Virus record (IMG/VR): IMGVR_UViG_3300033475_000008
Span: 1-64,000 of that record
Length of the DNA stretch: 64,000 nucleotides
Source: a virus
Strand: one strand, 5' to 3'
The position numbers were made by a program, and so were the translations under genes. How positions within the stretch are numbered: the stretch's first letter is position 1; each line of letters starts with the position of its first letter. Below the pieces are notes generated by a model. It worked only from the letters and a program-made list of their open reading frames with translations, made no database searches and was not told the DNA's origin. Shown here piece after piece: positions 1 through 64,000 of the stretch.

Positions 1-33
1 TACCACAGCTGTCATGATTGTAAACAGCTACCG

Positions 34-246
34 TCAAGTTCGTCGAGCTGCCTCGACCTCTCGCTTCTTTGCCGGTCGCCACCCTCGGACTCGCCACAAC
101 GTCGTGCCTCGCAGGATCCAGTGCGTGTCACACTCGACGCAACGCACCACCGTGTCAGCGCTCACGTCAAAGATCCCAGGCAACCGGCAGACGTGCTTGC
201 TCGGCAGTGTCCCGATCACCTCATAGGTCTTGTCACTCACTTTCAC
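34..246 (-). CDS. hypothetical protein (CxxC)
   Basis: 70-aa ORF with purine-rich upstream leader; co-oriented with neighbouring small - strand ORFs. Confidence 0.5.
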   Translation of the reverse strand: MKVSDKTYEVIGTLPSKHVCRLPGIFDVSADTVVRCVECDTHWILRGTTLWRVRGWRPAKKREVEAARRT

Positions 247-254
247 TCACTCTC

Positions 255-362
255 TCACTCATCACCGTCAGGGCCGAGTCCAGACGCGTAGCCGATGATC
301 CCGCTCCCGATCACGGTGAGCACACTGGCCAGGATCGACCACCACTGACTATCTGTCAACAC
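255..362 (-). CDS. small membrane peptide
   Basis: Manual translation MLTDSQWWSILASVLTVIGSGIIGYASGLGPDGDE; one hydrophobic helix; GAGGTG upstream. Confidence 0.4.
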   Translation of the reverse strand: MLTDSQWWSILASVLTVIGSGIIGYASGLGPDGDE

Positions 363-371
363 GCGTTCACC

Positions 372-533
372 TCACGTCTCACTCATGGCCACCAGGGCTA
401 AGACGAAGATGAGCCTCATCTTCATGGTGGGCCACGCCACTTGCAGCACCCCGGCTCGAGCCATGATGACCAGGAGTGCCAGCTCCAGGGCCACCAGATC
501 CGACCAGCGAGTCATCTCGATTTCCAGGTCCAT
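372..533 (-). CDS. small hydrophobic protein
   Basis: Manual translation MDLEIEMTRWSDLVALELALLVIMARAG...; 53 aa. Confidence 0.4.
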   Translation of the reverse strand: MDLEIEMTRWSDLVALELALLVIMARAGVLQVAWPTMKMRLIFVLALVAMSET

Positions 534-567
534 CTCTTCACTCTCATCTCATCGATCTCTCACTTAG

Positions 568-930
568 TCACTGTCGAGTGCCTCGGGTCCGTCTCAGGGC
601 CCCGCGTTGCTTGGCCTTATATACCTCTAGCGTGTCTGCCAACGTGGGCAACGCCAGCCAGTCACTCAGGGTCACGTCCAACCAGGCACTCGCCGGGACC
701 TTCAAGCCCTCAAGTTTGAGGTAGACCTGGCACCGGTGGTGCGTGGGCATGAGCCCAGCGCTGGGCCGGGTGTGGTTCACGACCACGGCCTTGAGCACGT
801 GCCGTCCCCCCGGGTCCAAGGCTGCCTGTGCCTCTGTGGAGAGGTAGCGGTCCAGACCGAGTTCCTCGGCGTACTTAGACAGGGCGACCAGTTGTTCCGT
901 GGTCGCGGTCCGGTCTTCCAGGTTGGCCAT
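568..930 (-). CDS. hypothetical protein
   Basis: C-terminal 120 aa of the 568..1941 ORF; ATG at 930 with GGAGG RBS and a GTTTACA promoter directly upstream. Confidence 0.7.
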   Translation of the reverse strand: MANLEDRTATTEQLVALSKYAEELGLDRYLSTEAQAALDPGGRHVLKAVVVNHTRPSAGLMPTHHRCQVYLKLEGLKVPASAWLDVTLSDWLALPTLADTLEVYKAKQRGALRRTRGTRQ

Positions 931-960
931 CTTGCCTCCGTCGTCGCACCTTATACAGAG

Positions 961-990
961 CACCCTACCACACTTCCGTGAGGTGTAAAC
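961..990 (-). promoter_or_regulatory. GTTTACA-type promoter
   Basis: TTTACA-16 nt-TAGGGT on - strand, TGG before the -10 box. Confidence 0.6.
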
Positions 991-1095
991 AAGCAAAAGT
1001 TCGTCTGTATCAACGGTGTCCAACCCACCACTCCTGTGGTAGGTTGTCCACAGCGGCAAGAGGCCGCGCTGAGTGAGTGATAGAGAGGAACCACG

Positions 1096-2574
1096 ATGAT
1101 GGACTTCAACGACCACGCGGTGAGTGACCCGCAGCTGGATAAGCTCCAGCAGGAGCTCCCGTACAACGCCCAGATGGTGTGGGAAGCCGTGCGAGAGCGG
1201 GTCGCCGCTCAACCGCACCCGGACACCCGACGCTACAACGGCTACGACGGGCAGCTCTGGAAGGGCGTGCTCAACGAGGTGGTCACGGAGATGTGGCCGG
1301 CACTGCGAGACGGCACCCTGGACGCGGGAAGCAGCATCACCCTGCGCCGCAAGCTCAACGCCTTCCTGCGCAACAGCAACAACCTCGTCTGCGTCAACCG
1401 GGGTGACCTGAAGAACAGCCACCAGCCCACTTGGTGGGTCAGCGGCGCGTGGAACCCCCTGGTCGTGACCGCGGGGGTCACTCGGGTCCCACCGACTGCG
1501 CTGGGTGACGAGGACCGGGACGTCGAGTCCGTGGTGGAGACCTCGGAGGAGGCACCGGCGGAACTCGCGGAGGTCGAGCAGGCCACTCTGGCCAACGAGA
1601 TCGTCCGAGCCACCGTGACCCCAGACGGGACCACCGGTTACCCGTGTAGCAAGGGCTGCGGCACTCGGATCAGCACCGCGTCCAACCTCCGGAACCACGA
1701 ACGCACCTGCACCGGTGAACCGGCTCAGTTCGAGTGCGACTGGGAGGACTGCGGTCTCAAGTTCACCTCCCCACAGGGACTCGGCTCCCACCGACGCATG
1801 CACACCGGCACCGCCACCAACAAGTACACCGTGATCCCGCCGCCGGAGACCCTGACCCGCGGTGATGACCGCCCCGGTCACTTCTACTGCGACAAGGGTT
1901 GCGGTAGCTGGTTCGGCCAGGCCTACAAGCGGGACCGCCACGAGCTCACCTGTGACGGCAACGAGGCATCCTACGTCTGCCCGCGACGTGGCTGTGACCG
2001 CAAGTACACCAGTGCGCAGGGCCTGTCCTCACACCTTCGGCACCACGACTCGGTGAAGGCGCAGGAAGCCGCGGCTTCGAAGCGAGACATCGTCGCTCTT
2101 GACCGGGTACCTCTCACCCTGACCGAGCTCACCGACGAGCAGGTCCAGGAGAAGGTCCTGGCCGTGGTGCGCACCGCGCAGCAGACCCAGACCCCCGTCA
2201 CCCTGACCATGCTCCGGCTCATCCCCACCGGGGTGAGCCTCGATCAGCGCAAGCGAGTCGTGGCCGACCTGCTGCTCCGGGGACAGCTGCGAGAGGTCGT
2301 GTGCCGGGACCACATGAACCGAGAGCTCAACGTCTACGTGACCGACGAGATCCCGGTCGAGACCCCGGTCGAGACCACCGAGGCCGAGTCGGACCCGGTG
2401 ACGCGGCGCCGGGAGTACGTGACCATGCTCCAGGACCTGCTCCGTGACTACCAGGAGCTGCAGGGCAACACCGTCACTCTGGACCGGGTCCTCGAGGAGA
2501 AGGCTGCACTGACTCGCGAGAACCAGGAACTCCAGGACCGGATCGAGAAGGCCCGCCAGGCGTTCGGCGCTTGA
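1096..2574 (+). CDS. tandem C2HC/C2H2 zinc-finger protein with C-terminal coiled coil
   Basis: Four fingers: CSKGC..HERTC, CDWEDC..F..L..HRRMHTG, CDKGC..HELTC, CPRRGC..Y..L..HLRHH; GAGGA RBS. Confidence 0.8.
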   Translation: MMDFNDHAVSDPQLDKLQQELPYNAQMVWEAVRERVAAQPHPDTRRYNGYDGQLWKGVLNEVVTEMWPALRDGTLDAGSSITLRRKLNAFLRNSNNLVCVNRGDLKNSHQPTWWVSGAWNPLVVTAGVTRVPPTALGDEDRDVESVVETSEEAPAELAEVEQATLANEIVRATVTPDGTTGYPCSKGCGTRISTASNLRNHERTCTGEPAQFECDWEDCGLKFTSPQGLGSHRRMHTGTATNKYTVIPPPETLTRGDDRPGHFYCDKGCGSWFGQAYKRDRHELTCDGNEASYVCPRRGCDRKYTSAQGLSSHLRHHDSVKAQEAAASKRDIVALDRVPLTLTELTDEQVQEKVLAVVRTAQQTQTPVTLTMLRLIPTGVSLDQRKRVVADLLLRGQLREVVCRDHMNRELNVYVTDEIPVETPVETTEAESDPVTRRREYVTMLQDLLRDYQELQGNTVTLDRVLEEKAALTRENQELQDRIEKARQAFGA

Positions 2575-2633
2575 TCCTCTTGGTAGGATAGGTCAGAGAG
2601 GAGAGTGATGACGTGAACGAGGGCGGGGTTGAG

Positions 2634-3197
2634 ATGACTGGCACAGACATCGACGAGAACACGTGGGTGGAACTGCCGGACACGATCGGTACCTCCCGGT
2701 TCCGAGGTGAGCTCCTGGCAGAGGTGAGCACGCAGACTGGTCGCACACTTCGCTGGACGACCATGCAGCTGTTCAAGATCACGGGTGGTGAGCACCAGGG
2801 ACAGTACGTGGTGTCCATCACCGGTCACACGACGGTGTACCACACGGTAGGCAGTTCCTGTAACTCAGGTGTCCCCACCCTGTTGGTGGACCTGCCAGAC
2901 GAGGACCTGGTGCCGTGTCATCTGTGCATGAAGGATGAGAGAGTGATCTACCTGGTGGATCACCCAGATGACTCGGACCCGGACAACTTCATGGAGACGT
3001 GGGCCGTCAACATGGAGAAGAAGTGGTATCACGTGGCTCGATGCACGGATCCACAGCAGGTCGTCGTGGAACTTCGGAAGCGACGTGGCAAGGCACCTAC
3101 CACCGGTGAGATGTCCCGACCCGCGGTGAGACTCCTGCAGCTCGCGGCGCTGAAGGACCAAGCCTTCGACCCGAGGAACATGGTGAACGAGTTGTGA
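2634..3197 (+). CDS. hypothetical protein
   Basis: Long ORF in gene run; start could be 2613. Confidence 0.7.
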   Translation: MTGTDIDENTWVELPDTIGTSRFRGELLAEVSTQTGRTLRWTTMQLFKITGGEHQGQYVVSITGHTTVYHTVGSSCNSGVPTLLVDLPDEDLVPCHLCMKDERVIYLVDHPDDSDPDNFMETWAVNMEKKWYHVARCTDPQQVVVELRKRRGKAPTTGEMSRPAVRLLQLAALKDQAFDPRNMVNEL

Positions 3198-3433
3198 TCG
3201 TAAACCCACTGGTGGCAGCAGCCGCGGGTGACATTTACTTCAAGGGTGCCAACACCCTGGAACAACGTCGCCAGGCTGCTGTCACGGTGGGCCGGGCCAC
3301 GAACCAACACGGCTGCTCGGCTTCGGCTGGGCAGCCGTGTGGTCACCCTGACCACCGACGTGACGTCCACTTCTGCCGCACTCTGCTGGAGATGCTGGAT
3401 CTGCTTGACCTGAGTGACGACGATGAGACATGA
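3194..3433 (+). CDS. hypothetical protein
   Basis: GTGA start/stop overlap with upstream gene. Confidence 0.6.
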   Translation: MIVNPLVAAAAGDIYFKGANTLEQRRQAAVTVGRATNQHGCSASAGQPCGHPDHRRDVHFCRTLLEMLDLLDLSDDDET

Positions 3434-3442
3434 GGAGTTGGG

Positions 3443-4429
3443 ATGCTGATCGTCCTAGAGGGTGTGGACAAGGGTGGTAAGACCTCAGTCGTCCGGGCCC
3501 TCAGTAAGCTCCACCTAAAGACCGGCAGGGGTCAGTTCACCTGCCTCCACCAGGGTCCACCGCCTGAGGGCGTGAATCTGGTGGAGCACTACGAGAGGCC
3601 GCTACTGCAGCCCGAGATGATCACGCGGTGCCTCAGCACTGAGGACCTGGTCGTGTTGGACCGGTGGCACGTCGGTGAGCTCGTGTATGGTCCGCTGCTT
3701 CGTGGTGGGTCCCGGCTCACGGAGGGTGCCGCCCTTCACGTGGAGCTGCTGTTGCAGTCACTGGGCGCGACTCAGGCCCTGGTGCAACCCTACGACGTGC
3801 AAGAGACCCTGAAGAGACACCGCCGGCAACCGGACCTGCTGCTCACGTCTCAGCAAGCCAGTGAGGTCGCGGAGTGGTACCGAGTCTATGCGGTGCACCG
3901 AGACAACTGGTACCAGTATGACAGTGGTGCAGCTTCGGCCACTGAACTCGCTCTCGAGCTACTGCAAGACTCGGCAGACTACACGAGAGAAGTACTCCCC
4001 GTCGCCACCGCTCACCCCTCTTACCTAGGTGACCCACAACCAGACGTGCTCTTGGTAGGTGACACTCGGTCCAACGGTGCTGACGCCTTGACCTGGACCA
4101 CGAAACCGTTCACCCCCGCAGCCACCCTGTCCAGCAGCACCTGGTTGATGGACGCTCTGGCAGCTGCCCCAGTCCCTCCCACTATGTTTGGCCTGGTCAA
4201 TGCCCGGGAGCCAGGGGTACAGTTGAGGAAGTTGTGGTCGGACCTGGGTGAGCCTCGTGTGGTCGCGTTGGGCAACGAGGCGGTCCGAGCCATGAAAGAG
4301 AACAAGCTCGAGTACACGAAGATGTGCCACCCGCAGTGGGCTCGTCGGTTCCGTCATAGTCACCGCGAGGACTACGCGAAGGCACTGAGAAGGGTGGTCG
4401 TCGATGGAGATCCAAACGGAGACTGGTGA
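3443..4429 (+). CDS. thymidylate-kinase-like dNMP kinase fused to a uracil-DNA-glycosylase-like domain
   Basis: N-term IVLEGVDKGGKTS P-loop and LDRW..E.VYG; C-term VLLVGD, PF, PRVVALGNEA and HP motifs of the UDG fold. Confidence 0.75.
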   Translation: MLIVLEGVDKGGKTSVVRALSKLHLKTGRGQFTCLHQGPPPEGVNLVEHYERPLLQPEMITRCLSTEDLVVLDRWHVGELVYGPLLRGGSRLTEGAALHVELLLQSLGATQALVQPYDVQETLKRHRRQPDLLLTSQQASEVAEWYRVYAVHRDNWYQYDSGAASATELALELLQDSADYTREVLPVATAHPSYLGDPQPDVLLVGDTRSNGADALTWTTKPFTPAATLSSSTWLMDALAAAPVPPTMFGLVNAREPGVQLRKLWSDLGEPRVVALGNEAVRAMKENKLEYTKMCHPQWARRFRHSHREDYAKALRRVVVDGDPNGDW

Positions 4430-5363
4430 CCAGGCGTACCGGGACCTGCTGACCAAGGTGCATGACCACGGTGAAGTGGTGTCACCGCGTGGATTCAAGA
4501 CGTGGGAGCTGCGACACGCCACCATCATCATCCGTGACCCGGTTCAGGCCCCACCGGTGAACCTGCGAAGCGGCTACAGTGAATACATCGCAGCCACGGA
4601 GTTGTGTCACCTTCTGGCGGGGGTGAGTCACCTGGGTCAACTGGACGCGGCCAGTCACGGTCGGTTCACCCAGTTTGCTGACGGTGGTCGGTTGCGAGGC
4701 GCGTACGGTCCTCGGCTCTTCAAGCAGCTCCTTCTCATCGAGGACAAGCTTCGGCGTGACCCGGACACCCGGCAAGCCGTGGCCACCATCTGGCGACCAG
4801 ATGAGTTGACCACTCGGGACACCCCGTGTACTCTCACCTTGACCTTCTCAGTGAGACACGGTCTCCTCGAGTTGAAGGTGCACATGCGGTCCAACGACCT
4901 CGTGCTGGGTGTGCCCTACGACTGGTTCATGTTCAGTCGCTTGCAACTGGCCATGGCCCAGGTACTGGGGGTGAGACCCGGGCCATACGTGCATCACGTG
5001 GACAGCCTGCACCTGTATGAGCGAGACGACGAGCGGGCCAGGACGATGGTGCACAACGCGATGCGAGGTGAGAGGGGTCACCGGGTCCTTCCCGCGTTCA
5101 CTCCCCTGAACCTCGCGTCTGGTGGCCTTGACGAAGCCTACACGACGTGGTCTCAGGTGCAGTCCGCGGCCACCGCGGTCTTGTGGCACCGCACCCCGGC
5201 CAACTGGTTCACGGATCGAGTGGAGCGCCTCACTGACGAGGAGGTAATCTGCGTGAGGTGCCAATACGTGGTGCCACGTAACCAGCTTCGTCGTTCCACC
5301 GACGACACCTTGGTAGGCCGGGCACCTGTCTGCTACGAGTGCTGGACCGAGAATGGCGAGTAG
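4404..5363 (+). CDS. thymidylate synthase homologue, probable dCMP hydroxymethylase-type
   Basis: GAYGPR, DPDTRQA, DTPCT (catalytic Cys), MRSND.LGVPYD (Asp at the dUMP/dCMP specificity site), SLHLYE. Confidence 0.8.
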   Translation: MEIQTETGDQAYRDLLTKVHDHGEVVSPRGFKTWELRHATIIIRDPVQAPPVNLRSGYSEYIAATELCHLLAGVSHLGQLDAASHGRFTQFADGGRLRGAYGPRLFKQLLLIEDKLRRDPDTRQAVATIWRPDELTTRDTPCTLTLTFSVRHGLLELKVHMRSNDLVLGVPYDWFMFSRLQLAMAQVLGVRPGPYVHHVDSLHLYERDDERARTMVHNAMRGERGHRVLPAFTPLNLASGGLDEAYTTWSQVQSAATAVLWHRTPANWFTDRVERLTDEEVICVRCQYVVPRNQLRRSTDDTLVGRAPVCYECWTENGE

Positions 5364-5835
5364 ACCCTCGTGGGACGAGGTATGGTTGTCACTGGCTGAC
5401 ACCATGGCCAAGCGGTCCCGGTGTCCCACGGGTGCCGGGGCAGTCATCGTGGACCAGAACCAGCGGGTCGTGTCCACCGGCTACTCAGGTCCACCAGCCG
5501 GGTACCAGTATGAGCGACGTGACCTCTACCCGAGCCACACCTGTGAGGTCTACTGCTTGAGGTCGCGTCGAGCCACGAGTGAGCGCGACTCTGCCTACCT
5601 GGACTGCCCGGCCTCGCACGCTGAGGCTAACGCGGTGGCCACCGGTGACCGGTCACGCATGGAGGGTGGCACTCTCTACGTGTCCTCAGTCCCGTGTTGG
5701 GGGTGTGCCAAGCTGCTGGCCAACTGTGGGGTGAGCCGTGTGGTGTGGCGCCAGGGAGCCGCAGACAGTTACCGGGACCCGCGTCAGGTGACAGAGTTTC
5801 TGAACCGATGTGGGCTGAAGGTGTGGTCGGTGTGA
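5353..5835 (+). CDS. dCMP deaminase
   Basis: RPSWDE, KRSRC, STGY, HAEANA and PCWGC zinc motifs. Confidence 0.9.
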   Translation: MASRPSWDEVWLSLADTMAKRSRCPTGAGAVIVDQNQRVVSTGYSGPPAGYQYERRDLYPSHTCEVYCLRSRRATSERDSAYLDCPASHAEANAVATGDRSRMEGGTLYVSSVPCWGCAKLLANCGVSRVVWRQGAADSYRDPRQVTEFLNRCGLKVWSV

Positions 5836-5907
5836 GTCACAGTTGGTAATGTATACAGTGGTGCTAGAGTGAGTGCCGTGAGGCTGTTGACGAGAGGTGA
5901 GTGAGTC

Positions 5908-6252
5908 ATGAGGCTCTTGAAGGATCACGAGATCTTGTCCCTGGTGAGAAAGCTGGAACCGGGGCTGGAGAAGGACAAGCGGTGGCGAGACGACGCCGCG
6001 TGCCTCACCCAGGACCCGGAACTGTTCTTCCCCATCGGGAACACGGGACCCGCGGTGCAGTGGGCCGAGGACGCGAAGGCGGTGTGCGACCTCTGCCCGG
6101 TGGAGGCCAAGTGCCTGGTGTGGTCCCTGCTGAAGGGGTACAACGACGGCGTGTGGGGCGGCCTGGACGAGAACGAGCGTCGGATCCAGCGTCGTCGGCT
6201 GAAGAGAGCTCAAGACGCCGAGCGAGGAGAAGCGAAGCTACGTGCCAGCTGA
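5908..6252 (+). CDS. whiB: WhiB-family transcription factor
   Basis: AAC..DPELFFP..AKAVC..CPV..C..GVWGGL.E.ER. Confidence 0.95.
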   Translation: MRLLKDHEILSLVRKLEPGLEKDKRWRDDAACLTQDPELFFPIGNTGPAVQWAEDAKAVCDLCPVEAKCLVWSLLKGYNDGVWGGLDENERRIQRRRLKRAQDAERGEAKLRAS

Positions 6253-8059
6253 GAGTCAAGCGATCGAGGTCGCTGGTGCCAGGTCACCGGCGGCCTCACC
6301 GCTGTCTAGCGTGTCACTGCACCTGGTCGAGTCCATGGAGGACCTGTTCGCGTTCAAGCGTTGGCTGGGTGAGCGGCGAGAGACCCCACTGGCAGTAGAC
6401 ACCGAGACAGGTGGCCTGGACCCGTGGAAGACGCGGCTGCGTCTGGTCCAGTTCGGCGACCCGAACACCGGGTGGGCGATCCCGTTTGAGGACTGGCAGG
6501 GAGCAGTGAAGGAGGTCATCCGCACCTACGAGGGCGGGTGGATCTGTCACAACCTTCCCTTCGAGCAGAAGTTCTTCCAGGTCCACGCGGGGGTGACCCT
6601 GCCCTGGGAGAAGTGCGATGACACGATGGTGCAATGCGCGTTGTTGGAGCCGCACAAGCCCAAGGGACTGAAGCCGGCTTCAGAGAGACACGTGGACCGC
6701 GCGGCAGCTCGTGGTCAAGAGGTCTTACACGACGCCATGAGAAAGCAGGGGTGGACCTGGGACACCATCCCTCACACCTTCCCACCCTACTGGATCTATG
6801 GTGCCCTGGACCCAGTGCTCACTGCCAGGTTGTGGCAGTGGGGAAAGCCCCTGGTCACCACGCAGTGCCCTGAGGCCTATGACCTAGAGATGGCAGTTCT
6901 TCGAGTATGCCATCACATGATGTTGAACGGGATGCTGCTGGACGTCCCCTACGTGGAAAGGTCCATCCAGGAACTCCGAGAGTTCAGCTCTCAGGCCAGG
7001 GAGTGGCTGCAACGGGTCCACGGGATCACCAGTCCCATGTCCAGTCTGCAGATCAGTCGAGCCATGACCGCGTTGGGCGTGGACGTGTTGGCCTACACTG
7101 ACGCCGGGTCTCCCAAGATGGACAAGGAGACTCTCACGGTCTACAAGGGGTGGGCCAAGGAGCCTAAGGCGCAGGAGCTAGCCAGCTACGTGTTGTCAGT
7201 GAGACACGCTGACAAGATGCTGGGCAGCTACCTGGAGAACTTCCTGGAGATGCGTGACCGGGATGACCTCATCCACTGCAGCATCAACACTCTGGCAGCC
7301 CGCACGGGTCGGATGTCCGTGACTGAACCAGCACTGCAGACTCTCCCGCGTGACGACAAGATCATCCGTGGGTCCTTCATCCCTCACCCAGACCGGGTCC
7401 TGGTCAGTTGTGACCTCAGCCAAGTTGAAGCCAGGCTCGCGGCACACTTCTCTCAAGACGGTGGCCTCATCGAGGCGTTCCGCCGAGCAGATGAGGACGG
7501 TGAAGACTTCTTCTGCGCCGTGGCTGGGCAGATCTTCAACGAGCCCATCAACAAGGCTGACCTGCGTCGACAGATGACCAAGAACGTCGTGTACTGCTCT
7601 CTGTACGGCGGCGGCGTGACTAAGATGGCACAGACCGCGGGGGTGCCACTGGTTCAGATGCAGCCCGTGAAGTCCGCGTTTGACGCGACCTACCCGGGTC
7701 TGCAGGGACTGATCCAGTCCATCACTGAGGTGGGACGCCGCACTGACCCACCCAGTATCCGCAGTCCACTGGGCCGCATGTTGGTCGCGGACCAGGGCCG
7801 GGAGTACACGCAACTGTGCAACGCCCTGATCCAGGGGCACGCCGCGGAGTACATGAAGCGGTGCGCCGTGGACATGGACGCCTCGGGACTGGGTGACTAC
7901 CTGCGTCTACTGATCCACGATGAGGCTATCTTGGAGGCACCGGTCAAGGAGGCAGAGGAGGTGCTTCACCTGGTGGAGCAGTGCATGACTGACCGGGAAC
8001 GCTACCTGGTCCCCCTGACCGCGGACGGCAAAGTGATGAGTGAGAGGTGGCAGAAGTGA
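6242..8059 (+). CDS. DNA polymerase family A with 3'-5' exonuclease
   Basis: ExoI DTETG, ExoII HN..FE, ExoIII YGALD; TGRMS; motif A DLSQVEAR; motif B R...K...Y...YG; motif C IHDE. Confidence 0.95.
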   Translation: MPAESQAIEVAGARSPAASPLSSVSLHLVESMEDLFAFKRWLGERRETPLAVDTETGGLDPWKTRLRLVQFGDPNTGWAIPFEDWQGAVKEVIRTYEGGWICHNLPFEQKFFQVHAGVTLPWEKCDDTMVQCALLEPHKPKGLKPASERHVDRAAARGQEVLHDAMRKQGWTWDTIPHTFPPYWIYGALDPVLTARLWQWGKPLVTTQCPEAYDLEMAVLRVCHHMMLNGMLLDVPYVERSIQELREFSSQAREWLQRVHGITSPMSSLQISRAMTALGVDVLAYTDAGSPKMDKETLTVYKGWAKEPKAQELASYVLSVRHADKMLGSYLENFLEMRDRDDLIHCSINTLAARTGRMSVTEPALQTLPRDDKIIRGSFIPHPDRVLVSCDLSQVEARLAAHFSQDGGLIEAFRRADEDGEDFFCAVAGQIFNEPINKADLRRQMTKNVVYCSLYGGGVTKMAQTAGVPLVQMQPVKSAFDATYPGLQGLIQSITEVGRRTDPPSIRSPLGRMLVADQGREYTQLCNALIQGHAAEYMKRCAVDMDASGLGDYLRLLIHDEAILEAPVKEAEEVLHLVEQCMTDRERYLVPLTADGKVMSERWQK

Positions 8060-8086
8060 CCACTCTCAAGCGTGAGGAGAAGAGAC

Positions 8087-8290
8087 GTGTCTCAGCAGTG
8101 CGACGTGTGTGACAAGCACCCCGTGTTCGGTAAGACCGTAGCTCGCCTGGGTCGAAACGCCACGCACCGAAAGGTGAAGGGTCGTTCACCTCGACAGTTC
8201 AAGCCCAACTTGCAGACGGTGCGGACCAAGGGCGTGACTCGTCGACGAGTGTGCACCTCGTGTCTCAAGGCCGGAAAGGCCACCCCGTGA
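8087..8290 (+). CDS. rpmB: 50S ribosomal protein bL28 homologue
   Basis: MSQQCDVCDKHPVFG...RQFKPNLQTVR...RRRVCTSCLKAGK; GAGGAG RBS before GTG 8087. Confidence 0.85.
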   Translation: MSQQCDVCDKHPVFGKTVARLGRNATHRKVKGRSPRQFKPNLQTVRTKGVTRRRVCTSCLKAGKATP

Positions 8291-8379
8291 CGTGGCCCGA
8301 CGTGGCAGAGACCCTGGTGGTCGGGACGATCGTCGTGTTTCTGATCGCGATCATCGCTACCAGGAAGGACAAGAAGTGA
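8287..8379 (+). CDS. small membrane peptide
   Basis: MTWPDVAETLVVGTIVVFLIAIIATRKDKK; GTGA overlap with rpmB. Confidence 0.5.
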   Translation: MTWPDVAETLVVGTIVVFLIAIIATRKDKK

Positions 8380-8446
8380 CTGACAGATCTCAAGTGATCA
8401 CCCTCTGCATGTGCGGGCGGCTGGCGGCCGCGCAGGAGAGGACGAT

Positions 8447-8623
8447 GTGGCGAGTCACCACACCAAGAAGCGTTGGAAGGGGCACTGCCCCATGTGCAAC
8501 TGGTACACCATCTATGGGACCGGGTTGTCTCAGCAACGCTCTGGGAGTGAGTTGAAGCGAGCGTTTGAGGGTAAGAAGCGTCGCGTGAAGAGGAATGACG
8601 TACCACGAGAAGAAGAATGGTGA
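8447..8623 (+). CDS. small basic CxxC protein
   Basis: MASHHTKKRWKGHCPMC...; GGAGAGG RBS. Confidence 0.5.
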   Translation: MASHHTKKRWKGHCPMCNWYTIYGTGLSQQRSGSELKRAFEGKKRRVKRNDVPREEEW

Positions 8624-8628
8624 GTGAC

Positions 8629-9651
8629 ATGAGCACGAGCAAGAACGACCAGAACTACATCAACCACGTCGCCGTCGTCATGGACGGCTCCGGTTCCATG
8701 TCGCACCTCCAGGGCAAGGTCGTGGAGGTCGTGGACAAGCTCGTCGCGCACCTCGCGGTCACCTCGAAGGAGATGAACCAGGAGACGCGGATCACGGTCT
8801 ACGTCTTCGACGACTACGCTGAGTGCGTCTACTTCGACGTGGACGCGTTGCGGTTGCCGTCCGTGAAGGACCGCTACTGGGTGCGTGGCATGACCGCCCT
8901 GGTGGACGCGACCATGTTGTCCATCGAGGACCTCGAGCTGACCGCGACCAAGTACGGTGACCACTCGTTCCTGATCTACGTGGTCACTGACGGTCGAGAG
9001 AACAAGAGCCAGCTCGCCAACAAGGCAGCACTGCCGGGTCGGATCAAGGCACTGGCTGACAACTGGACTCTGGGCATCCTCGTCCCAGACGTGACCGGTG
9101 TGCACCTGGCCAAGCAGTACGGCTTCCCGGCCGGCAACATCGCCACCTGGGACACGACCAGTGAGGCCGGCCTTGAGGAGGCGGCTCGCGTGGTCACTGC
9201 CTCAGTCAACCAGTACATGGACAACCGGTCGCAGGGGGTGACCGGTTCCAAATCGCTGTTCTCGACGGACTCCAGCGTCCTCAACGCGCAGACCGTCAAG
9301 GCCGCGAAGCTGACGCCGGTAGACCCCAGTACCTTCGTCCTCGTGCCGGTGTACCACGAGATGGCCATCTCGGAGTTCGTGACCAAGGCCGGTTACCGGT
9401 TCCAAGCCGGCACGTGCTACTACCAGCTCAACAAGAGCGAGGAGATCCACGCTCACAAGGACCTCATGGTCCGGAACAAGCTGACCGGTGAGGTCTTCGG
9501 TGGTGAGCGAGTCCGTGACCTGATCGGGCTGCCTCGGGTGACTCGACGAGTGAGTCCCAAGTTCAACGAGGACTGGGAGGTCTTCCCGCAGTCCTCGTCT
9601 CTGAACCGCAAGCTTGTCCCGGGCACGAACCTTCTCATCAAGACCACGTGA
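8629..9651 (+). CDS. von Willebrand factor A domain protein
   Basis: MIDAS DGSGS, GMTAL.DA and VTDG.EN motifs. Confidence 0.85.
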   Translation: MSTSKNDQNYINHVAVVMDGSGSMSHLQGKVVEVVDKLVAHLAVTSKEMNQETRITVYVFDDYAECVYFDVDALRLPSVKDRYWVRGMTALVDATMLSIEDLELTATKYGDHSFLIYVVTDGRENKSQLANKAALPGRIKALADNWTLGILVPDVTGVHLAKQYGFPAGNIATWDTTSEAGLEEAARVVTASVNQYMDNRSQGVTGSKSLFSTDSSVLNAQTVKAAKLTPVDPSTFVLVPVYHEMAISEFVTKAGYRFQAGTCYYQLNKSEEIHAHKDLMVRNKLTGEVFGGERVRDLIGLPRVTRRVSPKFNEDWEVFPQSSSLNRKLVPGTNLLIKTT

Positions 9652-9698
9652 TCGTCACTGACTCACGGTGAGCCAGGGTCACTGACACGACGAGGAGA

Positions 9699-10082
9699 GT
9701 GAGAGTGATGAGGGCCTTGACCAAGCAGCTAAACCGGGAGCTGGGGATCCGGGTGGGCGTATACCACACGATCCGGTTGGAGTGCAGGCACCTTCCCAAG
9801 GTGGAGGTAGACTTCGAGTCACACGACGTGGGGTTCACTCAGGTGACCACCCTGCGTCAGGACGGGAAGGTCCTGGCACACTACCGACCAGGTACCGGTC
9901 ACTGGGACGTCGCACTTGAAGTCGCGACCAAGGTGTGCGCCAGGGCCTACGCGGCTCACCTGCACCGGGAGGGCCCTCTCACTCACGCGACCTTCTTCGC
10001 CGAGGTGGCCCACCAGGTAGAGAGGTTGAGCGGTGACTACCTGGCTGAGGGTCTCCCTGAGGCAGACCTAGACGAGGCATGA
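9699..10082 (+). CDS. hypothetical protein
   Basis: ORF with GAGGAG RBS. Confidence 0.6.
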   Translation: MRVMRALTKQLNRELGIRVGVYHTIRLECRHLPKVEVDFESHDVGFTQVTTLRQDGKVLAHYRPGTGHWDVALEVATKVCARAYAAHLHREGPLTHATFFAEVAHQVERLSGDYLAEGLPEADLDEA

Positions 10083-10112
10083 GTTTACATCTCACGCGTC
10101 AGTTGGTATGGT
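10083..10112 (+). promoter_or_regulatory. GTTTACA-type promoter
   Basis: TTTACA-17 nt-TATGGT. Confidence 0.65.
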
Positions 10113-10151
10113 CTACTCGTTACACCCAGATTGACTGAACTGAGGAGTGAT

Positions 10152-11078
10152 ATGAGCATCAAGCACCTGCGAGGCGCCGCGATCAGCGCTCTCGCTCTCG
10201 TGATCGCTGGTGGCGTCAGTGCCGCCTACGCGACCACGGGTACCGCCACCGGTAGTGACGGGTACACCCCGATCACGCAGACCCGGATCTACGACAGCAC
10301 GCACCTCACCGGGGATCACCTCCTCGGTGCCTACAAGACCGTGACCCTCACCGTGTCCACCTCGCTGGTCCCCCGTGGAGCCAGCGCGGTCAGCATCCAG
10401 TTGACCGCGGCCAGCGAGACTGCTGTCAACGGCGACCTGGACGTGAACAACCAGGCAGCCACCACGTCCAACCTCAACTTCACTCGTGAGACCAACATCA
10501 CCAGTGAGACCACGGCGAAGTTGAGCGCGACCAACACGTTCACCGTGACCAACCACTCGGCTGGCACGGTGCGACTCGTCGTGGACGTCCTCGGTTACTT
10601 CGCGCCGACCACGCCGTACACCACTCCGACCACGATCACACATGACTTCGGCGGAGTGAGCCAGGCAGCGTTCGGTGGTACCTTCTCCACCAACTCGCTG
10701 CAGGTCGGTGACAAGCTCACCGTTCCGGCGGGTACGTACCTGGTGAACCTGAGCATGAAGGCAGCACCGGACTCCACCTACGCGGCGGCCAACCCATCCG
10801 TAGAGGTCACCCCGGGTGTCTTCCTGTACGTCGGTCACAAGCCTTCCAGTGGCTTCGTTGGGAACGTGCTGAACATCGGCAACAGCTCGCTGGAGACCGG
10901 TGGCAACCACAACATCGACAACTACTGGAGCGGTACCACGACCATCACGGTGCCGACCGGCGGTGAGGACCTGTACGCCTACGAGTTCGGCTACGGGAAC
11001 AACCAGGGCGCGGGCTTCTACGACCTGGAAGACGCGAGCATCATCCTGACCCCCGTCGGGACCGTCACCGGTAGCTGA
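10152..11078 (+). CDS. secreted protein with actinomycete cell-surface beta domain
   Basis: Signal peptide ending AAYA; YTPI..TRIYDS..VP.GASAV...TSNLNF...VVDVLGYF module; Thr-rich. Confidence 0.75.
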   Translation: MSIKHLRGAAISALALVIAGGVSAAYATTGTATGSDGYTPITQTRIYDSTHLTGDHLLGAYKTVTLTVSTSLVPRGASAVSIQLTAASETAVNGDLDVNNQAATTSNLNFTRETNITSETTAKLSATNTFTVTNHSAGTVRLVVDVLGYFAPTTPYTTPTTITHDFGGVSQAAFGGTFSTNSLQVGDKLTVPAGTYLVNLSMKAAPDSTYAAANPSVEVTPGVFLYVGHKPSSGFVGNVLNIGNSSLETGGNHNIDNYWSGTTTITVPTGGEDLYAYEFGYGNNQGAGFYDLEDASIILTPVGTVTGS

Positions 11079-11087
11079 CCTACCAAG

Positions 11088-11119
11088 CAACGGGCAGTGC
11101 CTTCGGGTGCTGCTCGTTG
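11088..11119 (+). terminator. hairpin terminator
   Basis: CAACGGGCAG-TGCCTTCGGGTG-CTGCTCGTTG inverted repeat after the stop codon. Confidence 0.55.
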
Positions 11120-11135
11120 TCTGTATAGTGGTCAC

Positions 11136-11579
11136 ATGGCAGACCCTCAAGCTGTTCTGTTCTTGGACCCGGGCAACACCACTGGTTGGGCGATGATCCA
11201 ACTCGATTGTAACGGTTACCACTTCCAAGCCGGGCAAGCATTGGGACCGATCACCACCGGCGGCGTGGTGCAAAGCCTCGCCAAAACTCATGGGCCAGGG
11301 CTGTACCTTGGGTGGGAGCAGTACGTGGTCACTCAGGGTGGTGGTCGAGGTGGCGACGCGAACCAGGCATTGGAGACCATCGGCATCGCCAGGTGGCTGT
11401 GCGCGGAGTACCACTGCACGCTTTTGAAGCCGATGCCTGCCTCAAGTCGCGTCGTGGCCTCTCTGGACCTCTTGAAGACTCTGGGTTGGTACCTACCTGG
11501 GAAGGTGCACGCCAACGACGCGACTCGACACCTGGTCGCGTGGTTGCTGAGGGAGAAAGCGTCTCAGAAAAAGCGGTGA
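11136..11579 (+). CDS. RuvC-like (RNase H fold) resolvase
   Basis: VLFLDPGNTTGWA, WEQY and HANDA.RH acidic motifs. Confidence 0.7.
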   Translation: MADPQAVLFLDPGNTTGWAMIQLDCNGYHFQAGQALGPITTGGVVQSLAKTHGPGLYLGWEQYVVTQGGGRGGDANQALETIGIARWLCAEYHCTLLKPMPASSRVVASLDLLKTLGWYLPGKVHANDATRHLVAWLLREKASQKKR

Positions 11580-11660
11580 AAGCAGTATACAAGCGGTCAC
11601 ACAGAGGTATGGTATAGGTATAACTGCGTGTCAGTACTGAGTGAGTAGATGGGATGAGAG

Positions 11661-11867
11661 ATGGACAGCAGCGTGATGCTCTATGGCAAGAACACTGATC
11701 GCTTCCGAATGGTCAACGGCTTCCTCGAGATCAGCAGTGCGGACACTCGCCTCTCGATCATGGCTCCAGTGGACACCGAGGAGGCGCGCGCCTACTGGCG
11801 TGAACTGGCAGATACCGCGTACGCGCTGGCTGGTCAACTGGACCGGCAGGTGACTCACGGTGAGTAA
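11661..11867 (+). CDS. hypothetical protein
   Basis: ORF in gene run. Confidence 0.6.
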   Translation: MDSSVMLYGKNTDRFRMVNGFLEISSADTRLSIMAPVDTEEARAYWRELADTAYALAGQLDRQVTHGE

Positions 11868-12072
11868 GTATCGAGAGTTCACTATCGTGAGAGGCGACGT
11901 GGTAGGGTCACTCGTGCGAAGTGTCGACGGTCTCACTCTCACCGGTGAGGTGGGACCGAACCAGTGGGTCTTCCACGGTGCGTTGCTCGAGGACACTCAG
12001 CGTCAGTTGGACCTCTGCGTGACTCGTTACGACAAGAACGGCTGGACCGTGATCGGCCCGGAGGCGAGATGA
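11860..12072 (+). CDS. hypothetical protein
   Basis: Overlapping ORF in gene run. Confidence 0.6.
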   Translation: MSKYREFTIVRGDVVGSLVRSVDGLTLTGEVGPNQWVFHGALLEDTQRQLDLCVTRYDKNGWTVIGPEAR

Positions 12073-12073
12073 G

Positions 12074-12445
12074 ATGCGCGCCTGGGAGCTGTTCGTTGAC
12101 GCGGTAAGCGAGACGACCGCCACGCAGGCCCGACAGTTCACGGATCGGGTCCTCCAGCAAGCGGGGTTGACTCACCTGCTGGAAGACACTCGGTTGATCG
12201 TGAGTGAGTTGGTGGGTAACGTGTTCCGCTACGTGGGTGGACCCATGTGGTTGGACCTGGAACTCTGGGAGCAGACCCTGAGAGTCGTCGTCGTGGACGC
12301 CGGCTACCCGTTTGTACTGCCCCAGGGGGAGGTAGACTGGGAAGCCGTGAGTGGCCGTGGTCTGCTCATCATCCAAGCGCTGGCTACCCTGGACCTGAAG
12401 GTATACGTGGCTGGGAAGGCACTCGTAGCCTCCCTTCACGTCTGA
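12074..12445 (+). CDS. RsbW-like anti-sigma / HATPase_c ATP-binding protein
   Basis: AR.F..., LIVSELVGN, LRVVVVDAG, SGRGL.II.ALA, GK. Confidence 0.85.
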   Translation: MRAWELFVDAVSETTATQARQFTDRVLQQAGLTHLLEDTRLIVSELVGNVFRYVGGPMWLDLELWEQTLRVVVVDAGYPFVLPQGEVDWEAVSGRGLLIIQALATLDLKVYVAGKALVASLHV

Positions 12446-12451
12446 GAAACT

Positions 12452-12481
12452 GTTTACATCTCACTTTCGACGTGGTAGGTT
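12452..12481 (+). promoter_or_regulatory. GTTTACA-type promoter
   Basis: TTTACA-17 nt-TAGGTT. Confidence 0.65.
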
Positions 12482-12514
12482 GGTCCTAACAGCAAGAGGC
12501 TGAGATGAGAGTGA

Positions 12515-12997
12515 GTGATTGAGATGGCCACCGAGAAGCAGCTCGCCTTCGCGGAGAAGCTCGCCAAGGAGAAGGGCACCCAGCTCCCCGCCGGGTACCT
12601 CAACTTCACCACCGCGGCTATGAGCAAGGTGATCAATGAGTTGCTCTCGCTCAAGAACGCCGTGGCAAGCGTCACGACCTCAGTGAAGACCGTGACCAAG
12701 GTCTTCGTCACCGCGGGTTTTTACTGCCTCGACGGTGAGATCGTGAAGGTCCAGCTCAACCAAGCCGGTACCAAGCACTACGCGAAGCGTCTCATCCAGG
12801 AGGGTGAGACCTGGCACTTCTACTACGAGGCCGGCCTCATCAACAAGCTCACCCCGGCGATGAAGCTCGAGGAGGAGCAGGCTGCGGCGTTCGGCAAGAT
12901 CTACGGTTACTGCTGCATCTGCTCAGCCCGACTCACCAACGAAACCAGCATCGAGCGTGGCATCGGCCCGATCTGCGCTGACAACCAGGGCTGGTAG
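12515..12997 (+). CDS. DUF6011-like zinc-binding protein
   Basis: C-terminal CCICSARLT...SIERGIGPICA; N-terminal ATEKQ motif. Confidence 0.7.
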   Translation: MIEMATEKQLAFAEKLAKEKGTQLPAGYLNFTTAAMSKVINELLSLKNAVASVTTSVKTVTKVFVTAGFYCLDGEIVKVQLNQAGTKHYAKRLIQEGETWHFYYEAGLINKLTPAMKLEEEQAAAFGKIYGYCCICSARLTNETSIERGIGPICADNQGW

Positions 12998-13005
12998 ACA
13001 CAGAA

Positions 13006-13023
13006 GGGCGCCGGGAGGCGCCC
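13006..13023 (+). terminator. hairpin terminator
   Basis: GGGCGCC-GGGA-GGCGCCC after the stop codon. Confidence 0.5.
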
Positions 13024-13028
13024 TCATC

Positions 13029-13095
13029 TCCCGGGTAGTTCAATAGGCAAGAACACCTGACGAGGAGGCCGCGGGTTCGAGTCCCGCCCCGGGAG
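13029..13095 (+). ncRNA. tRNA-like RNA with truncated anticodon arm
   Basis: Acceptor TCCCGGG/CCCGGGA, D arm and T arm GCGGG-TTCGAGT-CCCGC intact; anticodon arm only CCT-GACG-AGG. Confidence 0.75.
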
Positions 13096-13134
13096 CCCAC
13101 GTAGAGACGTGACTGATGAGATTGAGGAGATCCG

Positions 13135-13677
13135 ATGTACCCTGAGGTTGAGAACTACCTGAAGACCACGGAAAAGGTCGTCGTCGACTACACCGACGCG
13201 GTTCGAGCAGCACGGTCCGAGTTCGACCGGGACAAGTACCACCCCGGCTACAACAGCTATGACCAGGCGCACACGAGGTACGACGAGGCCGTGAAGAAGG
13301 CCATGGCGACTCGAAACGACGGTCTCAAGGTGATTCAAGCCTCACTCTTGAACCACCACGACGAGGTCGTGCAGTTCATCACTCGCACCTGCCTCCCCGG
13401 CTACCGCGACGAGGCTCACGCGATCCTGCGGGAGCTCCCGGCCACGTTCTCGCAGTTGCAAGCGATCGCGCGGTCACACGACTGGTGTGACGTGTGGGAC
13501 CGGTTCGTGGACCAGGCCATCGAGGAGGGAGTGCACCTGCAGGGTCTCACGCAGACCGACATTCTCACTCGGCAGCTGCTGCGGTGGGTCAAGATCGAGT
13601 TTGACTGGAGCTACGAGGACATCGACGAGTTGCAGAACCGCGTCGAGGCCGTCGTGCGGGCCGAGACCAAGCAATAG
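13135..13677 (+). CDS. hypothetical protein, MYPEVENY paralogue 1
   Basis: Paralogous to 13785..14360 (MYPEVENY, LPAT, DWCD). Confidence 0.85.
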   Translation: MYPEVENYLKTTEKVVVDYTDAVRAARSEFDRDKYHPGYNSYDQAHTRYDEAVKKAMATRNDGLKVIQASLLNHHDEVVQFITRTCLPGYRDEAHAILRELPATFSQLQAIARSHDWCDVWDRFVDQAIEEGVHLQGLTQTDILTRQLLRWVKIEFDWSYEDIDELQNRVEAVVRAETKQ

Positions 13678-13684
13678 AGTGAGT

Positions 13685-13747
13685 GCCCCTGACGCTGGGT
13701 GAGGGTCCAGTAGTGAGACGTGGGTTCGACTCCCACCAGGGGTACCA
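13685..13747 (+). ncRNA. mini tRNA-like RNA (acceptor, T arm, encoded CCA)
   Basis: GCCCCTG/CAGGGGT-A-CCA; GTGGG-TTCGACT-CCCAC; a single CTGG/CCAG hairpin replaces the D and anticodon arms. Confidence 0.65.
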
Positions 13748-13784
13748 GCCGGAAGTACCGGTGAGGTGAGATTGAGGAGATCTG

Positions 13785-14360
13785 ATGTATCCTGAGGTTG
13801 AGAACTACGCGACGGCCACGCAGGAAGCCGAGAGCGTGTACAACCAGATGGTCAACACCGCGCAGACCGAGTACTACGCCAGCACCTTCCGGGACCGTCG
13901 GGAGCTGCACGACGCCCGACTGACCATCGCTCGTCACGAGCGGCGCGTCGCCATCCAGGCGGCGTGGGACGGGCTGAAGATGAGCGAGGACAAGCTCGTC
14001 GTGTGGATCGCCGAGCACTGCCAGAGCCACTTCTCCTACGCCGTCCAGGTGCTGGAGATCCTGCCGGCGACCTCGGCCGAGATCCAGGCCCTGGCGTTGG
14101 AGAAGGACTGGTGTGACACCTTCGACACCCTGCTGGACCAGGCCGTCGAGGCCGGTGTCCTCGAGGACGCGTCGGGATCGGATCGACCCCGGAACGCTCT
14201 GACCCGCTGGTTCCGCAACAACATCAGCAGCAACCGTAACAACGTCGACCAGCTGCTGCAGTTCGTGGACCAGATCGTGGCCGCCGAGAAGGCGGCTCAG
14301 GCCGAGCAGGCCACCGACGAGACCGAGAAGGTCACCTCGGACACGGTCGAGGAGTCCTGA
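13785..14360 (+). CDS. hypothetical protein, MYPEVENY paralogue 2
   Basis: Paralogue of 13135..13677 with a near-identical RBS region. Confidence 0.85.
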   Translation: MYPEVENYATATQEAESVYNQMVNTAQTEYYASTFRDRRELHDARLTIARHERRVAIQAAWDGLKMSEDKLVVWIAEHCQSHFSYAVQVLEILPATSAEIQALALEKDWCDTFDTLLDQAVEAGVLEDASGSDRPRNALTRWFRNNISSNRNNVDQLLQFVDQIVAAEKAAQAEQATDETEKVTSDTVEES

Positions 14361-14369
14361 TAAGATCTA

Positions 14370-14393
14370 GGCAGGTGTCGAGAGACACCTGCC
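14370..14393 (+). terminator. hairpin
   Basis: GGCAGGTGTC-GAGA-GACACCTGCC. Confidence 0.5.
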
Positions 14394-14397
14394 ACAC

Positions 14398-14469
14398 CTC
14401 ACCGTAGCTCAATGGACAGAGCGGTCACCTCCTAAGTGACGAGTGTGGGTTCGACTCCCACCGGTGAGA
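14398..14469 (+). tRNA. tRNA-Arg(CCT)
   Basis: Full cloverleaf; anticodon loop CT-CCT-AA. Confidence 0.9.
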
Positions 14470-14528
14470 CGCTGCCAACTTGTCCACATACGTGGTAGGC
14501 TGGCTTCAGAAGAGAGGAGATTGAGAGC

Positions 14529-16304
14529 GTGCCACACGCAGAGATCATCAGTGACCCCCTGCTCATCCAGGTGGATACTCACTTCAATGACCGACACCTG
14601 ATCAAGCAGGTGCCGGGTGCCGGGTACACGAAAGACACGGGGTGGCGAGTCCCCCTCTCGTGGCCCAGTTGCGTCATGTTGCGCGGCCTGTTCGGTGCCA
14701 ACCTCACCGTCGGGCCGCGTCTCGCGTCTTGGTCGCAGATTCTCATGAGTGACCGACTTCGCCCAGCTCTAGGGATTCGAAGCGCGTTGACTGTGGACGG
14801 CGCAGAGCTCACCGGTGAGATGGTCACGGCGCTGCAGCTCCTCGACGAGATCGAAGAGGACTCAGAGCTCAGACTCTACCCGTACCAGCGAGTAGACCTG
14901 GCTTTCCTGATCGCGAATCAGCGGTCTCTTCTGGTCAACGAGCCGGGTCTGGGCAAGACCGCGGTGGTGATCCGGTACCTGCAGGTGCTGGCTGCTCTGG
15001 GTGCCCCGGCGTTCCCGGCCGTGATCGTGTGCCCCAACAGTCTGAAGCACACGGTGTGGGCGCAGGAACTGGCACAGTGGGCACCCGAGCTGATGGTGTC
15101 CGTGGTGGACGGTGGCATGGCACAGCGTCGCAAGCAGTTGCTGCCCGGCTCTGACGTCTACGTCATCAACTATGACGCGATGCGTCTTCACTCTCGTCTG
15201 GCGTCCTACGGTCAGACGGAACTGAGCGCGGCGGACAAGAAGCTCAAGGAACTCAACGAGCTGGACGTGAAGACGTTCATCGCCGACGAGGTTCACCGTT
15301 GCAAGGACCCTCACGCCAAGCAGACCCTGGCCAGTTGGGCAGTGGCTCAGCAGTCCCAGTTCAGGGTGGGCATGACTGGCACCCCCGTGGCCAATCACCT
15401 GGGTGACCTGTGGTCACTGCTGCGTCTGGTGGAACCTGAGTGGTTCCGGGGCAAGACCAAGTTCGTGGACCGGTACGCGGTGCAGGACTTCAACTTCTAC
15501 GGTGGACAGACCATCCTCGGGATCAAGCCCGAGACACGCACCGAGTTGTTCCAGGTGATCGACCCGCTCATTCGTCGAGTACCCAAGAAGGCGGCTCTGC
15601 CGCAGCTTCCGGAGATGCTCCCGGTGCAGTACCGACACACTCCCATGACTCCCTCTCAAGCCAAGGCCTACCGGGAGATGGAGGCCTCACTGATCGCGGA
15701 CCTGAACCAGTTGCTCATGGCACCGGATCCTCTCAACCAGTTGACCAGGTTGCTGCAGTTCGCGTCCAGCTACGCCGAGGTCGACGACCTCAACCGGGTC
15801 CGACTCACCGCCCCCTCCAACAAGGTCAATGACCTGGTGGATCTGCTGGAGGAGATGGGTGACGCTCCCTTGGTGGTGGCAGCTGTGTCCAGGCAACTCG
15901 TGGAGATCGCCGCCGCGGAACTCATCAAGCGTAAGATCAGCTTGGGACTGGTGACCGGGTCTCAGTCACCGGTGGAGCGGCAGCTCGCGGTGAAGAGGTT
16001 CCAGGACGGCCACGATCGTGTGATCATGATGACCACGGGTGCCGGCGCCGAGGGGCTCACGCTCACTCGAGCTGACACCATGCTGTTCATGCAGTCACCG
16101 TGGTCGCTGATCCAGCGGAAGCAGGCCCAAGACCGGATCTACCGCATCGGTTCCGAGATCCACCAGTCGATCCGGATCATCGAGCAGATCACTCCCGGGA
16201 CCGTGGAGCAGCGCAAGCTGGACGTGTTGGCAGGTAAGGAACACCGACTCGAGGAGATCGTGCGTGACCGAGAGACCCTGGCCGCGTTGCTTGGGGTGAA
16301 GTGA
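14529..16304 (+). CDS. SNF2-family helicase
   Basis: LYPYQ, EPGLGKT, DEVH, TGTP, GAEGLTL, QAQDRIYRIG. Confidence 0.9.
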   Translation: MPHAEIISDPLLIQVDTHFNDRHLIKQVPGAGYTKDTGWRVPLSWPSCVMLRGLFGANLTVGPRLASWSQILMSDRLRPALGIRSALTVDGAELTGEMVTALQLLDEIEEDSELRLYPYQRVDLAFLIANQRSLLVNEPGLGKTAVVIRYLQVLAALGAPAFPAVIVCPNSLKHTVWAQELAQWAPELMVSVVDGGMAQRRKQLLPGSDVYVINYDAMRLHSRLASYGQTELSAADKKLKELNELDVKTFIADEVHRCKDPHAKQTLASWAVAQQSQFRVGMTGTPVANHLGDLWSLLRLVEPEWFRGKTKFVDRYAVQDFNFYGGQTILGIKPETRTELFQVIDPLIRRVPKKAALPQLPEMLPVQYRHTPMTPSQAKAYREMEASLIADLNQLLMAPDPLNQLTRLLQFASSYAEVDDLNRVRLTAPSNKVNDLVDLLEEMGDAPLVVAAVSRQLVEIAAAELIKRKISLGLVTGSQSPVERQLAVKRFQDGHDRVIMMTTGAGAEGLTLTRADTMLFMQSPWSLIQRKQAQDRIYRIGSEIHQSIRIIEQITPGTVEQRKLDVLAGKEHRLEEIVRDRETLAALLGVK

Positions 16305-16576
16305 GTCGGCGGATCGAGCGCTTGCAGTTGGCAGGGGACCTGTCTCGGGTCCCCTGTCCACGGTGTAATAGGTTCACTCTGTGGGTGGTGACTCGAGGCA
16401 CCATGTACTCTCTTCTGTGCTCTGATCGTGGTCACTGCGCCTACGAGCTTCCCATCCAGAACAACAAGTCGAAGGGAACCCAGGGTGCGAGTGTCAAACA
16501 GCGTTCTCCGCACGTTCAAGACGTGTCGGCGCAAGTGGTACCTGGCGACGTACCGGCAGCTGACGCTCCGTTCTGA
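16301..16576 (+). CDS. small zinc-ribbon protein
   Basis: CPRC...CSDRGHC; GTGA overlap with the helicase. Confidence 0.5.
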   Translation: MSRRIERLQLAGDLSRVPCPRCNRFTLWVVTRGTMYSLLCSDRGHCAYELPIQNNKSKGTQGASVKQRSPHVQDVSAQVVPGDVPAADAPF

Positions 16577-17441
16577 GAGCCACCCGGCGACTGCCTCAAA
16601 TCTCCTCGGCACCCGCGTTCATACTGCCCTGGAGGCACATTACGGCTACGGGGTCGACCCTCTCCTGGCACTGAGTGCCTCCTACGAGGCTGCCAGGGAG
16701 AGACACGGCGACGCCTGGCACGAGCTCAACGGTGAGCAGTCCTACGCTGAGGTCATGGTCAAGGGCTTCCTGGAGTACGTGGCCTCGACCGGCTTTGACG
16801 AAGAATACGTGCCAGTCGCGGTGGAGCGGATCCTGTCCTACCCGATGGAGGGTGACTGGGGTGGAGAAGAGATCACTCTCACCGCTAAGCTGGACCAGGT
16901 GCTTCGTCGAGTCAGTGACGGTGCCTTGATGGTTCGGGACTTCAAGACCGTGGGGTCACTGGCTAAGGCTGACAACCTGCGCCTGGATGAGCAGATGAGG
17001 TTCTATGACCTGCTTCTGGCACTCAGTCTCGAGGGCACGAGTGACCGCGCTGGTGGGGCCGTGTACACCATGCTTCTGCGGTCTAAGCGCACCATCAAGG
17101 CCACCCCGCCCTTCTACCAGCAGGTGGTCATCACCTACAGTGACGAGGAACGCGCCAGCATGACTCGCCGCGTCAACGGTGAGATCACGGACCTGCTTCG
17201 AGTCAAGCGTTCACTGGACGAGGGAGCTGACCACCGAGAGGTCGCGTACCCTACTCCTGGTGACTACTGCAACTGGGGTTGCCCGTTCAAGCAGGTGTGC
17301 CCCATGTTTGATGACGGCTCGAGGGTAGAAGCAGCTCTGGAAGACCTCTACGTGCAAGCTGACCCGTGGGCCTACTACGGTGACGGTGGTCTCAACGAAG
17401 TCCTGGACAGGGTACCTCTGACCAGGCAAGACGTGATATAG
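16428..17441 (+). CDS. PD-(D/E)XK RecB/Cas4-like exonuclease
   Basis: SNS...FKTCRRKW, GT.VH.ALE, E, KLD, DFKT, Q...Y, C..CPF...C; start may lie further downstream. Confidence 0.85.
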   Translation: MVTAPTSFPSRTTSRREPRVRVSNSVLRTFKTCRRKWYLATYRQLTLRSESHPATASNLLGTRVHTALEAHYGYGVDPLLALSASYEAARERHGDAWHELNGEQSYAEVMVKGFLEYVASTGFDEEYVPVAVERILSYPMEGDWGGEEITLTAKLDQVLRRVSDGALMVRDFKTVGSLAKADNLRLDEQMRFYDLLLALSLEGTSDRAGGAVYTMLLRSKRTIKATPPFYQQVVITYSDEERASMTRRVNGEITDLLRVKRSLDEGADHREVAYPTPGDYCNWGCPFKQVCPMFDDGSRVEAALEDLYVQADPWAYYGDGGLNEVLDRVPLTRQDVI

Positions 17442-17474
17442 TGGACCAGCTACAGCGAGTGAGGAGAATGACCG

Positions 17475-18203
17475 ATGCCCAAGGGCGTTGATTTTTTGAT
17501 CTTCGGTGAGTACAAGCTTGGCAAGTCCTTCCTGGGAAGCACCGCTCCCAAGCCCATCGTCGTGATCGACGTGGAAGACGGGTCTAGCTTCACCCCGGTT
17601 CGACACGTCGTGTGGGATCCCCGGAACACACCACCCCAGTACGACGGTACCTGGGACGTGGCCATCGTCCACGCCAAGACCTTCAATGACGTGAAGCTGG
17701 TGCAGCAGTGGCTCACCAGTGGGCGTCACCCCTTCCAGTCCGCGGTCCTGGACTCCATCTCTCGGATCCAGCAGCTGGCCATCGAGGAGATCGCGAACGG
17801 TCGCAAGATGGAGCAGCAGGACTGGGGCGAGCTCCTTCGTCAGTTCACCAACATGATCAACGAACTGAAGAACCTCAAGACCCACCCGACCAAGCCGCTG
17901 GACTCGCTGGTCGTGATCGCTATGGCCAAGGAAGGTCACAACGGCAAGTTGCGTCCACTCGTTCAGGGACAGCTCAGTGAGTTCCTGCCTTACATGTTCG
18001 ACGTCGTAGCGTGTCTCGACCTCGCGGTCAACGAGCATGGTGAGGCAGTGCGACGACTCTACGTGGACCCGCACCCCAACTACGTAACAGGACAGCGAGT
18101 CGCTGGAGCTCTTGGTCCGTGGGTAGACAACGCGTCCATCGAGAAGATGGTACAGACGGTCCGAGAGTACCTGGACCGCGTCAACCAGCAGCAGCACTCT
18201 TGA
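17475..18203 (+). CDS. AAA-family ATPase (Sak4-like recombination protein)
   Basis: LIFGEYKLGKS Walker A, D.E.G, VLDSIS; sits between a nuclease and an SSB. Confidence 0.8.
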   Translation: MPKGVDFLIFGEYKLGKSFLGSTAPKPIVVIDVEDGSSFTPVRHVVWDPRNTPPQYDGTWDVAIVHAKTFNDVKLVQQWLTSGRHPFQSAVLDSISRIQQLAIEEIANGRKMEQQDWGELLRQFTNMINELKNLKTHPTKPLDSLVVIAMAKEGHNGKLRPLVQGQLSEFLPYMFDVVACLDLAVNEHGEAVRRLYVDPHPNYVTGQRVAGALGPWVDNASIEKMVQTVREYLDRVNQQQHS

Positions 18204-18237
18204 CATATCTGAACACAAGTAGACACAGAGGCACACC

Positions 18238-18846
18238 GTGGCAGAGTTCAACTGGGCAGACCTGGCGGCAGCGGCAGCAGAGGCAGGGTTCGGTGGTCCC
18301 ATCCCCAACGGTTCCTACCGACTGAGGGTATCGAAGGCCGAGGTCACCAAGACCAAGGACAACAGCAAGCAGAAGATCGCTGTTCAGTTCAAGGTGATGG
18401 AGGGACCCCACGCCGGGACCGTCCTCTTCAACGACTTCGTGATCAGTCCGGAGAACCCGAAGGCCCTGGGCTACTTCTTCCGAGACATGAAGACCCTCGG
18501 TTTCGGTGACGACTACTTCGCCACCAACCCGCCACTGGCTCGCGTGGCCGGTGAGATGGTGGATCGAGAGGTGACCGGCCTCGTCGGTACTCGGGAGTGG
18601 CAGGGTCAGGAGAAGAACGAGATCCAGCGGATCCGCCCCGTGACAGGTGCGGTGACCACTGCTTCTCTGCCTCAATCAGCTCCGATGGCTCCGATGGCTC
18701 CTCCCATGGCTCCGGTAGCGCCTCAGCAGGTTCCCAGCCAGCCTGCCGTCCCGATGACTCAGGTCGCCAGTGAGACACCCACCGTCCCTCAGCCCGCTAC
18801 TCCTCAGCCTACCAACGACGCACCGCCGATCATGCCGTCATTTTGA
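18238..18846 (+). CDS. DUF669-like single-stranded DNA-binding protein
   Basis: PIPNGSY...V.EGPHAG..LF; Pro-rich tail ending in F. Confidence 0.75.
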   Translation: MAEFNWADLAAAAAEAGFGGPIPNGSYRLRVSKAEVTKTKDNSKQKIAVQFKVMEGPHAGTVLFNDFVISPENPKALGYFFRDMKTLGFGDDYFATNPPLARVAGEMVDREVTGLVGTREWQGQEKNEIQRIRPVTGAVTTASLPQSAPMAPMAPPMAPVAPQQVPSQPAVPMTQVASETPTVPQPATPQPTNDAPPIMPSF

Positions 18847-18866
18847 TCAGATGAGAGAAGAGTGAG

Positions 18867-19433
18867 ATGCAGTACGTGAACGAGCACGGCCACACCCGGG
18901 GACTTCCCTGGCTCTACGAGCAGGAGAAGTATCAGCAGGAGACCTACGGGGTGGACTTCACGGAGTTCGACGATGACCCCGACAAGCTCACTGCCTACAC
19001 CACCATGAACCTCAACGCGGCCTTCCTGGAGCTCGCGGAGGCTCAGGCTGAGACTCCGTGGAAGCCGTGGGCCCAGGTGGATAAGGACGAGGTGTGGAAC
19101 CGAAACCGGGACCGCTTCGTCGGCGAGGTCGTAGACGTGCTCTTCTTCCTGGCCAACGCCCTGGTCGCGGTAGGGTGCACGGACCAAGAGCTGGCTGAGC
19201 GTTACGCCGAGAAGATGACCATCAATCGCAACCGGCAAGTTGACGGCTACGACGGGTTCAGCAGTAAGTGCCCGTCATGTCACCGGGCTCTGGATGAGGG
19301 TGACCAAGAGAAGCAGGTGACCTTCGGGGTGACTGTCTACTGCTCTGAGGACTGCTTCACCGGTAGCGTGGAGACCGAGACCGTCGTGGCTCTAGACGAC
19401 GACGGTGGAGACCTGCAGGCGGTGGCAGCGTGA
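18867..19433 (+). CDS. all-alpha NTP pyrophosphatase (dimeric dUTPase/dCTPase-like) with C-terminal Zn motif
   Basis: ELAE...PWKPW...EVVDVLFF...Y.EK..IN..RQ; CPSC...YCSEDC. Confidence 0.8.
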   Translation: MQYVNEHGHTRGLPWLYEQEKYQQETYGVDFTEFDDDPDKLTAYTTMNLNAAFLELAEAQAETPWKPWAQVDKDEVWNRNRDRFVGEVVDVLFFLANALVAVGCTDQELAERYAEKMTINRNRQVDGYDGFSSKCPSCHRALDEGDQEKQVTFGVTVYCSEDCFTGSVETETVVALDDDGGDLQAVAA

Positions 19434-20464
19434 GAATCCTCGTCACAGGTACCACCAAGCAACAGATCGGTGGCGGCACTCAACTGGGTTACGAGCCAGT
19501 CGCTGACCTGTTCGTGAAGGGGCTCAGGTTCAACCCCGAGTGGCAGGTGGAGCACCGGCTCGCGGAGATCGGTGAGGTCATCACTGACTACGACGCGGTC
19601 TTCGTCGGCCTGGTGCCGCCCCTGTCCATCGCGTCGCATTACCTCTACGCGGCGCTGAACACGATCCACCAGTGCGAGACCCAGGGAATCCCACTGATAC
19701 TCTACGTGGATGACTGGGCGTTCCCCAGCATGATCGGGAAGCTCAAGACCGCGGTGAAGAACCCGGAGCACCTGACCAAGCCGTTCTTCGAGCGTCGGTA
19801 CGGTCACGAGTGGGCCGTAGTGCATCGGGACCTGCTGGTCGGTGTCTTGGAGCGTCTGCTGGAGCAGACGTGGCCGCCCACGGTGATCCCTGCCTTCACG
19901 TGGGGTGACCACCAGGTACTGCAGGATCGACTTCCCATGGTCCAGCGGGCGGTGTTCGTGGACCCGAGTCTGTTTGCTCGCGGCTACGCCGTTCACCCGG
20001 TACCACCTGAGGACAAGCAGCGTCAGTGGGTGTTGGGCACGGTGTCAGACCAGCGGACGTGGCTCGGGAAGCAGCAACTGGGTTGGGACGTCCGCTACAT
20101 CGGGTCTCGTTCCAGCAAGGCCACGGAGAAGATGCAGGAACAGGACTTGGTGGCGCTGTACGCGAAGAGTTGGGGGGTGCTCAGTCCACCCTACAAGCAG
20201 ATCCTCGGCACCGGCTGGTGGCGGAACCGCTTCGTGTACACCTCCTGGATGAGGTCCATCCTGTTCTGTGACCCAGGTGAGGCACCGCAGCTCGGTGGGG
20301 CCTTCCAGCTCAACCCACTGGAGGTCAGTGAGATGAGCGTTCGCGACCTGGCCAACGTCGCTGACTGGCAGTGGCGAGAGCAGGCGCAGCGGATGATGTC
20401 ACGTGATCGGGTTCACCAGACTCTCCGCGACGCTATCACGGCCTCGATGGAGCGAGTCGCGTGA
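19430..20464 (+). CDS. GT-B type glycosyltransferase, putative DNA base glycosyltransferase
   Basis: MRILVTG start, YDAVFVG, YVDDW, LY.KSWGVL.PPY, GWWRNRF; translationally coupled between the dNTPase and UGM. Confidence 0.6.
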   Translation: MRILVTGTTKQQIGGGTQLGYEPVADLFVKGLRFNPEWQVEHRLAEIGEVITDYDAVFVGLVPPLSIASHYLYAALNTIHQCETQGIPLILYVDDWAFPSMIGKLKTAVKNPEHLTKPFFERRYGHEWAVVHRDLLVGVLERLLEQTWPPTVIPAFTWGDHQVLQDRLPMVQRAVFVDPSLFARGYAVHPVPPEDKQRQWVLGTVSDQRTWLGKQQLGWDVRYIGSRSSKATEKMQEQDLVALYAKSWGVLSPPYKQILGTGWWRNRFVYTSWMRSILFCDPGEAPQLGGAFQLNPLEVSEMSVRDLANVADWQWREQAQRMMSRDRVHQTLRDAITASMERVA

Positions 20465-21579
20465 CGCAGCAAACGTGCGTGGTCGTAGGCGCCGGGTTGA
20501 CCGGCGCCTGCGCCGCGTGGTGGCTGAACCAACACGGGTGGCACGTCGAGGTTCATGAGGCTACTCACCAGGTGGGTGGCAACTTGCGGGTAGCCTACCT
20601 CAACGGCGTGCCCTATGAGCCACACGGTCCCCACATCTTTCACACCAGTAGCCGCGAGGCTTACACGGTGATGCGTGATCACTCCCACCTGAACAACTAC
20701 AAGCACCACGTACTCACGCAGCTCCCAGACGGTCGTCACCTCACGTGGCCCCTGCAACTTGAGGAGCTTCAAGCTCTCCCTGAGTGGCCCAAGATCGCAG
20801 CTGAGCTGGACGCTCTCTCTGGGAAGCCAGAGGGAAACAACTTTGAGGCCTACGCGGTCAGTCTGATGGGTCGCACCCTCTATGAGTGGTGCTGTGAGGG
20901 ATACACGTGGAAGCAGTGGGGTCAGGACCCGAAGACCCTGGCTGCGTCTTTCGCTCCAAAGCGCCTGGACCTGCGTAGCGACGGTCGACGCGAGATGTTC
21001 CGGAACACGTGGGAAGGCTACAACACGCAGGGATGGCACGTTACCGTGAACCACCTCCTCCGTGGGATCACGGTCTACACAGACTCACCACTCACCTTGA
21101 GCACGTTGCCAGCCGCTGACGCCTACGTGGTCACTGCCCCCCTGGATCAGTTCCTGGAGGTGGACCAAGAACTACCGTGGCGCGGAGTCCGAACCGTGGC
21201 TGAGTACGTCCCCACCAACGGTGGCTTCCACTTGCCGGCACCCGTGGTGAACCGCCCTGACCAGGACGTCCAGTTCACCCGACAGGTGGAGACCAGTCAG
21301 ATGGCGTGGCACGACGCAGATCCACGTGACGTTCGCAGTGTCGGTGGTACGGTGGTGTGCACGGAGTACCCAGGTGAACCCGTGAAGCACTACCCGGTGG
21401 ATGACGTGGACGGGCGCAACCGGCATGATCACCGCACCCTGGTGACCATGTTGAGGATGCTAGAACCGCGAGCCGTGTTGGCTGGCAGGCTCGCGAATTA
21501 TGTATACATTGACATGGACCAAGCGATCATGCAGGGTCTCAACGCGGCCCGGCAGATCCTCCGGGGGACCAGAGAGTAG
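20461..21579 (+). CDS. glf: UDP-galactopyranose mutase
   Basis: VVGAGLTG FAD motif, E....GGN, HGPHIFHT, GYT.KQWG, EYP, YYP-like HYP, GRLA.Y.YIDMDQAI. Confidence 0.9.
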   Translation: MTQQTCVVVGAGLTGACAAWWLNQHGWHVEVHEATHQVGGNLRVAYLNGVPYEPHGPHIFHTSSREAYTVMRDHSHLNNYKHHVLTQLPDGRHLTWPLQLEELQALPEWPKIAAELDALSGKPEGNNFEAYAVSLMGRTLYEWCCEGYTWKQWGQDPKTLAASFAPKRLDLRSDGRREMFRNTWEGYNTQGWHVTVNHLLRGITVYTDSPLTLSTLPAADAYVVTAPLDQFLEVDQELPWRGVRTVAEYVPTNGGFHLPAPVVNRPDQDVQFTRQVETSQMAWHDADPRDVRSVGGTVVCTEYPGEPVKHYPVDDVDGRNRHDHRTLVTMLRMLEPRAVLAGRLANYVYIDMDQAIMQGLNAARQILRGTRE

Positions 21580-23697
21580 GTGCGTATGGGGTGGAACCCG
21601 ATGAAGGTGGACCTGTCAGATCTCACCGGTCTGCAGGCACCACTGCGAGCAGTGGACGTGCACGGTTTCGGTGGTGGCTTCACCGCCGGAGCCGTGCGCG
21701 CTGGCTTTCAGCTGGTGGGAAAGCGGGAAGGACCAGGTGGATTCGGGGTCTCCCTCTTCGAGGCTAACCGGGCCCTACTCGGTGACCAGTGGAAGGCTCA
21801 GGCCTGCGACGCCAAGGAGTGGGAACCGGTCGCCGCTGACGTGGTGATCGGTACCCCGCCTTGCACCGCGTTCAGCAACATGTCAGCCGGGTTCAGTGAT
21901 CGCGGTGCTGACGCGGCCATCAACCACTGCATGTGGGACCTCATCCGCTACGCCGCCAAGGTCAAGCCAGGCGTAGTGGTCATGGAATCTGTGGCTGGTG
22001 CCTACACGAAGGGTCTTCCTCTCATGGAGGCCCTCAGAGTGGAACTATGTGAGCGGTCTGGTCTCATGTACCGAGCCACTCACGTGTTGCAGAACAACCT
22101 CAGTCTGGGTGGCTGCACCAACCGGAAACGCTACTTCTTGGTGCTCAGTCAGGTACCATTCGGGGTAGAGTCCGCGAACCTGCACTGGTTGCCGACTGTG
22201 GGTGACGCGATCAGTGACCTCAGCGACCTGCAACTGGGCTGGGAGAGCCAGCACGTGGACGCGGCACCCACCTGGTGGTCTGCCAGTATGCGCACCGCCG
22301 ATCACACCGTGGACGGTCACCAGACACCTCGATCCAACCACGGTGACCGGCTCACGGACCTGGTGACCCCACCTGACGGGGTGAGCTGGGAACCGGGTGA
22401 CCGGGTGGCTGACGTGTTGCAACGCTACTACGCTCAACACGAGCGCCTCCCAGAGTCCTGGCGCTACCAGTTCAAGGGACGTCGTGACAAGTCACTGCCT
22501 CCGATCACGCGAGAAGAGCAGTTGGTCACACGCGGCATGGACCCAGGTGGGTTTGGACAGACCCGGTACTGGCCGTGGGACCAACCAGGTAGTGTGATCA
22601 ACGGTGCGGGTCCACACATGATCTGGCACCCCAGCAACCGCATCGCGACGCATCGCGAGGTGGCTCGACTCATGGGCTTCCCAGACGAGTGGCGAGTCGG
22701 TTCTGCCGCTGAGGACAAGCAGCTTCACATGTTCTGGGGTAAGGGCACGTCAGTGCACCCAGCGTGGTGGATCATGACCTGGGCGCGAGAGTCACTGCTG
22801 GGTCACCCGGGTGAGAAGGTCGGGGACGAACTTCCTGACGGTAGTCGACTCGTGGACGTGTCAGGAGACTGGCGTCCCGTGGCTCGGAAGCAGTGGGGCC
22901 AGGAAGTGGAGACGGAGGGCGTTACTCGAGAGAAGAAGACACGCGGGATCCGACAGAGTCGCGGTCCTCGAGTTCCACGAGTGCGGCCCGCTGTGCCAGA
23001 GGGCTTCCAGATGCGGGAGAGCGACCACTACTGCGTGGACGAGGTCTTCGTGCGTCGAGTGTACAGGCAGCTCAAGCTCTCGTCTGTGGACATTGTCCTG
23101 GACCTAGGCGCCCACGTTGGCGCGTTCACACGGTGGGCGAGAGACCAGGGAGCAGGTGCCGTGCACGCCGTGGAGATGATGCCAGAGACCCTGGAGTACC
23201 TGGTCAAGAACACCGAGAGTGACGAACGCGTTCACGTGCTCCACGGTGCGGTCAGCGGTCAAGAGTGTGACCAGGACGGTATGGTGCAGGCTGTACTACA
23301 CTCTCGTGGCAACCCGATGGGTGCCTTCGTGAACGGGACCCGGAAGACCCTCGGTGAGGGGATCAAGGCTCAGGCGTACCGCGTGGTAGAGGTACCGGCT
23401 ATCAGCATGTTGGCACTGCTGCACGAGATCCACCCCACGATCATCAAGTTCGACATCGAGACCAGTGAGTACGACGTGATCACACCCTGGGCGAGCACCA
23501 TCCGAGGTTACGGCGTCAAGCAGCTCATCGGCGAGCATCACGTGATGACACCTGAGCTGGTGCAAAAGGCGCAGGAGCTGCACGCGTCACTGGTAGCCCA
23601 GGGCTACGTGGCCAGTCGACCAGCTCCGACGGTCCCCAGCAACTGGGGAACAGTGATCTACTACACGCTCCCCGACGACGAAACGCCTGATCAGTGA
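21580..23697 (+). CDS. divergent DNA cytosine-C5 methyltransferase fused to a FkbM-family methyltransferase
   Basis: N-part DVHGFGGG, GTPPCTAFS, VMESV, RKRYF, REVARLMGFPD; C-part VLDLGAHVGAF, AVE, IIKFDIE.SE. Confidence 0.8.
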   Translation: MRMGWNPMKVDLSDLTGLQAPLRAVDVHGFGGGFTAGAVRAGFQLVGKREGPGGFGVSLFEANRALLGDQWKAQACDAKEWEPVAADVVIGTPPCTAFSNMSAGFSDRGADAAINHCMWDLIRYAAKVKPGVVVMESVAGAYTKGLPLMEALRVELCERSGLMYRATHVLQNNLSLGGCTNRKRYFLVLSQVPFGVESANLHWLPTVGDAISDLSDLQLGWESQHVDAAPTWWSASMRTADHTVDGHQTPRSNHGDRLTDLVTPPDGVSWEPGDRVADVLQRYYAQHERLPESWRYQFKGRRDKSLPPITREEQLVTRGMDPGGFGQTRYWPWDQPGSVINGAGPHMIWHPSNRIATHREVARLMGFPDEWRVGSAAEDKQLHMFWGKGTSVHPAWWIMTWARESLLGHPGEKVGDELPDGSRLVDVSGDWRPVARKQWGQEVETEGVTREKKTRGIRQSRGPRVPRVRPAVPEGFQMRESDHYCVDEVFVRRVYRQLKLSSVDIVLDLGAHVGAFTRWARDQGAGAVHAVEMMPETLEYLVKNTESDERVHVLHGAVSGQECDQDGMVQAVLHSRGNPMGAFVNGTRKTLGEGIKAQAYRVVEVPAISMLALLHEIHPTIIKFDIETSEYDVITPWASTIRGYGVKQLIGEHHVMTPELVQKAQELHASLVAQGYVASRPAPTVPSNWGTVIYYTLPDDETPDQ

Positions 23698-23723
23698 CCT
23701 GTCGAAGATTTTTTACATATGGT

Positions 23724-23754
23724 GTTTACATGCGCTGCTCGGTAGGTATATAGT
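23724..23754 (+). promoter_or_regulatory. promoter of the tRNA array
   Basis: TTTACA-18 nt-TATAGT followed by leader AGCAGGACAGCAGGAA. Confidence 0.7.
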
Positions 23755-23804
23755 AGCTACCAGCAGGACAGCAGGAACCACCGGGGAGACCCGGTGGATC
23801 CGGT

Positions 23805-23875
23805 GCCGAAGTGGTCTAACGGTATGACGCCTGGCTTCCAACCAGACGACGCGGGTTCGACTCCCGTCTTCGGTT
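23805..23875 (+). tRNA. tRNA-Gly(TCC)
   Basis: Cloverleaf; loop CT-TCC-AA. Confidence 0.9.
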
Positions 23876-23885
23876 CGCACAGTAT

Positions 23886-23962
23886 GGCCCAGAGCCTCAC
23901 TTGACGGTCAAGTGCTCGCCTGCAAAGCGAGTGGCTCTCCAGTTCGACTCTGGTCTGGGTCT
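23886..23962 (+). tRNA. tRNA-Cys(GCA), atypical D arm
   Basis: Loop CT-GCA-AA; D region is the long hairpin CACTTGAC/GTCAAGTG. Confidence 0.75.
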
Positions 23963-23963
23963 C

Positions 23964-24035
23964 GGTCCCATCGTCTATCGGTTAGGATGCTGGATTTTCA
24001 CTCCAGCGGACGGAGTTCGACTCTCCGTGGGACTA
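23964..24035 (+). tRNA. tRNA-Glu(TTC)
   Basis: Cloverleaf; loop TT-TTC-AC. Confidence 0.9.
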
Positions 24036-24046
24036 CGCAAGAGCAT

Positions 24047-24119
24047 GGTCGAGTGGAGTAGCGGTTATCTCGTCTCCCTCTCAAGGAGAAGATCGCGGGT
24101 TCAAATCCCGTCTCGACTA
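24047..24119 (+). tRNA. tRNA-Glu(CTC)
   Basis: Cloverleaf; loop CT-CTC-AA. Confidence 0.9.
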
Positions 24120-24169
24120 CGCAAGCTGGAACCTAGGCCGGCGCGCGAAAGGGAACCTGATCAGTTCCT

Positions 24170-24236
24170 GGGACTGAGGTGTAGTGCACAGCCGCCTGAT
24201 GGGTGGCGGGGGTCGGAGCGGAACCGGCCAGTCCAC
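24170..24236 (+). ncRNA. highly divergent tRNA-like RNA (GAT loop, non-canonical T loop)
   Basis: GGACTG/CAGTCC; GCCGC-CTGATGG-GTGGC; GTCGG-AGCGGAA-CCGGC. Confidence 0.5.
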
Positions 24237-24247
24237 GTAGTATCGAT

Positions 24248-24321
24248 GGTGTGTTAGCTCAGTTGGTTAGAGCGCTGCCCTGTCAAGGCAGAGGTCGCGG
24301 GTTCAAGTCCCGTACATACCG
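24248..24321 (+). tRNA. tRNA-Asp(GTC)
   Basis: Cloverleaf; loop CT-GTC-AA. Confidence 0.92.
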
Positions 24322-24405
24322 CGCAGGGGTGGGTCAAGCCGGCTGGCACCGGTGATGACGACTATGCCAGTAGTTCCGGACCACCCGGTCCGGTCACCCC
24401 GTTAA

Positions 24406-24478
24406 CCTCCTGTAGAGCAGCTAGGAGTGCTCGTCACCTCGGCGGTGAAGGTCGTGGGTTCAAGTCCCACCAGGAGTG
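24406..24478 (+). tRNA. atypical tRNA (Pro-CGG-like, anticodon arm 2 nt short)
   Basis: Acceptor, D and T arms intact; anticodon arm TCACC-TCGGC-GGTGA. Confidence 0.55.
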
Positions 24479-24489
24479 CGTAAGATCAT

Positions 24490-24564
24490 GGTACTGTAGC
24501 TCAGATGGTAGAGCGCTCGCCTGAAAAGCGAGAGGATTCGGCGGTTCGAGCCCGTCCGGTACCA
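24490..24564 (+). tRNA. tRNA-Phe(GAA)
   Basis: Cloverleaf; loop CT-GAA-AA. Confidence 0.92.
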
Positions 24565-24615
24565 CGTCGGGGTTGGGAAGCCTCGTGGCGGGTAACCACG
24601 CCCTCCCCGGCTCCA

Positions 24616-24689
24616 GGGGTCGTAGTGTCAAATGGAAGACACACCATGTTCGCAACATGGCAGTCCGAGTTCGAACCTCGGTGACTCCA
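24616..24689 (+). tRNA. tRNA-Ala(CGC)
   Basis: Loop TT-CGC-AA; G3:U70. Confidence 0.9.
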
Positions 24690-24793
24690 CGTTAAGTAGA
24701 TCAATCAATGTCCATGGTAAGTTGATTGAGATCGCTTAGCAGGCGAGTTACGACGCCTAGTGACAAGTGACCACGAGGTCACCGTAACACCAT

Positions 24794-24864
24794 GCGGGTG
24801 TAGTTCAATGGTAGAACAGCCGTCTCCAAAGCGGCCAACGTGGGATCGTTACCTACCGCCCGTG
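24794..24864 (+). tRNA. tRNA-Trp(CCA)
   Basis: Loop CT-CCA-AA; atypical T loop ATCGTTA. Confidence 0.85.
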
Positions 24865-24897
24865 CGCAGTACCACGATTATTGAGAACTGAATCTAT

Positions 24898-24969
24898 GCT
24901 GGAGTAGCACAGTGGTAGCGCACCTTCTTGGTAAGAAGGAGGTCGCGGGTTCGATCCCCGCCTTCAGCT
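24898..24969 (+). tRNA. tRNA-Thr(GGT)
   Basis: Loop TT-GGT-AA. Confidence 0.9.
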
Positions 24970-24974
24970 CGCAA

Positions 24975-25045
24975 GCCCCTATGGCGTAACGGTAGCGTAG
25001 CTGGCTTTTACCCAGCGGGCCCAGGATCAACACCTGGTGGGGGCA
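24975..25045 (+). tRNA. tRNA-Lys(TTT)
   Basis: Loop CT-TTT-AC; atypical T loop ATCAACA. Confidence 0.8.
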
Positions 25046-25168
25046 CGGCGGATGCCTGCGGAAACCCTTACTCCGCTCGGGTGTCGAGAGGCCAACTTGA
25101 GTGATCCGCGTGGCGGCTCTCCTCTTGTAAGATCTTGACACGCTCATAGTAGGTGAGCCCCGCGTTAT

Positions 25169-25244
25169 GGTCCGGTATCCCAACTTGGCAGAGGACTACG
25201 GCTCAGACCCGTAGCATGTGTGGGTTCGAATCCCACTCGGATCA
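25169..25244 (+). tRNA. tRNA-Leu(CAG), short variable loop
   Basis: Loop CT-CAG-AC. Confidence 0.85.
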
Positions 25245-25249
25245 CGTAT

Positions 25250-25323
25250 GGCCTGGTAGCCCAATGGCAGAGGCACGGCACTTAAAACGCCGTCAAGTAG
25301 GGGTTCGACTCCCCTGCAGGTCA
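25250..25323 (+). tRNA. tRNA-Leu(TAA), short variable loop
   Basis: Loop CT-TAA-AA. Confidence 0.85.
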
Positions 25324-25324
25324 C

Positions 25325-25399
25325 GCACTCGTAGCCCAACTGGTAGGAGGCACGACGTTGAGGGCGTCGGTAGTACGGGTTCGAATCCCGTCGGGTGTA
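25325..25399 (+). tRNA. tRNA-Leu(GAG), short variable loop
   Basis: Loop TT-GAG-GG. Confidence 0.85.
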
Positions 25400-25404
25400 C
25401 GCAA

Positions 25405-25477
25405 GCTCCTGTAGCCCAATGGCAGAGGCGACGGTTTCAAAAGCCGTTCAGTGTGGGTTCGAGTCCCACTGGGAGTA
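25405..25477 (+). tRNA. tRNA-Leu(CAA), short variable loop
   Basis: Loop TT-CAA-AA. Confidence 0.85.
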
Positions 25478-25478
25478 C

Positions 25479-25548
25479 GGGTTTGACGCTGAGGTAGCGG
25501 ACTTGCCTTGCAAGCAGGTTGCAGTCGGTTCGATTCCGACCAGATCCA
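25479..25548 (+). tRNA. tRNA-Ala(TGC)
   Basis: Loop CT-TGC-AA; G3:U70; short D arm. Confidence 0.8.
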
Positions 25549-25696
25549 CGCTAGGGCTCCACCAGACGAGATATCCGATGGGCGTGGAAGTGGCTGCATA
25601 TCAGACAACGGGTATGCAGAAACTGAAACCGGATGTGGAGGCAAGCCCAGTGGAACGTGGAATGTCACGGTCCGGGTGTAGAAGAGTCTCGTCGAT

Positions 25697-25769
25697 GGGC
25701 TTGTAGCTCAGCTGGTAGAGCGCCGCCTCGGCAGGGCGGAGGTCCGGGGTTCGAGTCCCCGTTGGTCCA
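25697..25769 (+). tRNA. tRNA-Ala(GGC)
   Basis: Loop TC-GGC-AG (C33); G3:U70; weak acceptor stem. Confidence 0.75.
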
Positions 25770-25782
25770 CGCAGTACAGTAA

Positions 25783-25854
25783 GCCCCTATAACACAGCGG
25801 TCAGTGTAACGGACTCTTAATCCGTGAACCCCGGTTCGAATCCGGGTGGGGGTA
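25783..25854 (+). tRNA. tRNA-Lys(CTT)
   Basis: Loop CT-CTT-AA. Confidence 0.9.
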
Positions 25855-25864
25855 CGCAAGTCAA

Positions 25865-25938
25865 TGGGGTGTAGCTCAGCCGGTTAGAGCACCACGCTGA
25901 TAACGTGGCGGTCGGTGGTTCAAGTCCACTCATCCCAA
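25865..25938 (+). tRNA. tRNA-Ile(GAT)
   Basis: Loop CT-GAT-AA. Confidence 0.92.
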
Positions 25939-25988
25939 CGCAACCTACTGGTAGTGTATACGAGTAGGTGGTATGGTAGGCAAGACGG

Positions 25989-26062
25989 TCCAGGGTAGCC
26001 AAGCTGGTTAAGGCACCTCGCTCATAACGAGGAGATCGCGGGTTCGAGTCCCGTCTCTGGTA
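25989..26062 (+). tRNA. tRNA-Met/Ile2(CAT)
   Basis: Loop CT-CAT-AA. Confidence 0.85.
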
Positions 26063-26075
26063 CGCAGTAACACGG

Positions 26076-26148
26076 TGCGGGGTAGGCTAACGGTTACGCC
26101 GAAGGGCTCATAACCCTTTGCATGCTGGTTCGAATCCAGTCCCCGCCA
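26076..26148 (+). tRNA. tRNA-fMet(CAT)
   Basis: Loop CT-CAT-AA; three G-C pairs in the anticodon stem; 1:72 mismatch. Confidence 0.88.
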
Positions 26149-26161
26149 CGCAAGGTTCCAT

Positions 26162-26240
26162 GGGCGTCATGCTCCAAGGTGGAGCACCCGGCTGTAACCC
26201 GGACGCTAACGCACGGCAGGTTCGATTCCTGCGGCGCCCA
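26162..26240 (+). tRNA. tRNA-Tyr(GTA)
   Basis: Loop CT-GTA-AC; extended variable arm. Confidence 0.85.
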
Positions 26241-26241
26241 C

Positions 26242-26314
26242 TCTCCATTGGTGTAACCGGCAACACGCTTGACTCTGAATCAAGAGAGTCCTGGTTCGAA
26301 CCCAGGGTGGAGAG
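26242..26314 (+). tRNA. tRNA-Gln(CTG)
   Basis: Loop CT-CTG-AA; U1:A72. Confidence 0.9.
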
Positions 26315-26319
26315 CTCGA

Positions 26320-26394
26320 TCCCTGTTGGGCGAATTGGCAGAGCCGCCTGGCTTTGAACCAGGAGTCATCCAGGTTCGAACCCTGGACAGGGAG
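26320..26394 (+). tRNA. tRNA-Gln(TTG)
   Basis: Loop CT-TTG-AA. Confidence 0.9.
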
Positions 26395-26401
26395 CGCTTG
26401 A

Positions 26402-26473
26402 TCTCTCGTAGCTTAACGGCAGAGCGACGCACTGTTAATGCGTTAGGTCCTGGTTCGAATCCAGGTGAGAGAG
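26402..26473 (+). tRNA. tRNA-Asn(GTT)
   Basis: Loop CT-GTT-AA. Confidence 0.92.
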
Positions 26474-26476
26474 CGA

Positions 26477-26551
26477 GGTCGGAGGGATGCGGGTTCGAGT
26501 CCCGTCTAGTGGGTTAATCTCCACTGGTAGCTCAATGGCAGAGCACCGGCC
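26477..26551 (+). ncRNA. circularly permuted tRNA-like RNA (YrlA/Y-RNA-like topology)
   Basis: Order is GGTCGG, T arm, loop-closed acceptor stem CTAGTGG/CCACTGG, D arm, CCGGCC. Confidence 0.75.
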
Positions 26552-26555
26552 GTAA

Positions 26556-26628
26556 CTGGATGTCGCCTAGTGGTATGGCACCTGGTTTGGGACCAGGAAC
26601 AATGGGAGTTCGATTCTCCCCATCCGGA
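26556..26628 (+). tRNA. tRNA-Pro(TGG)
   Basis: Loop TT-TGG-GA. Confidence 0.9.
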
Positions 26629-26638
26629 CGCACCACTT

Positions 26639-26722
26639 GGAAGAGTCGCCTAGTGGCTATGGCGCCTCACTGCTAATGAGGTTGGGGTAACACCCTCGCA
26701 GGTTCGAGTCCTGTCTCTTCCG
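26639..26722 (+). tRNA. tRNA-Ser(GCT)
   Basis: Loop CT-GCT-AA; long variable arm; G73. Confidence 0.9.
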
Positions 26723-26808
26723 CCGTTGCGTTGGACTCAAGGAGCGTGCACCTCCTCCAGTGCGGCGAGCATTACTCCCTGGTCTCCCTCGGGACTGCCA
26801 GGGCTTTT

Positions 26809-26895
26809 GGAAAGGTCCGCCTATCGGTAACGGGCAGCACCTTGGAATGGTGTGAAGGTGTCACAGCCGTCGGGGTTCAACTCCCCGTCTTTCCG
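26809..26895 (+). tRNA. tRNA-Ser(GGA)
   Basis: Loop TT-GGA-AT; long variable arm. Confidence 0.85.
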
Positions 26896-26900
26896 CGCAG

Positions 26901-26972
26901 GTCAGTGTGGCTCAGTGGTAGAGCGCTTGCATGACACGCAAGAGGTCGAAGGTTCGAACCCTTCCATTGACA
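26901..26972 (+). tRNA. tRNA-Val(GAC)
   Basis: Loop AT-GAC-AC. Confidence 0.9.
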
Positions 26973-26973
26973 C

Positions 26974-27045
26974 GTCGTTGTGGTCTAGTGGTATGACGCC
27001 GCCTTGCCAAGGCGGAGACCGCGAGTTCGAATCTCGTCAACGGCA
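26974..27045 (+). tRNA. tRNA-Gly(GCC)
   Basis: Loop TT-GCC-AA. Confidence 0.9.
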
Positions 27046-27135
27046 CAAACGCGACGGCCTCGCGATCTGGTGTGAGTGCCAGAGAAGGTCACCTGAGGGT
27101 GATTCTAGGCGTGCCCTCGGGAGATCAGGCCAGCT

Positions 27136-27219
27136 GGAGAGCTGGACAGGTGGTGCGTCAAGCGGCCTTGAAAGTCGTCACCGTGAAAGCGGCTGGGGGT
27201 TCGATTCCCTCGCTCTCCG
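27136..27219 (+). tRNA. tRNA-Ser(TGA)
   Basis: Loop CT-TGA-AA; long variable arm. Confidence 0.85.
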
Positions 27220-27258
27220 CGGGTGCCAGGTGTTCCCCTAGTGGCCCTGGCACCGCTT

Positions 27259-27343
27259 GGAAGGTTCGACAGGTGGTGCGTCAAGCGTCTTCGAATGGCG
27301 TGGCGGTGTCAAGCCGTTGAGGGTTCGATTCCCTTGCCTTCCG
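27259..27343 (+). tRNA. tRNA-Ser(CGA)
   Basis: Loop TT-CGA-AT; long variable arm. Confidence 0.85.
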
Positions 27344-27344
27344 C

Positions 27345-27417
27345 GCACTTGTAGCTCAGTTGGTAGAGCACTCGCCTCGTAAGTGAGTGGCCGCAGGTTC
27401 GATCCCTGTCAGGTGCT
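27345..27417 (+). tRNA. tRNA-Thr(CGT)
   Basis: Loop CT-CGT-AA. Confidence 0.9.
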
Positions 27418-27428
27418 CTCGTAGTAAC

Positions 27429-27502
27429 GCTGGTATAGCTCAGTTTGGCAGAGCACCCGCCTTGTAAGCGGAAGCGCGTCGGTTCGAAGCCGGCTACCAG
27501 CT
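27429..27502 (+). tRNA. tRNA-Thr(TGT)
   Basis: Loop CT-TGT-AA. Confidence 0.9.
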
Positions 27503-27611
27503 CGGACCACGCCTTCGCGAGAAGACCTAGGCGCGTGGTGACAGGGTTCATGGTGAGAGATCGGTGTCACGGACCATGAAAGCTACCAGGGTGGGCAGGG
27601 TAGTGCAACAC

Positions 27612-27684
27612 CGGGATGTGGCCTAGTTGGTAAGGCACGTGACTGGGGGTCACGAGAGCGCTGGTTCGAGTCCAGTCATCCCGA
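27612..27684 (+). tRNA. tRNA-Pro(GGG)
   Basis: Loop CT-GGG-GG. Confidence 0.9.
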
Positions 27685-27782
27685 CGGAAGTGCCACCCCT
27701 CGAGATTCTGACGCTGGGGGCGCTGAGTTAAGACGCGTCAGGTCTTGGCTGGTTTGCCGGTACCAACCACCACCGGTTCTAG

Positions 27783-27853
27783 GCTCTTGTAGCTCAATGG
27801 GAGAGCGCCTCGTTCACACCGAGGATACGGAGGTTCGATTCCTCTCAAGAGTA
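27783..27853 (+). tRNA. tRNA-Val(CAC)
   Basis: Loop TT-CAC-AC. Confidence 0.9.
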
Positions 27854-27854
27854 C

Positions 27855-27926
27855 GGTGACCGTGGTGTAGCGGTAACACGCTTGACTGTGGCTCAAGCGT
27901 CACGGGTTCGATCCCCGTCGGTCACA
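27855..27926 (+). tRNA. tRNA-His(GTG)
   Basis: Loop CT-GTG-GC; encoded G-1; A73 rather than the usual bacterial C73. Confidence 0.88.
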
Positions 27927-28072
27927 CGCGTAGGGAGTCGCTGGTCCCCATGCACTAGCCGTTCTACTTCGAGTCGCGCACCGGCCAGCTACCGGGAAGA
28001 GTCAAAAGTGATGATCCACCGTCCGCTGGTGGAAGTAGAGCCAAGATAGAAGATCATCACAACCAGCACCAC

Positions 28073-28259
28073 GTGTCTGTAGCTCAGGATAGGACAGAGC
28101 GGCCCGAACAACGGAGGGCGGCAGGCAAGAGGTTTGCGGATGCACCGGGTCCGGGCCTGACGGTCACAAGCCGAAGGGTTGGGGTACCTTATCCCCCGGC
28201 AGGGAAGCGCGTTTGACCAAACTTGCCCATCAGCGTGGGTTCGAATCCCACCAGACACG
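28073..28259 (+). ncRNA. tRNA-like RNA with ~135-nt structured insert
   Basis: Perfect acceptor GTGTCTG/CAGACAC, Arg-like D arm and T arm GTGGG-TTCGAAT-CCCAC flank a long insert. Confidence 0.75.
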
Positions 28260-28269
28260 CGTAGTACGA

Positions 28270-28329
28270 GGGCCTAGTTACCCAAGGTGAGGGTGCGCGC
28301 GCAACCGGGTTCGACTCCCGCTAGGTCCA
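28270..28329 (+). ncRNA. mini tRNA-like RNA with G3:U70
   Basis: GGGCCTAG/CTAGGTCC-A; CGGG-TTCGACT-CCCG; no D or anticodon arm. Confidence 0.6.
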
Positions 28330-28330
28330 C

Positions 28331-28403
28331 GGGTCTGTAGCTCAGAGGACAGAGCCGCCGGCTTCTACCCGGCTGGTCGTGGGTTCGACTCCCACCGGGC
28401 CCA
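28331..28403 (+). tRNA. tRNA-Arg(TCT)
   Basis: Loop CT-TCT-AC; A20. Confidence 0.9.
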
Positions 28404-28419
28404 CTGGTTGAGATTGGTT

Positions 28420-28449
28420 GTTTACATCTAGTCGAGATCGTGGTATAGT
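28420..28449 (+). promoter_or_regulatory. GTTTACA-type promoter
   Basis: TTTACA-17 nt-TATAGT followed by leader AGCAGGACAGCAGGAA. Confidence 0.75.
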
Positions 28450-28499
28450 GGTTCTAGCAGGACAGCAGGAAGCAAAACTGAAGAGTGACGAGTAACGAT

Positions 28500-28575
28500 G
28501 AGTCTGTAGCACAGCGGATAGTGCAGCTGCTTCCGAAGCAGCAGGTCGGAGGTTCGAATCCTCTCAGGCTCACCA
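28500..28575 (+). tRNA. tRNA-Arg(CCG)
   Basis: Loop TT-CCG-AA; encoded CCA. Confidence 0.92.
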
Positions 28576-28578
28576 GCG

Positions 28579-28742
28579 ATGCTGGCACCAGGGCATAAGC
28601 GTGACGGTCAACCACGGCTGAGAGTCGGACTGATGAGCAACGGTCCACCTGGTGGAGGTGCGGGCACTAACGCGTGGTGGCGAGTGTACCAACAGATCCT
28701 CACCCTTCTTGCTCTGAGACTTACCACCTCAGAGCAAGAAGG
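28579..28742 (+). ncRNA. unknown structured ncRNA, copy A
   Basis: Paralogous to 28826..28986 with compensatory stem changes. Confidence 0.75.
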
Positions 28743-28746
28743 TCAA

Positions 28747-28819
28747 GCCTCTGTAGCACAGCGGATAGTGCGCCTGATTACGGATCAGGAGGCCGGGGGT
28801 TCGAATCCCTCCAGGGGTA
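28747..28819 (+). tRNA. tRNA-Arg(ACG)
   Basis: Loop TT-ACG-GA. Confidence 0.92.
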
Positions 28820-28825
28820 CAAGTG

Positions 28826-28986
28826 GTGCCAGTACCGGGGCACAAGCGGAGGGCAGCACTCCGGCTGAGAGTCGACTCGATGAGCAACGAGTCACCGGGT
28901 AGAGGTGAGTGAAGCTAACGGGTGGTGCCGAGTGGAACGACAGATCCTCAACCAGTCAGGCCCAGGGCTCACCACCCTGGGCCTGA
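28826..28986 (+). ncRNA. unknown structured ncRNA, copy B
   Basis: Paralogous to 28579..28742 with compensatory stem changes. Confidence 0.75.
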
Positions 28987-28991
28987 GTGGT

Positions 28992-29020
28992 GTTTACACC
29001 TCATCAAAGTGTGGTAGGAT
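28992..29020 (+). promoter_or_regulatory. GTTTACA-type promoter
   Basis: TTTACA-16 nt-TAGGAT. Confidence 0.6.
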
Positions 29021-29064
29021 AGAACCACCAGGGTGAACCTGGCAGAGTGATTGAGGAGACCACC

Positions 29065-29979
29065 ATGACCACGAGTACCATCGAGAACCGCACACTCCCC
29101 TGGTCCGGCTTGAGCACCGGTATCACCAGCGAGATCGTTGACAGCCAGAACCTGCTCCAGAGCGCTGGCTTGGATTTCGACGTCGCGATCCGACCCATGT
29201 GGCGTCGACTCAGTGACGGCAACTTCGTGCAGGACCTGCGTGACCGTGAGGTCTACCGCACCGACACGGAGCACAAGCTCGGCACCGTGAAGACTCGCTA
29301 CGAGATCTTCCAGAACCGAGACGCGTTCACCTTCGGTGACGAACTCGTCAAGGGCGGTCACGGTCAGTGGGTGGAGGCTGGCTGCCGCAACGACGGGCGC
29401 CACGTCTTCATGACCATGAAACTGGGTGAGGGGTTCACCGTCGCCGGGCAGGACGCCTACGACCTCTACCTCTTCCTCCGCACCAGCCACGACGGCTCCA
29501 CCGGCGTGTCCGCCCACGTGGTCCCGTTCCGGGTGTGGTGCCTCAACCAGACGGGACTGGTGATGAAGGAGCACGTGTCCTCCTGGACCGTGCAGCACAC
29601 GACCAGTCTGGCTCAGAAGCTGACTGAGGCGAAGGCCGCTCTCCAGCTCTCCCAGTCCTACGGGGCCGCCCTGCAGACGCGGCTGGAAGACCTGGTGAAG
29701 AACCCGGTCTCCAAGATGCACGTCAAGTCCCTGCTGGAGAAGATCGTCCCGGAGACTCGTCCCAAGCGGGAAGAAATGATCGACGGGATCATGAACAACC
29801 TGAAGGACTCCCCGAACCTGGAGGGGTACCGAGACACCGCCTACGGGGCCCTGAACGCGGTCACGGAGTGGTACGACCACCTGAAGACGCAGCGCACCCC
29901 GGTGGCCCGCTTCGACTCGATCATGGCGGGTGAGGGCGCGAAGATGCGCAACCAGCTGGCCCTCGCCTTGGCCGCCTGA
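29065..29979 (+). CDS. DUF932 family phage/plasmid protein
   Basis: PW..L, AGLDF.V, LG.V..RY...QN..AF.F, SHDGS, RVWC.N, TAYGA.NAVTEW.DH. Confidence 0.85.
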   Translation: MTTSTIENRTLPWSGLSTGITSEIVDSQNLLQSAGLDFDVAIRPMWRRLSDGNFVQDLRDREVYRTDTEHKLGTVKTRYEIFQNRDAFTFGDELVKGGHGQWVEAGCRNDGRHVFMTMKLGEGFTVAGQDAYDLYLFLRTSHDGSTGVSAHVVPFRVWCLNQTGLVMKEHVSSWTVQHTTSLAQKLTEAKAALQLSQSYGAALQTRLEDLVKNPVSKMHVKSLLEKIVPETRPKREEMIDGIMNNLKDSPNLEGYRDTAYGALNAVTEWYDHLKTQRTPVARFDSIMAGEGAKMRNQLALALAA

Positions 29980-29986
29980 CGACACA

Positions 29987-30016
29987 GACGCCCCGTGCCG
30001 CATGGCACGGGGCGTC
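29987..30016. terminator. hairpin terminator
   Basis: GACGCCCCGTGCC-GCAT-GGCACGGGGCGTC. Confidence 0.7.
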
Positions 30017-30045
30017 GAAGTTAGATTACGACTTAAGGAGTCACC

Positions 30046-30396
30046 GTGGTAAATCGTCGCACGTCTTGGTCCTACAGCTCAACCTCACCACACGGTGTGC
30101 CCGGTTTTGGTGGCTTCAGTAACGTGGCTGAACAGTTGACCAGTCTGAACGCTGATCGTCGAGTCACCAAGCAAGGCGTGTACATGTGGTGGCGTCGACG
30201 CGAGATCACCGGGTTCCCAGAGAAGCACTGCGTGACCATGCCCAACGGGACTCAGCAACAGTTGTTCAAGCTGGAGGAAACCGAGGAGTGGTTCGAGCGT
30301 TACCAGTCACGCAAGTCTGATCGAGCTCGTCGAGTTGACGAGTTCATTCAAAAGACGCGAGATGATGAGATGAGTGAACACGATGATCAGATTTAG
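30046..30396 (+). CDS. putative HTH DNA-binding protein
   Basis: GFSNVAE.L...VTKQGVYMW..R...GFP...LF.LEE..EW pattern (AlpA/excisionase-like). Confidence 0.55.
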   Translation: MVNRRTSWSYSSTSPHGVPGFGGFSNVAEQLTSLNADRRVTKQGVYMWWRRREITGFPEKHCVTMPNGTQQQLFKLEETEEWFERYQSRKSDRARRVDEFIQKTRDDEMSEHDDQI

Positions 30397-30589
30397 CACG
30401 AGAGTCGGTCGGCACTCTTGGGTGTCTATGCCCCTGTGGGTAGTCGTGGTCCTGCTGCCACTCTACTGGGCACTGGTGATCCTGGAGATCGAGGTTCGAG
30501 TCATGTGGTGGCTGCTGGTTGGTCTCGTCACTGGGATCGCAGCCCTCCTGAAGACATACCACCGTCGAACCGCAACGCGAGTGCCGTGA
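30374..30589 (+). CDS. small membrane protein
   Basis: Two hydrophobic segments; start uncertain. Confidence 0.45.
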   Translation: MNTMIRFSTRVGRHSWVSMPLWVVVVLLPLYWALVILEIEVRVMWWLLVGLVTGIAALLKTYHRRTATRVP

Positions 30590-31028
30590 GTTGATCCGTG
30601 AGCGCGTCCAATCGCTGGTCCACGTGGTCATCTTGCGCAGCCAGGTGTTGAGCCAGTTGAGTCAATGAGTCCAAGAGGGCCTCGGTGTCCTTGTAGGTCG
30701 CCTCAGCTCGCTTGTCAGCCGCAGCTGACTGCACGTTCTGTCCTACCATGATGATGGACAACAAGACCAGTTGCAGGAAGAAGCTGGCTAGCCACTGCAC
30801 GATCCCGAACATGCCGCCCTTGATCGCCTGAGGCAACGCCAGGCAGTCCAGGGCGGCAAACGCGTAGGCGCACCACATGGTCCCCACTACTCGAGTGGTC
30901 CACAAGGCGACGGTGGTATTGAACCGCTGTGTCCGGGTCCCTGTGGGGTGCTGGTCCCGCACCGTGACGGGTCCCTGCCTGAGGCGCTCGTCGTGCCAGG
31001 GATGTCTCAGGTGCTCAAAGACACTCAT
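30528..31028 (-). CDS. DUF1003-like membrane protein
   Basis: VGTMWCAY.F, FLQLVLLSIIMVGQN, DKRA..TY.D. Confidence 0.7.
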   Translation of the reverse strand: MSVFEHLRHPWHDERLRQGPVTVRDQHPTGTRTQRFNTTVALWTTRVVGTMWCAYAFAALDCLALPQAIKGGMFGIVQWLASFFLQLVLLSIIMVGQNVQSAAADKRAEATYKDTEALLDSLTQLAQHLAAQDDHVDQRLDALTDQLTALALRFDGGMSSGGLRSQ

Positions 31029-31525
31029 CAGACAGCTCCCAGGTACATGACGAAGAGTTCACGAGGGAAACCGCCAGAGTTTGGTGAGACCGGGGTGAAG
31101 GTGCCTGTCCCTGAAGCGCGTTGAGCGAAGAACGCGAAGGTGTTGAGACCCGTAGTAGGGGCGATGAATGAACCAGCCAGTGGGACAGCGATGCGGCTGG
31201 GACCAGACGAGGTAGTAGAAGTCCACTGCGACTGCGCAACCAGGGTGCTGGCCGACGTGGGAGTGGAAGCCGAGCCACTGTTGCGGATGTTGAGCAGGTA
31301 GATGTCACCTGCCACCGAGGTAAGACCAGTAAGACCGTTCATGGTCGCGAGGTACCGTCGACCCGCGATGAGTTGGCACTGATAGGTTCCCAGGACCGCG
31401 TCTTGAGTCTCCGTGGTACCCGAGGTGATAGTACCGTTCAAGGTGGCGCTGGTCGGGGTCTTATTGACTGGAACCGCAAGCTGCGCCGTGAGAGCCAGCA
31501 GCATGAGTTCGATCGTGGATGCCAC
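31028..31525 (-). CDS. tail-associated protein
   Basis: Thr/Ser-rich beta protein at the end of the tail operon. Confidence 0.55.
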   Translation of the reverse strand: MASTIELMLLALTAQLAVPVNKTPTSATLNGTITSGTTETQDAVLGTYQCQLIAGRRYLATMNGLTGLTSVAGDIYLLNIRNSGSASTPTSASTLVAQSQWTSTTSSGPSRIAVPLAGSFIAPTTGLNTFAFFAQRASGTGTFTPVSPNSGGFPRELFVMYLGAV

Positions 31526-31533
31526 GGGTCCTC

Positions 31534-33849
31534 CTAGGCGAGTTGGATGAAACTACTGGGTGACCCCACTGGGTCTGGCCACGCTCCGCCATAGATGAGT
31601 TGAGTGACTGCGTCGTACGTTTCACCGAGGTTGTCAGTAAGCGCGACGATGAAGGCGTGAAACACTGCCGTGGCCGGTGGGGTACCGAGTTCCTGCACGG
31701 CGACTTGCGCGTAGACTGCGGTGGCGGGGAGTGACCCGGCTGAGGACACGGTGAGCACGGTGGGGGTGTTGGCCGCGATAGAAGTGGTGGAGCCGGCTGT
31801 AGTGCTGAGATAAGCGTGAGTGGCGTCGTACCAGTTGATGTCTACTGAGCACTGCGTGTATCCGACCGGGGTGTAGAACACGGTAGTCGCGGTGTAAACA
31901 TACCCCTGCTGCACGGGAACGAAGTCACCACTGAGTGCGTAGACCTGGCTGGCAGAGCCACTCGGGACCACTCGGGCACTTTGAGTCAGTTGCTCATATG
32001 TATACAAGGAAGACTGACTGAGGGTGCCCCCGGTGGCTGTCCACTGACCGAGGCCCTGCTCAAAGTTCCAGGTCTGGTTGAGTGGAAGACCGGGTTGGAT
32101 CGTGGACTCGCAGAGTCCCATCACGGTGAGGTCCGGGTTGGTACTGCGAACGATGGTAGTGGTCCTGGCTCCACTGTCCTCCCAGGTGTGGAGGATGGGT
32201 CCAATCGCGGTCTGATCAAAGATCTGCAAGGGGAGTGAGAATCCACCAGGCGAGAACGGTGTCCACACGTTGACGCCACGCGGGCTTTGCAACACGGTAG
32301 GGTTACCCGGGAACACGGCAAAGTCGTAGAGAGTGCGTAGATAGTCACTGATGGTACCACCAAGTTGCCGCATGAGCACGTGGTAAGTGGCTCCGTTGGT
32401 GAGTCCCGTGACTGGGAGTGGCACCGAGATCCGCGGTGTGACCGTGACTTGCATGGTGCTGTAAGATTGGCCGGTGATACCGTAGAACTGCCAGTTGCCA
32501 CCACCAGCGTCGTTGAGACCAAGAAGGACACCGAGACCGACGTAACTGGCGGTCTGCCAACTTGTGTCCGGTCCGCTGTCACTGACTCCGAGTGTGAAAA
32601 AGGTGCTGCCCGTGAGTGCCATCAACCCGTAGTCGGTGGCCTGCAGGGCGGGTATGCCGTCAGCGACGTAAGCGCCGGTTGGGAGAGTAGGACCGTTGAG
32701 CCAGGGTCCCAGACTGCCGTTCTCATTGATGACCGCGTAGTAGCACTCGGTCTGGGCGACACCGTTGTAGCCACCGAAAAGGAAGAGGTAGCCGTTGACT
32801 GCGCCGACCCACGTGAACACCGGGACGGTAATCGTGGACGGGATCGGGGTAGTCAAGTTCCACGCGGTGATCTGCCCGTTTTGAACCTGCGCGTAGTGCA
32901 CGGCAGTGGTAGTGGTAGCCCCGGTGCTGGTGTAGCCACCCAACGCGTAGACGTACCCGTTGTACGCTGCCATAGAGTGGTTTTGTATCGCGGTAGGCAG
33001 TGCGGTCTGCAATGACCAAGACGCGATGTTTCCGGTGACCGTGTTAAGTGACGCCGTGTACACCGCACTGATCGGTGACCCTCCCACGGTAGTGGCACCA
33101 CCGGTGAACACGACAGTAGCGTCTCCGCTGCTGGGATCTGTGGACACGGTCATGACCGCGCTACCGTCAGTGGGTGCTGGGAGTGACTGTTGTGGGATGG
33201 CTTGCTCGAGGTTGCCCACTGAGTCATAGGTGATCGTGTAGACTGAGCTGGTCGCGGCTCCACCCGCCGCGCCACCGGCCATGAGAATGTAGGGGTCGTA
33301 GTACGTGGACACGGTGGAGGTGTTGGCACCACCAGTGCCCGTGGTGGGGAAGGGCCACGCGTTGGTACTGACCGCGCCGATGTGGAAGCCGTTGAACTGG
33401 GCCAGAGCCAGAGGGTTGTTGGTATACGTCAACGCCGGGTTGGCCGTGCTACTGGGAGTAGGAAGACACGCCGTCGCTGAGAGTTGGTTGATCCAGCTGG
33501 CAGGGACTCGAGTCTGTTGCAACACGGTACCCGGGACACCGGCGTTGTCCGCACACAGGGACACGAGTAGGTCAGCTCCCTGACCCACTGAGTAGAGTGG
33601 GATCTGCACGCGACCGATGTTGGTGCCTACCATGGTGAACGGTTGATCAAGGTCCAGTGTGCTGAACTGTCGCCTGGCAGCACCACCACCAGTGCCGTTT
33701 GGCGTGAGGATAGAGGCCCCTCGGTAGATCTCTGAACTGCCGTGTGCTCCCAAGAGTTGATTGATCCCCGTGGCATAGAGGGTCGCTCCCGGGTCCTGGC
33801 TGAGACCGTTTCGAACCGAGGACCAAGTGGGAGTGGAAGTGGTAGGCAT
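31534..33849 (-). CDS. minor tail protein with Kelch-like repeats and a carbohydrate-binding-like domain
   Basis: YNGYVYALGG and VNGYLFLFGG repeats; NFEQGLGQW...INWYDA domain. Confidence 0.7.
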   Translation of the reverse strand: MPTTSTPTWSSVRNGLSQDPGATLYATGINQLLGAHGSSEIYRGASILTPNGTGGGAARRQFSTLDLDQPFTMVGTNIGRVQIPLYSVGQGADLLVSLCADNAGVPGTVLQQTRVPASWINQLSATACLPTPSSTANPALTYTNNPLALAQFNGFHIGAVSTNAWPFPTTGTGGANTSTVSTYYDPYILMAGGAAGGAATSSVYTITYDSVGNLEQAIPQQSLPAPTDGSAVMTVSTDPSSGDATVVFTGGATTVGGSPISAVYTASLNTVTGNIASWSLQTALPTAIQNHSMAAYNGYVYALGGYTSTGATTTTAVHYAQVQNGQITAWNLTTPIPSTITVPVFTWVGAVNGYLFLFGGYNGVAQTECYYAVINENGSLGPWLNGPTLPTGAYVADGIPALQATDYGLMALTGSTFFTLGVSDSGPDTSWQTASYVGLGVLLGLNDAGGGNWQFYGITGQSYSTMQVTVTPRISVPLPVTGLTNGATYHVLMRQLGGTISDYLRTLYDFAVFPGNPTVLQSPRGVNVWTPFSPGGFSLPLQIFDQTAIGPILHTWEDSGARTTTIVRSTNPDLTVMGLCESTIQPGLPLNQTWNFEQGLGQWTATGGTLSQSSLYTYEQLTQSARVVPSGSASQVYALSGDFVPVQQGYVYTATTVFYTPVGYTQCSVDINWYDATHAYLSTTAGSTTSIAANTPTVLTVSSAGSLPATAVYAQVAVQELGTPPATAVFHAFIVALTDNLGETYDAVTQLIYGGAWPDPVGSPSSFIQLA

Positions 33850-33856
33850 CAGGTCC

Positions 33857-34597
33857 TCACGTGACAGAGATCAAGTTGAGACCACTGGAGTCATAGGTCA
33901 AGGTACGAGAAGAGTACACGTAGTCGTTGGCGGCTTGCGCAACGGTGTATTCAGTGAGAGCGGTGGGAACGTTAGCCGCGGTACTGACGAGGTCGAGCCA
34001 GCGCGCACCACTGTCCTCCCACGTGTGTGCCAAGCTGCCGCTTCCCAACGTGAGATCGAACACGTTGTAGATGAACCCGTAGGCTTGCGGGGTCCACGTG
34101 ACACCGTCTGGTGAGGTAGAGGCACCACTAACCTGGTTGTTCCGGTTCCACGTGTAGAAGTTTGACGGGTCGCCCACCGCAGGGACGACGAGCCAGTACT
34201 GCGTGGAAGGTGTCAACATGTTGACCGGGACCGGGATGCTGACCGTGGCGCCACCTGCGGTAAGGTAAGACGTGGGCACCGTCGTGCTCACCAGCGCTGA
34301 CCCCGTAGGTGCTGTACCAGTACTCGCGTACACGCTGAGAGTCATCGGAGTGGGAGCACCCGTGTACCCCAGCGTGATCCTGGCCCGTCCCAGTGACGTG
34401 GTGCTGGCAGCGGTGGTGAAAGACTCCGCGAGCCACGTTCCATTGGTGCTCGTGTTACCAGCGCCCGCGGTTCCCTGTGACGCGAAACTAGTCCCACCGT
34501 AGACATAGGTGATCGCGTGACTGCCCAGGAACTGGTTGACTTGCGCGGCTAGAGGTTGTGAGCCCGCGGACGCGCCAACCCAGTTGGGAGTGGTCAC
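33857..34597 (-). CDS. minor tail protein
   Basis: Paralogous N- and C-termini with 37093..37851 and 31534..33849. Confidence 0.7.
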   Translation of the reverse strand: MTTPNWVGASAGSQPLAAQVNQFLGSHAITYVYGGTSFASQGTAGAGNTSTNGTWLAESFTTAASTTSLGRARITLGYTGAPTPMTLSVYASTGTAPTGSALVSTTVPTSYLTAGGATVSIPVPVNMLTPSTQYWLVVPAVGDPSNFYTWNRNNQVSGASTSPDGVTWTPQAYGFIYNVFDLTLGSGSLAHTWEDSGARWLDLVSTAANVPTALTEYTVAQAANDYVYSSRTLTYDSSGLNLISVT

Positions 34598-34615
34598 TTC
34601 ATCACCCGATCATTG

Positions 34616-35023
34616 TCAGGAAGGGTAAATCATCTGATCTGTAGTCGTGCTGCTCAAGACGACAGGTGCGTATGAGCTGCTCAATGTTGCGTCTATTTCG
34701 AAGATCCATTGACGATGAATTTCAATCGCAGCTTGCGCTGCAGTTGTCGTTACTCCTAGGTTAGACACAGCAAGCGTGCACAATGAGTTCAACCATGTAG
34801 TCAGGTTAGCCTCATAGGTGTCTTGATCGAACCACGAGTAGTCGTACGTGATGTTGCCAGACTCATCGATCCCGGTATCGAACCCAACGCTCATGATCTG
34901 AGCATCTGCAAAACCACCGACATTTTGTCGCCCAGCAATATCAGAGACAGGGGTCATTGTCACCGAATAGATGATCGTTGCGACATGCGTGCCATCCGGC
35001 AATGTGGGGAAGTGATTAGCCAT
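34616..35023 (-). CDS. hypothetical protein (lower GC)
   Basis: ORF with AAGGA RBS downstream of the tailspike. Confidence 0.6.
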   Translation of the reverse strand: MANHFPTLPDGTHVATIIYSVTMTPVSDIAGRQNVGGFADAQIMSVGFDTGIDESGNITYDYSWFDQDTYEANLTTWLNSLCTLAVSNLGVTTTAAQAAIEIHRQWIFEIDATLSSSYAPVVLSSTTTDQMIYPS

Positions 35024-35053
35024 GATCGTATCCTTATCTAGATCGATTGCTTG

Positions 35054-37093
35054 TCATGCTGTACGTTCTACCTTGCCACCGACCAACGAGATCGTGTTAC
35101 TAGCTGAACCAGGGTTCCACGTGACAGCCATAGTCAACGCGTTTGCACCGGTAGTCGTTATCGTCGTCACTGTCGCCGGGACGGTGATGTAGGTGGCTGC
35201 CGTGTCCAACGAAGTAGACGTGTCGATGGAAAGGTTCATCGTAGTCCACGCGGTTGTCGTGGATCGGAAGTTCACGATGACCTCGTAGAAGAACGGTGAG
35301 TTTGTCAAGCTGTTAGGCAACGTGATCGCTGTTGGGATCGTCGTCAACACCGTACCAGCGACGCCACCCCACAGCATCGTGAAGTTCAACGTGGGGGTAC
35401 CGTTGTTGGAAAAGATGCCGAATCCGGTCATCTCATAGATGGTTCCAGCTGCCACGTCGTTAGCCGGGACCGTGAAAGACTGCAGTGATGTGAGAACGTT
35501 AGTGGTAGCGTTCGCGACAGTCACCGTAGTGATCTGTGACTGAACCAGGCCACCGATCGTCTGCACGAGACCCTGGGGGTTGCGGGTGTTGACCACACCG
35601 GCACTCGCGTAGGCAAGTGCCCCACCGGTGGGGTTGGTAGTCGGTACCGTGGTCGCGTTGGCGATCTTCAACTCGCCCACACCGTTGTCACCGAGGTCAG
35701 TTCCAGACCCGACCAGTAGTGACTTGGTGAAACCATGTACCCCAGGAGCGGCACGCAGTGACGTGTAGTCAGCGGTGGTGCCACCACTGTAGAGACCGTC
35801 ACCCTTGGCGTTGAGGAGGTACCGGTGAAGAGTGTCACCAGTTACTCGCAGGCCGAGAGCATTGCTTGCCGTCGTGGCTTCTACGAGTACTACGTCAGCG
35901 TTCGTGTTACCGGAGACCGCCGTTGAATTGTTGATCCCGAAGGTACCCGCGGCAGTGCCACTGGTGAGGTTGACCTCGGTGGCGTTTGTCTGTTCACCAC
36001 TGAACTGCGTACCATTGTCTGCTTGGCAGTCCATGACTCGGAACTCACCAGTGGAGGTACCGAAGGCGACGTGTGCCCCAGTAGGTGTGGCACCACCGGT
36101 GTAGGAACCACGGACAGACTCTGCGATCACGTAACTGTTAGCCAGTGGTGCGTTCAAGGTCACGCCGTTGGCGATACATGCCACCGCCGTCGAGTTGAAG
36201 ATCAAAGTGTTCTTGATGGATCCAAACTGTGGACCGAACGTGAACACGTCCTGCGCCGTCGAGTATCCAGAGTAGAAGCCGCCTTGATAGGCGTGGAAGT
36301 TGTCAAAGTGAACATCACGGGCAGTCGTGTCCACGAACACGGCTGAGCCACCGTTAACCAGTGACGTCTCGATCTTACCGGAGACAAAGTACAGTGAGTA
36401 GGGTTGACCGACGTTGCTGCCGAGTCCTCGTTCTACTCGAATCGCGCCTGTCGTGAACTGCTCCCAGCGACAACCAAAGAAGTAGACGTTGTTCACGGTG
36501 CTAGAACTGTAGCCGAACCCACTCGTCGCTGCCGAGTTGCGCAACCAGAGGTTGGGTGCCGTGGTGTTCGCGGTCGTTGAACCAGAGGAATCCCACAGGC
36601 AGTTGTAGTAGCGTGAGTCCCAGAACTCAGCACAGTCTTGACCGACGTCTAGTGAGTTCGTGAAATGGCAGTCGTGGAAGGCGAGGTTGTCCGCGTAGTA
36701 GGTTTGGAACAACGTACCAGTGAGGTTGTTGCCGTGTAACTCGAGGCTCTCGAGGGTGCAGTATCGACAGTGCGTGACACCGGTGGTGTCTGTGGCGGGT
36801 CCGGACATGGAGATGATGGGACCGGCGGCGGTTCGCCTGAGGATGGCCGCGTTCTCTCCCGTGCCCATGAGTCGTACCCCGTAGTAGCCGGTGGAACCGT
36901 TGTTGAGCACAAGTGCCGCGGTCGTGCTACTGGTCGGTGTGACTTGGTAGGTACCCGCTGGAAAGAAAAGGATGCCACCACCGCTCGCGGCCACAGCCTG
37001 GATAGCCAGGTTGATGGCTGCCGTGTCGTCAGTGACCCCGTCACCTTGAGCGCCGTAGTCTTGTGGGGTAACTACACCGGCAAGGAAAGGCAT
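35054..37093 (-). CDS. tailspike/receptor-binding protein with pectate-lyase-like beta-helix
   Basis: DYGAQGDGVTDDTAAI..AI...GGG.LFFPAGTY. Confidence 0.85.
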   Translation of the reverse strand: MPFLAGVVTPQDYGAQGDGVTDDTAAINLAIQAVAASGGGILFFPAGTYQVTPTSSTTAALVLNNGSTGYYGVRLMGTGENAAILRRTAAGPIISMSGPATDTTGVTHCRYCTLESLELHGNNLTGTLFQTYYADNLAFHDCHFTNSLDVGQDCAEFWDSRYYNCLWDSSGSTTANTTAPNLWLRNSAATSGFGYSSSTVNNVYFFGCRWEQFTTGAIRVERGLGSNVGQPYSLYFVSGKIETSLVNGGSAVFVDTTARDVHFDNFHAYQGGFYSGYSTAQDVFTFGPQFGSIKNTLIFNSTAVACIANGVTLNAPLANSYVIAESVRGSYTGGATPTGAHVAFGTSTGEFRVMDCQADNGTQFSGEQTNATEVNLTSGTAAGTFGINNSTAVSGNTNADVVLVEATTASNALGLRVTGDTLHRYLLNAKGDGLYSGGTTADYTSLRAAPGVHGFTKSLLVGSGTDLGDNGVGELKIANATTVPTTNPTGGALAYASAGVVNTRNPQGLVQTIGGLVQSQITTVTVANATTNVLTSLQSFTVPANDVAAGTIYEMTGFGIFSNNGTPTLNFTMLWGGVAGTVLTTIPTAITLPNSLTNSPFFYEVIVNFRSTTTAWTTMNLSIDTSTSLDTAATYITVPATVTTITTTGANALTMAVTWNPGSASNTISLVGGKVERTA

Positions 37094-37851
37094 CAGGCTA
37101 CTCCTGTCAGGTAGTTGTTCGTGTAAGTGAGGTCGCGGGTCGAGACCACGTCATTACCGCTCTGAGCTTGCGTGGTCTCAGTGATCGAGACGAGTTGGCT
37201 TGAGGCGTTGTAGGTGAACTGAGTGATCTTAGCGCCGCCGTCTTCGATGATGAACTGAACGGGAAGGATCGCGGCAGAGAAGTCAAAGACCTGGTACATG
37301 AACCCGTATCCCTGAGGGACCCACGTGGACCCGTCTGTGGAGGTCAACGCTCCTGAAGCCTGGTTAGATTGTTGCCACACGTAGTATGTACTGCTGTCAC
37401 CGGCGGGTTGCACGACGATCCAGTACGTGGTGGAGGGTGTCAACCCGACGAGGATGAGCGGGATCAGGAGGAAGAAGCTACCTGAGTAGACATAGGTCTC
37501 CAGCAGTGAGACTGTGGCCAGTGGGTCACCGACAGGTTGTCCAGCGTTGGACTCGTAGATCGAGACCACCAGGGGAGCGATAGTAGGGGTGAGTGGTGAG
37601 CCGCTCACTACCGACATCTGCAAGGTGATGGTGCCGACCTGGGTCTGTGTGGACGTGGTCACGAGTTGCTGCGCGAGGTAGAGGTTTTCGGTTGACGTGT
37701 AGACGGCACTACCGATGATCTGACCCGATTGAAAGACCGTGTTGTCATAGAGGAAAGTGGCTGAGTGTGCGGCGAGGAACTGGTTGACCGCGCCAGCGTT
37801 GGCAGGTTGTCCAATGGTGGCACCCTGGATCACGGGAACCGTGGTCGCCAC
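37093..37851 (-). CDS. minor tail protein
   Basis: GTG 37851 start; paralogue of 33857..34597. Confidence 0.7.
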   Translation of the reverse strand: MATTVPVIQGATIGQPANAGAVNQFLAAHSATFLYDNTVFQSGQIIGSAVYTSTENLYLAQQLVTTSTQTQVGTITLQMSVVSGSPLTPTIAPLVVSIYESNAGQPVGDPLATVSLLETYVYSGSFFLLIPLILVGLTPSTTYWIVVQPAGDSSTYYVWQQSNQASGALTSTDGSTWVPQGYGFMYQVFDFSAAILPVQFIIEDGGAKITQFTYNASSQLVSITETTQAQSGNDVVSTRDLTYTNNYLTGVA

Positions 37852-37852
37852 G

Positions 37853-38383
37853 TCAGGGTCCAAACGCGAAGTTGACTTGCAGGACCAAGGTGTCTGCCGC
37901 GGGGACTGGGATAGTGGCCGGGAACACCCAGTGGTTGAGCAGGGACCCGGAGTTGGTGGCACTGGTGGCTTGAGCGAAGACCCCGGCTTCGTTCACAGAC
38001 CACATGCTCACCGGGTTAGGGAAGTAGAAGAGCCACGTGGCGAGTGCCGAGACCGTGGGACTAGCCGGAGTGCTGCCGCCGGCACCGACGGTGACTCGAC
38101 CGAGTTCAGCGCCGAGTTGCGTGTCTGCCTTAGTGGCCGGGGTGACACTAGACCCGACGGCCCCGTAGAGAGGAGTGAGGTAGGTGGGTGAGGTGACACC
38201 GAGGTTGGCTGCCTGGTCCTGGATACCTGACCAGACGAGTGACTGAGCGACCTGCGTGAACCCCGTAGTGCAGATCACGTTTTGCCCAGTATGGTGGTCA
38301 TGAACCTCACCATCTGGTCCCAACACCCACAGTTCGAGGAAGCCGCGGAGGAGAACGCTCTCGGTGGTCTCAGCCCCAGACAC
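37853..38383 (-). CDS. tail/baseplate-associated protein
   Basis: N.I.T.G...AVGS...DTQL.AEL.R...EAG.F pattern. Confidence 0.65.
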   Translation of the reverse strand: MSGAETTESVLLRGFLELWVLGPDGEVHDHHTGQNVICTTGFTQVAQSLVWSGIQDQAANLGVTSPTYLTPLYGAVGSSVTPATKADTQLGAELGRVTVGAGGSTPASPTVSALATWLFYFPNPVSMWSVNEAGVFAQATSATNSGSLLNHWVFPATIPVPAADTLVLQVNFAFGP

Positions 38384-38609
38384 TGGACCCCCAGGTACTG
38401 AGACCGTTGGTAGTGGCCCACACTGGTGCCGGGGTGACCGGAACTGCGGTGACCGCGTCTGACGTGGTCATGGATGACTCATCGTCTTCCGCGACCACGC
38501 TGATCCCGGTGACAGAGCCGGTAACAGCTTGCTGGACCTGGTTGACCTGGTCGTTGATGGTCATGAGCACGTCAGTCAACGTGTAAGGACGAACGACACC
38601 AGTTGGCAT
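38370..38609 (-). CDS. hypothetical tail protein
   Basis: Translationally coupled ORF in the tail operon. Confidence 0.6.
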   Translation of the reverse strand: MPTGVVRPYTLTDVLMTINDQVNQVQQAVTGSVTGISVVAEDDESSMTTSDAVTAVPVTPAPVWATTNGLSTWGSSVWG

Positions 38610-39997
38610 CAGGCTCTCACCCCCGTGACACTCATGCTTCGATAGGGACTGTTGCTGGTGCTACCCCAGCTGATGGTGTTGCCAGTGCAGAGGAACGTGT
38701 CTGTGAGACCCCAACTGTAGCTGCTCTCACTGTCAGGGACGAACTGGTTGTGATACGTAAAAGTGTACCCGGCTCGGACCCAACCGAGGAACTCTTCGGT
38801 GACCGTGAAGGTGGTGCGTTCTACGGCGTAGGCATACTCGGTGCGTTCTCGGAGAGCTCGGGCCAAAGCCATCTGCACGGTGATGAGAGAGGAGTCGTTG
38901 ATGTATTCACTGTAGACTCCACGGTTAGGTCCCGTATAGGTGGCTTGGGAGTTGAGGTCTTGAGCCGTAGCGATGACCGGGACCTGGTAGTCATACCACA
39001 ACTTGAGAGTAGTGCCGAGGTTGGGTGGGGTGAGCGCGACCAGGAACCACTGACCAAACGCGTTTTGTTGGATGGCCCAGGGATCAGTGCTGGCTACACC
39101 GGTAGAGTTGAACGTGACCGCGGTGTTGCGTCCGTTCAATGTGAGCGTGCAGTCACCCGTGGCGGTGTATCGAAGTGGCCACGCGGTCTGCGTGCCATCT
39201 GCTCGCCACACGTCAGTGGGGTTACCCGTGATAGGTTGGTAGATGGTCTGATTAGCACCCTGAATGATGATCTTATTGTGGATGGTGGTGCCGTCCCACT
39301 CGTACTGGAAGTTACTGTCCAGCGCGATGTGACCCTGCGTAGTGGAACCGGCGACGGTGGGTGTAGTGGTGAAAGTTACGTTGGAGTTGATAGCCGTGGA
39401 CGCGTCGTAGAAATGCAACTCCAAGTTCTCATCCACGTACCACCCGTATGGGGTACTGCTGCCTGAGAGCTGAGCCAGTGATCGCCAGGCACTGGACAGG
39501 GTGCCCCAACTGAACTGTGCCTGAGTGAGGCGTGGAGCAGAGGCGACGAACCCACCGTTGATGATCTGCTTGGCGGTGATACCGCAGTTGGCTTGCTCAG
39601 TGAGGAGGACGACCATCTCGTCAGCACCGAGGTCGTTGAAGAGTCCCTGCACGTCAGCGTTGTCCGCGTAGAACGTGTAGTCAGTGCAGTTGAGAGTCCA
39701 CTCGTTGCGGTTGGGTCCCGTGGGGAGGAGGATGGGGTCGTTGACGACTCCCGCGAAGAGCGTGGTGCTGATGCTGTTGTCGATGAGAGCGATCTGCGAG
39801 AGCACCGGGATGTAGAAATGTGGACTAGTACTGTACTCGTCGACCAGTGAGAACGTGGCCGTGTCACCCTGGCGGCCAAAGTTCTGCGTGATGGTGATGT
39901 TTTGGTTGTTGCCGTACCAGGCGAGGTAGTGCGCGTAGTTCGTGGTGGATCCACCGGGTGGGGTGATGTTGAGAGTAAGGTTGGGGGTGGCGACCAC
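38609..39997 (-). CDS. minor tail (hub-like) protein
   Basis: Immediately after the tape measure; LFAGVV, C.DYT, WYVDE..ELHF. Confidence 0.7.
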   Translation of the reverse strand: MVATPNLTLNITPPGGSTTNYAHYLAWYGNNQNITITQNFGRQGDTATFSLVDEYSTSPHFYIPVLSQIALIDNSISTTLFAGVVNDPILLPTGPNRNEWTLNCTDYTFYADNADVQGLFNDLGADEMVVLLTEQANCGITAKQIINGGFVASAPRLTQAQFSWGTLSSAWRSLAQLSGSSTPYGWYVDENLELHFYDASTAINSNVTFTTTPTVAGSTTQGHIALDSNFQYEWDGTTIHNKIIIQGANQTIYQPITGNPTDVWRADGTQTAWPLRYTATGDCTLTLNGRNTAVTFNSTGVASTDPWAIQQNAFGQWFLVALTPPNLGTTLKLWYDYQVPVIATAQDLNSQATYTGPNRGVYSEYINDSSLITVQMALARALRERTEYAYAVERTTFTVTEEFLGWVRAGYTFTYHNQFVPDSESSYSWGLTDTFLCTGNTISWGSTSNSPYRSMSVTGVRA

Positions 39998-42456
39998 TAC
40001 ATCTTCACCCGCAACCCACCAGAGGGGAATGTGACCGTGGCGGTGCGCTTGCCGATCTTCTGTACCAACATGTCGATGTCCTTGTCGGACATGTAGGTGC
40101 CGCCGCGGAAGTCGAAGATGGTGTCTCCACCAGCTGCTGAGCCAGCGCTGGCGGCACCGACCGCGAGTGAGGACCCGACACCCTGGAGACCGACGAGACT
40201 GGAGGTGACGGTGTGTCGACCTAGTACGTTGGCAGCGGCTTGGATGGCTCCGACGTTGTCGAGCATGCCCTTGGCGATACCGGCTGGGATGAACTTACCG
40301 ACCTCGTCTGCCATGACCTGGGAGGGAGAGAAGATGGAGAGTACGTCCTTGAACGCGCCGACGATGGTGTTGCCAAGGCCACCGATGTTGCTGAGCAGGC
40401 CACCGACCGCGTCCTGGATGCCCTTCCAGAGGCCGTTGATGATGTCCTTGCCGATGTTGAGCAACCAGGTGTTGGCCTTGATGAAGATGTTGAGGATCTT
40501 TCCCGGGACGCCCTTGATCCAGTTGATGGCGTCGTCCCAGGCCTCTGACACGTAGTGAGTGATCTGTGACCAGTACTTGTAGACCAACGCCGGGATGAGA
40601 AGGATGCCGCCCGAGAGGATGCCCAGGATGAGAGGGTACCACCCTCGGATGATGTTCTCGACGTCCTTGACGGCGTCATCAAAGATCTTCGTGATGTCGT
40701 TCCAGAGACCCTTGAAGAACTTCTCAATGTCACCCCACACGTCACGAGCCGTGTTGTTGATCCAGTGCCACGCGTCGAAGAAGTACTGCTTGATCTGGTC
40801 CCAGTGTGTGTAGATCAAGATGGCCAGGGCGACGATGGCGATGGCGATGGCGATGAACGGGTTGGTGGCCATGATCAGGGTGAGGACCCTGAAGGCGGTG
40901 CCGATACCTTGGATGATGGTGATGACCTGCTTGACTGCCATGAACGCGAGGATGGCACCGAGGATGTAGGGCAGAATCGGCTTGAGCTTGTCCAGGGGGC
41001 CGATGATCCAGTCCACGATGGCCGTGAAGATCTTGGCCGCGATCACGACGATCGGGGTGAGGGCTCTCACGATGGCTGTGAGAGGGCCGATCAGCGCGAC
41101 CACACCTGGCAACAACCCGATAAACGCTTGGACCAAGGTAGGCAGGATCGGCAGCAGCGCGTTGAAGACTTGCACGAGAGCGCCGAGGATGGTGCTGGCG
41201 AGCAGCCCCAATGGCGGGATAAGCGGGATCAACGCGGTGGCCAACTCAGCGAACGCCGTGTTGAGAGAGTTGGCGACCACGTTGGCCACCTGAGCCACGA
41301 GCTTGAGGATGGGACCCAGTGCCGTCGCGATGGCAGAGAAGAGCGGTGAGAGCGCCTCAAGTGTCGTGTCAAAGTTGCTGAACGCGAGGACGATGCTCAA
41401 CAGGGGGGTGATGAGCGGTGCCGCGGCCGTGAGGACCTTTCCGAAGGTCTCTGCCAGGGTGACGATGGTGCCAGCCAGGGGGCCGATGATGGGGGTGATG
41501 GCCTGCAGTACCGGCATGAGAGCGTTCCCGAAGGTCACGATCATCTTGCCGACCGCGGGGACCAGGGTCCCGAGGATCACGTTGCTCAACGGTGCCAGGG
41601 CTGAGAGTAGCTTGCCGATGACCGGTAGGATCATGCCTACCGTGTTGAACAAGGCGTTGAGTCCCTGGGCTGCCTGAGCGATGTTGAGGTTGGTGAAGAG
41701 ACCAGCGAGTCCCTTGGCCAGGGTGACCAACCCGTTGCCCAGTGCGATGACCACGGGTAGCAAGCTCGGCATCATCTGAGACAGTGGTCTCACGAGTTGG
41801 TCTACGACGCCACCCAACGCGCCACCCAGGATGCCGACCATGGGTGCCATGGCTTGACCGACGAGCGTGAGCTCAGGTGCCAGACTCTTGACGACGTTGA
41901 GGATCTCCGTAAACGCGCCCTTGGCTGCCTGGTCCACGGGGGCGAAGGCAGCGTTGAGTTCTTTCATCACCGGAAGGAGCTGCTTTTGCGTCGCGGTCAG
42001 TTGCTGCCCGCTGGCCTGGGCCTCCTTCAGTGACTTACTGAGAGCGGCGGCACCGATGGCCATGCCACCGAAGATGGCGAGTGGTCCCAGCGCGAGGAGA
42101 CCAGCGAGAGGGCCAGAGAGGGCACCGGCAGCCAAGGCGATGAGTCGGATCTTACCCGCGAGTTCACTGGCCTTCTCGCCAGTGCTGCTCATGGACTTGC
42201 CGTTGCTCTCGAGGTGCTTGCTGTTGTCGTCGAGGTTCCGACCAAGAGTCTTGGTGGCCTCTGAGAGAGCCTCTGACTCAGCCGCGGTCTTCGCGAAGGA
42301 CTCGTCGATCTTGTCACTGGCTGCGCTGATCTGAACCGAGGCCTTCTCCATCTCGGCCGACAGTTCTCTGATCTTTGACTCAAAGAGATCCAGAGACGCA
42401 CTGGCGTTGTCTCTGGCTTCCATGACGATGAGAAGGGTGCTCTGCTCAGCAGACAT
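39997..42456 (-). CDS. tape measure protein
   Basis: 819 aa helical; ANPF.AI, W-periodic repeats, GKDII.GL..GI, I.SPS.VM..EVG. Confidence 0.9.
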   Translation of the reverse strand: MSAEQSTLLIVMEARDNASASLDLFESKIRELSAEMEKASVQISAASDKIDESFAKTAAESEALSEATKTLGRNLDDNSKHLESNGKSMSSTGEKASELAGKIRLIALAAGALSGPLAGLLALGPLAIFGGMAIGAAALSKSLKEAQASGQQLTATQKQLLPVMKELNAAFAPVDQAAKGAFTEILNVVKSLAPELTLVGQAMAPMVGILGGALGGVVDQLVRPLSQMMPSLLPVVIALGNGLVTLAKGLAGLFTNLNIAQAAQGLNALFNTVGMILPVIGKLLSALAPLSNVILGTLVPAVGKMIVTFGNALMPVLQAITPIIGPLAGTIVTLAETFGKVLTAAAPLITPLLSIVLAFSNFDTTLEALSPLFSAIATALGPILKLVAQVANVVANSLNTAFAELATALIPLIPPLGLLASTILGALVQVFNALLPILPTLVQAFIGLLPGVVALIGPLTAIVRALTPIVVIAAKIFTAIVDWIIGPLDKLKPILPYILGAILAFMAVKQVITIIQGIGTAFRVLTLIMATNPFIAIAIAIVALAILIYTHWDQIKQYFFDAWHWINNTARDVWGDIEKFFKGLWNDITKIFDDAVKDVENIIRGWYPLILGILSGGILLIPALVYKYWSQITHYVSEAWDDAINWIKGVPGKILNIFIKANTWLLNIGKDIINGLWKGIQDAVGGLLSNIGGLGNTIVGAFKDVLSIFSPSQVMADEVGKFIPAGIAKGMLDNVGAIQAAANVLGRHTVTSSLVGLQGVGSSLAVGAASAGSAAGGDTIFDFRGGTYMSDKDIDMLVQKIGKRTATVTFPSGGLRVKM

Positions 42457-42467
42457 GGCTCACCTCC

Positions 42468-42690
42468 TCAAGACTGTGACTTCTTGCGATCCAGTTCTTC
42501 CTTGCGCAGAAGCAACTCGATGTAAGTCGCGTACTCCTGAACCTGCTTCCACGGCATCTCGTCCAGATCGCGAGCGCGCAGTCCGAGTCGCTCCCAGAAC
42601 TGCATCTCCATGGCCATCTGACCCAGGCTGGGTGGGCCCTCACCCTTGAAGAAGATGGCTCCGTTAGCCTTGGTCAGTAGAGCTTTTCTG
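42468..42690 (-). CDS. tail assembly chaperone, frameshift extension (gpT-like)
   Basis: ORF between the chaperone and tape measure, in the +1 frame relative to the chaperone. Confidence 0.55.
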
Positions 42691-43056
42691 GGCGGCTGCC
42701 GTAGGTGGAGAGTTGAGAGCGTCCACTCGCTCGTAGATGAGCTTGAAGTCCGCGCCTGAGAGCAGTCCCACGTTGTCCAAGGTGACGGGGATGACCTGGC
42801 CACGTTCGTCGTCCAGGTTCCATGACGAGATGGAACCGAGGACCATGAGGTCCCGATACCCGGCCACGTCAGGGGCCATGGACACGTTCATGCCGTCACT
42901 GGCTGCCTGGTCCTGCTGGACCACGGCCTGGGAGAGAGCCGCCTCAGCCTTCTTGAGAGCCTTGCGTGGGAGACAGGTGAGGATCTCCACCCAGTAGTCT
43001 GAGTTGGTGAGAACGATCTTCTCGGTCTCGGCGTAGCTGTTAGCGTAACCCGGCAT
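42664..43056 (-). CDS. tail assembly chaperone
   Basis: I.SWNL.DE.G..IPVT..N motif; between tail tube and tape measure. Confidence 0.8.
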   Translation of the reverse strand: MPGYANSYAETEKIVLTNSDYWVEILTCLPRKALKKAEAALSQAVVQQDQAASDGMNVSMAPDVAGYRDLMVLGSISSWNLDDERGQVIPVTLDNVGLLSGADFKLIYERVDALNSPPTAAAQKSSTDQG

Positions 43057-43077
43057 CAGCGGCTCCTCAGTAGTGGA

Positions 43078-44049
43078 TCAGTAGGCGGTGGAGATGGCGT
43101 TGAGCAGCACGGCTTGCACGGTGTAGCCACTGCTCAGGGACTTGGTAGCCTCAAAGGTGAGGTTGGACATGATGACGTCAGTCATCTTCACGTCCTCGGT
43201 CATCTTGGAGAGAACGACCTGGGGACACGTGATGGTGAGACTGGCACCAGTGGCGCCCGGGTGAGTGAGTGAGATAGACAAGGCACCCAGGGTCCCGTTG
43301 ACCAGGTTCGTGAAGTCACCATAGGTAGAGTCGTTCAAGCTGGACCAGGTGAGGGTGATACTGCCGGACACGTGCAGGGTGACCGGGGTGATGAAGGAGG
43401 GCCCGTGGTTGCCACTGAACGTGTAGGTGGACTTGAGACCGTTGTCGATGGTGATCGACGCAGACGTGACCTCTGCTCGAGCGTGCGTGAAGAGCGTGAG
43501 GCTTCCCTCTGCGAACACGAACGGTGACTCGTTGACAACGGTGACCGCGGTAGGCGAGGTGAGGATGGCCGCGGACTGGCCGGTGGCGTCATACGAGACG
43601 TTGGCTGCCTCGTTGGTAGCCGGCACGTTGAGGGTCATCTTGCCGACGCGACACCCGGCAAACTGGATGGACTGGTAGTTGCCGAGGTTCTTCTCGATGG
43701 TGAAGCTGGGAAGCGTGTTTGCCTGACTGATGGTGTGCGTCCAGGGGTTGGCAGACCCCGTGACCACGTCAGTGCCGATGGAGCCGGCCAGGAGAGTGGC
43801 CGCGTTGCTGGGGAAGAACGGTCCAGCGACGGCACCGGTGTAGACGGCCTGACCGTAGAGGTTGAACACGTGAAGGTCACGCGTGGCCATCATGAGCTCA
43901 GGTGAGAACCAACCCGGGTCCACCTCCATGGTGTTGCTGAGCATGGGGAGGAACGTGGTGGCCGTGACGGGTGTGCCAAAGGTGACTTCCTTGGCGATGC
44001 CGGTGGCGCTGAGGGAGCCGTCACGCTCCGTGATCGTGGGGTATGCCAT
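43078..44049 (-). CDS. major tail tube protein
   Basis: GIAKE.TFGT, HT...NTLPSFTIEK, F.GC.V, ITIDNGL. Confidence 0.85.
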   Translation of the reverse strand: MAYPTITERDGSLSATGIAKEVTFGTPVTATTFLPMLSNTMEVDPGWFSPELMMATRDLHVFNLYGQAVYTGAVAGPFFPSNAATLLAGSIGTDVVTGSANPWTHTISQANTLPSFTIEKNLGNYQSIQFAGCRVGKMTLNVPATNEAANVSYDATGQSAAILTSPTAVTVVNESPFVFAEGSLTLFTHARAEVTSASITIDNGLKSTYTFSGNHGPSFITPVTLHVSGSITLTWSSLNDSTYGDFTNLVNGTLGALSISLTHPGATGASLTITCPQVVLSKMTEDVKMTDVIMSNLTFEATKSLSSGYTVQAVLLNAISTAY

Positions 44050-44073
44050 ATGCTCCTGTCAAGCGTCGACGGC

Positions 44074-44358
44074 TCAGGCCGTGACCGGTGGCTCAGGGTC
44101 AGCAGCGGGTACGTCAGCGTCAGCTGGTGTCGGGTCTTGTGAGACCGAGTCTGTCAGTGCCTCATCCGTTGACTCGGGTGTCTCGTCTTTTGACTCTGGT
44201 GCCGGGTCTACCTGCTCGATGTCACTTCGACGAGTGTAGCGTTCTGCCTCACTCGCTGGAACTTGGAACGTGCCTTGCGGTTCCACGGTCTGGGAGATCT
44301 CTTGGAAGGTAGTCTCGATCTCACCCAGGTAACGCAGAGTGTACATCGCCTGTGTCAT
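44074..44358 (-). CDS. hypothetical protein
   Basis: ORF in the head-tail region. Confidence 0.6.
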   Translation of the reverse strand: MTQAMYTLRYLGEIETTFQEISQTVEPQGTFQVPASEAERYTRRSDIEQVDPAPESKDETPESTDEALTDSVSQDPTPADADVPAADPEPPVTA

Positions 44359-44807
44359 GCGTGGTCCTCACCGTTCAGTGCCGCTTGGATCTTGTTGGCG
44401 AGGTTGGTGATGACCTCGTCCTTGACCTCGTCGAGCACGCGACGAGGGAAGTCATTGGCCTTGGTACCCGGGTGGTGCACGACCTTCGCGAAGTGAACCC
44501 CGCCGGCTCCCACCCACCGCAGTGATCGAGCCGCGACTGGCCTGATCTCGTGTGGCTTGGTCCCCTTGATAACGAAGGGAGCGTAGAGACGATGCGCGCT
44601 CCACTCCAGTCGGGTGGTGAGTCCCGCGGAGGTACGGCTGTATCGCTCTGAGGCTTGCAGAGCACCGGTTCTGACGGGAGTGGCTTCCTTAAGCTCATCT
44701 CGTACCGTATGACCGGTCTCGTCACCCCACTCAGTCACGACTTTCTTCAACTTGAAGGCTAGTTCCTCAGGGCGGCCCTGCCAGCTGGAGTGAATGTGAA
44801 CGCTCAT
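44355..44807 (-). CDS. HK97 gp10-like head-tail protein
   Basis: TPVRTGAL..S, YAPFV..GT.PH.I, V.HPGTK.N. Confidence 0.8.
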   Translation of the reverse strand: MSVHIHSSWQGRPEELAFKLKKVVTEWGDETGHTVRDELKEATPVRTGALQASERYSRTSAGLTTRLEWSAHRLYAPFVIKGTKPHEIRPVAARSLRWVGAGGVHFAKVVHHPGTKANDFPRRVLDEVKDEVITNLANKIQAALNGEDHA

Positions 44808-45319
44808 CCCTGCACCACTTCCAAGACCTCGACGCTGATGGACGCGCTGTACCAGTACATGCGCATCGTGGCCGGGGTGCGCTCCGGTGGATAGTCCAGG
44901 GTCCAACGTTCACCGACTCGTTGGATCTGAGTGAGTCCCTGTCGACTGGTGACTGGGGCTGACACGTCCTGTGGGATCCCATCGTTGTCGATGAACACCG
45001 GCATGGTGGTAGTGCGCAGAACCCGCATGATCGTGTCGAGGATGTCTGGGAACTCGTCGTCGATGGTCGGGTTCTCGTTCTCGTTGGTGAGATACACGAC
45101 CCAGATGTCGATCATCCACGGCCAGTTCTGGAAGCCAGCACCACGCGGCATGGTCTGCCGGGTAACGTTGAGGTGGCTGCCCCAGACGTAGGCGATGGGA
45201 CCGTCTACGCTTTCCAGAGCCGGTGGGGTGATGTGCACTTCCAGGGGCAGAAGCTGCCCCGGGACAGCGATCCCATCGAGAAGGTTTTTCACGTACTTCT
45301 GTACGCTCTTGAGCGGCAT
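44804..45319 (-). CDS. putative tail terminator
   Basis: Position and size in the head-tail module. Confidence 0.55.
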   Translation of the reverse strand: MPLKSVQKYVKNLLDGIAVPGQLLPLEVHITPPALESVDGPIAYVWGSHLNVTRQTMPRGAGFQNWPWMIDIWVVYLTNENENPTIDDEFPDILDTIMRVLRTTTMPVFIDNDGIPQDVSAPVTSRQGLTQIQRVGERWTLDYPPERTPATMRMYWYSASISVEVLEVVQG

Positions 45320-46248
45320 CAGATGACCCGCCGGTAGGGACCGAGGATCTGCTGGTATTCCTTCTGCAGAGAGAGGATACCCATGCCACCCGTGGTCTGA
45401 CTACCTGGGAGGTTTTGCACCGTGACAGCAGTGATACCGGCTTCCAGGGCTTGCACCGTCGTGGCCAGGATGGTGGCCCACATGATGTCACCTGGAAGAG
45501 AGGAGAGGACGACCCCGCTGGCGTGGTCATACTGCAGTGGCTCAGTCAAGGTGAGAGTACCCGGGCCGGCAGGGGTGGTGCCACCGAAGGGAAGCGGAAA
45601 CGGTGTGTTCGCTGACACGCTCTGCACGGTCACGGTCTCAGTCTGAGAGCCGTCGTAGATGAAGGCCATGGCACCGGTGAACGCGGTCACGTCATCTACG
45701 GTGACCGTGGTCGCCAGTGCCTCAGCGGGCGTCGTGAGTGACGTGTGGGGCCACCCGTTGTTGTAGGTGGTGGAAGTGGTGTACCCTTGCCGACCCAGCC
45801 AACGGGTGACGTAGCCAGCACCGAGGAGGACCGGCTGACCACCGTCTGCCGCTGAGGACGGAGTGGTGGTACCGTAGATCCCGATGGGTGGGCGTTCCAC
45901 CTCATACATGTCACTGGGAACGACCTGCCACTGCCGAGGGAACGTGTTCCCGGCTACGGCCAGTTGAAGGACCTCAGTGACGGGCCAACGGCTGAGCAGC
46001 AACCTGGCGTTGCCGGTGCTGTTCTGGATGGTGAGCCGGTAGTCAGGCCCGTTGAGGACCTCGGTGTCGACCGTGGCCTGGAGGATCTGGTTGCAGTAGG
46101 AGTCCACGATCCCGGTGGCTCGGACGCACATGTTCATCTGTTCCGCGACCTGCTGCGAGGACGTGGCCTTGGGGAACGGGATGATGTTCCAGCTGATGCC
46201 AGTGGGAGCGTTGACGATCATGTCAGGAGTCACGTAAGGCGTAGCCAC
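45319..46248 (-). CDS. head-to-tail adaptor
   Basis: PYVT...AT..VD.YCNQ.L, WPV, Y..GW, LP.DI..A.I, L.PYRR. Confidence 0.75.
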   Translation of the reverse strand: MATPYVTPDMIVNAPTGISWNIIPFPKATSSQQVAEQMNMCVRATGIVDSYCNQILQATVDTEVLNGPDYRLTIQNSTGNARLLLSRWPVTEVLQLAVAGNTFPRQWQVVPSDMYEVERPPIGIYGTTTPSSAADGGQPVLLGAGYVTRWLGRQGYTTSTTYNNGWPHTSLTTPAEALATTVTVDDVTAFTGAMAFIYDGSQTETVTVQSVSANTPFPLPFGGTTPAGPGTLTLTEPLQYDHASGVVLSSLPGDIMWATILATTVQALEAGITAVTVQNLPGSQTTGGMGILSLQKEYQQILGPYRRVI

Positions 46249-46254
46249 GTCGTC

Positions 46255-46413
46255 TCACCTCTCCCGCTCACGTTGACGATGACACTTGCTGCACACCATC
46301 TTCTCGCCGTCCCAGGCTGCGTGCTTGTGGCAGTACGGCTTGTGGCACACCGGGCAGTCACCGACGGGTGGTTGGCCACGGCGAGCGCACAAGCCGCACG
46401 TGCCTCGTCTCAT
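46255..46413 (-). CDS. small Cys-rich zinc-finger protein
   Basis: Manual translation MRRGTCGLC...CPVCHKPYCHKH...CSKC (52 aa). Confidence 0.6.
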   Translation of the reverse strand: MRRGTCGLCARRGQPPVGDCPVCHKPYCHKHAAWDGEKMVCSKCHRQRERER

Positions 46414-46415
46414 GC

Positions 46416-47099
46416 CTAGTCGGCGTCCCGGAGTACTTGGATCTGCTCTGCCTTGGATCGGGTGGTGCGGAGTCCGCGGCTGCGCGCGACTTCACGGAGC
46501 TCTGGGAGGCTGAGGGCGTCGTAGTCAGGGGTGTCAGTCACCTCTGTGGACACCTCGTCTCTCGGTGGCTCGGGTGCCTCCAACCAGGCGTCTGGGATCT
46601 GCAGGTCCCTGGCTGCGACGAGGTCGTTGAGGGTGATGGTCGATGCCATGTTACCAACCATGGGACTACCACACTCACCGCAGAACTTGGCGTTGAGTAG
46701 CATCTCGTGCCCGTTGGGGCAGACGCTGGTCTCCAGTTGAGGGGGCTGGGTCTGTCCTTGACCGGTGAGGAGCTGAGCGAGTTGCGCGAGCACTGCTGGG
46801 AGGTCACCCAGTCCAGAGAGCTTCTCCAGGGCTTGAGCGGTGCCAGTGGCAGCGTCACGCTGGCCACGCTTCTCCTGGTCCTCTCGAGTGATCTTCTCGT
46901 CGTGAGTCTCAGGGATCTCTGAGATGGTAGCTGACCAAAGAGGGTGGTCTCGAAGGTCGACTTCGCAGCTCGGGCAGTCCAGTGCCCAGAGCTTGACAGG
47001 TGCGCCGTTCTCAACGGGTCGGGTGTGGGCCTGGCCACAGCCTCCGTGAGAGACGGGAACGGCCGTACCAGCGAGGTCCGACCGAGCGTAAAGAGTCAC
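46416..47099 (-). CDS. zinc-ribbon protein with C-terminal HeH/Rho-N-like domain
   Basis: GTG 47099 with GGAGG RBS; CPSC, CPNGH..KFCGECG; LSLPELREVARSRGL....SKAE.I. Confidence 0.7.
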   Translation of the reverse strand: MTLYARSDLAGTAVPVSHGGCGQAHTRPVENGAPVKLWALDCPSCEVDLRDHPLWSATISEIPETHDEKITREDQEKRGQRDAATGTAQALEKLSGLGDLPAVLAQLAQLLTGQGQTQPPQLETSVCPNGHEMLLNAKFCGECGSPMVGNMASTITLNDLVAARDLQIPDAWLEAPEPPRDEVSTEVTDTPDYDALSLPELREVARSRGLRTTRSKAEQIQVLRDAD

Positions 47100-47464
47100 A
47101 TGTCCTCCAATTGAGGGGTGTCGACCGACACCGTCTCCGGCGTCGGAGCTTGAGACGCGTGGTGCTGTACTCGACTCAGAGTCATCAATCGCCACAACGT
47201 GGTAGCTGCGACGAGAAACAGTGAGACGATGGTGAACCACGCGTAGAAGAAGACGTGGTTGTTCACGTGGAACACGAGACGAAGAAACGTGGGAAGCAAC
47301 GTGGCAAAGAGAGCACCATCCAGAGAGACGATGGCTCGACCCACTGAGTAGCGCCACCAGGGTGCCAAGACGGTGTAACCGGTGATGAAGACGATAGTAC
47401 TGAAGAAAGCCGTGAGCGCTGCAGTGTCGGCTACGTCTGCGATAACCCGCAAATTGGTGATCAT
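47096..47464 (-). CDS. putative holin
   Basis: Three TM segments; Y..LAPWWR..VGR motif of actinophage holins. Confidence 0.65.
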   Translation of the reverse strand: MITNLRVIADVADTAALTAFFSTIVFITGYTVLAPWWRYSVGRAIVSLDGALFATLLPTFLRLVFHVNNHVFFYAWFTIVSLFLVAATTLWRLMTLSRVQHHASQAPTPETVSVDTPQLEDM

Positions 47465-47712
47465 GACCGATATCCGTCATGCAACATCTGAGCCACTCCC
47501 TCACTGAAGTGGTTTCGACGGTGCTTGTCACCGAGTCGTTCTGCGTTCAATGCTACTTGGTCTCCCAACCGACTCACCTCCGCTTGCTTGCGCTTTCCCT
47601 CCCTCAGTGCCGTCTTAGCTTCTTCTACCTTCTCGTCGTGCGACAGATCATCTTCATCGACGGGCAGCTCTGGAAAGAAGCGGAACCATACTCTACGCCA
47701 CGTGGGTGGCAT
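47461..47712 (-). CDS. lysis-cassette-associated small protein
   Basis: Coiled coil ending RRNHFSE; coupled to the holin. Confidence 0.55.
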   Translation of the reverse strand: MPPTWRRVWFRFFPELPVDEDDLSHDEKVEEAKTALREGKRKQAEVSRLGDQVALNAERLGDKHRRNHFSEGVAQMLHDGYRS

Positions 47713-48046
47713 CGGGACCACCTCCGGCACCGGAAGGTGCACTGGAGCTGCTAGAAGAGGGAGTAGGGAGTGCCTGGAGAACACTGTTGGTGGTTCGGCC
47801 GATCTCCAGTGACTGGTAGAGCTGCGTGATAAGAGCATCATTTGACTTCTTGACCACGTCATGCGCTTCACGCCAGGTGCGAGCCTGCTCATCCTTCTCC
47901 TCGAGTCTCTGCTCATACATCTTGATGAGCCGGTCCACGAGGGCCTTGGTGAGGAGCTTGCCCGTGAAGACAAGGTAGCCACCCGCGACGACGACTCCAC
48001 CAGCAGTGGTGTTGGCAGCTAGTGTGAACGTGATCGGCACGCTCAT
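47693..48046 (-). CDS. membrane protein (lysis cassette)
   Basis: N-terminal TM, G.L, ..WR.A coiled coil. Confidence 0.6.
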   Translation of the reverse strand: MSVPITFTLAANTTAGGVVVAGGYLVFTGKLLTKALVDRLIKMYEQRLEEKDEQARTWREAHDVVKKSNDALITQLYQSLEIGRTTNSVLQALPTPSSSSSSAPSGAGGGPDATHVA

Positions 48047-48054
48047 GTCGCTGC

Positions 48055-48333
48055 TTACTCCTCCACGGTGGCTTCACCGCAGCGAGGGCACGTGTCGTTC
48101 CAGGCGTTCCAGAGACGTCGGCACTTCTGACAGTACCGGCCTACCTTAGTGCCGAAGGATTGGAGTGACTGAGCGCTGATGAAGTCTTGTTCCTTAAACT
48201 GAGACTTGTTCACCGCGTCTGCGTGCCGATCACTGATCACGACTGAGCCACCCGGCTTGTCGGCCTTGTACTTGGTGCCGTCCTTGCAGTCAAAGCCTGA
48301 GCAGCCGGGTGGAAGGTTGACGCGTTGACTCAT
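48055..48333 (-). CDS. small zinc-binding protein
   Basis: V.LPPGC.G..DGT.Y; CQKC..CPRCG. Confidence 0.65.
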   Translation of the reverse strand: MSQRVNLPPGCSGFDCKDGTKYKADKPGGSVVISDRHADAVNKSQFKEQDFISAQSLQSFGTKVGRYCQKCRRLWNAWNDTCPRCGEATVEE

Positions 48334-48342
48334 CAGCAGCTC

Positions 48343-48624
48343 CTAACCACCGGTGGAGATGAATACGCCGACAGGAGTGGGACCAGCCACGGAACCGATG
48401 GCCCACAGTTGAGTGCCCTTAGAACCGGGGTACGTGGGAATCGTGACACTGGATCCACCAACGATCGCGGCACCGTTGGTACTAGTGACAGTGTTGGTAG
48501 TACCCACGTAGACAAACGTGGTGTTGGCTGCAGCCACGCTGATAGTGACTGAGCCGACACCCGGTGGCACGGTGCACAGCAACACGGCAGTGTTAGGCAC
48601 GCTACCGGGGATCGGATCGATCAT
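48343..48624 (-). CDS. capsid-associated beta protein (paralogue 3)
   Basis: VYVG...VT.TNG motif shared with the upstream two ORFs. Confidence 0.6.
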   Translation of the reverse strand: MIDPIPGSVPNTAVLLCTVPPGVGSVTISVAAANTTFVYVGTTNTVTSTNGAAIVGGSSVTIPTYPGSKGTQLWAIGSVAGPTPVGVFISTGG

Positions 48625-49103
48625 CAGGTAGTTCCAGCCACCACGTTGATCTGACCGCCGACTGAAGTGACGACCGTGACGGCCTCACCAGACACGTGAT
48701 CGTAGAGTGGTGCCGAGGTGGTCAACGTGGTGGTGGTACCACCAGAGATGACCGTGAGGACTTCCTGGCCGCCACCGCTACCGATGAGGATCAACGCACC
48801 GTTAGCGATGCCGGTACCAGAGGTCACGGCCACCGTACCAGTGCCTGCGGTCACGTCTGCCGTGGTCGTGGTCGCTGTCGCGGTCTTGGTGTAGCCACTG
48901 GCCGCGTAGAGGTTGACCGGCATGGTGGAGAGGTCGAGGTTCTGGTTGGGGTAGACCGGGAGACCGTTGGCCGCGGTCACGCCTGCCTGCCCGACGTACA
49001 CCGGGAACCGACCCAGGTTGCTGAGGAAGAGGTGAGAGGTACCTGCCGGCGAGGGGCTGTAGACCAGAGAAGCTGTCGCTGTGATGTTCTGGTTGCCTGG
49101 CAT
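48624..49103 (-). CDS. capsid-associated beta protein (paralogue 2)
   Basis: N.G..PVYVGQAGVTAANGL. Confidence 0.65.
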   Translation of the reverse strand: MPGNQNITATASLVYSPSPAGTSHLFLSNLGRFPVYVGQAGVTAANGLPVYPNQNLDLSTMPVNLYAASGYTKTATATTTTADVTAGTGTVAVTSGTGIANGALILIGSGGGQEVLTVISGGTTTTLTTSAPLYDHVSGEAVTVVTSVGGQINVVAGTT

Positions 49104-49175
49104 GTGGTCTCCTGTAAGAGTACGGGTGGTGACACCCGCACCCGGCCAGCGTGAACTGGCCGGGTGCGGAGAGTG

Positions 49176-49517
49176 TCAGACCACCGAGGCGACGGTGGCC
49201 AACGAACCGATGACCCGCGCCGTACCGGACGACGTGATCGCCCAGATGTCGTTGGTCGTGGTGCCGGTGGTGGCGGTCCAGCCCTGGATGGTCACCTGCT
49301 GACCGGCCTTGAGAGCGAGGCCGGTGCTAGCAGTGACACTGGAGGATCCCAAGAACACGGTAGCCGGACCGATGTTGATGATGGTCACGTCGTGCAACGT
49401 AGTCGCCGGATTCAGCGCGGCAAACGCGGTCACGTTCGCACTGAAGACATCCACCGTGGGAGTCGTAGTGACCGAACTGACCTGCTGTGCTGGGAGAGAG
49501 CCGTCAAAAGTAGCCAT
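49176..49517 (-). CDS. capsid decoration-like protein (paralogue 1)
   Basis: N.GPATVFLGSSSVTASTGL; directly after the major capsid. Confidence 0.65.
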   Translation of the reverse strand: MATFDGSLPAQQVSSVTTTPTVDVFSANVTAFAALNPATTLHDVTIINIGPATVFLGSSSVTASTGLALKAGQQVTIQGWTATTGTTTNDIWAITSSGTARVIGSLATVASVV

Positions 49518-49532
49518 GTCGTCGTCCTCCTA

Positions 49533-51410
49533 TCAGCTGAACGGCGTGGTGTCGGAGACCTGAAGGCCCTGGAGGATGCCCGAGTATTGTGGGGCGTGAG
49601 CGCACAGAGCGCCGTACAGGAAGATCGAGTAGCGGAAGGTCGCGTCGATGACCGGCCACGCGATGGACACGTAGTCCTGCACGCAGGTCATCTCCCAGGC
49701 GTTGGCCACGTTGGACCAAGTCTGTGGGAGCTGGTAGGTCATCGCCATGGCGGTGCCCTGGGTGAGCCAGGGGTGGACCGTCAGGTTCAGGATCGACTTG
49801 GTGATCGGGTTCTGGAACTGGGAGACCGCGGCACCGACCCGGACACCGGCCACGTCGGGCTGGTCCAGGAAGAGTCGGTAGTTGGTCGCCGAGCCCTGAG
49901 AGATCACGTCGTTGCTGAGCCGCATGATGTCGCCACCGTTGCCGATGAGCTCAGCGGGGTCAGCCTTGAACGCGCCGGTGTTGGTACCGTTGGTCTCCCA
50001 CAGGCCATCCAGCATCTGGTACACGGCGTTGTAGGAGAGGTGGGTACCGACGGACTGGTTGACGTAGCCGCCCTGCCAGCCGCTCGGGTAGACACCAGCG
50101 CTGGCGGAGGCACCGGTGAGTGTCGGGATGACACCCTCCATGCGAGTGCCCTTGCCGGTTCCCGTGTCAGTGGTCGGCGGGTGAGCACCGGCACCGGCTG
50201 CGGGTCCCTGGATGGTGATGTACTTGCCACCAACCGGGGTGCTGGACTGGGTGCCCACGGAGGTGACACCGGCCTGAGTGGTGGCGCCAACCTGCAACCA
50301 GAGCTGCGAGTTGGTCGGGGTGGCAGAAGCCGTGGCCACGTAGATGTTGTAGGTCTGAGCACCGGCGACCGGGGCGATGGCCACGTCGACGACGTTGGTG
50401 GTACCCACCGTGGTGATGTCCGTGGACACCGCGCTGGCGACAGTCTCACCGTAGTAGTTGACGGCCGTGACCGCGACCACGAAGTGAGCGGGGGAGCCAC
50501 CGATCGGGGTCTCGTTGCTACCCGCGGTACGCAGGGTGGTGGTGACCGCACCTGGCGTGGCCAGGGGAGCGCTGGTGCCAGCGAGCATCATGTACTCCTC
50601 GCCCAGCATCATCTCCTGGAGGAGGATGAGGTTGGCGAGGGAGCTGATGTCCTCGAAGCCCTGACCCGCGAACTGAGCGAGGAAGGACAACTGCTCAGTG
50701 AGGCCGAAGAACCGGTATGGCACGTTGAGTGCCTGCTCGGTCTGGTTGCCAGACTGTGGCAGGTTGAGTGGCCAGCTGCTGAAGCTGGTGGAACCGGTGA
50801 GCTCCGCGGTGGAGATGTCCAGGACACCCTGGCCACCGGTACCGGAGCCGCTGATGCCGGTGAGCACCTTCTCCTGCATCGAGGTACCCTGGCCGGCTGG
50901 GCGAGGGAGCTTGTTGCGGAGGACAGTGTAGACCGGGTAGATCAGACGAGACGGGGCCCGGAGGTCAAAGGGGACCAGGCCGTAGATGCTGCCGATACCG
51001 AGGTTGCCCGCGGTGAAGGACTTCTGAACCGCCTCGGGACCACCGGGGAGGCTGCTCATCATCTCGGCCATCTGCTCCGCGATGGAGGGAGCGGTGAAAG
51101 CCGACTTCATGAGACCGAAGTTGTCCATGAAGCCCTTGTTGAGGCCGGCGACGACCTTGGACTTGTGGAACACGCTTCGACTGGTGGCCACGCGCAGGTC
51201 CATGGTGGCCTGGTGCGACCGGAGAGCGATCTCACCCTCGTCTTGGAGGGGCTGGTTACCGGTGACGAAACCGGCTCCCTTGACGAGTTCACCCATGCGC
51301 TTCTGGATCATCTCGCCAGTGTGGCTGTACTTGGGTGCCTCCTCGGTGGCTCCGGCGATCACCGAACCCTGAGAGGTAGGCATCTCCATGGTGGACAGGA
51401 TGTCTGCCAC
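49533..51410 (-). CDS. major capsid protein with an inserted FN3/Ig-like domain
   Basis: Follows the protease; PFDL..P...YP, LRN.LPR..G.G, EE.M.L.G; insert VTAVN.YGET...AQTYNIYV. Confidence 0.8.
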   Translation of the reverse strand: MADILSTMEMPTSQGSVIAGATEEAPKYSHTGEMIQKRMGELVKGAGFVTGNQPLQDEGEIALRSHQATMDLRVATSRSVFHKSKVVAGLNKGFMDNFGLMKSAFTAPSIAEQMAEMMSSLPGGPEAVQKSFTAGNLGIGSIYGLVPFDLRAPSRLIYPVYTVLRNKLPRPAGQGTSMQEKVLTGISGSGTGGQGVLDISTAELTGSTSFSSWPLNLPQSGNQTEQALNVPYRFFGLTEQLSFLAQFAGQGFEDISSLANLILLQEMMLGEEYMMLAGTSAPLATPGAVTTTLRTAGSNETPIGGSPAHFVVAVTAVNYYGETVASAVSTDITTVGTTNVVDVAIAPVAGAQTYNIYVATASATPTNSQLWLQVGATTQAGVTSVGTQSSTPVGGKYITIQGPAAGAGAHPPTTDTGTGKGTRMEGVIPTLTGASASAGVYPSGWQGGYVNQSVGTHLSYNAVYQMLDGLWETNGTNTGAFKADPAELIGNGGDIMRLSNDVISQGSATNYRLFLDQPDVAGVRVGAAVSQFQNPITKSILNLTVHPWLTQGTAMAMTYQLPQTWSNVANAWEMTCVQDYVSIAWPVIDATFRYSIFLYGALCAHAPQYSGILQGLQVSDTTPFS

Positions 51411-51471
51411 GGTGTGTCCTTTCAACGGGAAGCTAGTTGCCCTGTCGCCGGGCCGGCGGTCGAAGTGGTGA

Positions 51472-54393
51472 TTAGTCGATACCGCGCATCTGCAAGATGC
51501 CCTTCAAGGCTGCTTCCCGCTGCCGTGGGTCGTCCGAGTTGAGGTACCGCTCCTGCAGCACCTGCAACTTCCCCAGCTGTGACCGGTCTTGGACCGTGGC
51601 CAGGGTAGTCGGGGACGTCTCGTCCCCGAGGCTCTTGGTGGAACGTGGCTGAGCGAGGCCCCGCCACGGAGCGACGCGAGGGTCGGGCTCGTCAGCGAGC
51701 TGCTCGATCTCCTTACGCGCCTTCTTGAGCAACTTCCGCTGCTCTGCCAGGTCATCCTGGGCCCTGGTCAACTCAGCGACCAGGGGTGCCGTAGCCTCAG
51801 CCACCGCGCTCTTGACCAGGTCGGGGACCAGTGACTTGAGAAGGACCTGCATGTCAGGTGAGGCACCCGCGGCCTTCTGCACGTTCCCAGACTCACCGTC
51901 CACGGTGAGTTGCCGGGGAGTGTCGTGACTGGTGGCCTCCACCTGCTCAGTGGGAACGTGTTCCATGGCTTCCTCTGAGGTGAGGCTCATGGGGCAGAGT
52001 CCACTGTGTGACTTGGCCAGGTGATCGTGAAGGAGAAGCATCGCGGACCGGGTGGTCTCTCGGTGTTGCGTGACTCGCATGGTCCGAGTCTCGGCGTCAG
52101 CGCCCTTGTTGGCTGGGCTGTCTGCTGCCGCACCACCGTGGAGGAACCCACGCTGGAACTGGCTCGCCGTGATCTGCCCACCGATGACGGGTGCCGTGTT
52201 GGGTCCCGCGTACTGGAAGGAGGGACGAGCGTTGCCGGACACGATGAGGGGGCGCCGGAACTGCTGTGCCGTCACGTGACCAGGGGTGAGAGCGGTTCCC
52301 GGTCCCGGGTTGGCGTCTGTGAAGGACTTGTGCAGCTCCTGGTGAAGCTCCAACAGGACGTCTGGGTCTGCGTTCTTGACCACGGTGGCCGCGTACCAGC
52401 GGTCCTGGGCTGCCAGGGCCTCTTCCATGGGAGCGCCGGCAGCAGTCTTCATGGCCTCACGCTGCCACAGGGTGGTGTCCAACCCGGTGAGGTCCCGGTA
52501 AGGGTGTGCCAGGGTCAGGGACTTGTGACTGTAGGCGGGGCAGAGAAGGTCATGAAGCGCGCCCAGTTCACCGCCGACACCCAGGGTCTCGTGCTTCATG
52601 GCAGTCTTCATGGCCACCTGGTCATCTGGCACGGTGTCCAGGTGAGCGTCTGCCTCAAAGGACTCGATGGCAGTACCGTCTGGCTCGCGGTGAGGGGCGA
52701 CGGGCTGCGCGGACATGCCGGTGACCCCGTCAGCGGGGGTGGGCTCACTGCGGTGAATGCTCTTGGTGACCTCAGCCTTGGCACCGCAGTTGGGGCAAAA
52801 CTTGGCCTTCTTGCCCATGCTGGCACTGCACTTGCTGCAGCTGGACTTGCCCTTCTTCACCTTGGGTGTCTCAACGGCCTTGTCTGCCTCGTCAGAGTCA
52901 TCACCGTCGTCATCAGCCTCGTCTGGACCACCGTCACTGCGGTTGTCCATCTCGTCTTCACCGTCATCGCCCTCGTCGTCAGGGGCCGGCTTCTTGGACT
53001 TGTCGACCGCGTCCTCGTCGTCGCCACCGAGCTTCTCACCGCACTTGCAGGTGTCAGCGTCGGCCTTGTTGAAGTGCTTACAGCTGGGGCACTGCTTGCC
53101 CCCTGCCTTCTCGACGGTCTCATCCTCAGTCACGGCATCTCCCTTGTCGATACCCAGCTCCTTCTTCCAGGCGTCCGGGAGCTGTGCCACGAACGCTGAG
53201 CCCTTGCGGCGGGCGATGCTGATGATGCGGTTCTTGACCGAGCCAGGGTTGTCAGCCTTGCCGACGAGTGACGCGGCGTCTTGCACGTCACCAGGGGTGA
53301 CGATGGGATAGGTGCGATTGGGTCCCGCGAAGTCCTCAGCAGGGAGCTTGTCCCGGTCCACGCCGCCACCGACGTTGGGATCAATCTTCTTCTCAAGGTC
53401 AATCGTGCCGGCCTTGTGCTTGTCATCCTGCAGTGCTTGAAGTGCTTGCAGGATCTCAAGGTTCTGGGGTGAAGCCGGCTTGGTCTTCATGTCTTCAAGG
53501 ATGGAGCTGATTGACTCACTGGTTGTCGGCTTCACACCAGGTGCCGCGGTGTGCGTCGCGTTATGGTGATTAGCCAGGGTGGCGAGAGCTGCCGCTGGCT
53601 TAGCCTTGAACCCGAGGTCAGTGCCGTCCTCATGGGTGATCTTACGACCCGCGTACTTGCCGGTACCGTTGGGTGCCGCGATGTGCCCGATCTTCTCACC
53701 GGTGGGCTTGTGGACTACGTCACCGTTGGGCTTGCGCTGCAGATCACCTACGTTGACGGGTCCAACCTTGATCCAACCATGAGAGTAGCCGTGTGGGCCG
53801 ACTTTCTCTACCACGTCTTCAGTCTGGTGCTTGTTGAGCACCCGCGCTAGATCAGTTGGGCTGGGGGCTGGCCGGCCGAAGAGCTTGCCCACCCATTCCG
53901 CGTCACCGGTCTTGGCAGCCTTGACGAGCTCGAATCGGCAGTTCTTGTTGGCCGGGCGGTCTACCAGGGAGATCTCACCCAGTTCACCACCGATGATGCG
54001 ACCGTTGACCGCGTGCTTGTCAGCGACGATGACCGGGTGCATGATCCCCACGGAGTAGGACCGAAGCACGCCCTTCTTCACGAGGTCCTTCGCGACGGGT
54101 TCCACAACCAGGGACTTGACCCACTGACCACCGTTGCCGTCGCTGTCGACCTCGATACCACGCCCCACGGGACGGTACTGGTCGTGCTGGACTCGAACGT
54201 TGCCCCCGGTGTCCAGCCAGTCCTTCACGGCCTTGGCGGCCCACTCAGGGTCTACGATCTGTCGGTCACTGTCAACGATCCCGTCGGTGGCCTTACCGTA
54301 GACGATGACGTCACCGTCTGCCGTGGTTTCCATCTTGGCGATGGGGAAGGAGACGTAGGTCACCTCACCGTCGGGGGTCAGCGTGGCTGCCAT
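51472..54393 (-). CDS. prohead protease/scaffold multidomain protein
   Basis: HK97-type protease (VYG.A, D.D.QIVD, QH...VG, G.L..YSVG, EISLVDRPAN), then KVGPHGYSHG repeat, DFAGPNRTYPI domain, zinc ribbons and coiled coil. Confidence 0.85.
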   Translation of the reverse strand: MAATLTPDGEVTYVSFPIAKMETTADGDVIVYGKATDGIVDSDRQIVDPEWAAKAVKDWLDTGGNVRVQHDQYRPVGRGIEVDSDGNGGQWVKSLVVEPVAKDLVKKGVLRSYSVGIMHPVIVADKHAVNGRIIGGELGEISLVDRPANKNCRFELVKAAKTGDAEWVGKLFGRPAPSPTDLARVLNKHQTEDVVEKVGPHGYSHGWIKVGPVNVGDLQRKPNGDVVHKPTGEKIGHIAAPNGTGKYAGRKITHEDGTDLGFKAKPAAALATLANHHNATHTAAPGVKPTTSESISSILEDMKTKPASPQNLEILQALQALQDDKHKAGTIDLEKKIDPNVGGGVDRDKLPAEDFAGPNRTYPIVTPGDVQDAASLVGKADNPGSVKNRIISIARRKGSAFVAQLPDAWKKELGIDKGDAVTEDETVEKAGGKQCPSCKHFNKADADTCKCGEKLGGDDEDAVDKSKKPAPDDEGDDGEDEMDNRSDGGPDEADDDGDDSDEADKAVETPKVKKGKSSCSKCSASMGKKAKFCPNCGAKAEVTKSIHRSEPTPADGVTGMSAQPVAPHREPDGTAIESFEADAHLDTVPDDQVAMKTAMKHETLGVGGELGALHDLLCPAYSHKSLTLAHPYRDLTGLDTTLWQREAMKTAAGAPMEEALAAQDRWYAATVVKNADPDVLLELHQELHKSFTDANPGPGTALTPGHVTAQQFRRPLIVSGNARPSFQYAGPNTAPVIGGQITASQFQRGFLHGGAAADSPANKGADAETRTMRVTQHRETTRSAMLLLHDHLAKSHSGLCPMSLTSEEAMEHVPTEQVEATSHDTPRQLTVDGESGNVQKAAGASPDMQVLLKSLVPDLVKSAVAEATAPLVAELTRAQDDLAEQRKLLKKARKEIEQLADEPDPRVAPWRGLAQPRSTKSLGDETSPTTLATVQDRSQLGKLQVLQERYLNSDDPRQREAALKGILQMRGID

Positions 54394-54417
54394 GCTCCTC
54401 CTTTGGCATATGAAAAG

Positions 54418-54446
54418 ACGAGCCGTGCCTCAGGCACGACTCGTCT
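54418..54446. terminator. hairpin upstream of the protease
   Basis: GACGAGCCGTGCC-TCA-GGCACGACTCGTC. Confidence 0.45.
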
Positions 54447-54461
54447 AGTGACCATAGTATA

Positions 54462-54665
54462 TCACGCAGTGTCACTGGAGCCACTGCCGGTTTGAGCATT
54501 GTAGCGACGCATGAAGTCATCGGCCTCGTCAGCAGGAAGAGTAGTGTGGTCACCCTCGTAGACCGCGCTGAGTCGGTCCTTGAAGGCACCCTCAGCTTCC
54601 TCTTGCTTGACGTCCTCGTCTGGCTCAAGGTCGTCGTGCTCGTCTGGGGCCTGCTCGTCGCTCAT
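54462..54665 (-). CDS. small acidic protein
   Basis: ATGA overlap with the ART gene. Confidence 0.55.
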   Translation of the reverse strand: MSDEQAPDEHDDLEPDEDVKQEEAEGAFKDRLSAVYEGDHTTLPADEADDFMRRYNAQTGSGSSDTA

Positions 54666-57600
54666 GCCTGTCCGATCTTGTTGTACATGGTGTGGTTGCC
54701 ATCAGACTTGCTGATACCGACGATGGTGATGTCAGCGCGGCGACGGCCATCTGACCCGACGACGTCACTGTTCACGTGGTACATGGTGCCTCGTTGCAAG
54801 AGGATCTCTGCCTCACTGCTGTAGTAGGAGACACCCTTCACGTCCATGCCCTTGGCACCCTTTGGAGCGTGGATGGTGAGGAGGAGTCCCTTGCTGCCCC
54901 AGCCACCGAAGTTCTGTCCCACGTGTTCCTTGGTACTGGTGGACATGAAGGAGTGTTGCACGCCGACCTTGCCGACCTGACTACCGACGGGACCGAGCAT
55001 GCCCTCACCGTCATTGATGCCACGGTGCAGGGTCATATCCTGAGTGAGCTCACTCTTGTCCAGGGCTGAGGTGAGGTTGTTGCCAGCCGTGTCACCGGTC
55101 TTCTGGTCGTGGTGAAGCTTGGCGAGCGCGACCTTCTTGTTGATGGTGCCGTACCAGCTACCGGTGTACTTCTTGACCGCGGCGAGTTCACCGGCACTCA
55201 GTGTCTCGTTGCCCAAGGTGGTGTGAACTGACTTGGGAACGTGAACCGCCGCCGGTGCCACCGGAGTGAGGTTGACTTGTTGAGCGAGTGACGGCTTGGG
55301 CTTAGGTGCGCTCTCATCCTTGGCCAACTTGACGGCTTGCTGGTGAGCGTAGGCCAGTGAACCCTTGGCCTCCCACGAGTTGCTAACAGTCCAGGTGGCA
55401 CCACTGTGAGCGTGTGTGACCGTGGCTGTGCCATCTGGGTTGGTCTTGATCGTGCCCAGGTGAGTGACCTGATCGGCTTGAGTGTCCCAGGGGTTGCTGT
55501 GATAGTCGACGTTGGCCACACCGGTAGTCGAGTCGACGGGACCCACCATGGTCTTGTAGTTGTAACCAGGAGTGCCTGGGTCCAACTTGGCCAGTGCGCT
55601 GTCTGGGTCCTTCTTCACCACCTGGTGGATAGCCGTGGTCTGGTTGTGATAGTTGGCCAACTTGGCGACGGCTTCCTTCTTGGTGCTGGAGTTGGGAAGC
55701 TTGGTGCCGTCTTCGTGTTGAACCACCCAGGCGTTGTGCCAGTTCTTGCTGACCGTGCCGATCTGCTGCTTGCTGACCTTGTCGATGGCGGCGTGGGTGC
55801 CGTCTTGCTTGACTGAGACGTCGGTGGGCTTGACCGCGGTGCCGGCCTTGAGCCAGGCAGGCGGCGGTTCTGGAGCCGGTGCTGAGGGTACCGTTGCCGC
55901 GGGTGACGTTGACGGTGGAAGCTTGTCGATCTCATCGTTGTGATAGTTGATGAGAGCCTTCTTAGCGTGATAGACGTCACTGTAGGCCGGCAACGTCTTG
56001 CCACTGGCGTGTGTCGGTACCGCGCCACCGCTCACCGGGAGGTTGATTTCTCCGATGACGACGTTGTTGTGCGTGACCTTGTCTGACACGGTATTGTAGT
56101 GCGCGTCATCGCTGTAACTGATGTGACCGGCGGCGGCCCACTCTGGTACTGGACTGACTGGTGTCTCAGCCGGTGCCGTCATTTCGGTGATGCCGGCGTA
56201 CTTCTTGTTGTGGTACGCGGCCACGGCTTGTGAGGGTGAGTTGCCTACGCCTACCGGGACAGCAGTACTATCAGCGTGAGTAGCCGTATAGCCACCAGAA
56301 TCGGGCTTGTAGTGACCCACCACGGTGCCTGTCGGCTTGTGGACAAGGTCACCGGCACCATCAGGGAAGACGTCCTTGGCGTTGATCGCGCCGAGCTTCT
56401 CGTAGTCCTTCTTCTCAGGTGTCGACGGTGGTGTCGGTGATGAGGAACTCCCACTCAGTGAGTTGTGATACTCCGAGAGAGTGAGCTTGGCGTGTTGCGC
56501 TGCGCCGCCAGGGAGCACGGCACCGCTCGACGTGAAGTGCTTCACGTCAAGAACAGTCCCGTCCACGTGCTTGACTTGCTTGAAACTCGGCTTACCAGAT
56601 GTGGGGATGGTCTCACCGATCTTCTTGCCGGTGGCGTCATCCACGAAGTCCATGCTACCGGGCTCGTTACCTGGTACCAGTGTCATGCCAGCCGGTGTGA
56701 CCTTAGCCGGGAGATCCAACTTGGGCTTCGGCTTGGGGAGTTCCACTGAGACTGCCGGTGCCTCTGGCTGAGCGACGTGTCCCTCCCCACCCTTCATCTT
56801 GGAGTTGTGGTGAAGAGCGATGCTGGCCAGGGCGTTGCCCTTGTAGACACCGGTGTGAGTGTGAGTGCCGTCAGCGTGGGTGGCCGTAAAGGTGCTGGTG
56901 CCCTTCTTCGGTGTGTCTGCTTGCTTGGCCAGGTGGCCGACCACGGTTCCCGTGGGCTTGTGGACCACGTCGCCGTTCTTCTTGACACTGAGGTCCTGCG
57001 TGTTGATCTCACCACCGGCCTTGGCCCAGGGTGCAGTGGGGTGAGTGGCCGGGGTGGGAGCAGCGACCGTGGCACTCTGAGCGGGAGTGATCGGCTTGGC
57101 CATCTCGCCGGGTGCGGTCTTCTTAGCCGGGACCTTGACCGGTGTTGACGAGTCATGCGTGGTACCACCCACGGGGCTCTGCATGCCGTGAAGCTGCTCG
57201 TGGGCCTTGAGTTGTTCGTGGATGCTGTCGTAACCTTGACCAGGGGTGGCGAAGTTCCGGGCCTGAGTGAGCTCGGTGTGAGCCTTCATCGCGTCACCAC
57301 TTGCCAGGGCGTTGGCCGCGGCATGGAGGTGGTTGGCGGCACTCGTGTCGCCCTGCTTGGTAGCGTGTTGAGCCAGGAGATGCAGGTTGTGATACTCGGC
57401 TACCGAGTCCACGGCCTCTTGGTGGGTCTGGTGCTTGGTCATGAGCTTCATCTTGCCAGAGCCGATGACCGCGCCGTTGTGTTGTCCACTGAACGTGCCG
57501 TCCGCGTTCTTGCGGATACCACCGATCTGCTGACCACCGACGTAGGTCTTGCCCTCCAGGTGCCCACCGTGGTAGATCTTGCCGTTCTTGGGGTCCCGCC

Positions 57601-58570
57601 AGGCCTTGGTGGTGCCGTGGCCACAGGGTGGCCGGACGCAGATGAACCCGTGGATGTATCCCTCTGGCCCGACCTTGAGGATCTGGACCGCGGGGACCTT
57701 CATCTTGCCAGTGTTGGTGGGCTTGCCCAGGGGGACGGTGGAGACGACCTCACCACCGACGTGGATGTTGAGGTGTGTGACCGGCACGTCCACCCAGGGC
57801 TGGGGCTCTGGTGCCTCACCACCGTACTTGAGAGTGACGTGTGGGGTGAAGTCCTGGTGCTCTGAGGCGTGGTACCTCTGCAGCTTCTGGCGCAGCACGT
57901 CCAGTGGCTCACCCTGGGTGAGCTCGTCAGTGGTGACGTGAGCGTAGTGGACGTCATCACCGCCACTGCTGGCTGAGGCCGGGAACCTGCCGAGGCCGCC
58001 GACCTGCATGGTGAAGGGCACAGTACCACGGGCTGCCTGCTGCACCGCCTGCTTGACCTCCTCGAGGAGGTCATCCGTGACGTTCTTACCGAGGTAGACT
58101 AGGGTGACATGGTGGTCGTCGACCCCGCCGTCCACGTCTTGGAGGGTGCCAGGTGTGAGGTCGATGCTGACCATGCCACTGCGCTTGGTGAGGCCAGGAA
58201 CGGCGGCCTTGCCTCGAAGCTCCTTGGCGTGAGTGACTGGCCAGATACCCAGGGCATCGTGGTGTCGCTCTGCGCAGTAGCCCTTCGGGTCCTCCATGAA
58301 CTTGCCGACGTGGCGGACGCAGCGGTCAAAGTCACCGGGCTCACCCCAGCGGACTTTCAGAGTGCCGCCCTTGCCGTGGGTCCAGTATCGGCGCAGGGTC
58401 TCCGCGTCACCGCCGTGCCCCTTGGCCTTGGTCACGTCCCCCTCTGGTGCCTGAGGGAGGCGTGACTTGCCCATGCCAGGCGACCAGGTGGCGCCGCGAG
58501 CCACGTCATAGAGGTCGTGGAGCCAGTCCCGGTTGACTGGGGACTCGTCCAGGTTGCCGAGGTCGATCAT
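54662..58570 (-). CDS. multidomain head-associated protein: 2H phosphoesterase, repeats and VIP2-like ADP-ribosyltransferase
   Basis: HHVTL and PHVTL (2H); about 7 repeats ending (Y/H)HN; YTG..Y..IN, LHRG, FMSTS, EAEILL. Confidence 0.85.
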   Translation of the reverse strand: MIDLGNLDESPVNRDWLHDLYDVARGATWSPGMGKSRLPQAPEGDVTKAKGHGGDAETLRRYWTHGKGGTLKVRWGEPGDFDRCVRHVGKFMEDPKGYCAERHHDALGIWPVTHAKELRGKAAVPGLTKRSGMVSIDLTPGTLQDVDGGVDDHHVTLVYLGKNVTDDLLEEVKQAVQQAARGTVPFTMQVGGLGRFPASASSGGDDVHYAHVTTDELTQGEPLDVLRQKLQRYHASEHQDFTPHVTLKYGGEAPEPQPWVDVPVTHLNIHVGGEVVSTVPLGKPTNTGKMKVPAVQILKVGPEGYIHGFICVRPPCGHGTTKAWRDPKNGKIYHGGHLEGKTYVGGQQIGGIRKNADGTFSGQHNGAVIGSGKMKLMTKHQTHQEAVDSVAEYHNLHLLAQHATKQGDTSAANHLHAAANALASGDAMKAHTELTQARNFATPGQGYDSIHEQLKAHEQLHGMQSPVGGTTHDSSTPVKVPAKKTAPGEMAKPITPAQSATVAAPTPATHPTAPWAKAGGEINTQDLSVKKNGDVVHKPTGTVVGHLAKQADTPKKGTSTFTATHADGTHTHTGVYKGNALASIALHHNSKMKGGEGHVAQPEAPAVSVELPKPKPKLDLPAKVTPAGMTLVPGNEPGSMDFVDDATGKKIGETIPTSGKPSFKQVKHVDGTVLDVKHFTSSGAVLPGGAAQHAKLTLSEYHNSLSGSSSSPTPPSTPEKKDYEKLGAINAKDVFPDGAGDLVHKPTGTVVGHYKPDSGGYTATHADSTAVPVGVGNSPSQAVAAYHNKKYAGITEMTAPAETPVSPVPEWAAAGHISYSDDAHYNTVSDKVTHNNVVIGEINLPVSGGAVPTHASGKTLPAYSDVYHAKKALINYHNDEIDKLPPSTSPAATVPSAPAPEPPPAWLKAGTAVKPTDVSVKQDGTHAAIDKVSKQQIGTVSKNWHNAWVVQHEDGTKLPNSSTKKEAVAKLANYHNQTTAIHQVVKKDPDSALAKLDPGTPGYNYKTMVGPVDSTTGVANVDYHSNPWDTQADQVTHLGTIKTNPDGTATVTHAHSGATWTVSNSWEAKGSLAYAHQQAVKLAKDESAPKPKPSLAQQVNLTPVAPAAVHVPKSVHTTLGNETLSAGELAAVKKYTGSWYGTINKKVALAKLHHDQKTGDTAGNNLTSALDKSELTQDMTLHRGINDGEGMLGPVGSQVGKVGVQHSFMSTSTKEHVGQNFGGWGSKGLLLTIHAPKGAKGMDVKGVSYYSSEAEILLQRGTMYHVNSDVVGSDGRRRADITIVGISKSDGNHTMYNKIGQA

Positions 58571-60798
58571 GCCTTCAGTCCAAACTGGATCGTCGTATTG
58601 TCACTGCTGGGTTGTGCCTTGATGGCGACGACCTCTCCTAGGGCGACGACGCTGTTTCGAAGCTCACCCTCACCTCGCCAGTGCATGAACACCTGGTCTG
58701 AGGGGTGGGTGGTATTCATCCACGCGACTGGCACGTCGTTCTTCGTGTACTTGACGCCGTAAGGAGCCCCTATGTTCATGTTGTCGACCTCATGCCCGAC
58801 TGACTTGTTCATGAGACTGCGGATCGACGCCTTGCCCCTGGGCTCTGACCAGGAGGAGATGGAATTGGTGGTGGCGGTCCATGGTTCCTTCTCCGCGCCA
58901 AACTTGAGAGGGTGCTCAGCGAGTTGAAGCTGCTTGGCCTGCTTGCCATACACGGCTCGGATCACCGGGAGATCACCAGAGATCTTGGCTTCCTTGAGGA
59001 CCTGCTGTGTGTAGTGTTGCTGTGCCTTCACGGTCCAGTAATCATGGAAGTCTTCTCGACGTTGTCGTGCCTCTGGTGACATGTCGTTGAACCGGAACCC
59101 AAGCAGGCCCATGGGACCGCTGAAGGACTGGAAGTCAGACTTCGCGTACTTGAACTCACTGATCTCAGTGAGCTTCGCACCGTCAAAGTCACCGGGTTGG
59201 ATCTTCGGTGGTTCCTTCATGTCGTGGACCTTGTTGAAGATCGGCACGATGTCGTCGTTGCCACTGGCACCCCAGACACTGACCAACCGGTCCACGCCAG
59301 CCCAGTCCTTGGCCTTCCAGTTGCCCTCGTTCTGCAGGTCCGTGTCACTGCTGATGAGGCCAGCCGCTGGCTCAGGCACACCGGCCTTGGTGAGCACTGA
59401 GTGCAGGTACCGGCTCTTGAGAGTGTCCAGTTCGCCAGCTTGCTTGTCATCAGCAAACTTGAGCTTCTTGTCACCGATGAGGGCCTTGATCCTGGCGTGG
59501 TCCTCTGGTGAGAGGTGATCCTCGAACCCGCCACTGAGTTCCGCGGTCTCACCGGAGACGACAGCGTGGGTGCGCTCCAGTGGGGCTGGCTCAGTGAGAG
59601 TACCGGTCTCTCGCTCTGGTCGCTTGAGCTCCTCTACCTTGGGAGTCTCTGGCTCGTGAGTCGCCTCAACTGGCTTCTCGACCTCAGCGGGCTTGACCTC
59701 TGGTTCTACCGACTTGATCTCACCGTGGGCCTTCACCGACATGTTGTGATGCGTGGCCAGGGTGCCCAGGGCCTCACGCTTGTAGACACCGTGGTAGGTC
59801 TGGGTGCCGTCGGCGTGGTGGACCAGGAACGTGGTAGTACCCGGCTTGGGACTGTCTGGGGTCCGCTGGATGTGCCCGACGACGGTGCCAGACTCCTTGT
59901 GGACGACTGAGCCGTCCTTCTTCAAGCTGAGGTGCGAGGCGTCGACCTCTGCCCCTACCTTGATCCAGCCGTGGATGTAGCCCTTGGGACCGACCTTGCC
60001 GAGGAACTTGTTCTGCGACGAGGCACCCTGGTGCTGTTGGTAGACGTGTGTCTCGTCCCAGGGGCCACCGTCGTTGTCTACGAACCCGATGTAGGCTCGG
60101 ACTGGCTTACCCAGGGTGTGGTAGGCCAGGGTACGGTGGTGCCCGTCGATGACCTTGACCTTGTTCTCACCGGGCTCCTGCACCGCGACCACGGGGTGGG
60201 TGTGGCCCTTACCCTTCTTGATCTGCTTGGCGAAGTGCTTGACCCGGTCTGGCTCGTGACTGGCAGCCCAGGAGCCCACGTCGTCGTAGTCTACCCGGTC
60301 CTGGGGTACCTCTACTGGCCCGATCCACCGAGCCTTCTTCATCCAGCCCAGGGCTTTCTCTGGGTAGTTCTGCCGCATCTGGTTCATGACGTGCTCAGCC
60401 TCAACCGGGTTGGCGTCATGAGGGTCGGCGGCGGCCTTAGCCAGGGGACGAGAACGAGGAGCGCTGAAGTCACCGGGGTCGTGTTGGATGTCGTTCTCGT
60501 CATGTGGCAACAGCACTGGTCCACCCAGACCAGAGGGGTCACCGGGAAGGAACGCTGAGTCTGGTCCCGTGGGTGGCTCAAAGACCTGCCCGCTGTTGTC
60601 GACGTGTCGACGTCGAGCTCGGACGGCTTCCCGAACCGTGTCTGCCCGGGACATGCCGGCCTTGAGACAGTCCACCACGGTGCCGACATCGCGGTGAGTG
60701 ATGTGTCGGGGCTGCCAAGTACCCGGTGACACGCCCTTGAGGATGACTCGAGTGAGAGCGTCCAACTCTGACTGAACCTGTTGCTCCGTGATGGTCAC
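58567..60798 (-). CDS. multidomain head-associated protein: ParB/Srx-like domain, repeat and divergent ART-like C-terminus
   Basis: HPVVAV...VIDGHHRT.A; KVGPKGYIHG; VIRAV, ISSWS, GEVVA. Confidence 0.7.
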   Translation of the reverse strand: MTITEQQVQSELDALTRVILKGVSPGTWQPRHITHRDVGTVVDCLKAGMSRADTVREAVRARRRHVDNSGQVFEPPTGPDSAFLPGDPSGLGGPVLLPHDENDIQHDPGDFSAPRSRPLAKAAADPHDANPVEAEHVMNQMRQNYPEKALGWMKKARWIGPVEVPQDRVDYDDVGSWAASHEPDRVKHFAKQIKKGKGHTHPVVAVQEPGENKVKVIDGHHRTLAYHTLGKPVRAYIGFVDNDGGPWDETHVYQQHQGASSQNKFLGKVGPKGYIHGWIKVGAEVDASHLSLKKDGSVVHKESGTVVGHIQRTPDSPKPGTTTFLVHHADGTQTYHGVYKREALGTLATHHNMSVKAHGEIKSVEPEVKPAEVEKPVEATHEPETPKVEELKRPERETGTLTEPAPLERTHAVVSGETAELSGGFEDHLSPEDHARIKALIGDKKLKFADDKQAGELDTLKSRYLHSVLTKAGVPEPAAGLISSDTDLQNEGNWKAKDWAGVDRLVSVWGASGNDDIVPIFNKVHDMKEPPKIQPGDFDGAKLTEISEFKYAKSDFQSFSGPMGLLGFRFNDMSPEARQRREDFHDYWTVKAQQHYTQQVLKEAKISGDLPVIRAVYGKQAKQLQLAEHPLKFGAEKEPWTATTNSISSWSEPRGKASIRSLMNKSVGHEVDNMNIGAPYGVKYTKNDVPVAWMNTTHPSDQVFMHWRGEGELRNSVVALGEVVAIKAQPSSDNTTIQFGLKA

Positions 60799-63785
60799 CG
60801 GGCCACCTCCATGACCGCGTCCAGGACCAACATGGTGAACCCACGTTTGGTGAGATCCGTGTGAGTGAACTTGCCGGTGAACATGGACTCTACCGCGTTC
60901 ACCATGGCCTGTAGCGGGAGGTCCGCGACGTTGGGTTGTGGTCCATACTGGGGCAGCAATGACGCGATAAGGCTGGCTGGGATGTCTTGGGGTTCCACCG
61001 AGACACCACCGTAGCCACCCGTGGACTGGATGCGCTGGTTGGCCAGAGACGCGAGCCGTCGGCGAAGCTCCTCGCGGGCTGCGGCTCGGGACTGCACGCT
61101 GGTCCCGTCGCTGCCTGTCTGGTTGGGAAGTGACGCGATAAACTGGTCCTTCTCATCTGCCATCTGTTGACGACGAGCGGTGATGTCTTGCCGCTGCTGA
61201 GCGTAGTAGCCAGGGGCCTCAGGACGCTGCGTGTTGCCCAAGCTGTCCAAAACCTGGTCACCCTTCACCAGGTCCACATGACACCCACAGTTGGGTCCAC
61301 CGAGGCACACGGGACCGCCGAACCCGCCGTCACCTGGCCAACCAGGGATGGACTTGAACGTGAACTCTTGGCCGTCCCGAGCCAAGCACAGGGGGCAGTG
61401 CTCAGTCTCACCAAGGCGCCACACGAGCTTGAGACCCGGGTCACTGGACTTGCCGGTGTTGCCATACCCGTCGTGCCAGGCACCGTTGAGACCCTCACCG
61501 TAGAGCTTGGTCCGAGGTGGCAGCCAGGTGTGAGGGTCAGTACCATCTTGGTCCGCGTCCTTCACCGCCGTGGCTAGACCCGTGAGGTAGGGTCGCTGGG
61601 TCTCAGCCCGCTGAGCCGCGAGTCCCTGCAGGACCTCTTCACCCAGGGGTGGGAGGTGCAGTTGGTGAGCCGCGGTCTGCGCCCCGTGGTGCAGGGCCTT
61701 GTAGTAGGCACTCTCCATGGCAGCCACACCTTGCGTGACTGCCTCAAGGAAGTTGATGCCACCACCGTAGTAGCTGAGCATCGTGCTGGTGAGTTGCTTG
61801 GCGACCAGGGCCGCGGTGCTGGCCAAGAGCACGTCCTGGGCCACGTTCGGTGGTGACGTGGTCTGCTGGGGCGGTGGCGTGGTCGCGGTGGGGGTGGCGG
61901 CCTTTTGACTGCTGGCCGTGGTGTCGTGGCCACCCTTGCTGTCCGCGTCTCGCTCTGCGGCGTCGTGAGTGGCCTCTGCCGCGGTGTGTCCCGGGGACTC
62001 CTTCTCGTCGCTTGGCTTCGCGGCCGGCTTGGAAGTGGGCTTGGAAACTGGTGTCTTGGCCTCTGTGCCAGCGTCCGGGTCCTGGCCATCTTGGTCGTCT
62101 TGGCCGGTGTCTGGGCCGTTCTGCTGTTGAGCGTTGGCAGCTGCCTGTTGCTGAGCGAGTTGAGCGCCCTGGGTGAGGGTCATGAACCCGGTGGGAGTGA
62201 ACACGCCAGGGTCACTGGTCTCTGGGAGGCCGAAGGGCTGCAGGCCGAGCTTGTCACGTCCCTCGTCGATGGTGCGCAGGGAGTGACCGACCTGGTTGAC
62301 CAGGAGGTTGGTGAGGGTCTCCTCGTCCTCCTCTTCCTGCATGCCCTCGAAGATGAAGCGCATGTCAGGTTGACCACACACCACGTGGAGGATGTGTTCC
62401 GCGATGCTGGTCAGGAAGAGCAAGGTGGGAAGCAAGGTGGACTGGTCCTGCTGCTGTCCAGACATCTTGGCCATCTGGTTGGCCGCACCGGGTGACTGCG
62501 TGGTGCTGACCTTGGGACTGATGCCGATCTGCATGGGTTGTACCCCGAAGGCCATGCAGGTCTGGGCCATGATGATCTCGTCGAACTGATCAGCGAGCTC
62601 AGTAGGCCGCTGAGGGTCGACCTTGCTGCCAGACGGCAGAACAATGATCTTGTGGTGGTAGGCAGGGTCACCAGCGATGGCGTTGAGAGCGTCCTGCAGT
62701 TCCCGGATCTGGTTCGGGGAGAGGTCGTTGCCCGGGGAGATGTAGACCGCGGGAACCGTGCCCTCTTGGAAGTAGTCTCGCTGGTAGCCCTGCTTGGCCA
62801 GACCCGTGGTGATGGGGATGAGACCGCGCTCGATGGGTGGGAACCCGTAGGGTGTCCACCGTCGTGGCACCATCCGCAGGTACATGAGCTGACTGCCCGT
62901 GAACTGCTGGACCTGTGAGCCCTTGAGGTCGTTGTCCTCGAGGTCCCAGTCCATGATCGTGGACATGAGATCGACTCGTGGGACCCCGTAGAGATACTGC
63001 TGGTAGCCTACGGCTGGTGGTCGAGGAGTGCCACCACGGAGGTCGTAGAGTGGTCGGATGGTGGGACCGTTGACCAGAGCCAGGGAGTCCAGGTTGGAGC
63101 CGAGAAGTCCCTTCTTGCCGCCTCGTCCTCGCTTGGGCCGCATGACGATGGACAGGGCGTCGTAGACCAGGATCTCTTCCATCACGTTGGAGATCCAGGA
63201 CTGCCAACTGAAGTAGTCGTGGTCTGGGTGCTTGAAGAACTTGATGGCCTCAGCGCGTCGCTCACCGAAGTCCTTCATGGCAGCTTGGTCGTTGCGCATG
63301 GCCTTGGCGGCGTCTCGAGTGGGAGTGATGTCCCACTCGAGTGACACGATCTGGGACTTGATGAACTCGATGCAGGCCCGGGCCACCGAGTAGAGGTCTG
63401 CCAGGGTCTGGAGCTGCTGGAAACTGGCGAGCTTGAGACCCTCGTCACCGGGGGTGCCAGTGGGGAGGTTCCAACCAACGCGGTACTGCTCGAGGCGGGC
63501 CTCGACTTGTCCGTACTCGTTGGACTCGTCAACGGGGATGGAGAGGATGGGACTGAAGGGTCCAAACGCACCTTCGGTGAAGTCCTGAGGTGGTCGTGGG
63601 AGACCCAGGGTGCCGTATGTGCTGCCCCAGCCGCCACTGGGGTTGACCAGCCGCCCGCTGTGTTCAGCAGTCCCGGCCAACCCGGCACCGAAGAGACCAC
63701 TGGGAGTGGCTGGTGGCAGGGTCTGTCGGTTGACGCCACTCTGGATGGCACTGTTGGCCGCGATGACTGAGCCACGTCGTGCCAC
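60795..63785 (-). CDS. portal protein fused to a MuF-like domain
   Basis: FF..PD, YG.PP.E, YF.EG.VP, AFGV.P..IG, TIDE.R..LGL.P; C-term W.L...HCPLC...CLGGPNCGC. Confidence 0.85.
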   Translation of the reverse strand: MARRGSVIAANSAIQSGVNRQTLPPATPSGLFGAGLAGTAEHSGRLVNPSGGWGSTYGTLGLPRPPQDFTEGAFGPFSPILSIPVDESNEYGQVEARLEQYRVGWNLPTGTPGDEGLKLASFQQLQTLADLYSVARACIEFIKSQIVSLEWDITPTRDAAKAMRNDQAAMKDFGERRAEAIKFFKHPDHDYFSWQSWISNVMEEILVYDALSIVMRPKRGRGGKKGLLGSNLDSLALVNGPTIRPLYDLRGGTPRPPAVGYQQYLYGVPRVDLMSTIMDWDLEDNDLKGSQVQQFTGSQLMYLRMVPRRWTPYGFPPIERGLIPITTGLAKQGYQRDYFQEGTVPAVYISPGNDLSPNQIRELQDALNAIAGDPAYHHKIIVLPSGSKVDPQRPTELADQFDEIIMAQTCMAFGVQPMQIGISPKVSTTQSPGAANQMAKMSGQQQDQSTLLPTLLFLTSIAEHILHVVCGQPDMRFIFEGMQEEEDEETLTNLLVNQVGHSLRTIDEGRDKLGLQPFGLPETSDPGVFTPTGFMTLTQGAQLAQQQAAANAQQQNGPDTGQDDQDGQDPDAGTEAKTPVSKPTSKPAAKPSDEKESPGHTAAEATHDAAERDADSKGGHDTTASSQKAATPTATTPPPQQTTSPPNVAQDVLLASTAALVAKQLTSTMLSYYGGGINFLEAVTQGVAAMESAYYKALHHGAQTAAHQLHLPPLGEEVLQGLAAQRAETQRPYLTGLATAVKDADQDGTDPHTWLPPRTKLYGEGLNGAWHDGYGNTGKSSDPGLKLVWRLGETEHCPLCLARDGQEFTFKSIPGWPGDGGFGGPVCLGGPNCGCHVDLVKGDQVLDSLGNTQRPEAPGYYAQQRQDITARRQQMADEKDQFIASLPNQTGSDGTSVQSRAAAREELRRRLASLANQRIQSTGGYGGVSVEPQDIPASLIASLLPQYGPQPNVADLPLQAMVNAVESMFTGKFTHTDLTKRGFTMLVLDAVMEVAR

Positions 63786-63802
63786 GTCAGGTCCCTCTCA
63801 GG

Positions 63803-63988
63803 TCACTCGTTGTCATGGTCCTCGTCTGCTACTTCGATGTCGATCACGTCGGCAGGGTAGATGACGTCTCGGTCGTTCCACTCACCTTCAGGCCAGTACT
63901 CCACCTCGAGAAGGGTACCGTCAGCGTGCCACACGGCTCGCTTGACTCGGGGACACGGCTGCCGATCCCGGCCGAGGCCGTAGACCAC
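63803..63988 (-). CDS. hypothetical protein (may begin beyond the window)
   Basis: CPRVK...W..DGTL..VEY. Confidence 0.5.
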   Translation of the reverse strand: MVYGLGRDRQPCPRVKRAVWHADGTLLEVEYWPEGEWNDRDVIYPADVIDIEVADEDHDNE

Positions 63989-64000
63989 GTCATGAAGGCC

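Follow-up and report, generated by a model that had tools for sequence, protein, structure and literature searches.

The question raised by the stretch of phage DNA analysed here (the window, 64,000 nucleotides of the IMG/VR record IMGVR_UViG_3300033475_000008) is whether it encodes a sugar-modified cytosine and whether the sugar is a furanose. The source, an uncultured lytic actinophage of 91 kb, carries WhiB and 40 tRNA genes, and the record is 89% complete. Judged from its sequence, the phage appears to encode replacement of cytosine by 5-hydroxymethylcytosine (hmC) together with a sugar coat, the sugar probably being ring-contracted galactofuranose, as a variant of the camouflage of phage T4. 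In an actinophage, such sugar-coated hmC DNA would serve as T4-like camouflage against host nucleases. All predicted open reading frames of the two loci involved are present at the coordinates given below, on the plus strand.

Locus 1 begins with a dNMP kinase gene (3443..4429), whose product is a fusion of a thymidylate-kinase-like (TMPK-like) part (residues 1 to ~185) and a UDG-fold domain (~185-325), the motifs of the latter being altered (VGDxR[SN] and HPQ[WY]). The gene is followed, with overlaps of 26 and 11 nt, by a thymidylate synthase (TS) homologue (4404..5363; Pfam Thymidylat_synt, 1.7e-22) and a dCMP deaminase (5353..5835; Pfam 1.4e-16, PHROG 2e-34) in which the HAE and PCWGC (PCxxC) motifs are intact. 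A family A DNA polymerase with 3'-5' exonuclease (6242..8059, plus strand; DNA_pol_A, 5e-51) provides context, as any modified dNTP must be accepted by the polymerase.

The TS homologue carries a dCMP hydroxymethylase signature. Its residues were read from an alignment with E. coli ThyA, T4 gp42 and SPO1 gp29, in which D139, C142, D165 and D173 correspond to L143, C146, D169 and N177 of the E. coli enzyme. This signature (L143D, C146, D169, N177D) is the same as in T4 gp42 and differs from that of E. coli ThyA; the SPO1 dUMP hydroxymethylase, unlike the homologue described here, has Asn at position 177. The best PDB match was the CMP hydroxymethylase MilA (1.5e-19), and a CxxC...CxxC tail is present at the C-terminus. 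Rules relating such residues to the products of TS homologues are set out in PMC13326640. The Asp-type signature is kept in the relatives, as well as in the cultured Gordonia phage Sixama and an unrelated siphovirus (Manatee Spring) that also carries a homologue of the glycosyltransferase (GT) described below, an NTP-PPase and a dCMP deaminase.

Locus 2 begins with an all-alpha NTP pyrophosphatase related to T4 gp56, a candidate dCTPase/dUTPase (18867..19433, plus strand). It scored 29.9 bits against PF08761 (dUTPase_2; cut-off 22.9) and 1.9e-25 against PHROG dUTPase, shared 30% identity with T4 gp56 over 79 residues (E 2e-7), and contains ExxE ... ExxD motifs and a C-terminal CxxC...CxxxC tail. 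Overlaps of 4 nt join this gene to the GT gene (19430-19433) and the GT gene to that of a UDP-galactopyranose mutase (UGM; 20461-20464), the start of UGM overlapping the GT stop codon, and the spacing from UGM to the methyltransferase gene is 0 to 6 nt. Since the same block was found in 23 IMG/VR loci, 7 metagenome loci and Actinomycetia phage DSL-LC01, the arrangement is not due to chance.

With Asp at both diagnostic TS positions, D169 kept, a gp56-like NTPase, a TMPK-like kinase and a dCMP deaminase, the pre-replicative hmC route of the original prediction stood. As family membership and residue signatures suggest, the pyrophosphatase would convert dCTP (and dUTP) to the monophosphate, the TS homologue would convert dCMP to 5-hydroxymethyl-dCMP, and the kinase followed by host NDP kinase would yield hm-dCTP for incorporation by the family A polymerase. 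The dCMP deaminase would supply dUMP for dTMP synthesis, like Cd of T4.

The GT gene (19430..20464, plus strand) received no name in Pfam, PHROG or NCBIfam searches and represents an unnamed phage family, assigned by fold and predicted to be an hmC-DNA glycosyltransferase. Its structure model (pLDDT 96) showed a GT-B fold, with T4 BGT as the top structural match, approximately 2 Z units above non-DNA transferases, and T4 AGT also scoring high. At the sequence level, no relationship to BGT was detectable (hhalign probability 0.4%; no Pfam match). Among the relatives examined, the GT co-occurred strictly with Asp-type TS homologues, and across three genome architectures it was always accompanied by this homologue, the kinase and the NTPase, the cases being partly from related, syntenic phages and thus not fully independent. 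In all 15 of the 15 loci reaching far enough upstream, the GT lay within the replication and nucleotide module. The claim that the GT is directed at DNA was thereby strengthened, and after replication this BGT-like enzyme would, as fold and co-occurrence suggest, glycosylate the hydroxymethyl group in DNA.

The next gene (20461..21579, plus strand; GLF, 9e-20) encodes the divergent UGM, the predicted source of UDP-galactofuranose (UDP-Galf). The protein matched TIGR00031 over its full length with 119.9 bits and aligned end to end with the M. tuberculosis UGM (E 2e-28), and the motifs HIFHTS, GYTWKQW, RLDLR, FTR, YP and GRLANYVYIDM are kept. As the score lies far below the NCBIfam equivalog cut-off of 303.75, the substrate may differ. 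Identity within the clade was 46-70%, a divergence similar to that of core genes, and reached at most 30% with other phage UGMs. The enzyme would convert UDP-galactopyranose (UDP-Galp) to UDP-Galf as the donor for the GT, a role proposed because the two genes are translationally coupled and the GT is the only recognisable transferase of the phage.

The last gene of the block (21580..23697, plus strand) encodes a C5-cytosine-methyltransferase-like (C5-MTase-like) domain (to ~22914), a basic linker and an FkbM-family methyltransferase domain (~22987-23694), with matches to PF00145 (DNA_methylase, 1.2e-14), PF05050 (1.4e-7) and TIGR01444 (4e-12). The motifs TPPC, ESV, RKR and GKGTSV are kept, while motif I reads HGFGG and not FxGxG (F-A-G-I-G in Dcm). 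The C5-MTase-like gene belongs to the conserved part of the module, being present in every relative reaching that far; three further proteins share the fusion, at identities as low as 51%, and in loci L009-L011 FkbM adjoins the gene unfused. Fused or adjacent, FkbM was linked to the C5-MTase-like gene even in genomes without UGM. Because it tracks this gene and not UGM, the sugar O-methylation suggested originally was weakened, and an extra O-methyl group added by FkbM is speculative and distinctly unlikely.

It was at the furanose step that the evidence diverged. Three complete relatives have no UGM but retain GT, TS, kinase and C5-MTase-like genes, which makes UGM accessory. GT orthologues are ~80% identical between UGM-plus and UGM-minus genomes, as are core genes, and since the GT evolves at the core-gene rate with or without UGM, its donor can be argued to be independent of the phage enzyme. 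UGM is also patchy on the GT tree (at least 4 changes needed), and in relatives with two GTs it is flanked by GT1 and by GT2, a fast-evolving enzyme with which it may in fact be paired. These observations speak for a glycosyl-hmC carrying an ordinary base-proximal host hexose (such as glucose or galactopyranose), UGM then working for a second transferase that escaped recognition or for the cell-wall metabolism of the host during infection. Against this reading, which we regard as rather unlikely, stand the single GT translationally coupled to UGM here and in loci L029 and L006, the lack of a further Glycos_transf_1/2 gene in the record, and the 56-70% identity of UGM within its sub-lineage, which indicates selection; moreover, by established enzymology, an added mutase cannot move the UDP-Galp/UDP-Galf equilibrium if the host has one. 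The UGM-independent divergence of the GT would still fit galactofuranose if actinobacterial hosts supply UDP-Galf. The motifs and the coupling to the GT speak for the furanose, and the relatives against it. With UGM accessory and GT divergence unchanged, glycosyl-hmC in the phage DNA is likely, galactofuranose as the attached sugar is only plausible, and the full explanation, furanose included, is equally tentative.

Galf (galactofuranose) occurs in actinobacterial walls, virion glycosylation with GT and methyltransferase genes is known for actinophages, and some mycobacteriophages glycosylate virion proteins. It is accordingly conceivable, but very improbable, that the GT and UGM act on virion proteins or the host Galf wall, with FkbM O-methylating the glycan; among the relatives of FkbM are sugar O-methyltransferases and a viral GT1-FkbM fusion cluster (a lead only). 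The structural closeness of the GT to both T4 DNA glucosyltransferases and its constant company of nucleotide enzymes oppose this, as do its distance from the structural genes (located at ~31-64 kb on the opposite strand) and the DNA-methyltransferase fold, rather than a structural or wall enzyme, of the FkbM partner. Slightly less improbable is an end product beyond sugar-hmC: the C5-MTase-like domain may flip the base for FkbM to O-methylate the sugar or hydroxymethyl group, or covalent C6 catalysis may swap the substituent on the 5-methylene carbon. The conservation of the gene, also found with the module in Sixama and the Manatee Spring phage, its association with FkbM, and the altered motif I beside a catalytic Cys agree with this, and 5hmC can be a substrate of C5-MTases in vitro. 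All other motifs are present (PC, motif VI E, RxR, IX, X), which fits an ordinary methyltransferase on residual cytosines, and FkbM is absent from most relatives and hence not essential to the module. Complete cytosine replacement is difficult to square with such an enzyme, in which the catalytic Cys is intact. The presence of its gene would agree with cytosine-containing DNA and so with the least probable reading, namely partial replacement or another TS product (5-methyl-dCMP or 5-hydroxy-dCMP), the GT acceptor then not being hmC. The TS residue rules are correlative and the NTPase may act simply as a dUTPase; L143D speaks against a methyl product, the kept D169 against a 5-hydroxycytosine synthase, and the closest PDB relative is a cytidylate hydroxymethylase.

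Glycosyl-hmC formation would follow the logical steps and enzyme superfamilies of the T4 pathway (gp56 dCTPase/dUTPase, gp42, gp1 dNMP kinase, Cd, and alpha- and beta-glucosyltransferases), as seen in the gp42 residue pattern, the gp56-related NTPase, the deaminase and the BGT-like fold. The pathway is nevertheless assembled from different proteins: the GT is unrelated to BGT in detectable sequence, the kinase is a TMPK-like UDG-fold fusion and not gp1-like, the replisome is that of an actinophage (PolA, SNF2 helicase, Cas4-like nuclease), and UGM and the C5-MTase-like-FkbM protein are added.

The original statement that no galactofuranosyl DNA base had been characterised is partly outdated. 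Rhizobium phage RL38J1 carries galactose on 5-hydroxycytosine and encodes a UGM, with UDP-Galf as the proposed donor (Lee et al., NAR 2026, PMC13326640); in RL38J1 and Pootjesviridae, UGM has DNA glycosyltransferases as neighbours, along with a TS homologue and a kinase of the TMPK-like type, a precedent for a phage UGM with base-proximal galactose on modified cytosine. In contrast, these are T4-like Rhizobium myoviruses with UGMs at most 30% identical to the present one, and the RL38J1 acceptor arises through a D169N flavin-dependent TS homologue (PMC13326640), whereas the D169 kept here predicts 5-hydroxymethylcytosine. Taken as a whole, the original interpretation retained its hmC route and DNA-directed GT, while the furanose step and O-methylation were weakened.

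Metavirome BGT-like GT-B enzymes glycosylate 5hmC in DNA, and phage GT-B-type enzymes are reported to associate mainly with TS homologues (Pyle, Lund, O'Toole, Saleh, bioRxiv 10.1101/2023.12.21.572611); mutase, furanose and O-methylation are not mentioned there. The clusters tested in that work need a C5-MT and a TET-like dioxygenase, unlike the present record, in which no TET/JBP (Tet_JBP) gene was found.

DSL-LC01 (OQ999401) shares the syntenic block including GT-UGM but lacks an FkbM domain and carries an additional GT paralogue. In the literature searched, no report was found on the DNA chemistry of DSL-LC01 or of the Gordonia phages Sixama, Forza, GMA2, GodonK and Phendrix, and the organisms named for the UGM tblastn matches included none of these Gordonia phages. 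Sixama resembles the present phage in its kinase, Asp-type TS, dCMP deaminase and GT homologues and MazG-like NTPase, as well as in its DNA methylase, WhiB and tRNA array.

The genes named in the original prediction were all present, each at its predicted position, and tightly packed. In locus 1, a TMPK-like kinase fused to a UDG fold (3443-4429), a TS homologue (4404-5363) and a dCMP deaminase (5353-5835) overlap by 26 and 11 nt. In locus 2, a gp56-like NTPase (18867-19433), the glycosyltransferase GT (19430-20464) and the mutase UGM (20461-21579) overlap by 4 nt at both the NTPase/GT and the GT/mutase junction, and the mutase is separated by 0 to 6 nt from the gene for a C5-MTase-like-FkbM fusion (21580-23697). 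The window has a GC content of 62% and forms the first 64 kb of an IMG/VR record of 91,440 bases, estimated to be 89% complete. A WhiB gene (5983-6183), 40 tRNA genes (14398-28820) and a minus-strand set of tail and structural genes that begins at about 31 kb together describe a lytic-looking phage of an actinobacterium. Locus 2 had no megablast match in the phage collection, and a search of sequencing runs yielded one run with a small word share (0.09) and none of RNA.

The nature of the modified base was addressed by aligning the TS homologue with E. coli ThyA, T4 gp42 and SPO1 gp29. The catalytic cysteine is kept, C142 in DTPC corresponding to E. coli C146. At the position of Asn177 the protein carries D173 (in GVPYD); Asp is also found there in T4 gp42, and Asn in SPO1 gp29 and E. 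coli ThyA. D139, at the position of Leu143, is an Asp shared with T4 gp42, SPO1 gp29 and MilA, the cytidylate hydroxymethylase that is the best solved relative of the TS homologue. D169 is retained as D165 (in MRSND), and the D169N exchange of the 5-hydroxy-dCMP synthases RB69 gp48, DLP3 gp80 and RL38J1 gp216 was not encountered. The pattern at positions 143, 146, 169 and 177 thus matches exactly that of the T4 dCMP hydroxymethylase gp42.

According to Lee et al. 2026 (PMC13326640), N177D is a sign that the substrate is a cytosine, an acidic residue at position 143 points to hydroxymethylation instead of methylation, and D169N marks the flavin-dependent 5-hydroxycytosine synthases. Since D169 is kept, the TS homologue is predicted from its residues to convert dCMP to 5-hydroxymethyl-dCMP. 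A dUMP substrate with a 5-hmU (base-J-like) product, suggested by the high tblastn rank of SPO1-type enzymes, was ruled out, since the residue at 177 is Asp where SPO1 has Asn.

The remaining precursor enzymes fit the hmC route. The zinc motifs of the dCMP deaminase are intact. The NTPase (188 residues) scored 29.9 bits for dUTPase_2 (PF08761; cut-off 22.9) and aligned with T4 gp56 across the ExxD helix (BLASTP E 2e-7), with the ExxE...ExxD metal motifs present; a phmmer search against PDB sequences gave nothing significant. It is classed as a T4 gp56-type all-alpha NTP pyrophosphatase and is a candidate dCTPase/dUTPase. Both the TS homologue (CVRC...CYEC, 5200-5360) and the NTPase (CPSC...CSEDC, 19270-19400) were observed to end in zinc-ribbon-like CxxC...CxxC tails, through which the two enzymes may dock in a complex for nucleotide synthesis.

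The GT comprises 344 residues. Its AlphaFold model, built on 46 of the 54 homologues found in metagenomes, reached a mean pLDDT of 96.4. It shows two Rossmann domains in a GT-B arrangement, matches BGT in size and has T4 BGT as its nearest structure. No match to a Pfam, NCBIfam or named PHROG family was obtained, and hhalign with the 46-sequence profile detected no sequence homology to T4 BGT (probability 0.4%). The enzyme is therefore predicted to work like BGT and is not assigned to GT63. BGT-like GT-B enzymes are reported to glycosylate 5hmC and mostly to accompany TS homologues (Pyle et al., bioRxiv 10.1101/2023.12.21.572611); a mutase, a furanose and an O-methyl group are unmentioned in that study.

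The distribution of the genes was followed in a scan of IMG/VR for the GT family, which gave 23 loci, and in a metagenome scan with the methyltransferase fusion, which gave 7 more. A common block was seen in all 23 + 7 loci: kinase, TS homologue, dCMP deaminase, PolA, SNF2 helicase, PD-(D/E)XK nuclease, AAA_24, DUF669, GT, NTPase and the C5-MTase-like protein, with the mutase and a second GT paralogue as optional members. The TS homologue was present in 15/15 loci reaching far enough upstream, with the same four diagnostic residues in most.

Because these relatives are related and syntenic, less dependent cases were sought. The core module is present in cultured Gordonia phages; in phage Sixama the GT is about 26% identical and the TS lies 20 kb away, of the Asp type, along with a kinase, a dCMP deaminase, a MazG-like NTPase and a DNA methylase. 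The Manatee Spring siphovirus (MW202657; 56 kb, P22-type coat) holds, at 19887-20939, 29702-31523 and 38635-39744, a GT homologue, an NTP-PPase, an Asp-type 'pyrimidine hmase', a dCMP deaminase, a second DNA polymerase gene and a HaeIII-like C5 methylase. As this siphovirus is unrelated, the association of GT, hmC and C5-MTase genes recurs beyond the actinophage clade. The co-occurrence with Asp-type TS homologues suggests that the GT glycosylates 5hmC within duplex DNA, and for the family as a whole there is good genomic evidence of action on hmC in DNA.

The mutase is the enzyme of the proposed furanose step. It matched PF03275 (GLF) at 71.6 bits (cut-off 26.3) and NAD_binding_8, the N-terminal FAD-binding Rossmann motif, at 47 bits; the match to TIGR00031 was full-length at 119.9 bits, under the equivalog cut-off of 303.75. 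In an alignment with M. tuberculosis UGM, the residues FHTS, GYTxKQW, RLxxR, TR, YP and GRLxxYxYxDM are kept, the conserved active-site motifs of solved UGMs, and one Tyr of the YEG motif is replaced by Trp. The protein is thus a putative UGM of a full-length but divergent, phage-specific lineage. Its identity between genomes of the clade is 45-70%, like that of core genes, and 30% or less to other phage UGMs; these values mark it as long established in the module rather than recently acquired.

The mutase is nevertheless dispensable. Three relatives with a completeness rating of 100% retain the genes for the GT, TS, kinase and C5-MTase-like protein but gave no GLF match anywhere in the genome. 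On the GT tree, the presence of the mutase requires at least four changes, and the GC content of the loci did not separate relatives with the mutase from those without it. The second paralogue, GT2, occurs in many relatives (L001, 17441-18430; L008, L013-L014, L016-L023, L025, L027 and L028) and is 22-24% identical to GT1, the orthologue of the GT of the window. Where the mutase is present in such two-GT relatives, it sits between GT1 and GT2. Among five genomes with or without the mutase, GT1 is about 80% identical, which is the core-gene rate, in contrast to only 38-47% for GT2, which evolves faster than every other gene of the block. The divergence of GT2 resembles an arms race in which an outer sugar is diversified.

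Two accounts fit this distribution. GT1 may always use UDP-Galf, which actinobacterial hosts can supply, so that the phage mutase merely boosts the pool; or GT1 may use a common hexose, with the mutase serving GT2 or something else. In the present genome no transferase other than the one GT is recognisable, and the start of the mutase overlaps the GT stop codon. These two features favour the use of UDP-Galf by GT1 in this lineage. A likeness is offered by phage RL38J1, which has a UGM, DNA GTs and a base-proximal galactose on 5-hydroxycytosine, and for which UDP-Galf was proposed as the donor (Lee et al. 2026, PMC13326640). The pathway is probably of T4 type, leading to glycosyl-hmC in actinophages, perhaps with galactofuranose. 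Considered separately, a glycosyl-hmC of any kind is likely, and galactofuranosyl-hmC in particular has slightly less than an even chance.

The last gene of locus 2 encodes a protein of 705 residues. Its C5-MTase-like domain matched PF00145 at 54.9 bits (cut-off 22) and keeps the Pro-Cys nucleophile of motif IV, the Glu of motif VI, the RxR of motif VIII, and motifs IX and X (TPPC, MESV, NRKRY, THREVARLMGFPD and WGKGTSV). In motif I, the FxGxG SAM-binding loop, it reads DVHGFGGGF versus DLFAGIGGI in E. coli Dcm; the changes of the first Phe to His and of the central Gly to Phe run throughout the high-GC branch of the clade. The FkbM domain matched PF05050 at 32.3 bits (cut-off 22.7) and TIGR01444 at 46.7 bits (cut-off 37.7), with the motifs VLDLGAHVGxFT and IKFDIExSEY conserved. 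A phmmer search of this domain against PDB sequences gave nothing significant, and tblastn against cultured phages returned one match only, an unrelated cyanophage.

Three other proteins, 51-85% identical, combine both domains and keep the motifs of each half, and one relative (L029) has the same order dUTPase-GT-mutase-fusion; the fusion is real and conserved. In three further relatives (L009, L010 and L011), FkbM has an ORF of its own, in a different frame and immediately downstream of the C5-MTase-like gene (in L009, 11906-13177 and then about 13177-13848), the unfused counterpart of the fusion in the window. L009 and L011 are complete genomes without the mutase. FkbM is therefore tied to the C5-MTase-like gene and not to the furanose step. 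A separate SAM methyltransferase of 170 aa in Actinomycetia phage DSL-LC01 was considered as a partner and dropped, as it is not conserved in other relatives.

The furanosylated, possibly O-methylated hmC of the original prediction is thus retained in part: the hmC route stands on the gp42 residue pattern and the DNA GT on its BGT-like fold and its co-occurrence with the Asp-type TS, the furanose step is weakened by the dispensable mutase, and O-methylation of that sugar by the tie of FkbM to the C5-MTase-like gene.

The C5-MTase-like-FkbM pair is a conserved, unexplained partner of the module. Post-replicative hmC pathways combine a C5-MT and a GT with a TET/5mYOX enzyme, and this TET/JBP-type dioxygenase is without a counterpart here: no PF12851 match was obtained at E 0.1 in the 91-kb record (89% complete). 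In fully hmC-substituted DNA a cytosine methyltransferase would have no obvious substrate; cytosine may be replaced only in part, or the enzyme may have another activity. A speculative O-methylation by FkbM of a sugar linked to DNA would be compatible with the known roles of the family, by analogy (RfbT-like enzymes, GT-fused viral clusters), and with the fusion to a DNA-enzyme fold. It is conceivable, though improbable, that the C5-MTase-like domain flips hmC or glycosyl-hmC out for its FkbM partner rather than methylating cytosine; the product would be a DNA-linked sugar with an O-methyl group, or a cytosine with a 5-methoxymethyl or other substituent. If true, base flipping for FkbM on top of galactofuranosyl-hmC would be a DNA base chemistry without precedent.

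A literature search for hmC or glycosylated DNA in actinophages or Gordonia phages found no relevant report, and the module is undiscussed in the paper on phage DSL-LC01. If the pathway is confirmed, T4-type cytosine replacement and DNA glycosylation would extend to actinobacterial siphoviruses of a broad clade, which spans freshwater and soil and GC contents of 45% to 68%, and a furanose hexose would join the known DNA glycans. Confirmation would bear on phage evasion of restriction and CRISPR, on sequencing and cloning biases in viromes, and on enzyme tools for labelling 5hmC. Less well explained are the BGT-like GT family, which has no name, and the C5-MTase-like partner, which is conserved and has FkbM as an optional domain.

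Several other features of the genome were recorded. The tRNA genes comprise an array of 39 (23805-28820), beginning 108 bases past the methyltransferase gene, and one further tRNA-Arg upstream (14398-14470); a comparable array lies beside the GT genes of Gordonia phage Sixama. A protein of 492 residues (1096-2574) gave classical C2H2 zinc-finger matches (PF00096, 4e-10), which is unusual in a phage. Among the tail genes, a Kelch-repeat protein (31534-33849, minus strand) and a pectate-lyase-like (RHGA/epimerase) protein (35054-37093, minus strand) are probably receptor-binding or depolymerase proteins. Past the window, in the stretch L037 of the same genome (7965-8972; genome positions 70965-71972), an ADP-ribosylglycohydrolase (PF03747, 8.6e-63) adjoins a LuxR/sigma-70 region 4 protein and may be a counter-defence or regulatory gene.

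What the first reader, a model, noticed from the sequence alone, without database searches (positions are those of the whole stretch)
28073..28259. 187-nt tRNA scaffold carrying a large structured insert
Seen: perfect acceptor, D and T arms with an Arg-type D loop. The anticodon/variable region is replaced by GCCC-GAACAACGGA-GGGC plus a ~110-nt domain closed by GGCAAG/CTTGCC, with internal stems such as GGGG-TACCTTAT-CCCC and GGTCA/TGACC. It is too short for a group I intron or tmRNA and lacks G3:U70. Inference: a natural tRNA-scaffolded functional RNA, or a tRNA with a novel intron.
Basis: partly seen in the sequence, partly recalled or inferred. Interest (0 to 1): 0.72.

Follow-up and report, generated by a model that had tools for sequence, protein, structure and literature searches.

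The report
Anticodon-locked tRNA-shaped phage RNA
This unannotated 187-base gene in a phage's tRNA cluster encodes a tRNA-shaped RNA that almost certainly cannot read codons. A large, nearly invariant extra arm appears to pair with the loop where the anticodon should be. The same RNA recurs in Streptomyces phages, giant plasmids and scattered actinobacterial genomes, is in no RNA database I could search, and its job is unknown.

Summary
Window 28073-28259 (+) has a perfect 7-bp acceptor stem and D and T arms. It also has an 18-nt hairpin in the anticodon position and a 104-nt domain closed by GGCAAG/CTTGCC. ARAGORN and Rfam 15 do not call it.

It is not a one-off. I collected about 45 homologues with the same architecture:
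- 17 Streptomyces phage records
- 6 giant linear Streptomyces plasmids
- phage and bacterial tRNA arrays
- sporadic actinobacterial genomes (4 of 151 Streptomycetaceae, 1 of 151 Micromonosporaceae)

Covariation supports the acceptor, anticodon-position, T and closing stems, and the tRNA 15:48 Levitt pair. The roughly 75-nt core is almost invariant. The loop (consensus AAAACG) is complementary to CGUUUU in the 3' strand of the extra arm, with two kinds of compensatory change. This is a non-decoding tRNA mimic, not an intron-bearing tRNA, a tmRNA or a YrlA member.

The function is unknown. My best guess is a trans-acting decoy or adaptor that engages tRNA-handling host factors.

Ro60 (TROVE) genes are not enriched in genomes that carry the RNA (12/24 versus 82/151), and none is found in this phage record.

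This scan has met the same family before on other DNA (e1-5596685, e1-5741192, e1-5677383 and others).

The parts
28073..28079 (+). Acceptor stem, 5' strand (GTGTCTG); pairs with 28252-28258.
   Evidence: Sequence. In the family, 6 of 7 acceptor pairs show changes on both sides.
28080..28101 (+). U8, A9 and the D arm (GCTC / 11-nt loop with G18 G19 A20 / GAGC), then position 26.
   Evidence: Sequence. U8, A14, GG and A21 are invariant or nearly so in A2. G15 (28087) covaries with position 48 (28234): G:C in 28 and A:U in 10 of 41 unique members, other combinations in 3.
28102..28119 (+). Hairpin in the anticodon-arm position: 4-bp stem GCCC/GGGC and 10-nt loop GAACAACGGA. It has no U33 and no 7-nt loop.
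   Evidence: All 4 stem pairs covary in the family. The loop consensus begins AAAACG.
28110..28113 (+). Loop bases AACG, proposed to pair with CGTT at 28210-28213 (the 'lock', a pseudoknot).
   Evidence: Loop and strand are complementary for 4-6 nt in nearly all members. Pair 39:314 of A3 is AU 32, CG 2, GC 2, GU 1. The window copy has only 4 contiguous pairs.
28124..28129 (+). Closing stem P1 of the extra arm, 5' strand (GGCAAG); pairs with 28222-28227.
   Evidence: 26 distinct complementary helices at this position among 41 unique members.
28130..28209 (+). Near-invariant core. It contains GGT 28131-33 (pairs with ACC 28216-18), mini-hairpin TGC-GGAT-GCA 28135-44, CCGGGTCCGGGCC 28145-57, variable hairpin 28156-28177 (overlapping the last two bases of that segment), GGGTTGGGGTACC 28176-88, loop TTAT, CCCCC 28193-97, GGCA, GGG 28202-04 and AAGCG.
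   Evidence: A2 has long runs of invariant columns across 35 members. The outer pairs of the variable hairpin covary (helix 7). No Rfam family matches.
28210..28221 (+). 3' strand of the extra arm: CGTT (partner of the loop), TG, ACC (pairs with GGT 28131-33), AAA.
   Evidence: inspection.
28222..28227 (+). Closing stem P1, 3' strand (CTTGCC).
28228..28234 (+). Linker to the T arm; C28234 takes the place of tRNA position 48.
   Evidence: Levitt-pair covariation with position 15.
28235..28251 (+). T arm: GTGGG / TTCGAAT / CCCAC.
   Evidence: 4 of 5 T-stem pairs covary; the loop GTTCGA is invariant.
28252..28259 (+). Acceptor stem 3' strand (CAGACAC) and discriminator G. CCA is not encoded.
   Evidence: Sequence.

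Best explanation
Shown: 28073-28259 is a gene for a 187-nt member of an undescribed family of tRNA-shaped RNAs carried by actinobacterial phages, giant plasmids and mobile tRNA arrays.

Shown by covariation: the RNA keeps the whole upper body of a tRNA, namely the acceptor, D and T arms and the 15:48 tertiary pair. In the variable-arm position it carries a roughly 100-nt domain closed by a covarying stem.

Partly shown: the loop in the anticodon position pairs with CGUU(UU) on the 3' strand of that domain. The 'anticodon' is therefore sequestered, and the near-invariant roughly 75-nt core sits at the anticodon end of the L-shaped fold.

Inferred:
- It is transcribed with the phage tRNA array and released by RNase P and the 3' tRNA-processing enzymes.
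- It receives CCA from the host enzyme.
- It cannot decode.
- It acts in trans as a stable tRNA mimic: a decoy or adaptor whose tRNA body engages tRNA-handling host factors, while the invariant head binds a conserved, still unknown partner.
- It most likely serves the mobile element in the conflict over host translation and tRNA integrity, the same conflict that phage tRNA arrays and RNA-end-healing enzymes belong to.
For: - Real and conserved: homologues in 14-17 Streptomyces phage records, all unannotated, in 6 linear plasmids of 296-432 kb, and in about 45 loci from viral, metagenome and genome scans.
- Model R1 separates members (127-196 bits) from tRNAs (<=31 bits).
- tRNA fold: 95.5% of cells are paired, against 84.9% in shuffles. 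Eighteen pairs show double changes (0 of 500 shuffles reach this). Acceptor 6/7, anticodon-position stem 4/4 and T stem 4/5 pairs covary. The Levitt pair is G:C in 28 and A:U in 10 members. P1 takes 26 distinct helices.
- Non-decoding: loops are 8-12 nt and lack U33 in every member.
- Lock: AACG:CGUU or longer in nearly all members, with ACACG:CGUGU in L024 and L063 and AGAC:GUCU in L064 and L114. The A-rich loop of the variable hairpin does not change in those members.
- Mobile and accessory: 4/151 and 1/151 genomes in two families. The RNA often lies inside tRNA arrays of 10-26 genes.
- Dependence on host factors: neighbours are not conserved. This phage record shows no Ro60, RtcB, RNA ligase or CCA-adding enzyme.
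- Context of tRNA damage and repair: PNKP-type and SAK-type HAD phosphatases occur in several carrier phages. One lies 59 nt downstream of the RNA in one Streptomyces lineage.
Against: - There is no expression, processing or binding data for any member.
- The partner is unknown, and 'decoy or adaptor' is an inference from shape and distribution.
- The lock rests on one covarying pair with two kinds of compensation. Its two outer pairs hold in only 41-58% of rows. In the window copy the lock is only 4 bp.
- An almost invariant core is what one expects of a ribozyme or a ligand pocket as much as of a protein-binding site.
- Neither Ro60 nor HAD_SAK_2 genes are enriched in genomes that carry the RNA, so no protein link is established.
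- Conservation of ACG and A20, which are ArgRS identity elements in E. coli by textbook knowledge, leaves open that the RNA is charged.
Confidence: 0.45

Rival explanations
1. It is a new kind of Y RNA. The invariant head binds a Ro60 (TROVE) protein and the tRNA-like body recruits an effector, as proposed for YrlA.
For: TROVE genes occur in carrier phages Gilson, Moab, Satis and the L006 contig. Earlier notes of this scan report members beside Ro60 genes in other phages. 54% of sampled Streptomycetaceae encode a TROVE protein, so a host Ro60 is often available. All 4 RNA-positive genomes in that sample are TROVE-positive.
Against: - No TROVE gene was found in this 91-kb record, estimated 89% complete, or in the 159-kb carrier contig G306.
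- 12 of 24 RNA-positive bacterial genomes have TROVE, against 82 of 151 in the background (Fisher p = 0.83). Only about 3% of Streptomycetaceae carry the RNA.
- In the phages the two genes lie 12-40 kb apart.
- Satis already has a YrlA-like RNA (43 bits) directly upstream of its TROVE gene.
- The Rfam YrlA model does not hit the element.
- The topology differs, with an open acceptor stem.
Confidence: 0.15
2. The invariant head is a ligand-binding pocket or a ribozyme, and the lock is a regulated switch. The RNA would be a sensor or catalyst mounted on a tRNA scaffold for stability and processing.
For: Near-total invariance of about 75 nt across unrelated phages and hosts. A peripheral variable hairpin is capped by GNRA or A-rich loops, typical of tertiary docking. 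Insertions are tolerated only at two loops. No conserved protein neighbour exists.
Against: No Rfam riboswitch or ribozyme matches, even weakly and recurrently. The RNA stands in no cis position relative to any regulated gene. Degenerate and deleted copies suggest ordinary gene decay rather than self-cleavage products. Nothing points to a particular ligand.
Confidence: 0.12
3. It is charged, for example with arginine, and delivers the amino acid or itself to the ribosome or to a non-ribosomal transferase, as tmRNA or non-proteinogenic tRNAs do.
For: A complete acceptor/T minihelix with an A or G discriminator. A20 and ACG are frequent. tRNA-Arg is the nearest isotype on average. The loop:strand pairing ACG:CGU equals an Arg anticodon:codon pair.
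Against: - Acceptor pairs 2:71 to 6:67 vary freely, so no acceptor-based identity is conserved.
- ACG is paired in the predicted fold.
- There is no G3:U70, no conserved reading frame and no stop codon.
- ARAGORN finds no tmRNA.
- tRNA-Arg genes are not enriched as neighbours.
Confidence: 0.08
4. It is a tRNA gene interrupted by a novel intron that is spliced out to give a working tRNA.
For: The ends form a perfect tRNA and the insert is bounded by a stem.
Against: - The insert is in the variable-arm position.
- What would remain has an 8-12-nt loop without U33 in every member.
- The insert is more conserved than the tRNA body, the opposite of most introns.
- It is too small for group I or II introns, and none matches.
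- The arrays already carry full tRNA sets.
Confidence: 0.03

Closest known systems
YrlA / bacterial and phage Y RNAs (Rfam RF02553; Chen et al. 2014, PMC4201824; Wang et al. 2018, bioRxiv 10.1101/312249)
   Same: A non-coding RNA that mimics the tRNA body (D arm, T arm, acceptor-like stem, tertiary pairs) joined to a second functional module. Found in bacteria and in actinobacteriophages with tRNA clusters. Expected to be a substrate for tRNA-processing and tRNA-modifying enzymes.
   Different: In YrlA the 5' and 3' ends form the Ro60-binding stem and the acceptor-like stem is closed by a loop. Here the ends form a normal open 7-bp acceptor stem and the extra module sits in the variable-arm position. 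The YrlA model does not score the element. No Ro60 gene is in this record, and there is no genome-level association.
Class II tRNAs with a long variable arm (Leu, Ser, Tyr), and tRNA-Arg as the likely ancestor (Rfam RF00005)
   Same: A cloverleaf with an extra stem emerging between the anticodon stem and position 48. U8, A14, G18G19, the 15:48 pair and the T loop are conserved. The RNA sits among tRNA genes on the same strand.
   Different: The extra arm is about 100 nt instead of 10-20 nt and nearly invariant. The anticodon loop is 8-12 nt without U33 and appears base-paired. The tRNA model gives 15.9 bits against a threshold of 29, and ARAGORN makes no call.
tmRNA (Rfam RF00023)
   Same: A large RNA with a tRNA-like acceptor/T domain and pseudoknotted extra structure, present in some phages with tRNA arrays.
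   Different: It has a true D stem and a hairpin in the anticodon position. There is no conserved G3:U70 (G3:C70 here), no tag reading frame and no conserved stop. It is about half the size of a tmRNA. ARAGORN and Rfam do not call it.
T-box Stem I specifier:anticodon pairing (resemblance in mechanism only; from my general knowledge)
   Same: A structured RNA presents a codon-like triplet (here CGU) to a tRNA anticodon-position loop (here ACG).
   Different: Here the pairing is in cis within one molecule and extends to 4-6 bp. No T-box sequence features or downstream regulated gene are present. No Rfam T-box match.

Membership tests
Canonical tRNA (RF00005) | Acceptor, D and T arms with conserved tertiary nucleotides | tested here: met
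   (including covariation of the 15:48 pair).
Canonical tRNA (RF00005) | 5-bp anticodon stem with a 7-nt loop, U33 and a readable anticodon | tested here: not met
   4-bp stem and 10-nt loop GAACAACGGA in the window; 8-12-nt loops without U33 in all members.
Canonical tRNA (RF00005) | Score at or above the Rfam gathering threshold, or an ARAGORN call | tested here: not met
   15.9 bits against 29; no ARAGORN call. One homologue (L091) reaches 37.7 bits with the insert treated as an insertion.
YrlA Y RNA (RF02553) | Match to the family model | tested here: not met
   No hit on the element at E<=10 in the phage's own record. In 9 homologue loci, all YrlA rows are below the 69-bit gathering score and none aligns the family's conserved core; a few overlap an element's tRNA-like 5' end together with the upstream tRNA (L019, L001, L004, L063).
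YrlA Y RNA (RF02553) | 5' and 3' ends form the Ro60-binding stem; the acceptor-like stem is closed | tested here: not met
   The ends form an open 7-bp acceptor stem.
YrlA Y RNA (RF02553) | Encoded next to, or together with, a Ro60 (TROVE) gene | tested here: not met
   No TROVE in the record. 12/24 against 82/151 in the background. 12-40 kb apart in Gilson and Satis.
YrlA Y RNA (RF02553) | Physical binding to Ro60 | not testable with these tools
   Needs immunoprecipitation or a gel-shift assay.
tmRNA (RF00023) | G3:U70 alanine identity | tested here: not met
   G3:C70 in the window. Pair 3:70 is CG 18, UA 15, GC 5, GU 2, AU 1 in the family.
tmRNA (RF00023) | Tag reading frame ending in a stop codon | tested here: not met
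   Reading from the conserved GCA gives frames of different length, with no conserved stop (inspection).
Group I intron in a tRNA gene | Insertion in the anticodon loop, P3-P8 catalytic core, at least about 200 nt | tested here: not met
   The insert is in the variable-arm position and is 104 nt. No intron family appears at E<=10.
The undescribed family defined here (model R1) | tRNA body, hairpin with an AAAACG-type loop, covarying closing stem, and the invariant core motifs GCGGATGCACCGG and CCCCCGGNAGGGAAGCGCG | tested here: met
   All parts are present in the window. The score is 162 bits, but the window was in the training set. Members outside the training set score 127-190 bits.

The most novel reading that the evidence does not exclude
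The extra arm supplies, in cis, an arginine codon (CGU plus flanking U's) to an ACG anticodon kept from a tRNA-Arg ancestor. The RNA would then be a 'pre-decoded' tRNA: a tRNA-with-its-own-codon module capped by an invariant domain. Such a molecule could plug a vacant ribosomal A or P site, or could jam anticodon-directed enzymes such as ArgRS or anticodon nucleases. Alternatively it could be a conditional tRNA whose anticodon is released when the head binds a ligand or protein. Either way it would be a new functional class of RNA spread by actinobacterial phages and plasmids.
Probability: 0.1. Interest if true: 0.9.

Novelty: new variant of a known kind. Interest (0 to 1): 0.68.

Why it matters
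Phage and plasmid tRNA arrays are now seen as counter-measures to host defences that attack tRNAs. This RNA is a recurrent, strongly conserved passenger of those arrays. It also travels alone on giant Streptomyces plasmids, yet no annotation pipeline sees it.

An approximately 75-nt core that hardly changes between unrelated phages and hosts implies a precise three-dimensional structure and a conserved partner or chemistry. Identifying that partner could reveal a new way in which mobile elements manipulate translation or RNA repair.

The RNA is also a natural example of the tRNA-scaffold design used in RNA engineering. Several carriers (Gilson, Satis and relatives) are culturable SEA-PHAGES isolates on laboratory Streptomyces, so the question can be tested directly.

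Tried and rejected
- **RNA evidence.** One search for sequencing runs listed no RNA holder. Only soil DNA runs appeared, each with small shares of the words. I did not lay reads.
- **Known RNA families.** Rfam at E<=10 on the window and on 9 homologue loci gave nothing recurrent over the core. The weak HDV-like hit (13.8 bits) is noise.
- **Ro60 dependence.** Tested at genome level and not supported.
- **HAD_SAK_2 phosphatase link.** 16/24 against 88/151, p = 0.51, so no enrichment. True adjacency occurs only in one Streptomyces lineage.
- **Shared proteins among four carrier phages.** No protein is common to all at the blastp level.
- **Conserved neighbours in 24 bacterial loci.** None found. 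Pfam and NCBIfam on the flanks were mostly blank.
- **tRNA-Arg as a preferred neighbour.** Not enriched.
- **Ro-binding motif GNCGAA(N)G of Chen et al.** It occurs in the window's variable hairpin and in a few members but is not conserved, so I read it as chance.
- **tmRNA-like tag reading from the conserved GCA.** No conserved stop.
- **Promoter scan.** Uninformative for the element.
- **Pattern hits L013-L015 and L149, and 24 genome hits from other phyla.** Chance matches lacking the rest of the element.
- **Literature.** Four full-text searches (a fifth call was rejected as malformed) found no description of this RNA.

Full report
**What is in the sequence**

The window comes from a 91-kb IMG/VR virus record. 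It carries 40 ARAGORN tRNA genes, 39 of them in an array at 23.8-28.8 kb on the + strand. Together they cover every amino acid except Cys. Between tRNA-His (27856-27927) and tRNA-Arg(TCT) (28331-28404) lies the reported element.

Read base by base, it has these parts:
- a perfect 7-bp acceptor stem (28073-79 / 28252-58, with G3:C70) and discriminator G
- U8 and A9
- a D arm (GCTC / 11-nt loop / GAGC)
- a hairpin GCCC-GAACAACGGA-GGGC where the anticodon arm should be
- a 4-nt linker
- the stem GGCAAG/CTTGCC enclosing 92 nt
- a 7-nt linker
- a canonical T arm (GTGGG-TTCGAAT-CCCAC)

ARAGORN and Rfam at gathering thresholds skip the element. With permissive thresholds the tRNA model reaches only 15.9 bits, and nothing else is meaningful. 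The minimum-energy fold of the single sequence is not better than shuffles (z = -1.05). The case therefore rests on comparative data.

**It is a family, not an oddity**

blastn found the element, unannotated, in 14-17 Streptomyces phage records. These include Gilsonvirus phages of about 128 kb and the 186-kb Satis group. In Moab a hypothetical CDS was drawn over it.

Pattern scans for the 3' core motif were checked for the 5' core motif and then with a covariance model. They added viral contigs, 16 metagenome contigs and about 25 actinobacterial genome contigs: Streptomyces, Kitasatospora, Actinoplanes, Streptosporangium, Frankia, Microbispora, Herbidospora, Planotetraspora and Kineosporiaceae. 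Six linear Streptomyces plasmids of 296-432 kb also carry it.

Model R1 gives members 127-196 bits and ordinary tRNAs at most 31 bits. Pattern hits from other phyla were chance matches.

The gene is rare and patchy: 4 of 151 Streptomycetaceae and 1 of 151 Micromonosporaceae genomes sampled. It often lies inside dense tRNA arrays of 10-26 genes, in phages and in an Actinoplanes genome alike, but it also stands alone with no tRNA nearby. This is the distribution of an accessory gene of mobile elements.

**Structure**

On the model-guided alignment of 44 matches (43 distinct sequences), 95.5% of cells form standard pairs, against 84.9% in shuffles and 29-48% when partners are slid. Eighteen pairs show changes on both sides, which no shuffle reaches.

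- Acceptor stem: 6 of 7 pairs covary.
- Anticodon-position stem: 4 of 4 pairs covary.
- T stem: 4 of 5 pairs covary.
- Closing stem of the insert: 26 different complementary sequences.
- Position 15 in the D loop covaries with the base just before the T stem (G:C 28, A:U 10). This is the Levitt pair, a signature of the tRNA L-shape.
- U8, A14, G18G19, A21 and the T loop are invariant or nearly so.

The core between the closing-stem strands is almost invariant, so its internal pairings cannot be settled by covariation. What can be said about the core:
- A mini-hairpin UGC-GGAU-GCA tolerates a one-base loop insertion in Moab and Satis.
- A variable hairpin covaries and is capped by GNRA or A-rich loops.
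- The loop between GGGG and CCCCC accepts unrelated extra hairpins in Streptomyces copies and in Satis.

**The lock**

I tested this.

The loop begins AAAACG in most members, and the strand that follows the invariant GGGAAGCG reads CGUUUU. The two are complementary for 4-6 nt in nearly every member. Where the loop reads ACACG the strand reads CGUGU (L024, L063). Where it reads AGAC the strand reads GUCU (L064, L114). Pair 39:314 is AU 32, CG 2, GC 2, GU 1. The A-rich loop of the variable hairpin does not change in those members, so the covariation is specific to this pairing.

Support is real but thin. There is one covarying pair, the outer two pairs are often absent, and some rows are misaligned by one base. 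In the window the pairing is A28110-G28113 with C28210-T28213, only 4 bp, followed by GGT/ACC (28131-33 / 28216-18) and then the closing stem.

With or without the lock, no member has a 7-nt loop with U33, so none can decode in the normal way.

**Origin**

Compared with the tRNAs of 15 loci, the D-arm and T-arm regions are nearest to tRNA-Arg on average (14.2, against Lys 11.6 and Ala 11.2). In the window, Arg(TCT) and Arg(CCT) are the best matches. A20 and ACG are common but not universal. tRNA-Arg genes are not enriched as neighbours. Descent from a tRNA-Arg is plausible but not shown.

**What it is not**

- Not an intron-bearing tRNA. The insert is in the variable-arm position, the remainder is not a tRNA, the insert is more conserved than the body, and no intron family matches.
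- Not a tmRNA. There is no conserved G3:U70 and no tag frame, and neither ARAGORN nor Rfam calls it.
- Not a YrlA member. The model does not score it and the topology differs. The best YrlA-like hit in this phage is a different RNA at 26462-26572 (36 bits, below threshold).

**Looking for a partner**

Several earlier notes propose a Ro60 link.
- This record has no TROVE gene, nor does the 159-kb carrier contig G306. Gilson, Moab, Satis and L006 do, but 12-40 kb away in the complete phages.
- Among bacterial genomes with the RNA, 12 of 24 encode TROVE, against 82 of 151 sampled Streptomycetaceae (p = 0.83). The RNA occurs in only about 3% of those genomes.
- Satis has a YrlA-like RNA right upstream of its TROVE gene, so the classical partner slot is already filled there.

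The Ro60 idea is not excluded, since hosts often have Ro60, but it gains no support here.

A SAK-type HAD phosphatase lies 59 nt downstream of the RNA in one Streptomyces lineage, and within a few kb in L006, L029 and L094. It is not enriched genome-wide.

This phage has a PNKP-type HAD phosphatase at 78442-78906 of its record, but no RtcB, RNA ligase or CCA-adding enzyme. The four large carrier phages share no protein at the blastp level. Plasmid and chromosomal neighbours are unrelated hypothetical proteins. The RNA must therefore work with host components, which fits the invariance of its core across hosts.

**Best reading**

A stable, non-decoding tRNA mimic made from the tRNA array transcript by the tRNA-processing machinery. 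Its tRNA body engages tRNA-handling factors, and its invariant head, positioned at the anticodon end, binds a conserved partner. It acts as a decoy or adaptor for the benefit of the mobile element.

The structural part is well supported. The functional part is inference, and I put the whole at 0.45. No expression data could be found, and I found no paper describing the RNA.

Degenerate and internally deleted copies exist (L080, L020, and a 106-nt form in five metagenome contigs). This shows ordinary gene decay where selection lapses.

**Novelty and prior notes**

This scan has met the family several times on other DNA (e1-5596685, e1-5741192, e1-5677383, e1-5664858, e1-5406935, e1-5682350). 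My independent tests agree on the architecture and on the absence of the family from Rfam. They add the Levitt-pair and closing-stem covariation, prevalence figures and the plasmid carriers. They weaken the Ro60 link at genome level.

I file it as a new variant of a known kind, the tRNA-mimicking non-coding RNAs, with an architecture not described for any of them.

Noticed in passing
window 26462-26572 (+): Best YrlA-like (RF02553) match in the phage record: 36.2 bits, E = 1e-7, below the gathering score of 69. It lies inside the tRNA array, although the record has no TROVE/Ro60 gene.
   Followed up: partly
window 28270-28329 (+): A 60-nt tRNA-like mini element directly after the finding, with an acceptor-like stem and a TTCGACT T loop but no normal D or anticodon arms. 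The tRNA-Sec model gives 17.9 bits. The YrlA model gives 27.8 bits over 28278-28389.
   Followed up: no
window 13029-13095 (+): A 67-nt tRNA called by Rfam (51.5 bits) but not by ARAGORN, far from the main array.
   Followed up: no
window 23805-28820: The array has 39 tRNA genes on one strand, and a 40th (Arg-CCT) lies at 14398. Together they cover 19 amino acids, and tRNA-Cys is the only one missing. A promoter-like site (TTTACA-17-TATAGT) at 28421-28449 splits off the last two Arg tRNAs.
   Followed up: no
window 20461-23697 (+): A phage-encoded UDP-galactopyranose-mutase-like flavoprotein (GLF, 372 aa) is followed by a 705-aa fusion of a C5 cytosine DNA methylase with an FkbM-type methyltransferase. 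This may be a DNA-modification module.
   Followed up: no
L134:10978-11086 (-) = phage Satis 86978-87086: A YrlA-like RNA (43 bits, E = 3e-6) lies immediately upstream of the Satis TROVE (Ro60-like) gene. It is unannotated in the record region I saw.
   Followed up: partly
L006:4026-4760, L028:13798-14571, L029:5373-6116: A DUF7873 protein (PF25283, E = 2e-89) is embedded in or next to the tRNA arrays of three carrier phage contigs. Its function is unknown.
   Followed up: no
L095:169-355 and 3474-3686: Two diverged copies of the RNA lie 3.1 kb apart on one Streptomyces contig. The second is followed by the SAK-type HAD phosphatase.
   Followed up: partly
L037:3941-4046 (-); also L041, L042, L048, L058: A 106-nt internally deleted form of the RNA, in which the D arm is joined directly to the 3' half of the core. 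It recurs with an identical score in five metagenome contigs. L080 and L020 are degenerate full-length copies.
   Followed up: partly
L154:14442-14906 (-) = own record 78442-78906, outside the window: A stand-alone PNKP-type HAD phosphatase (PF25109, 58 bits) in this phage. It is shared with Satis, L006 and L029. No kinase or ligase partner was found in the record.
   Followed up: partly

Follow-up and report, generated by a model that had tools for sequence, protein, structure and literature searches.

In the tRNA-miRNA units of MHV68, in MALAT1-mascRNA and in the 3′ETS-leuZ sponge of E. coli, processing takes hold of a tRNA or tRNA-like unit, which thereby sets the end of the functional RNA next to it. 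Other structured RNAs engage the tRNA itself, as in the T-box, where a UGGN sequence pairs with the NCCA end of the tRNA. Phages possess an RNA of their own in the phi29-type pRNA, which is ~120-174 nt long, carries two mutually complementary loops by which molecules might be joined hand in hand, and belongs to the protein-primed podophages of Bacillota, where it lies near the genome end. Phages with large tRNA arrays, in turn, repeatedly bear structured RNAs that have no explanation so far, namely RNAC and RNAD of T4, ROOL and GOLLD. RNAC and RNAD are small non-coding RNAs from the tRNA region of T4, and their role is still unknown (PMC3014915; PMC9697503). ROOL and GOLLD are ornate RNAs of phages and prophages, also of unknown function, that are often found near tRNA islands and are possibly co-transcribed with them (PMC5737381), and their architecture is built around kissing loops (bioRxiv 10.1101/2024.12.08.627333).

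Here we describe two diverged copies of an RNA of ~165-170 nt that sit at the 3′ end of a phage tRNA array and that, on balance, we take to form a new family of genuine structured RNAs, set free from the phage tRNA operon. The analysed stretch, hereafter the window, is the first 64 kb (positions 1 to 64,000) of IMGVR_UViG_3300033475_000008, a 91,440-bp IMG/VR virus record with a GC content of 61% and a CheckV completeness of 89%. The window encodes 40 tRNA genes, 39 of which form a single array on the + strand (23805-28820). Upstream of the array lies a replication and nucleotide-metabolism module that includes a family A DNA polymerase, an SNF2 helicase, a PD-(D/E)XK nuclease, thymidylate synthase and DNA methylases, and the tail genes follow downstream on the − strand. 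The nearest DNA polymerases are those of Arthrobacter, Microbacterium and Gordonia phages, and since even these are only 38-42% identical, we regard the virus as an uncultured soil actinophage without close sequenced relatives, whose host probably belongs to the Actinomycetota. A DUF932 gene stands behind the tRNA array in other IMG/VR phages as well (L041, L042, ~3700-4900); their proteins are 47-51% identical to the one here, and the placement is kept despite this distance, so the synteny is conserved.

Several other elements of the window are out of the ordinary. Two tRNA genes lie ~10 kb upstream of the main array, one at 13029-13095, which Rfam calls at 51.5 bits and ARAGORN does not call, and the other, a tRNA-Arg(CCT), at 14398-14470. 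Within the array, a tRNA-like gene at 28073-28259, called by neither ARAGORN nor Rfam, has an acceptor, D arm and T arm similar to those of the adjacent tRNA-Arg genes (GTGTCTGTAGCTCAGGATAGGACAGAGC ... GTGGGTTCGAATCCCACCAGACAC) and ~105 nt in place of the anticodon and variable arms. It is followed at 28270-28329 by a 60-nt miniature tRNA-like hairpin pair, an acceptor and T arm without an anticodon arm, and the Rfam YrlA model gives a match below threshold at 28278-28389 (27.8 bits against a threshold of 69, E 0.0015). Farther away, positions 1096-2574 encode a 492-aa protein with several matches to C2H2 zinc fingers of the eukaryotic type (PF00096, E 4e-10), which is unusual in a phage, while 20461-23697 holds a UDP-galactopyranose mutase-like gene and then a 705-aa fusion of a C5 cytosine methylase with an FkbM-type methyltransferase, the latter just 5′ of the tRNA array.

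The two RNA copies and the elements around them are laid out as follows.

28421-28449, + strand: sigma-70-like promoter of the small RNA operon, TTTACA, 17 nt, TATAGT, with a TG extension
28456-28471, + strand: 16-nt leader AGCAGGACAGCAGGAA, identical to the leader at 23762-23777
28500-28575, + strand: tRNA-Arg(CCG), 67.4 bits, with its CCA encoded at 28573-28575
28576-28746, + strand: RNA copy A, directly 3′ of tRNA-Arg(CCG)
28747-28820, + strand: tRNA-Arg(ACG), 65 bits, CCA not encoded, discriminator A at 28819
28821-28992, + strand: RNA copy B, directly 3′ of tRNA-Arg(ACG)
28956-28986, + strand: upper part of helix P5 of copy B, a terminator-like hairpin of 12 pairs with the tail GTGGTGTTTA
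28993-29020, + strand: next promoter-like site, TTTACA, 16 nt, TAGGAT, for the DUF932 gene
29047-29979: DUF932 (TIGR03299-type) gene, directly 3′ of the tRNA array

A sequence-only reading of this DNA had proposed that a dedicated promoter drives the unit, and the site at 28421-28449 agrees with that, matching at 10 of 12 positions. It is of the same type as the promoter at the start of the whole array: the segment 23720-23777 (GTTTACAT ... TATAGT) corresponds to 28415-28471, and the leader AGCAGGACAGCAGGAA occurs only twice in the entire 91-kb genome, once at each RNA operon start. At the other end, P5 of copy B is likely the end of the RNA operon, and the promoter-like site at 28993-29020 sets the 3′ limit of the RNA unit. 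Because the RNAs lie within a tRNA operon that has its own promoter, release by tRNA processing naturally suggests itself. A single precursor would start at the sigma-70-type promoter and run through the leader, tRNA-Arg(CCG), copy A, tRNA-Arg(ACG) and copy B, with P5 of copy B acting as terminator. RNase P would then cut at the 5′ ends of the tRNAs, including the bond 28746/28747, four nucleotides past P5 of copy A, while the 3′ ends of the tRNAs would be made by RNase Z or by 3′ trimming, so that processing would free two compact RNAs whose ends may be shielded by P0 and P5. Among the sequencing runs listed for this stretch there was no RNA run.

Each copy can be drawn as the same succession of helices on the + strand.

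Copy A, + strand: P0, 28579-28596
Copy A, + strand: P1′, 28600-28616
Copy A, + strand: P1, 28619-28626 with 28695-28702
Copy A, + strand: P2, 28627-28646
Copy A, + strand: P3, 28647-28659
Copy A, + strand: P4, 28671-28682
Copy A, + strand: P5, 28704-28742
Copy B, + strand: P0, 28826-28843
Copy B, + strand: P1′, 28847-28863
Copy B, + strand: P1, 28866-28873 with 28943-28950
Copy B, + strand: P2, 28874-28893
Copy B, + strand: P3, 28894-28906
Copy B, + strand: P4, 28919-28930
Copy B, + strand: P5, 28952-28990

P0, at the 5′ end, has 5 bp and an 8-nt loop, L0, that contains YACC, and it is followed by P1′, of 4-5 bp with a variable loop. P1 pairs UGAG.GUC with GAU.CUCA, both strands being invariant, and encloses a junction that carries P2, P3 and P4. 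The first of these has 6 bp and an invariant loop, L2 (AUGAGCAA); P3 has 3-4 bp and a loop, L3, of the form xGGURGA; and P4 has 3 bp and the invariant loop L4, GUGGUG. One nucleotide past P1 stands P5, the 3′ end, a hairpin of 3 + 11 bp whose loop, L5, contains YACCAC. Between the copies, 9 of the 14 pairs of P5 are changed on both sides with zero indels and with the loop ACCAC kept, which suggests selection on length and loop, beyond what a mere terminator would need.

The structure is based on two paralogues and one partly reconstructed orthologue. The segments behind the two tRNAs align over 176 columns with one gap each, which bears out the proposal of a duplicated non-coding RNA behind tRNA-Arg(CCG) and tRNA-Arg(ACG). 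The alignment tool reports a mean column identity of 82%, and the copies mismatch at 62 of the 176 columns, about one third. Mismatches fall evenly across column positions modulo 3 (20/19/23), and every reading frame is interrupted in at least one of the copies, which rules out a protein-coding repeat. Every loop and junction block named as conserved in the sequence-only reading is indeed invariant between A and B (AAGC, GGCTGAGAGTCG, (G)ATGAGCAA(CG), CTAACG, GTGGTG and ACAGATCCTCA), and every stem it had named differs by compensatory change: CGTG/CACG against CGGAG/CTCCG, GGACTG/CGGTCC against GACTCG/CGAGTC, and CGC/GCG against CGG/CCG. RNAalifold, run on the pair, gives 44 base pairs, of which 16 have both partners altered, and closes the multibranch junction with TGAG.GTC/GAT.CTCA, in keeping with the TGAG/CTCA closure proposed earlier. 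In our structure of 53 pairs, which includes two added loop-loop helices, 99.1% of the 106 cells are paired and 17 pairs are changed on both sides, while sliding the partners as a control leaves 36-41% paired and 0-2 double-changed pairs, and none of 500 shuffles reached the observed pairing values. Identity between the copies is 60% in stems and 72% at unpaired core positions, and the fold z-scores are −2.45 for copy A and −2.86 for copy B. Copy A has four G-U pairs and copy B has one, each of which would turn into an A-C mismatch if the opposite strand were read, and together with the tRNAs and promoters they point to the + strand as the RNA strand; fold energy did not discriminate between the + and − strands for either copy.

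Each copy has two loops of the ACCA type, L0 and L5, opposite two of the UGGU type, L3 and L4. The 3′ hairpin loops hold TACCAC in one copy and CACCAC in the other, both complementary to GTGGTG, and this pair of motifs occurs in the 91-kb genome only at copies A and B. Between L0 and L3, copy A can form 5 bp and copy B 4 bp, and a single pair covaries (C-G against U-A); the 6 bp between L4 and L5 are invariant and so show no covariation. The sequence-only reading had spoken of a clear kissing loop; the complementarity that it saw is real, and the word clear is too strong, since a 6-bp match arises with P ~0.25 when the loops are shuffled with their composition preserved, and a 6-bp and a 5-bp match together with P ~0.16. 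Chance matching is thus fairly frequent between G/U-rich and A/C-rich loops, and the choice of partners is ambiguous as well, L0 also fitting L4 and L3 also fitting L5. Kissing loops of the RNA copies are therefore best called plausible, with weak support. L0 and L5 would dock on L3 and L4, inside one molecule or between like molecules, and such docking would leave L2 and the junction as the surface that faces a partner. A 9-mer, GGCTCACCA, is common to the P5 loop region of copy B (28966-28974) and the 3′ end of tRNA-Arg(CCG) (28567-28575); with 7 occurrences genome-wide, it is nothing special and may be compositional.

Neither copy belongs to a known RNA family that we could find. At gathering threshold, only tRNA models pass in the window among the 4227 models of Rfam 15, and at E values up to 10 the surrounding 1.2-kb region yielded tRNAs and hairpin-level noise only and neither copy alone gave a family match, in agreement with the earlier view that this was an unrecognised class of non-coding RNA. 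The best Rfam matches of the single copies are hairpin-level matches to miRNA models, at most 23 bits against thresholds of 80-100 bits, and the models for T-box, RNase P, tmRNA, YrlA, ROOL, GOLLD and pRNA match neither copy. What the copies share with phage tRNA-operon RNAs as a class is that they are non-coding, are placed between tRNA genes or after them, on the strand that the tRNAs also use, and share a promoter with them. ROOL and GOLLD have the same kind of location, in a phage and beside a tRNA island, but were rejected: their models do not match at E up to 10, and the copies are ~170 nt long where more than ~500 nt are required. A hammerhead ribozyme was considered because of CUGAUGA in copy A; copy B has UCGAUGA at the same columns, both copies lack the GAAA and UH elements, and there is no Rfam match, so the RNA is not a hammerhead. 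The same CUGAUGA led to a box C/D-like reading, which was dropped as the motif is in copy A only. For a T-box riboswitch there is no Rfam match and no conserved specifier (only copy A has CGG in L1′, a loop that is free to vary in copy B and in the orthologue described below), and a tRNA gene rather than a regulated ORF stands behind copy A. YrlA or another bacterial Y RNA was likewise set aside, the weak YrlA match lying outside both copies and Pfam finding no TROVE protein among the 40 larger ORFs, and so was a phi29-type pRNA, given no Rfam match and a family A DNA polymerase near those of actinophages. A likeness to CR-I/CR-V of RNase P was dropped for want of model support; a likeness to 5S rRNA and the sarcin-ricin loop was set aside as well, and a UAA/GAN internal loop next to P4 is lost in the orthologue.

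How widely is the RNA distributed? We built a covariance model, R1, from the 130-nt core of the two copies, as the sequence-only reading had suggested. It recovers both, copy A at 150.5 bits and copy B at 157.7 bits, and with filters off across the array it finds no third, so that R1 finds exactly these two in the phage. Searches by model in actinophage and metagenome sequence added none: R1 had no match in Microbacterium phage Cece, Arthrobacter phage Mimi or five IMG/VR relatives, and none in the DUF932-linked loci L041-L053 or in 151 sampled Actinomycetota genomes. Motif scans of IMG/VR, JGI metagenomes and GTDB genomes led to the same end, with chance matches only. The motif CTGAGAGTCG-N-ATGAGCAA had one match, inside a coding region (L001); GATGAGCAA-N-CAGATCCTCA had 20 in IMG/VR, all due to chance as judged by nhmmer; and GCTGAGAGTCG-N-GATGAGCAA had 5 each in JGI metagenomes and GTDB genomes, none confirmed by the model, the best reaching 16 bits within a 763-aa ORF (L035). 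The pattern GTGGTG..ACAGATC had no match in the scan, and a 20-mer of tRNA-Arg found two contigs, with the RNA in neither. In a search for related loci, the DUF932 protein alone gave none and the DNA polymerase gave one distant contig; relatives of the DUF932 protein do exist on other contigs, at 79% identity (P0002, on a Logan contig of 22,078 nt) and 75% identity (P0003, on a JGI/Logan contig of 15,562 nt). A gap after tRNA-Arg(ACG) in locus L048 was looked at as a candidate and holds a small ORF, not the RNA.

Relatives at ~85% identity were found when Logan contigs of four soil metagenomes were compared with the window over 28300-29300. A 22-kb contig, assembled in two runs from different studies, has tRNA-Arg(CCG), 9 nt and tRNA-Arg(ACG), after which come a copy B orthologue and DUF932, with copy A cleanly missing. 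Two other soil contigs have 80-84 unrelated letters where copy A stands here, and in one of these two the 5′ two-thirds of copy B are likewise substituted, by 89 diverged letters. Copy A is thus missing or replaced across the soil relatives compared, so the second copy is dispensable, and the number of RNA copies varies within the clade. The two tRNA-Arg genes in the window have an identical 21-mer, and the simplest reading of their history is an old tandem duplication of a unit of tRNA-Arg and RNA, with copy A lost in sister lineages and both copies kept here. Taken together, we read the RNA family as narrowly distributed, comprising the two copies and the soil-phage orthologue and not found elsewhere in what was searched.

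The orthologue also permits a look at the structure from a third sequence, which is a partial reconstruction made by applying the differences listed to copy B. Among those differences P0, P1′, P2, P4 and P1 remain paired; in P0 a G-C pair is replaced by A-U, and P2 shifts its register with compensation. In the proposed L0-L3 contact, a position where G stands opposite G in copy B is A-U in the orthologue, a state that copy A has too. In P3 the pair next to the loop is lost (C opposite A), and CUAAC has become CGGCC, so that P3 and the J3/4 strand are less certain than the other elements and the P3-P4 connecting strand is not conserved throughout. Most of the double changes in the orthologue coincide with those already found between A and B, and at several positions copy A and the orthologue agree with each other and differ from copy B; these events are therefore not independent.

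Pfam detected no RNA-handling protein among the 40 larger ORFs (Ro60, RNA ligase, RtcB or CCA enzyme), and pairing of L2 with tRNA D-stems or phage targets was rejected, as its complement, TTGCTCAT, is not enriched in the genome; a function must therefore be read from form only. The sequence-only reading had named a ribozyme, a protein sponge and an antitoxin mimic as possibilities, and on the present evidence these stay conjectures. Our leading, and tentative, proposal is a stable RNA that acts in trans as a decoy, binding and titrating a protein or RNA partner during infection. The element might instead work only in cis, as a 3′ trailer that insulates tRNA-Arg, guides RNase P and RNase Z and terminates the operon, the freed fragment having no role. 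P5 of copy B, terminator-like and ending 1-6 nt before the next promoter, suits such a trailer, as do the constant position of the RNA at the array 3′ end in the soil relatives and the dispensability of copy A there; yet a terminator or spacer needs a hairpin only, and here a five-helix junction with invariant loops and strands of 6-12 nt has been kept despite divergence at about a third of positions. The other tRNA spacers of the array, moreover, are 0-100 nt long and lack the motif, and more distant relatives have DUF932 right after the tRNA array and no such element, so that we think a purely cis role unlikely. The main alternative to a partner-binding role works through the same loops: the ACCA-type loops of one molecule would pair with the UGGU-type loops of another, hand in hand after the manner of phi29 pRNA or of the ROOL and GOLLD cages, and the oligomer would be the active form. 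Every copy does carry two A/C-rich and two complementary G/U-rich loops, and ROOL and GOLLD, near phage tRNA islands, have kissing loops that were first read as tertiary contacts and proved intermolecular. Through the covarying L0-L3 pair A and B become mutually orthogonal, a pattern that homotypic and internal contacts would explain equally well, so the covariation does not separate the two; the loop complementarity is statistically weak, and P5, at 14-15 bp, is about as long as P1 and P4 with the internal loop, lengths that would suit an internal contact. Self-assembly accordingly seems to us quite unlikely.

Less probable still is a role tied to the tRNA 3′ end, either as a sensor in which L3 and L4 bind the A73-CCA of uncharged tRNA in T-box fashion or as a mimic in which L0 and L5 distract a host enzyme or toxin whose target is the tRNA 3′ end. 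The loops have the required letters, CACCA or UACC(A) in L0 and L5 and (U)GGU in L3 and L4, both flanking tRNA-Arg genes have a discriminator A, and GGCTCACCA stands both in L5 of copy B and at the 3′ end of tRNA-Arg(CCG); but a loop is not a free 3′ end, a 9-mer found 7 times in the genome says little, no T-box or tRNA-like model of Rfam matches, there is no conserved specifier for an Arg codon, and no expression platform lies behind copy A. We consider it very improbable that this is a new class of self-cleaving or catalytic RNA that trims itself from the tRNA precursor. A compact multi-helix junction with invariant strands beside processing sites, and CUGAUGA in copy A, are what one might look for in such a molecule, but it is not a hammerhead, it matches no ribozyme family, and RNase P and RNase Z already explain its ends. 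A more speculative version of the loop contacts, which we hold to be quite unlikely, has the ACCA-type loops mimic the A73-CCA end of a tRNA and the UGGU-type loops serve as its receptors, giving a ring or cage, or the capture of tRNA 3′ ends or of a host factor that attacks those ends; an RNA-only ring or cage would be a small counterpart of ROOL, GOLLD or pRNA. On this version the phage would have an RNA-based counter-defence or a tRNA-homeostasis device inside its own tRNA operon. If the ACCA/UGGU loop pairs are functional, they would link the RNAs of tRNA islands to recognition of the tRNA 3′ end.

The element offers a small and tractable example among the RNAs of phage tRNA islands, with a clear junction fold and a defined promoter and processing context at ~170 nt. 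Its two natural paralogues amount to a built-in compensatory-mutation experiment, to which soil metagenomes add diverged orthologues, and its size permits synthesis for chemical probing, tests of oligomer state and pull-downs, which could help to show what tRNA-island RNAs do. Compared with the described systems, it is like the T-box in size, in having unpaired bases of the UGGN type that could pair with a tRNA NCCA end and, for its own part, in having a tRNA gene as neighbour; unlike the T-box, it has no stem I platform, no specifier and no terminator/antiterminator switch for a downstream gene. It is similar to the phi29 pRNA in size and in its complementary loops, and differs in having no Rfam match to it and in lying in a tRNA operon. 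With the tRNA-linked RNAs of MHV68, MALAT1 and E. coli it would share the use of a tRNA as handle, in unrelated sequences and organisms and with processing that we infer here. ROOL and GOLLD are 500-800 nt or longer, several times its ~170 nt, and do not match it in Rfam. RNAC and RNAD of T4 are alike in being transcripts of a phage tRNA region that are presumably matured with the tRNAs; no relationship in sequence or structure connects them with the RNA described here, and the hosts differ, Pseudomonadota for T4 and probably Actinomycetota for this phage. What this RNA has, and RNAC and RNAD do not, is a five-helix junction, paired loop motifs and two diverged paralogues.
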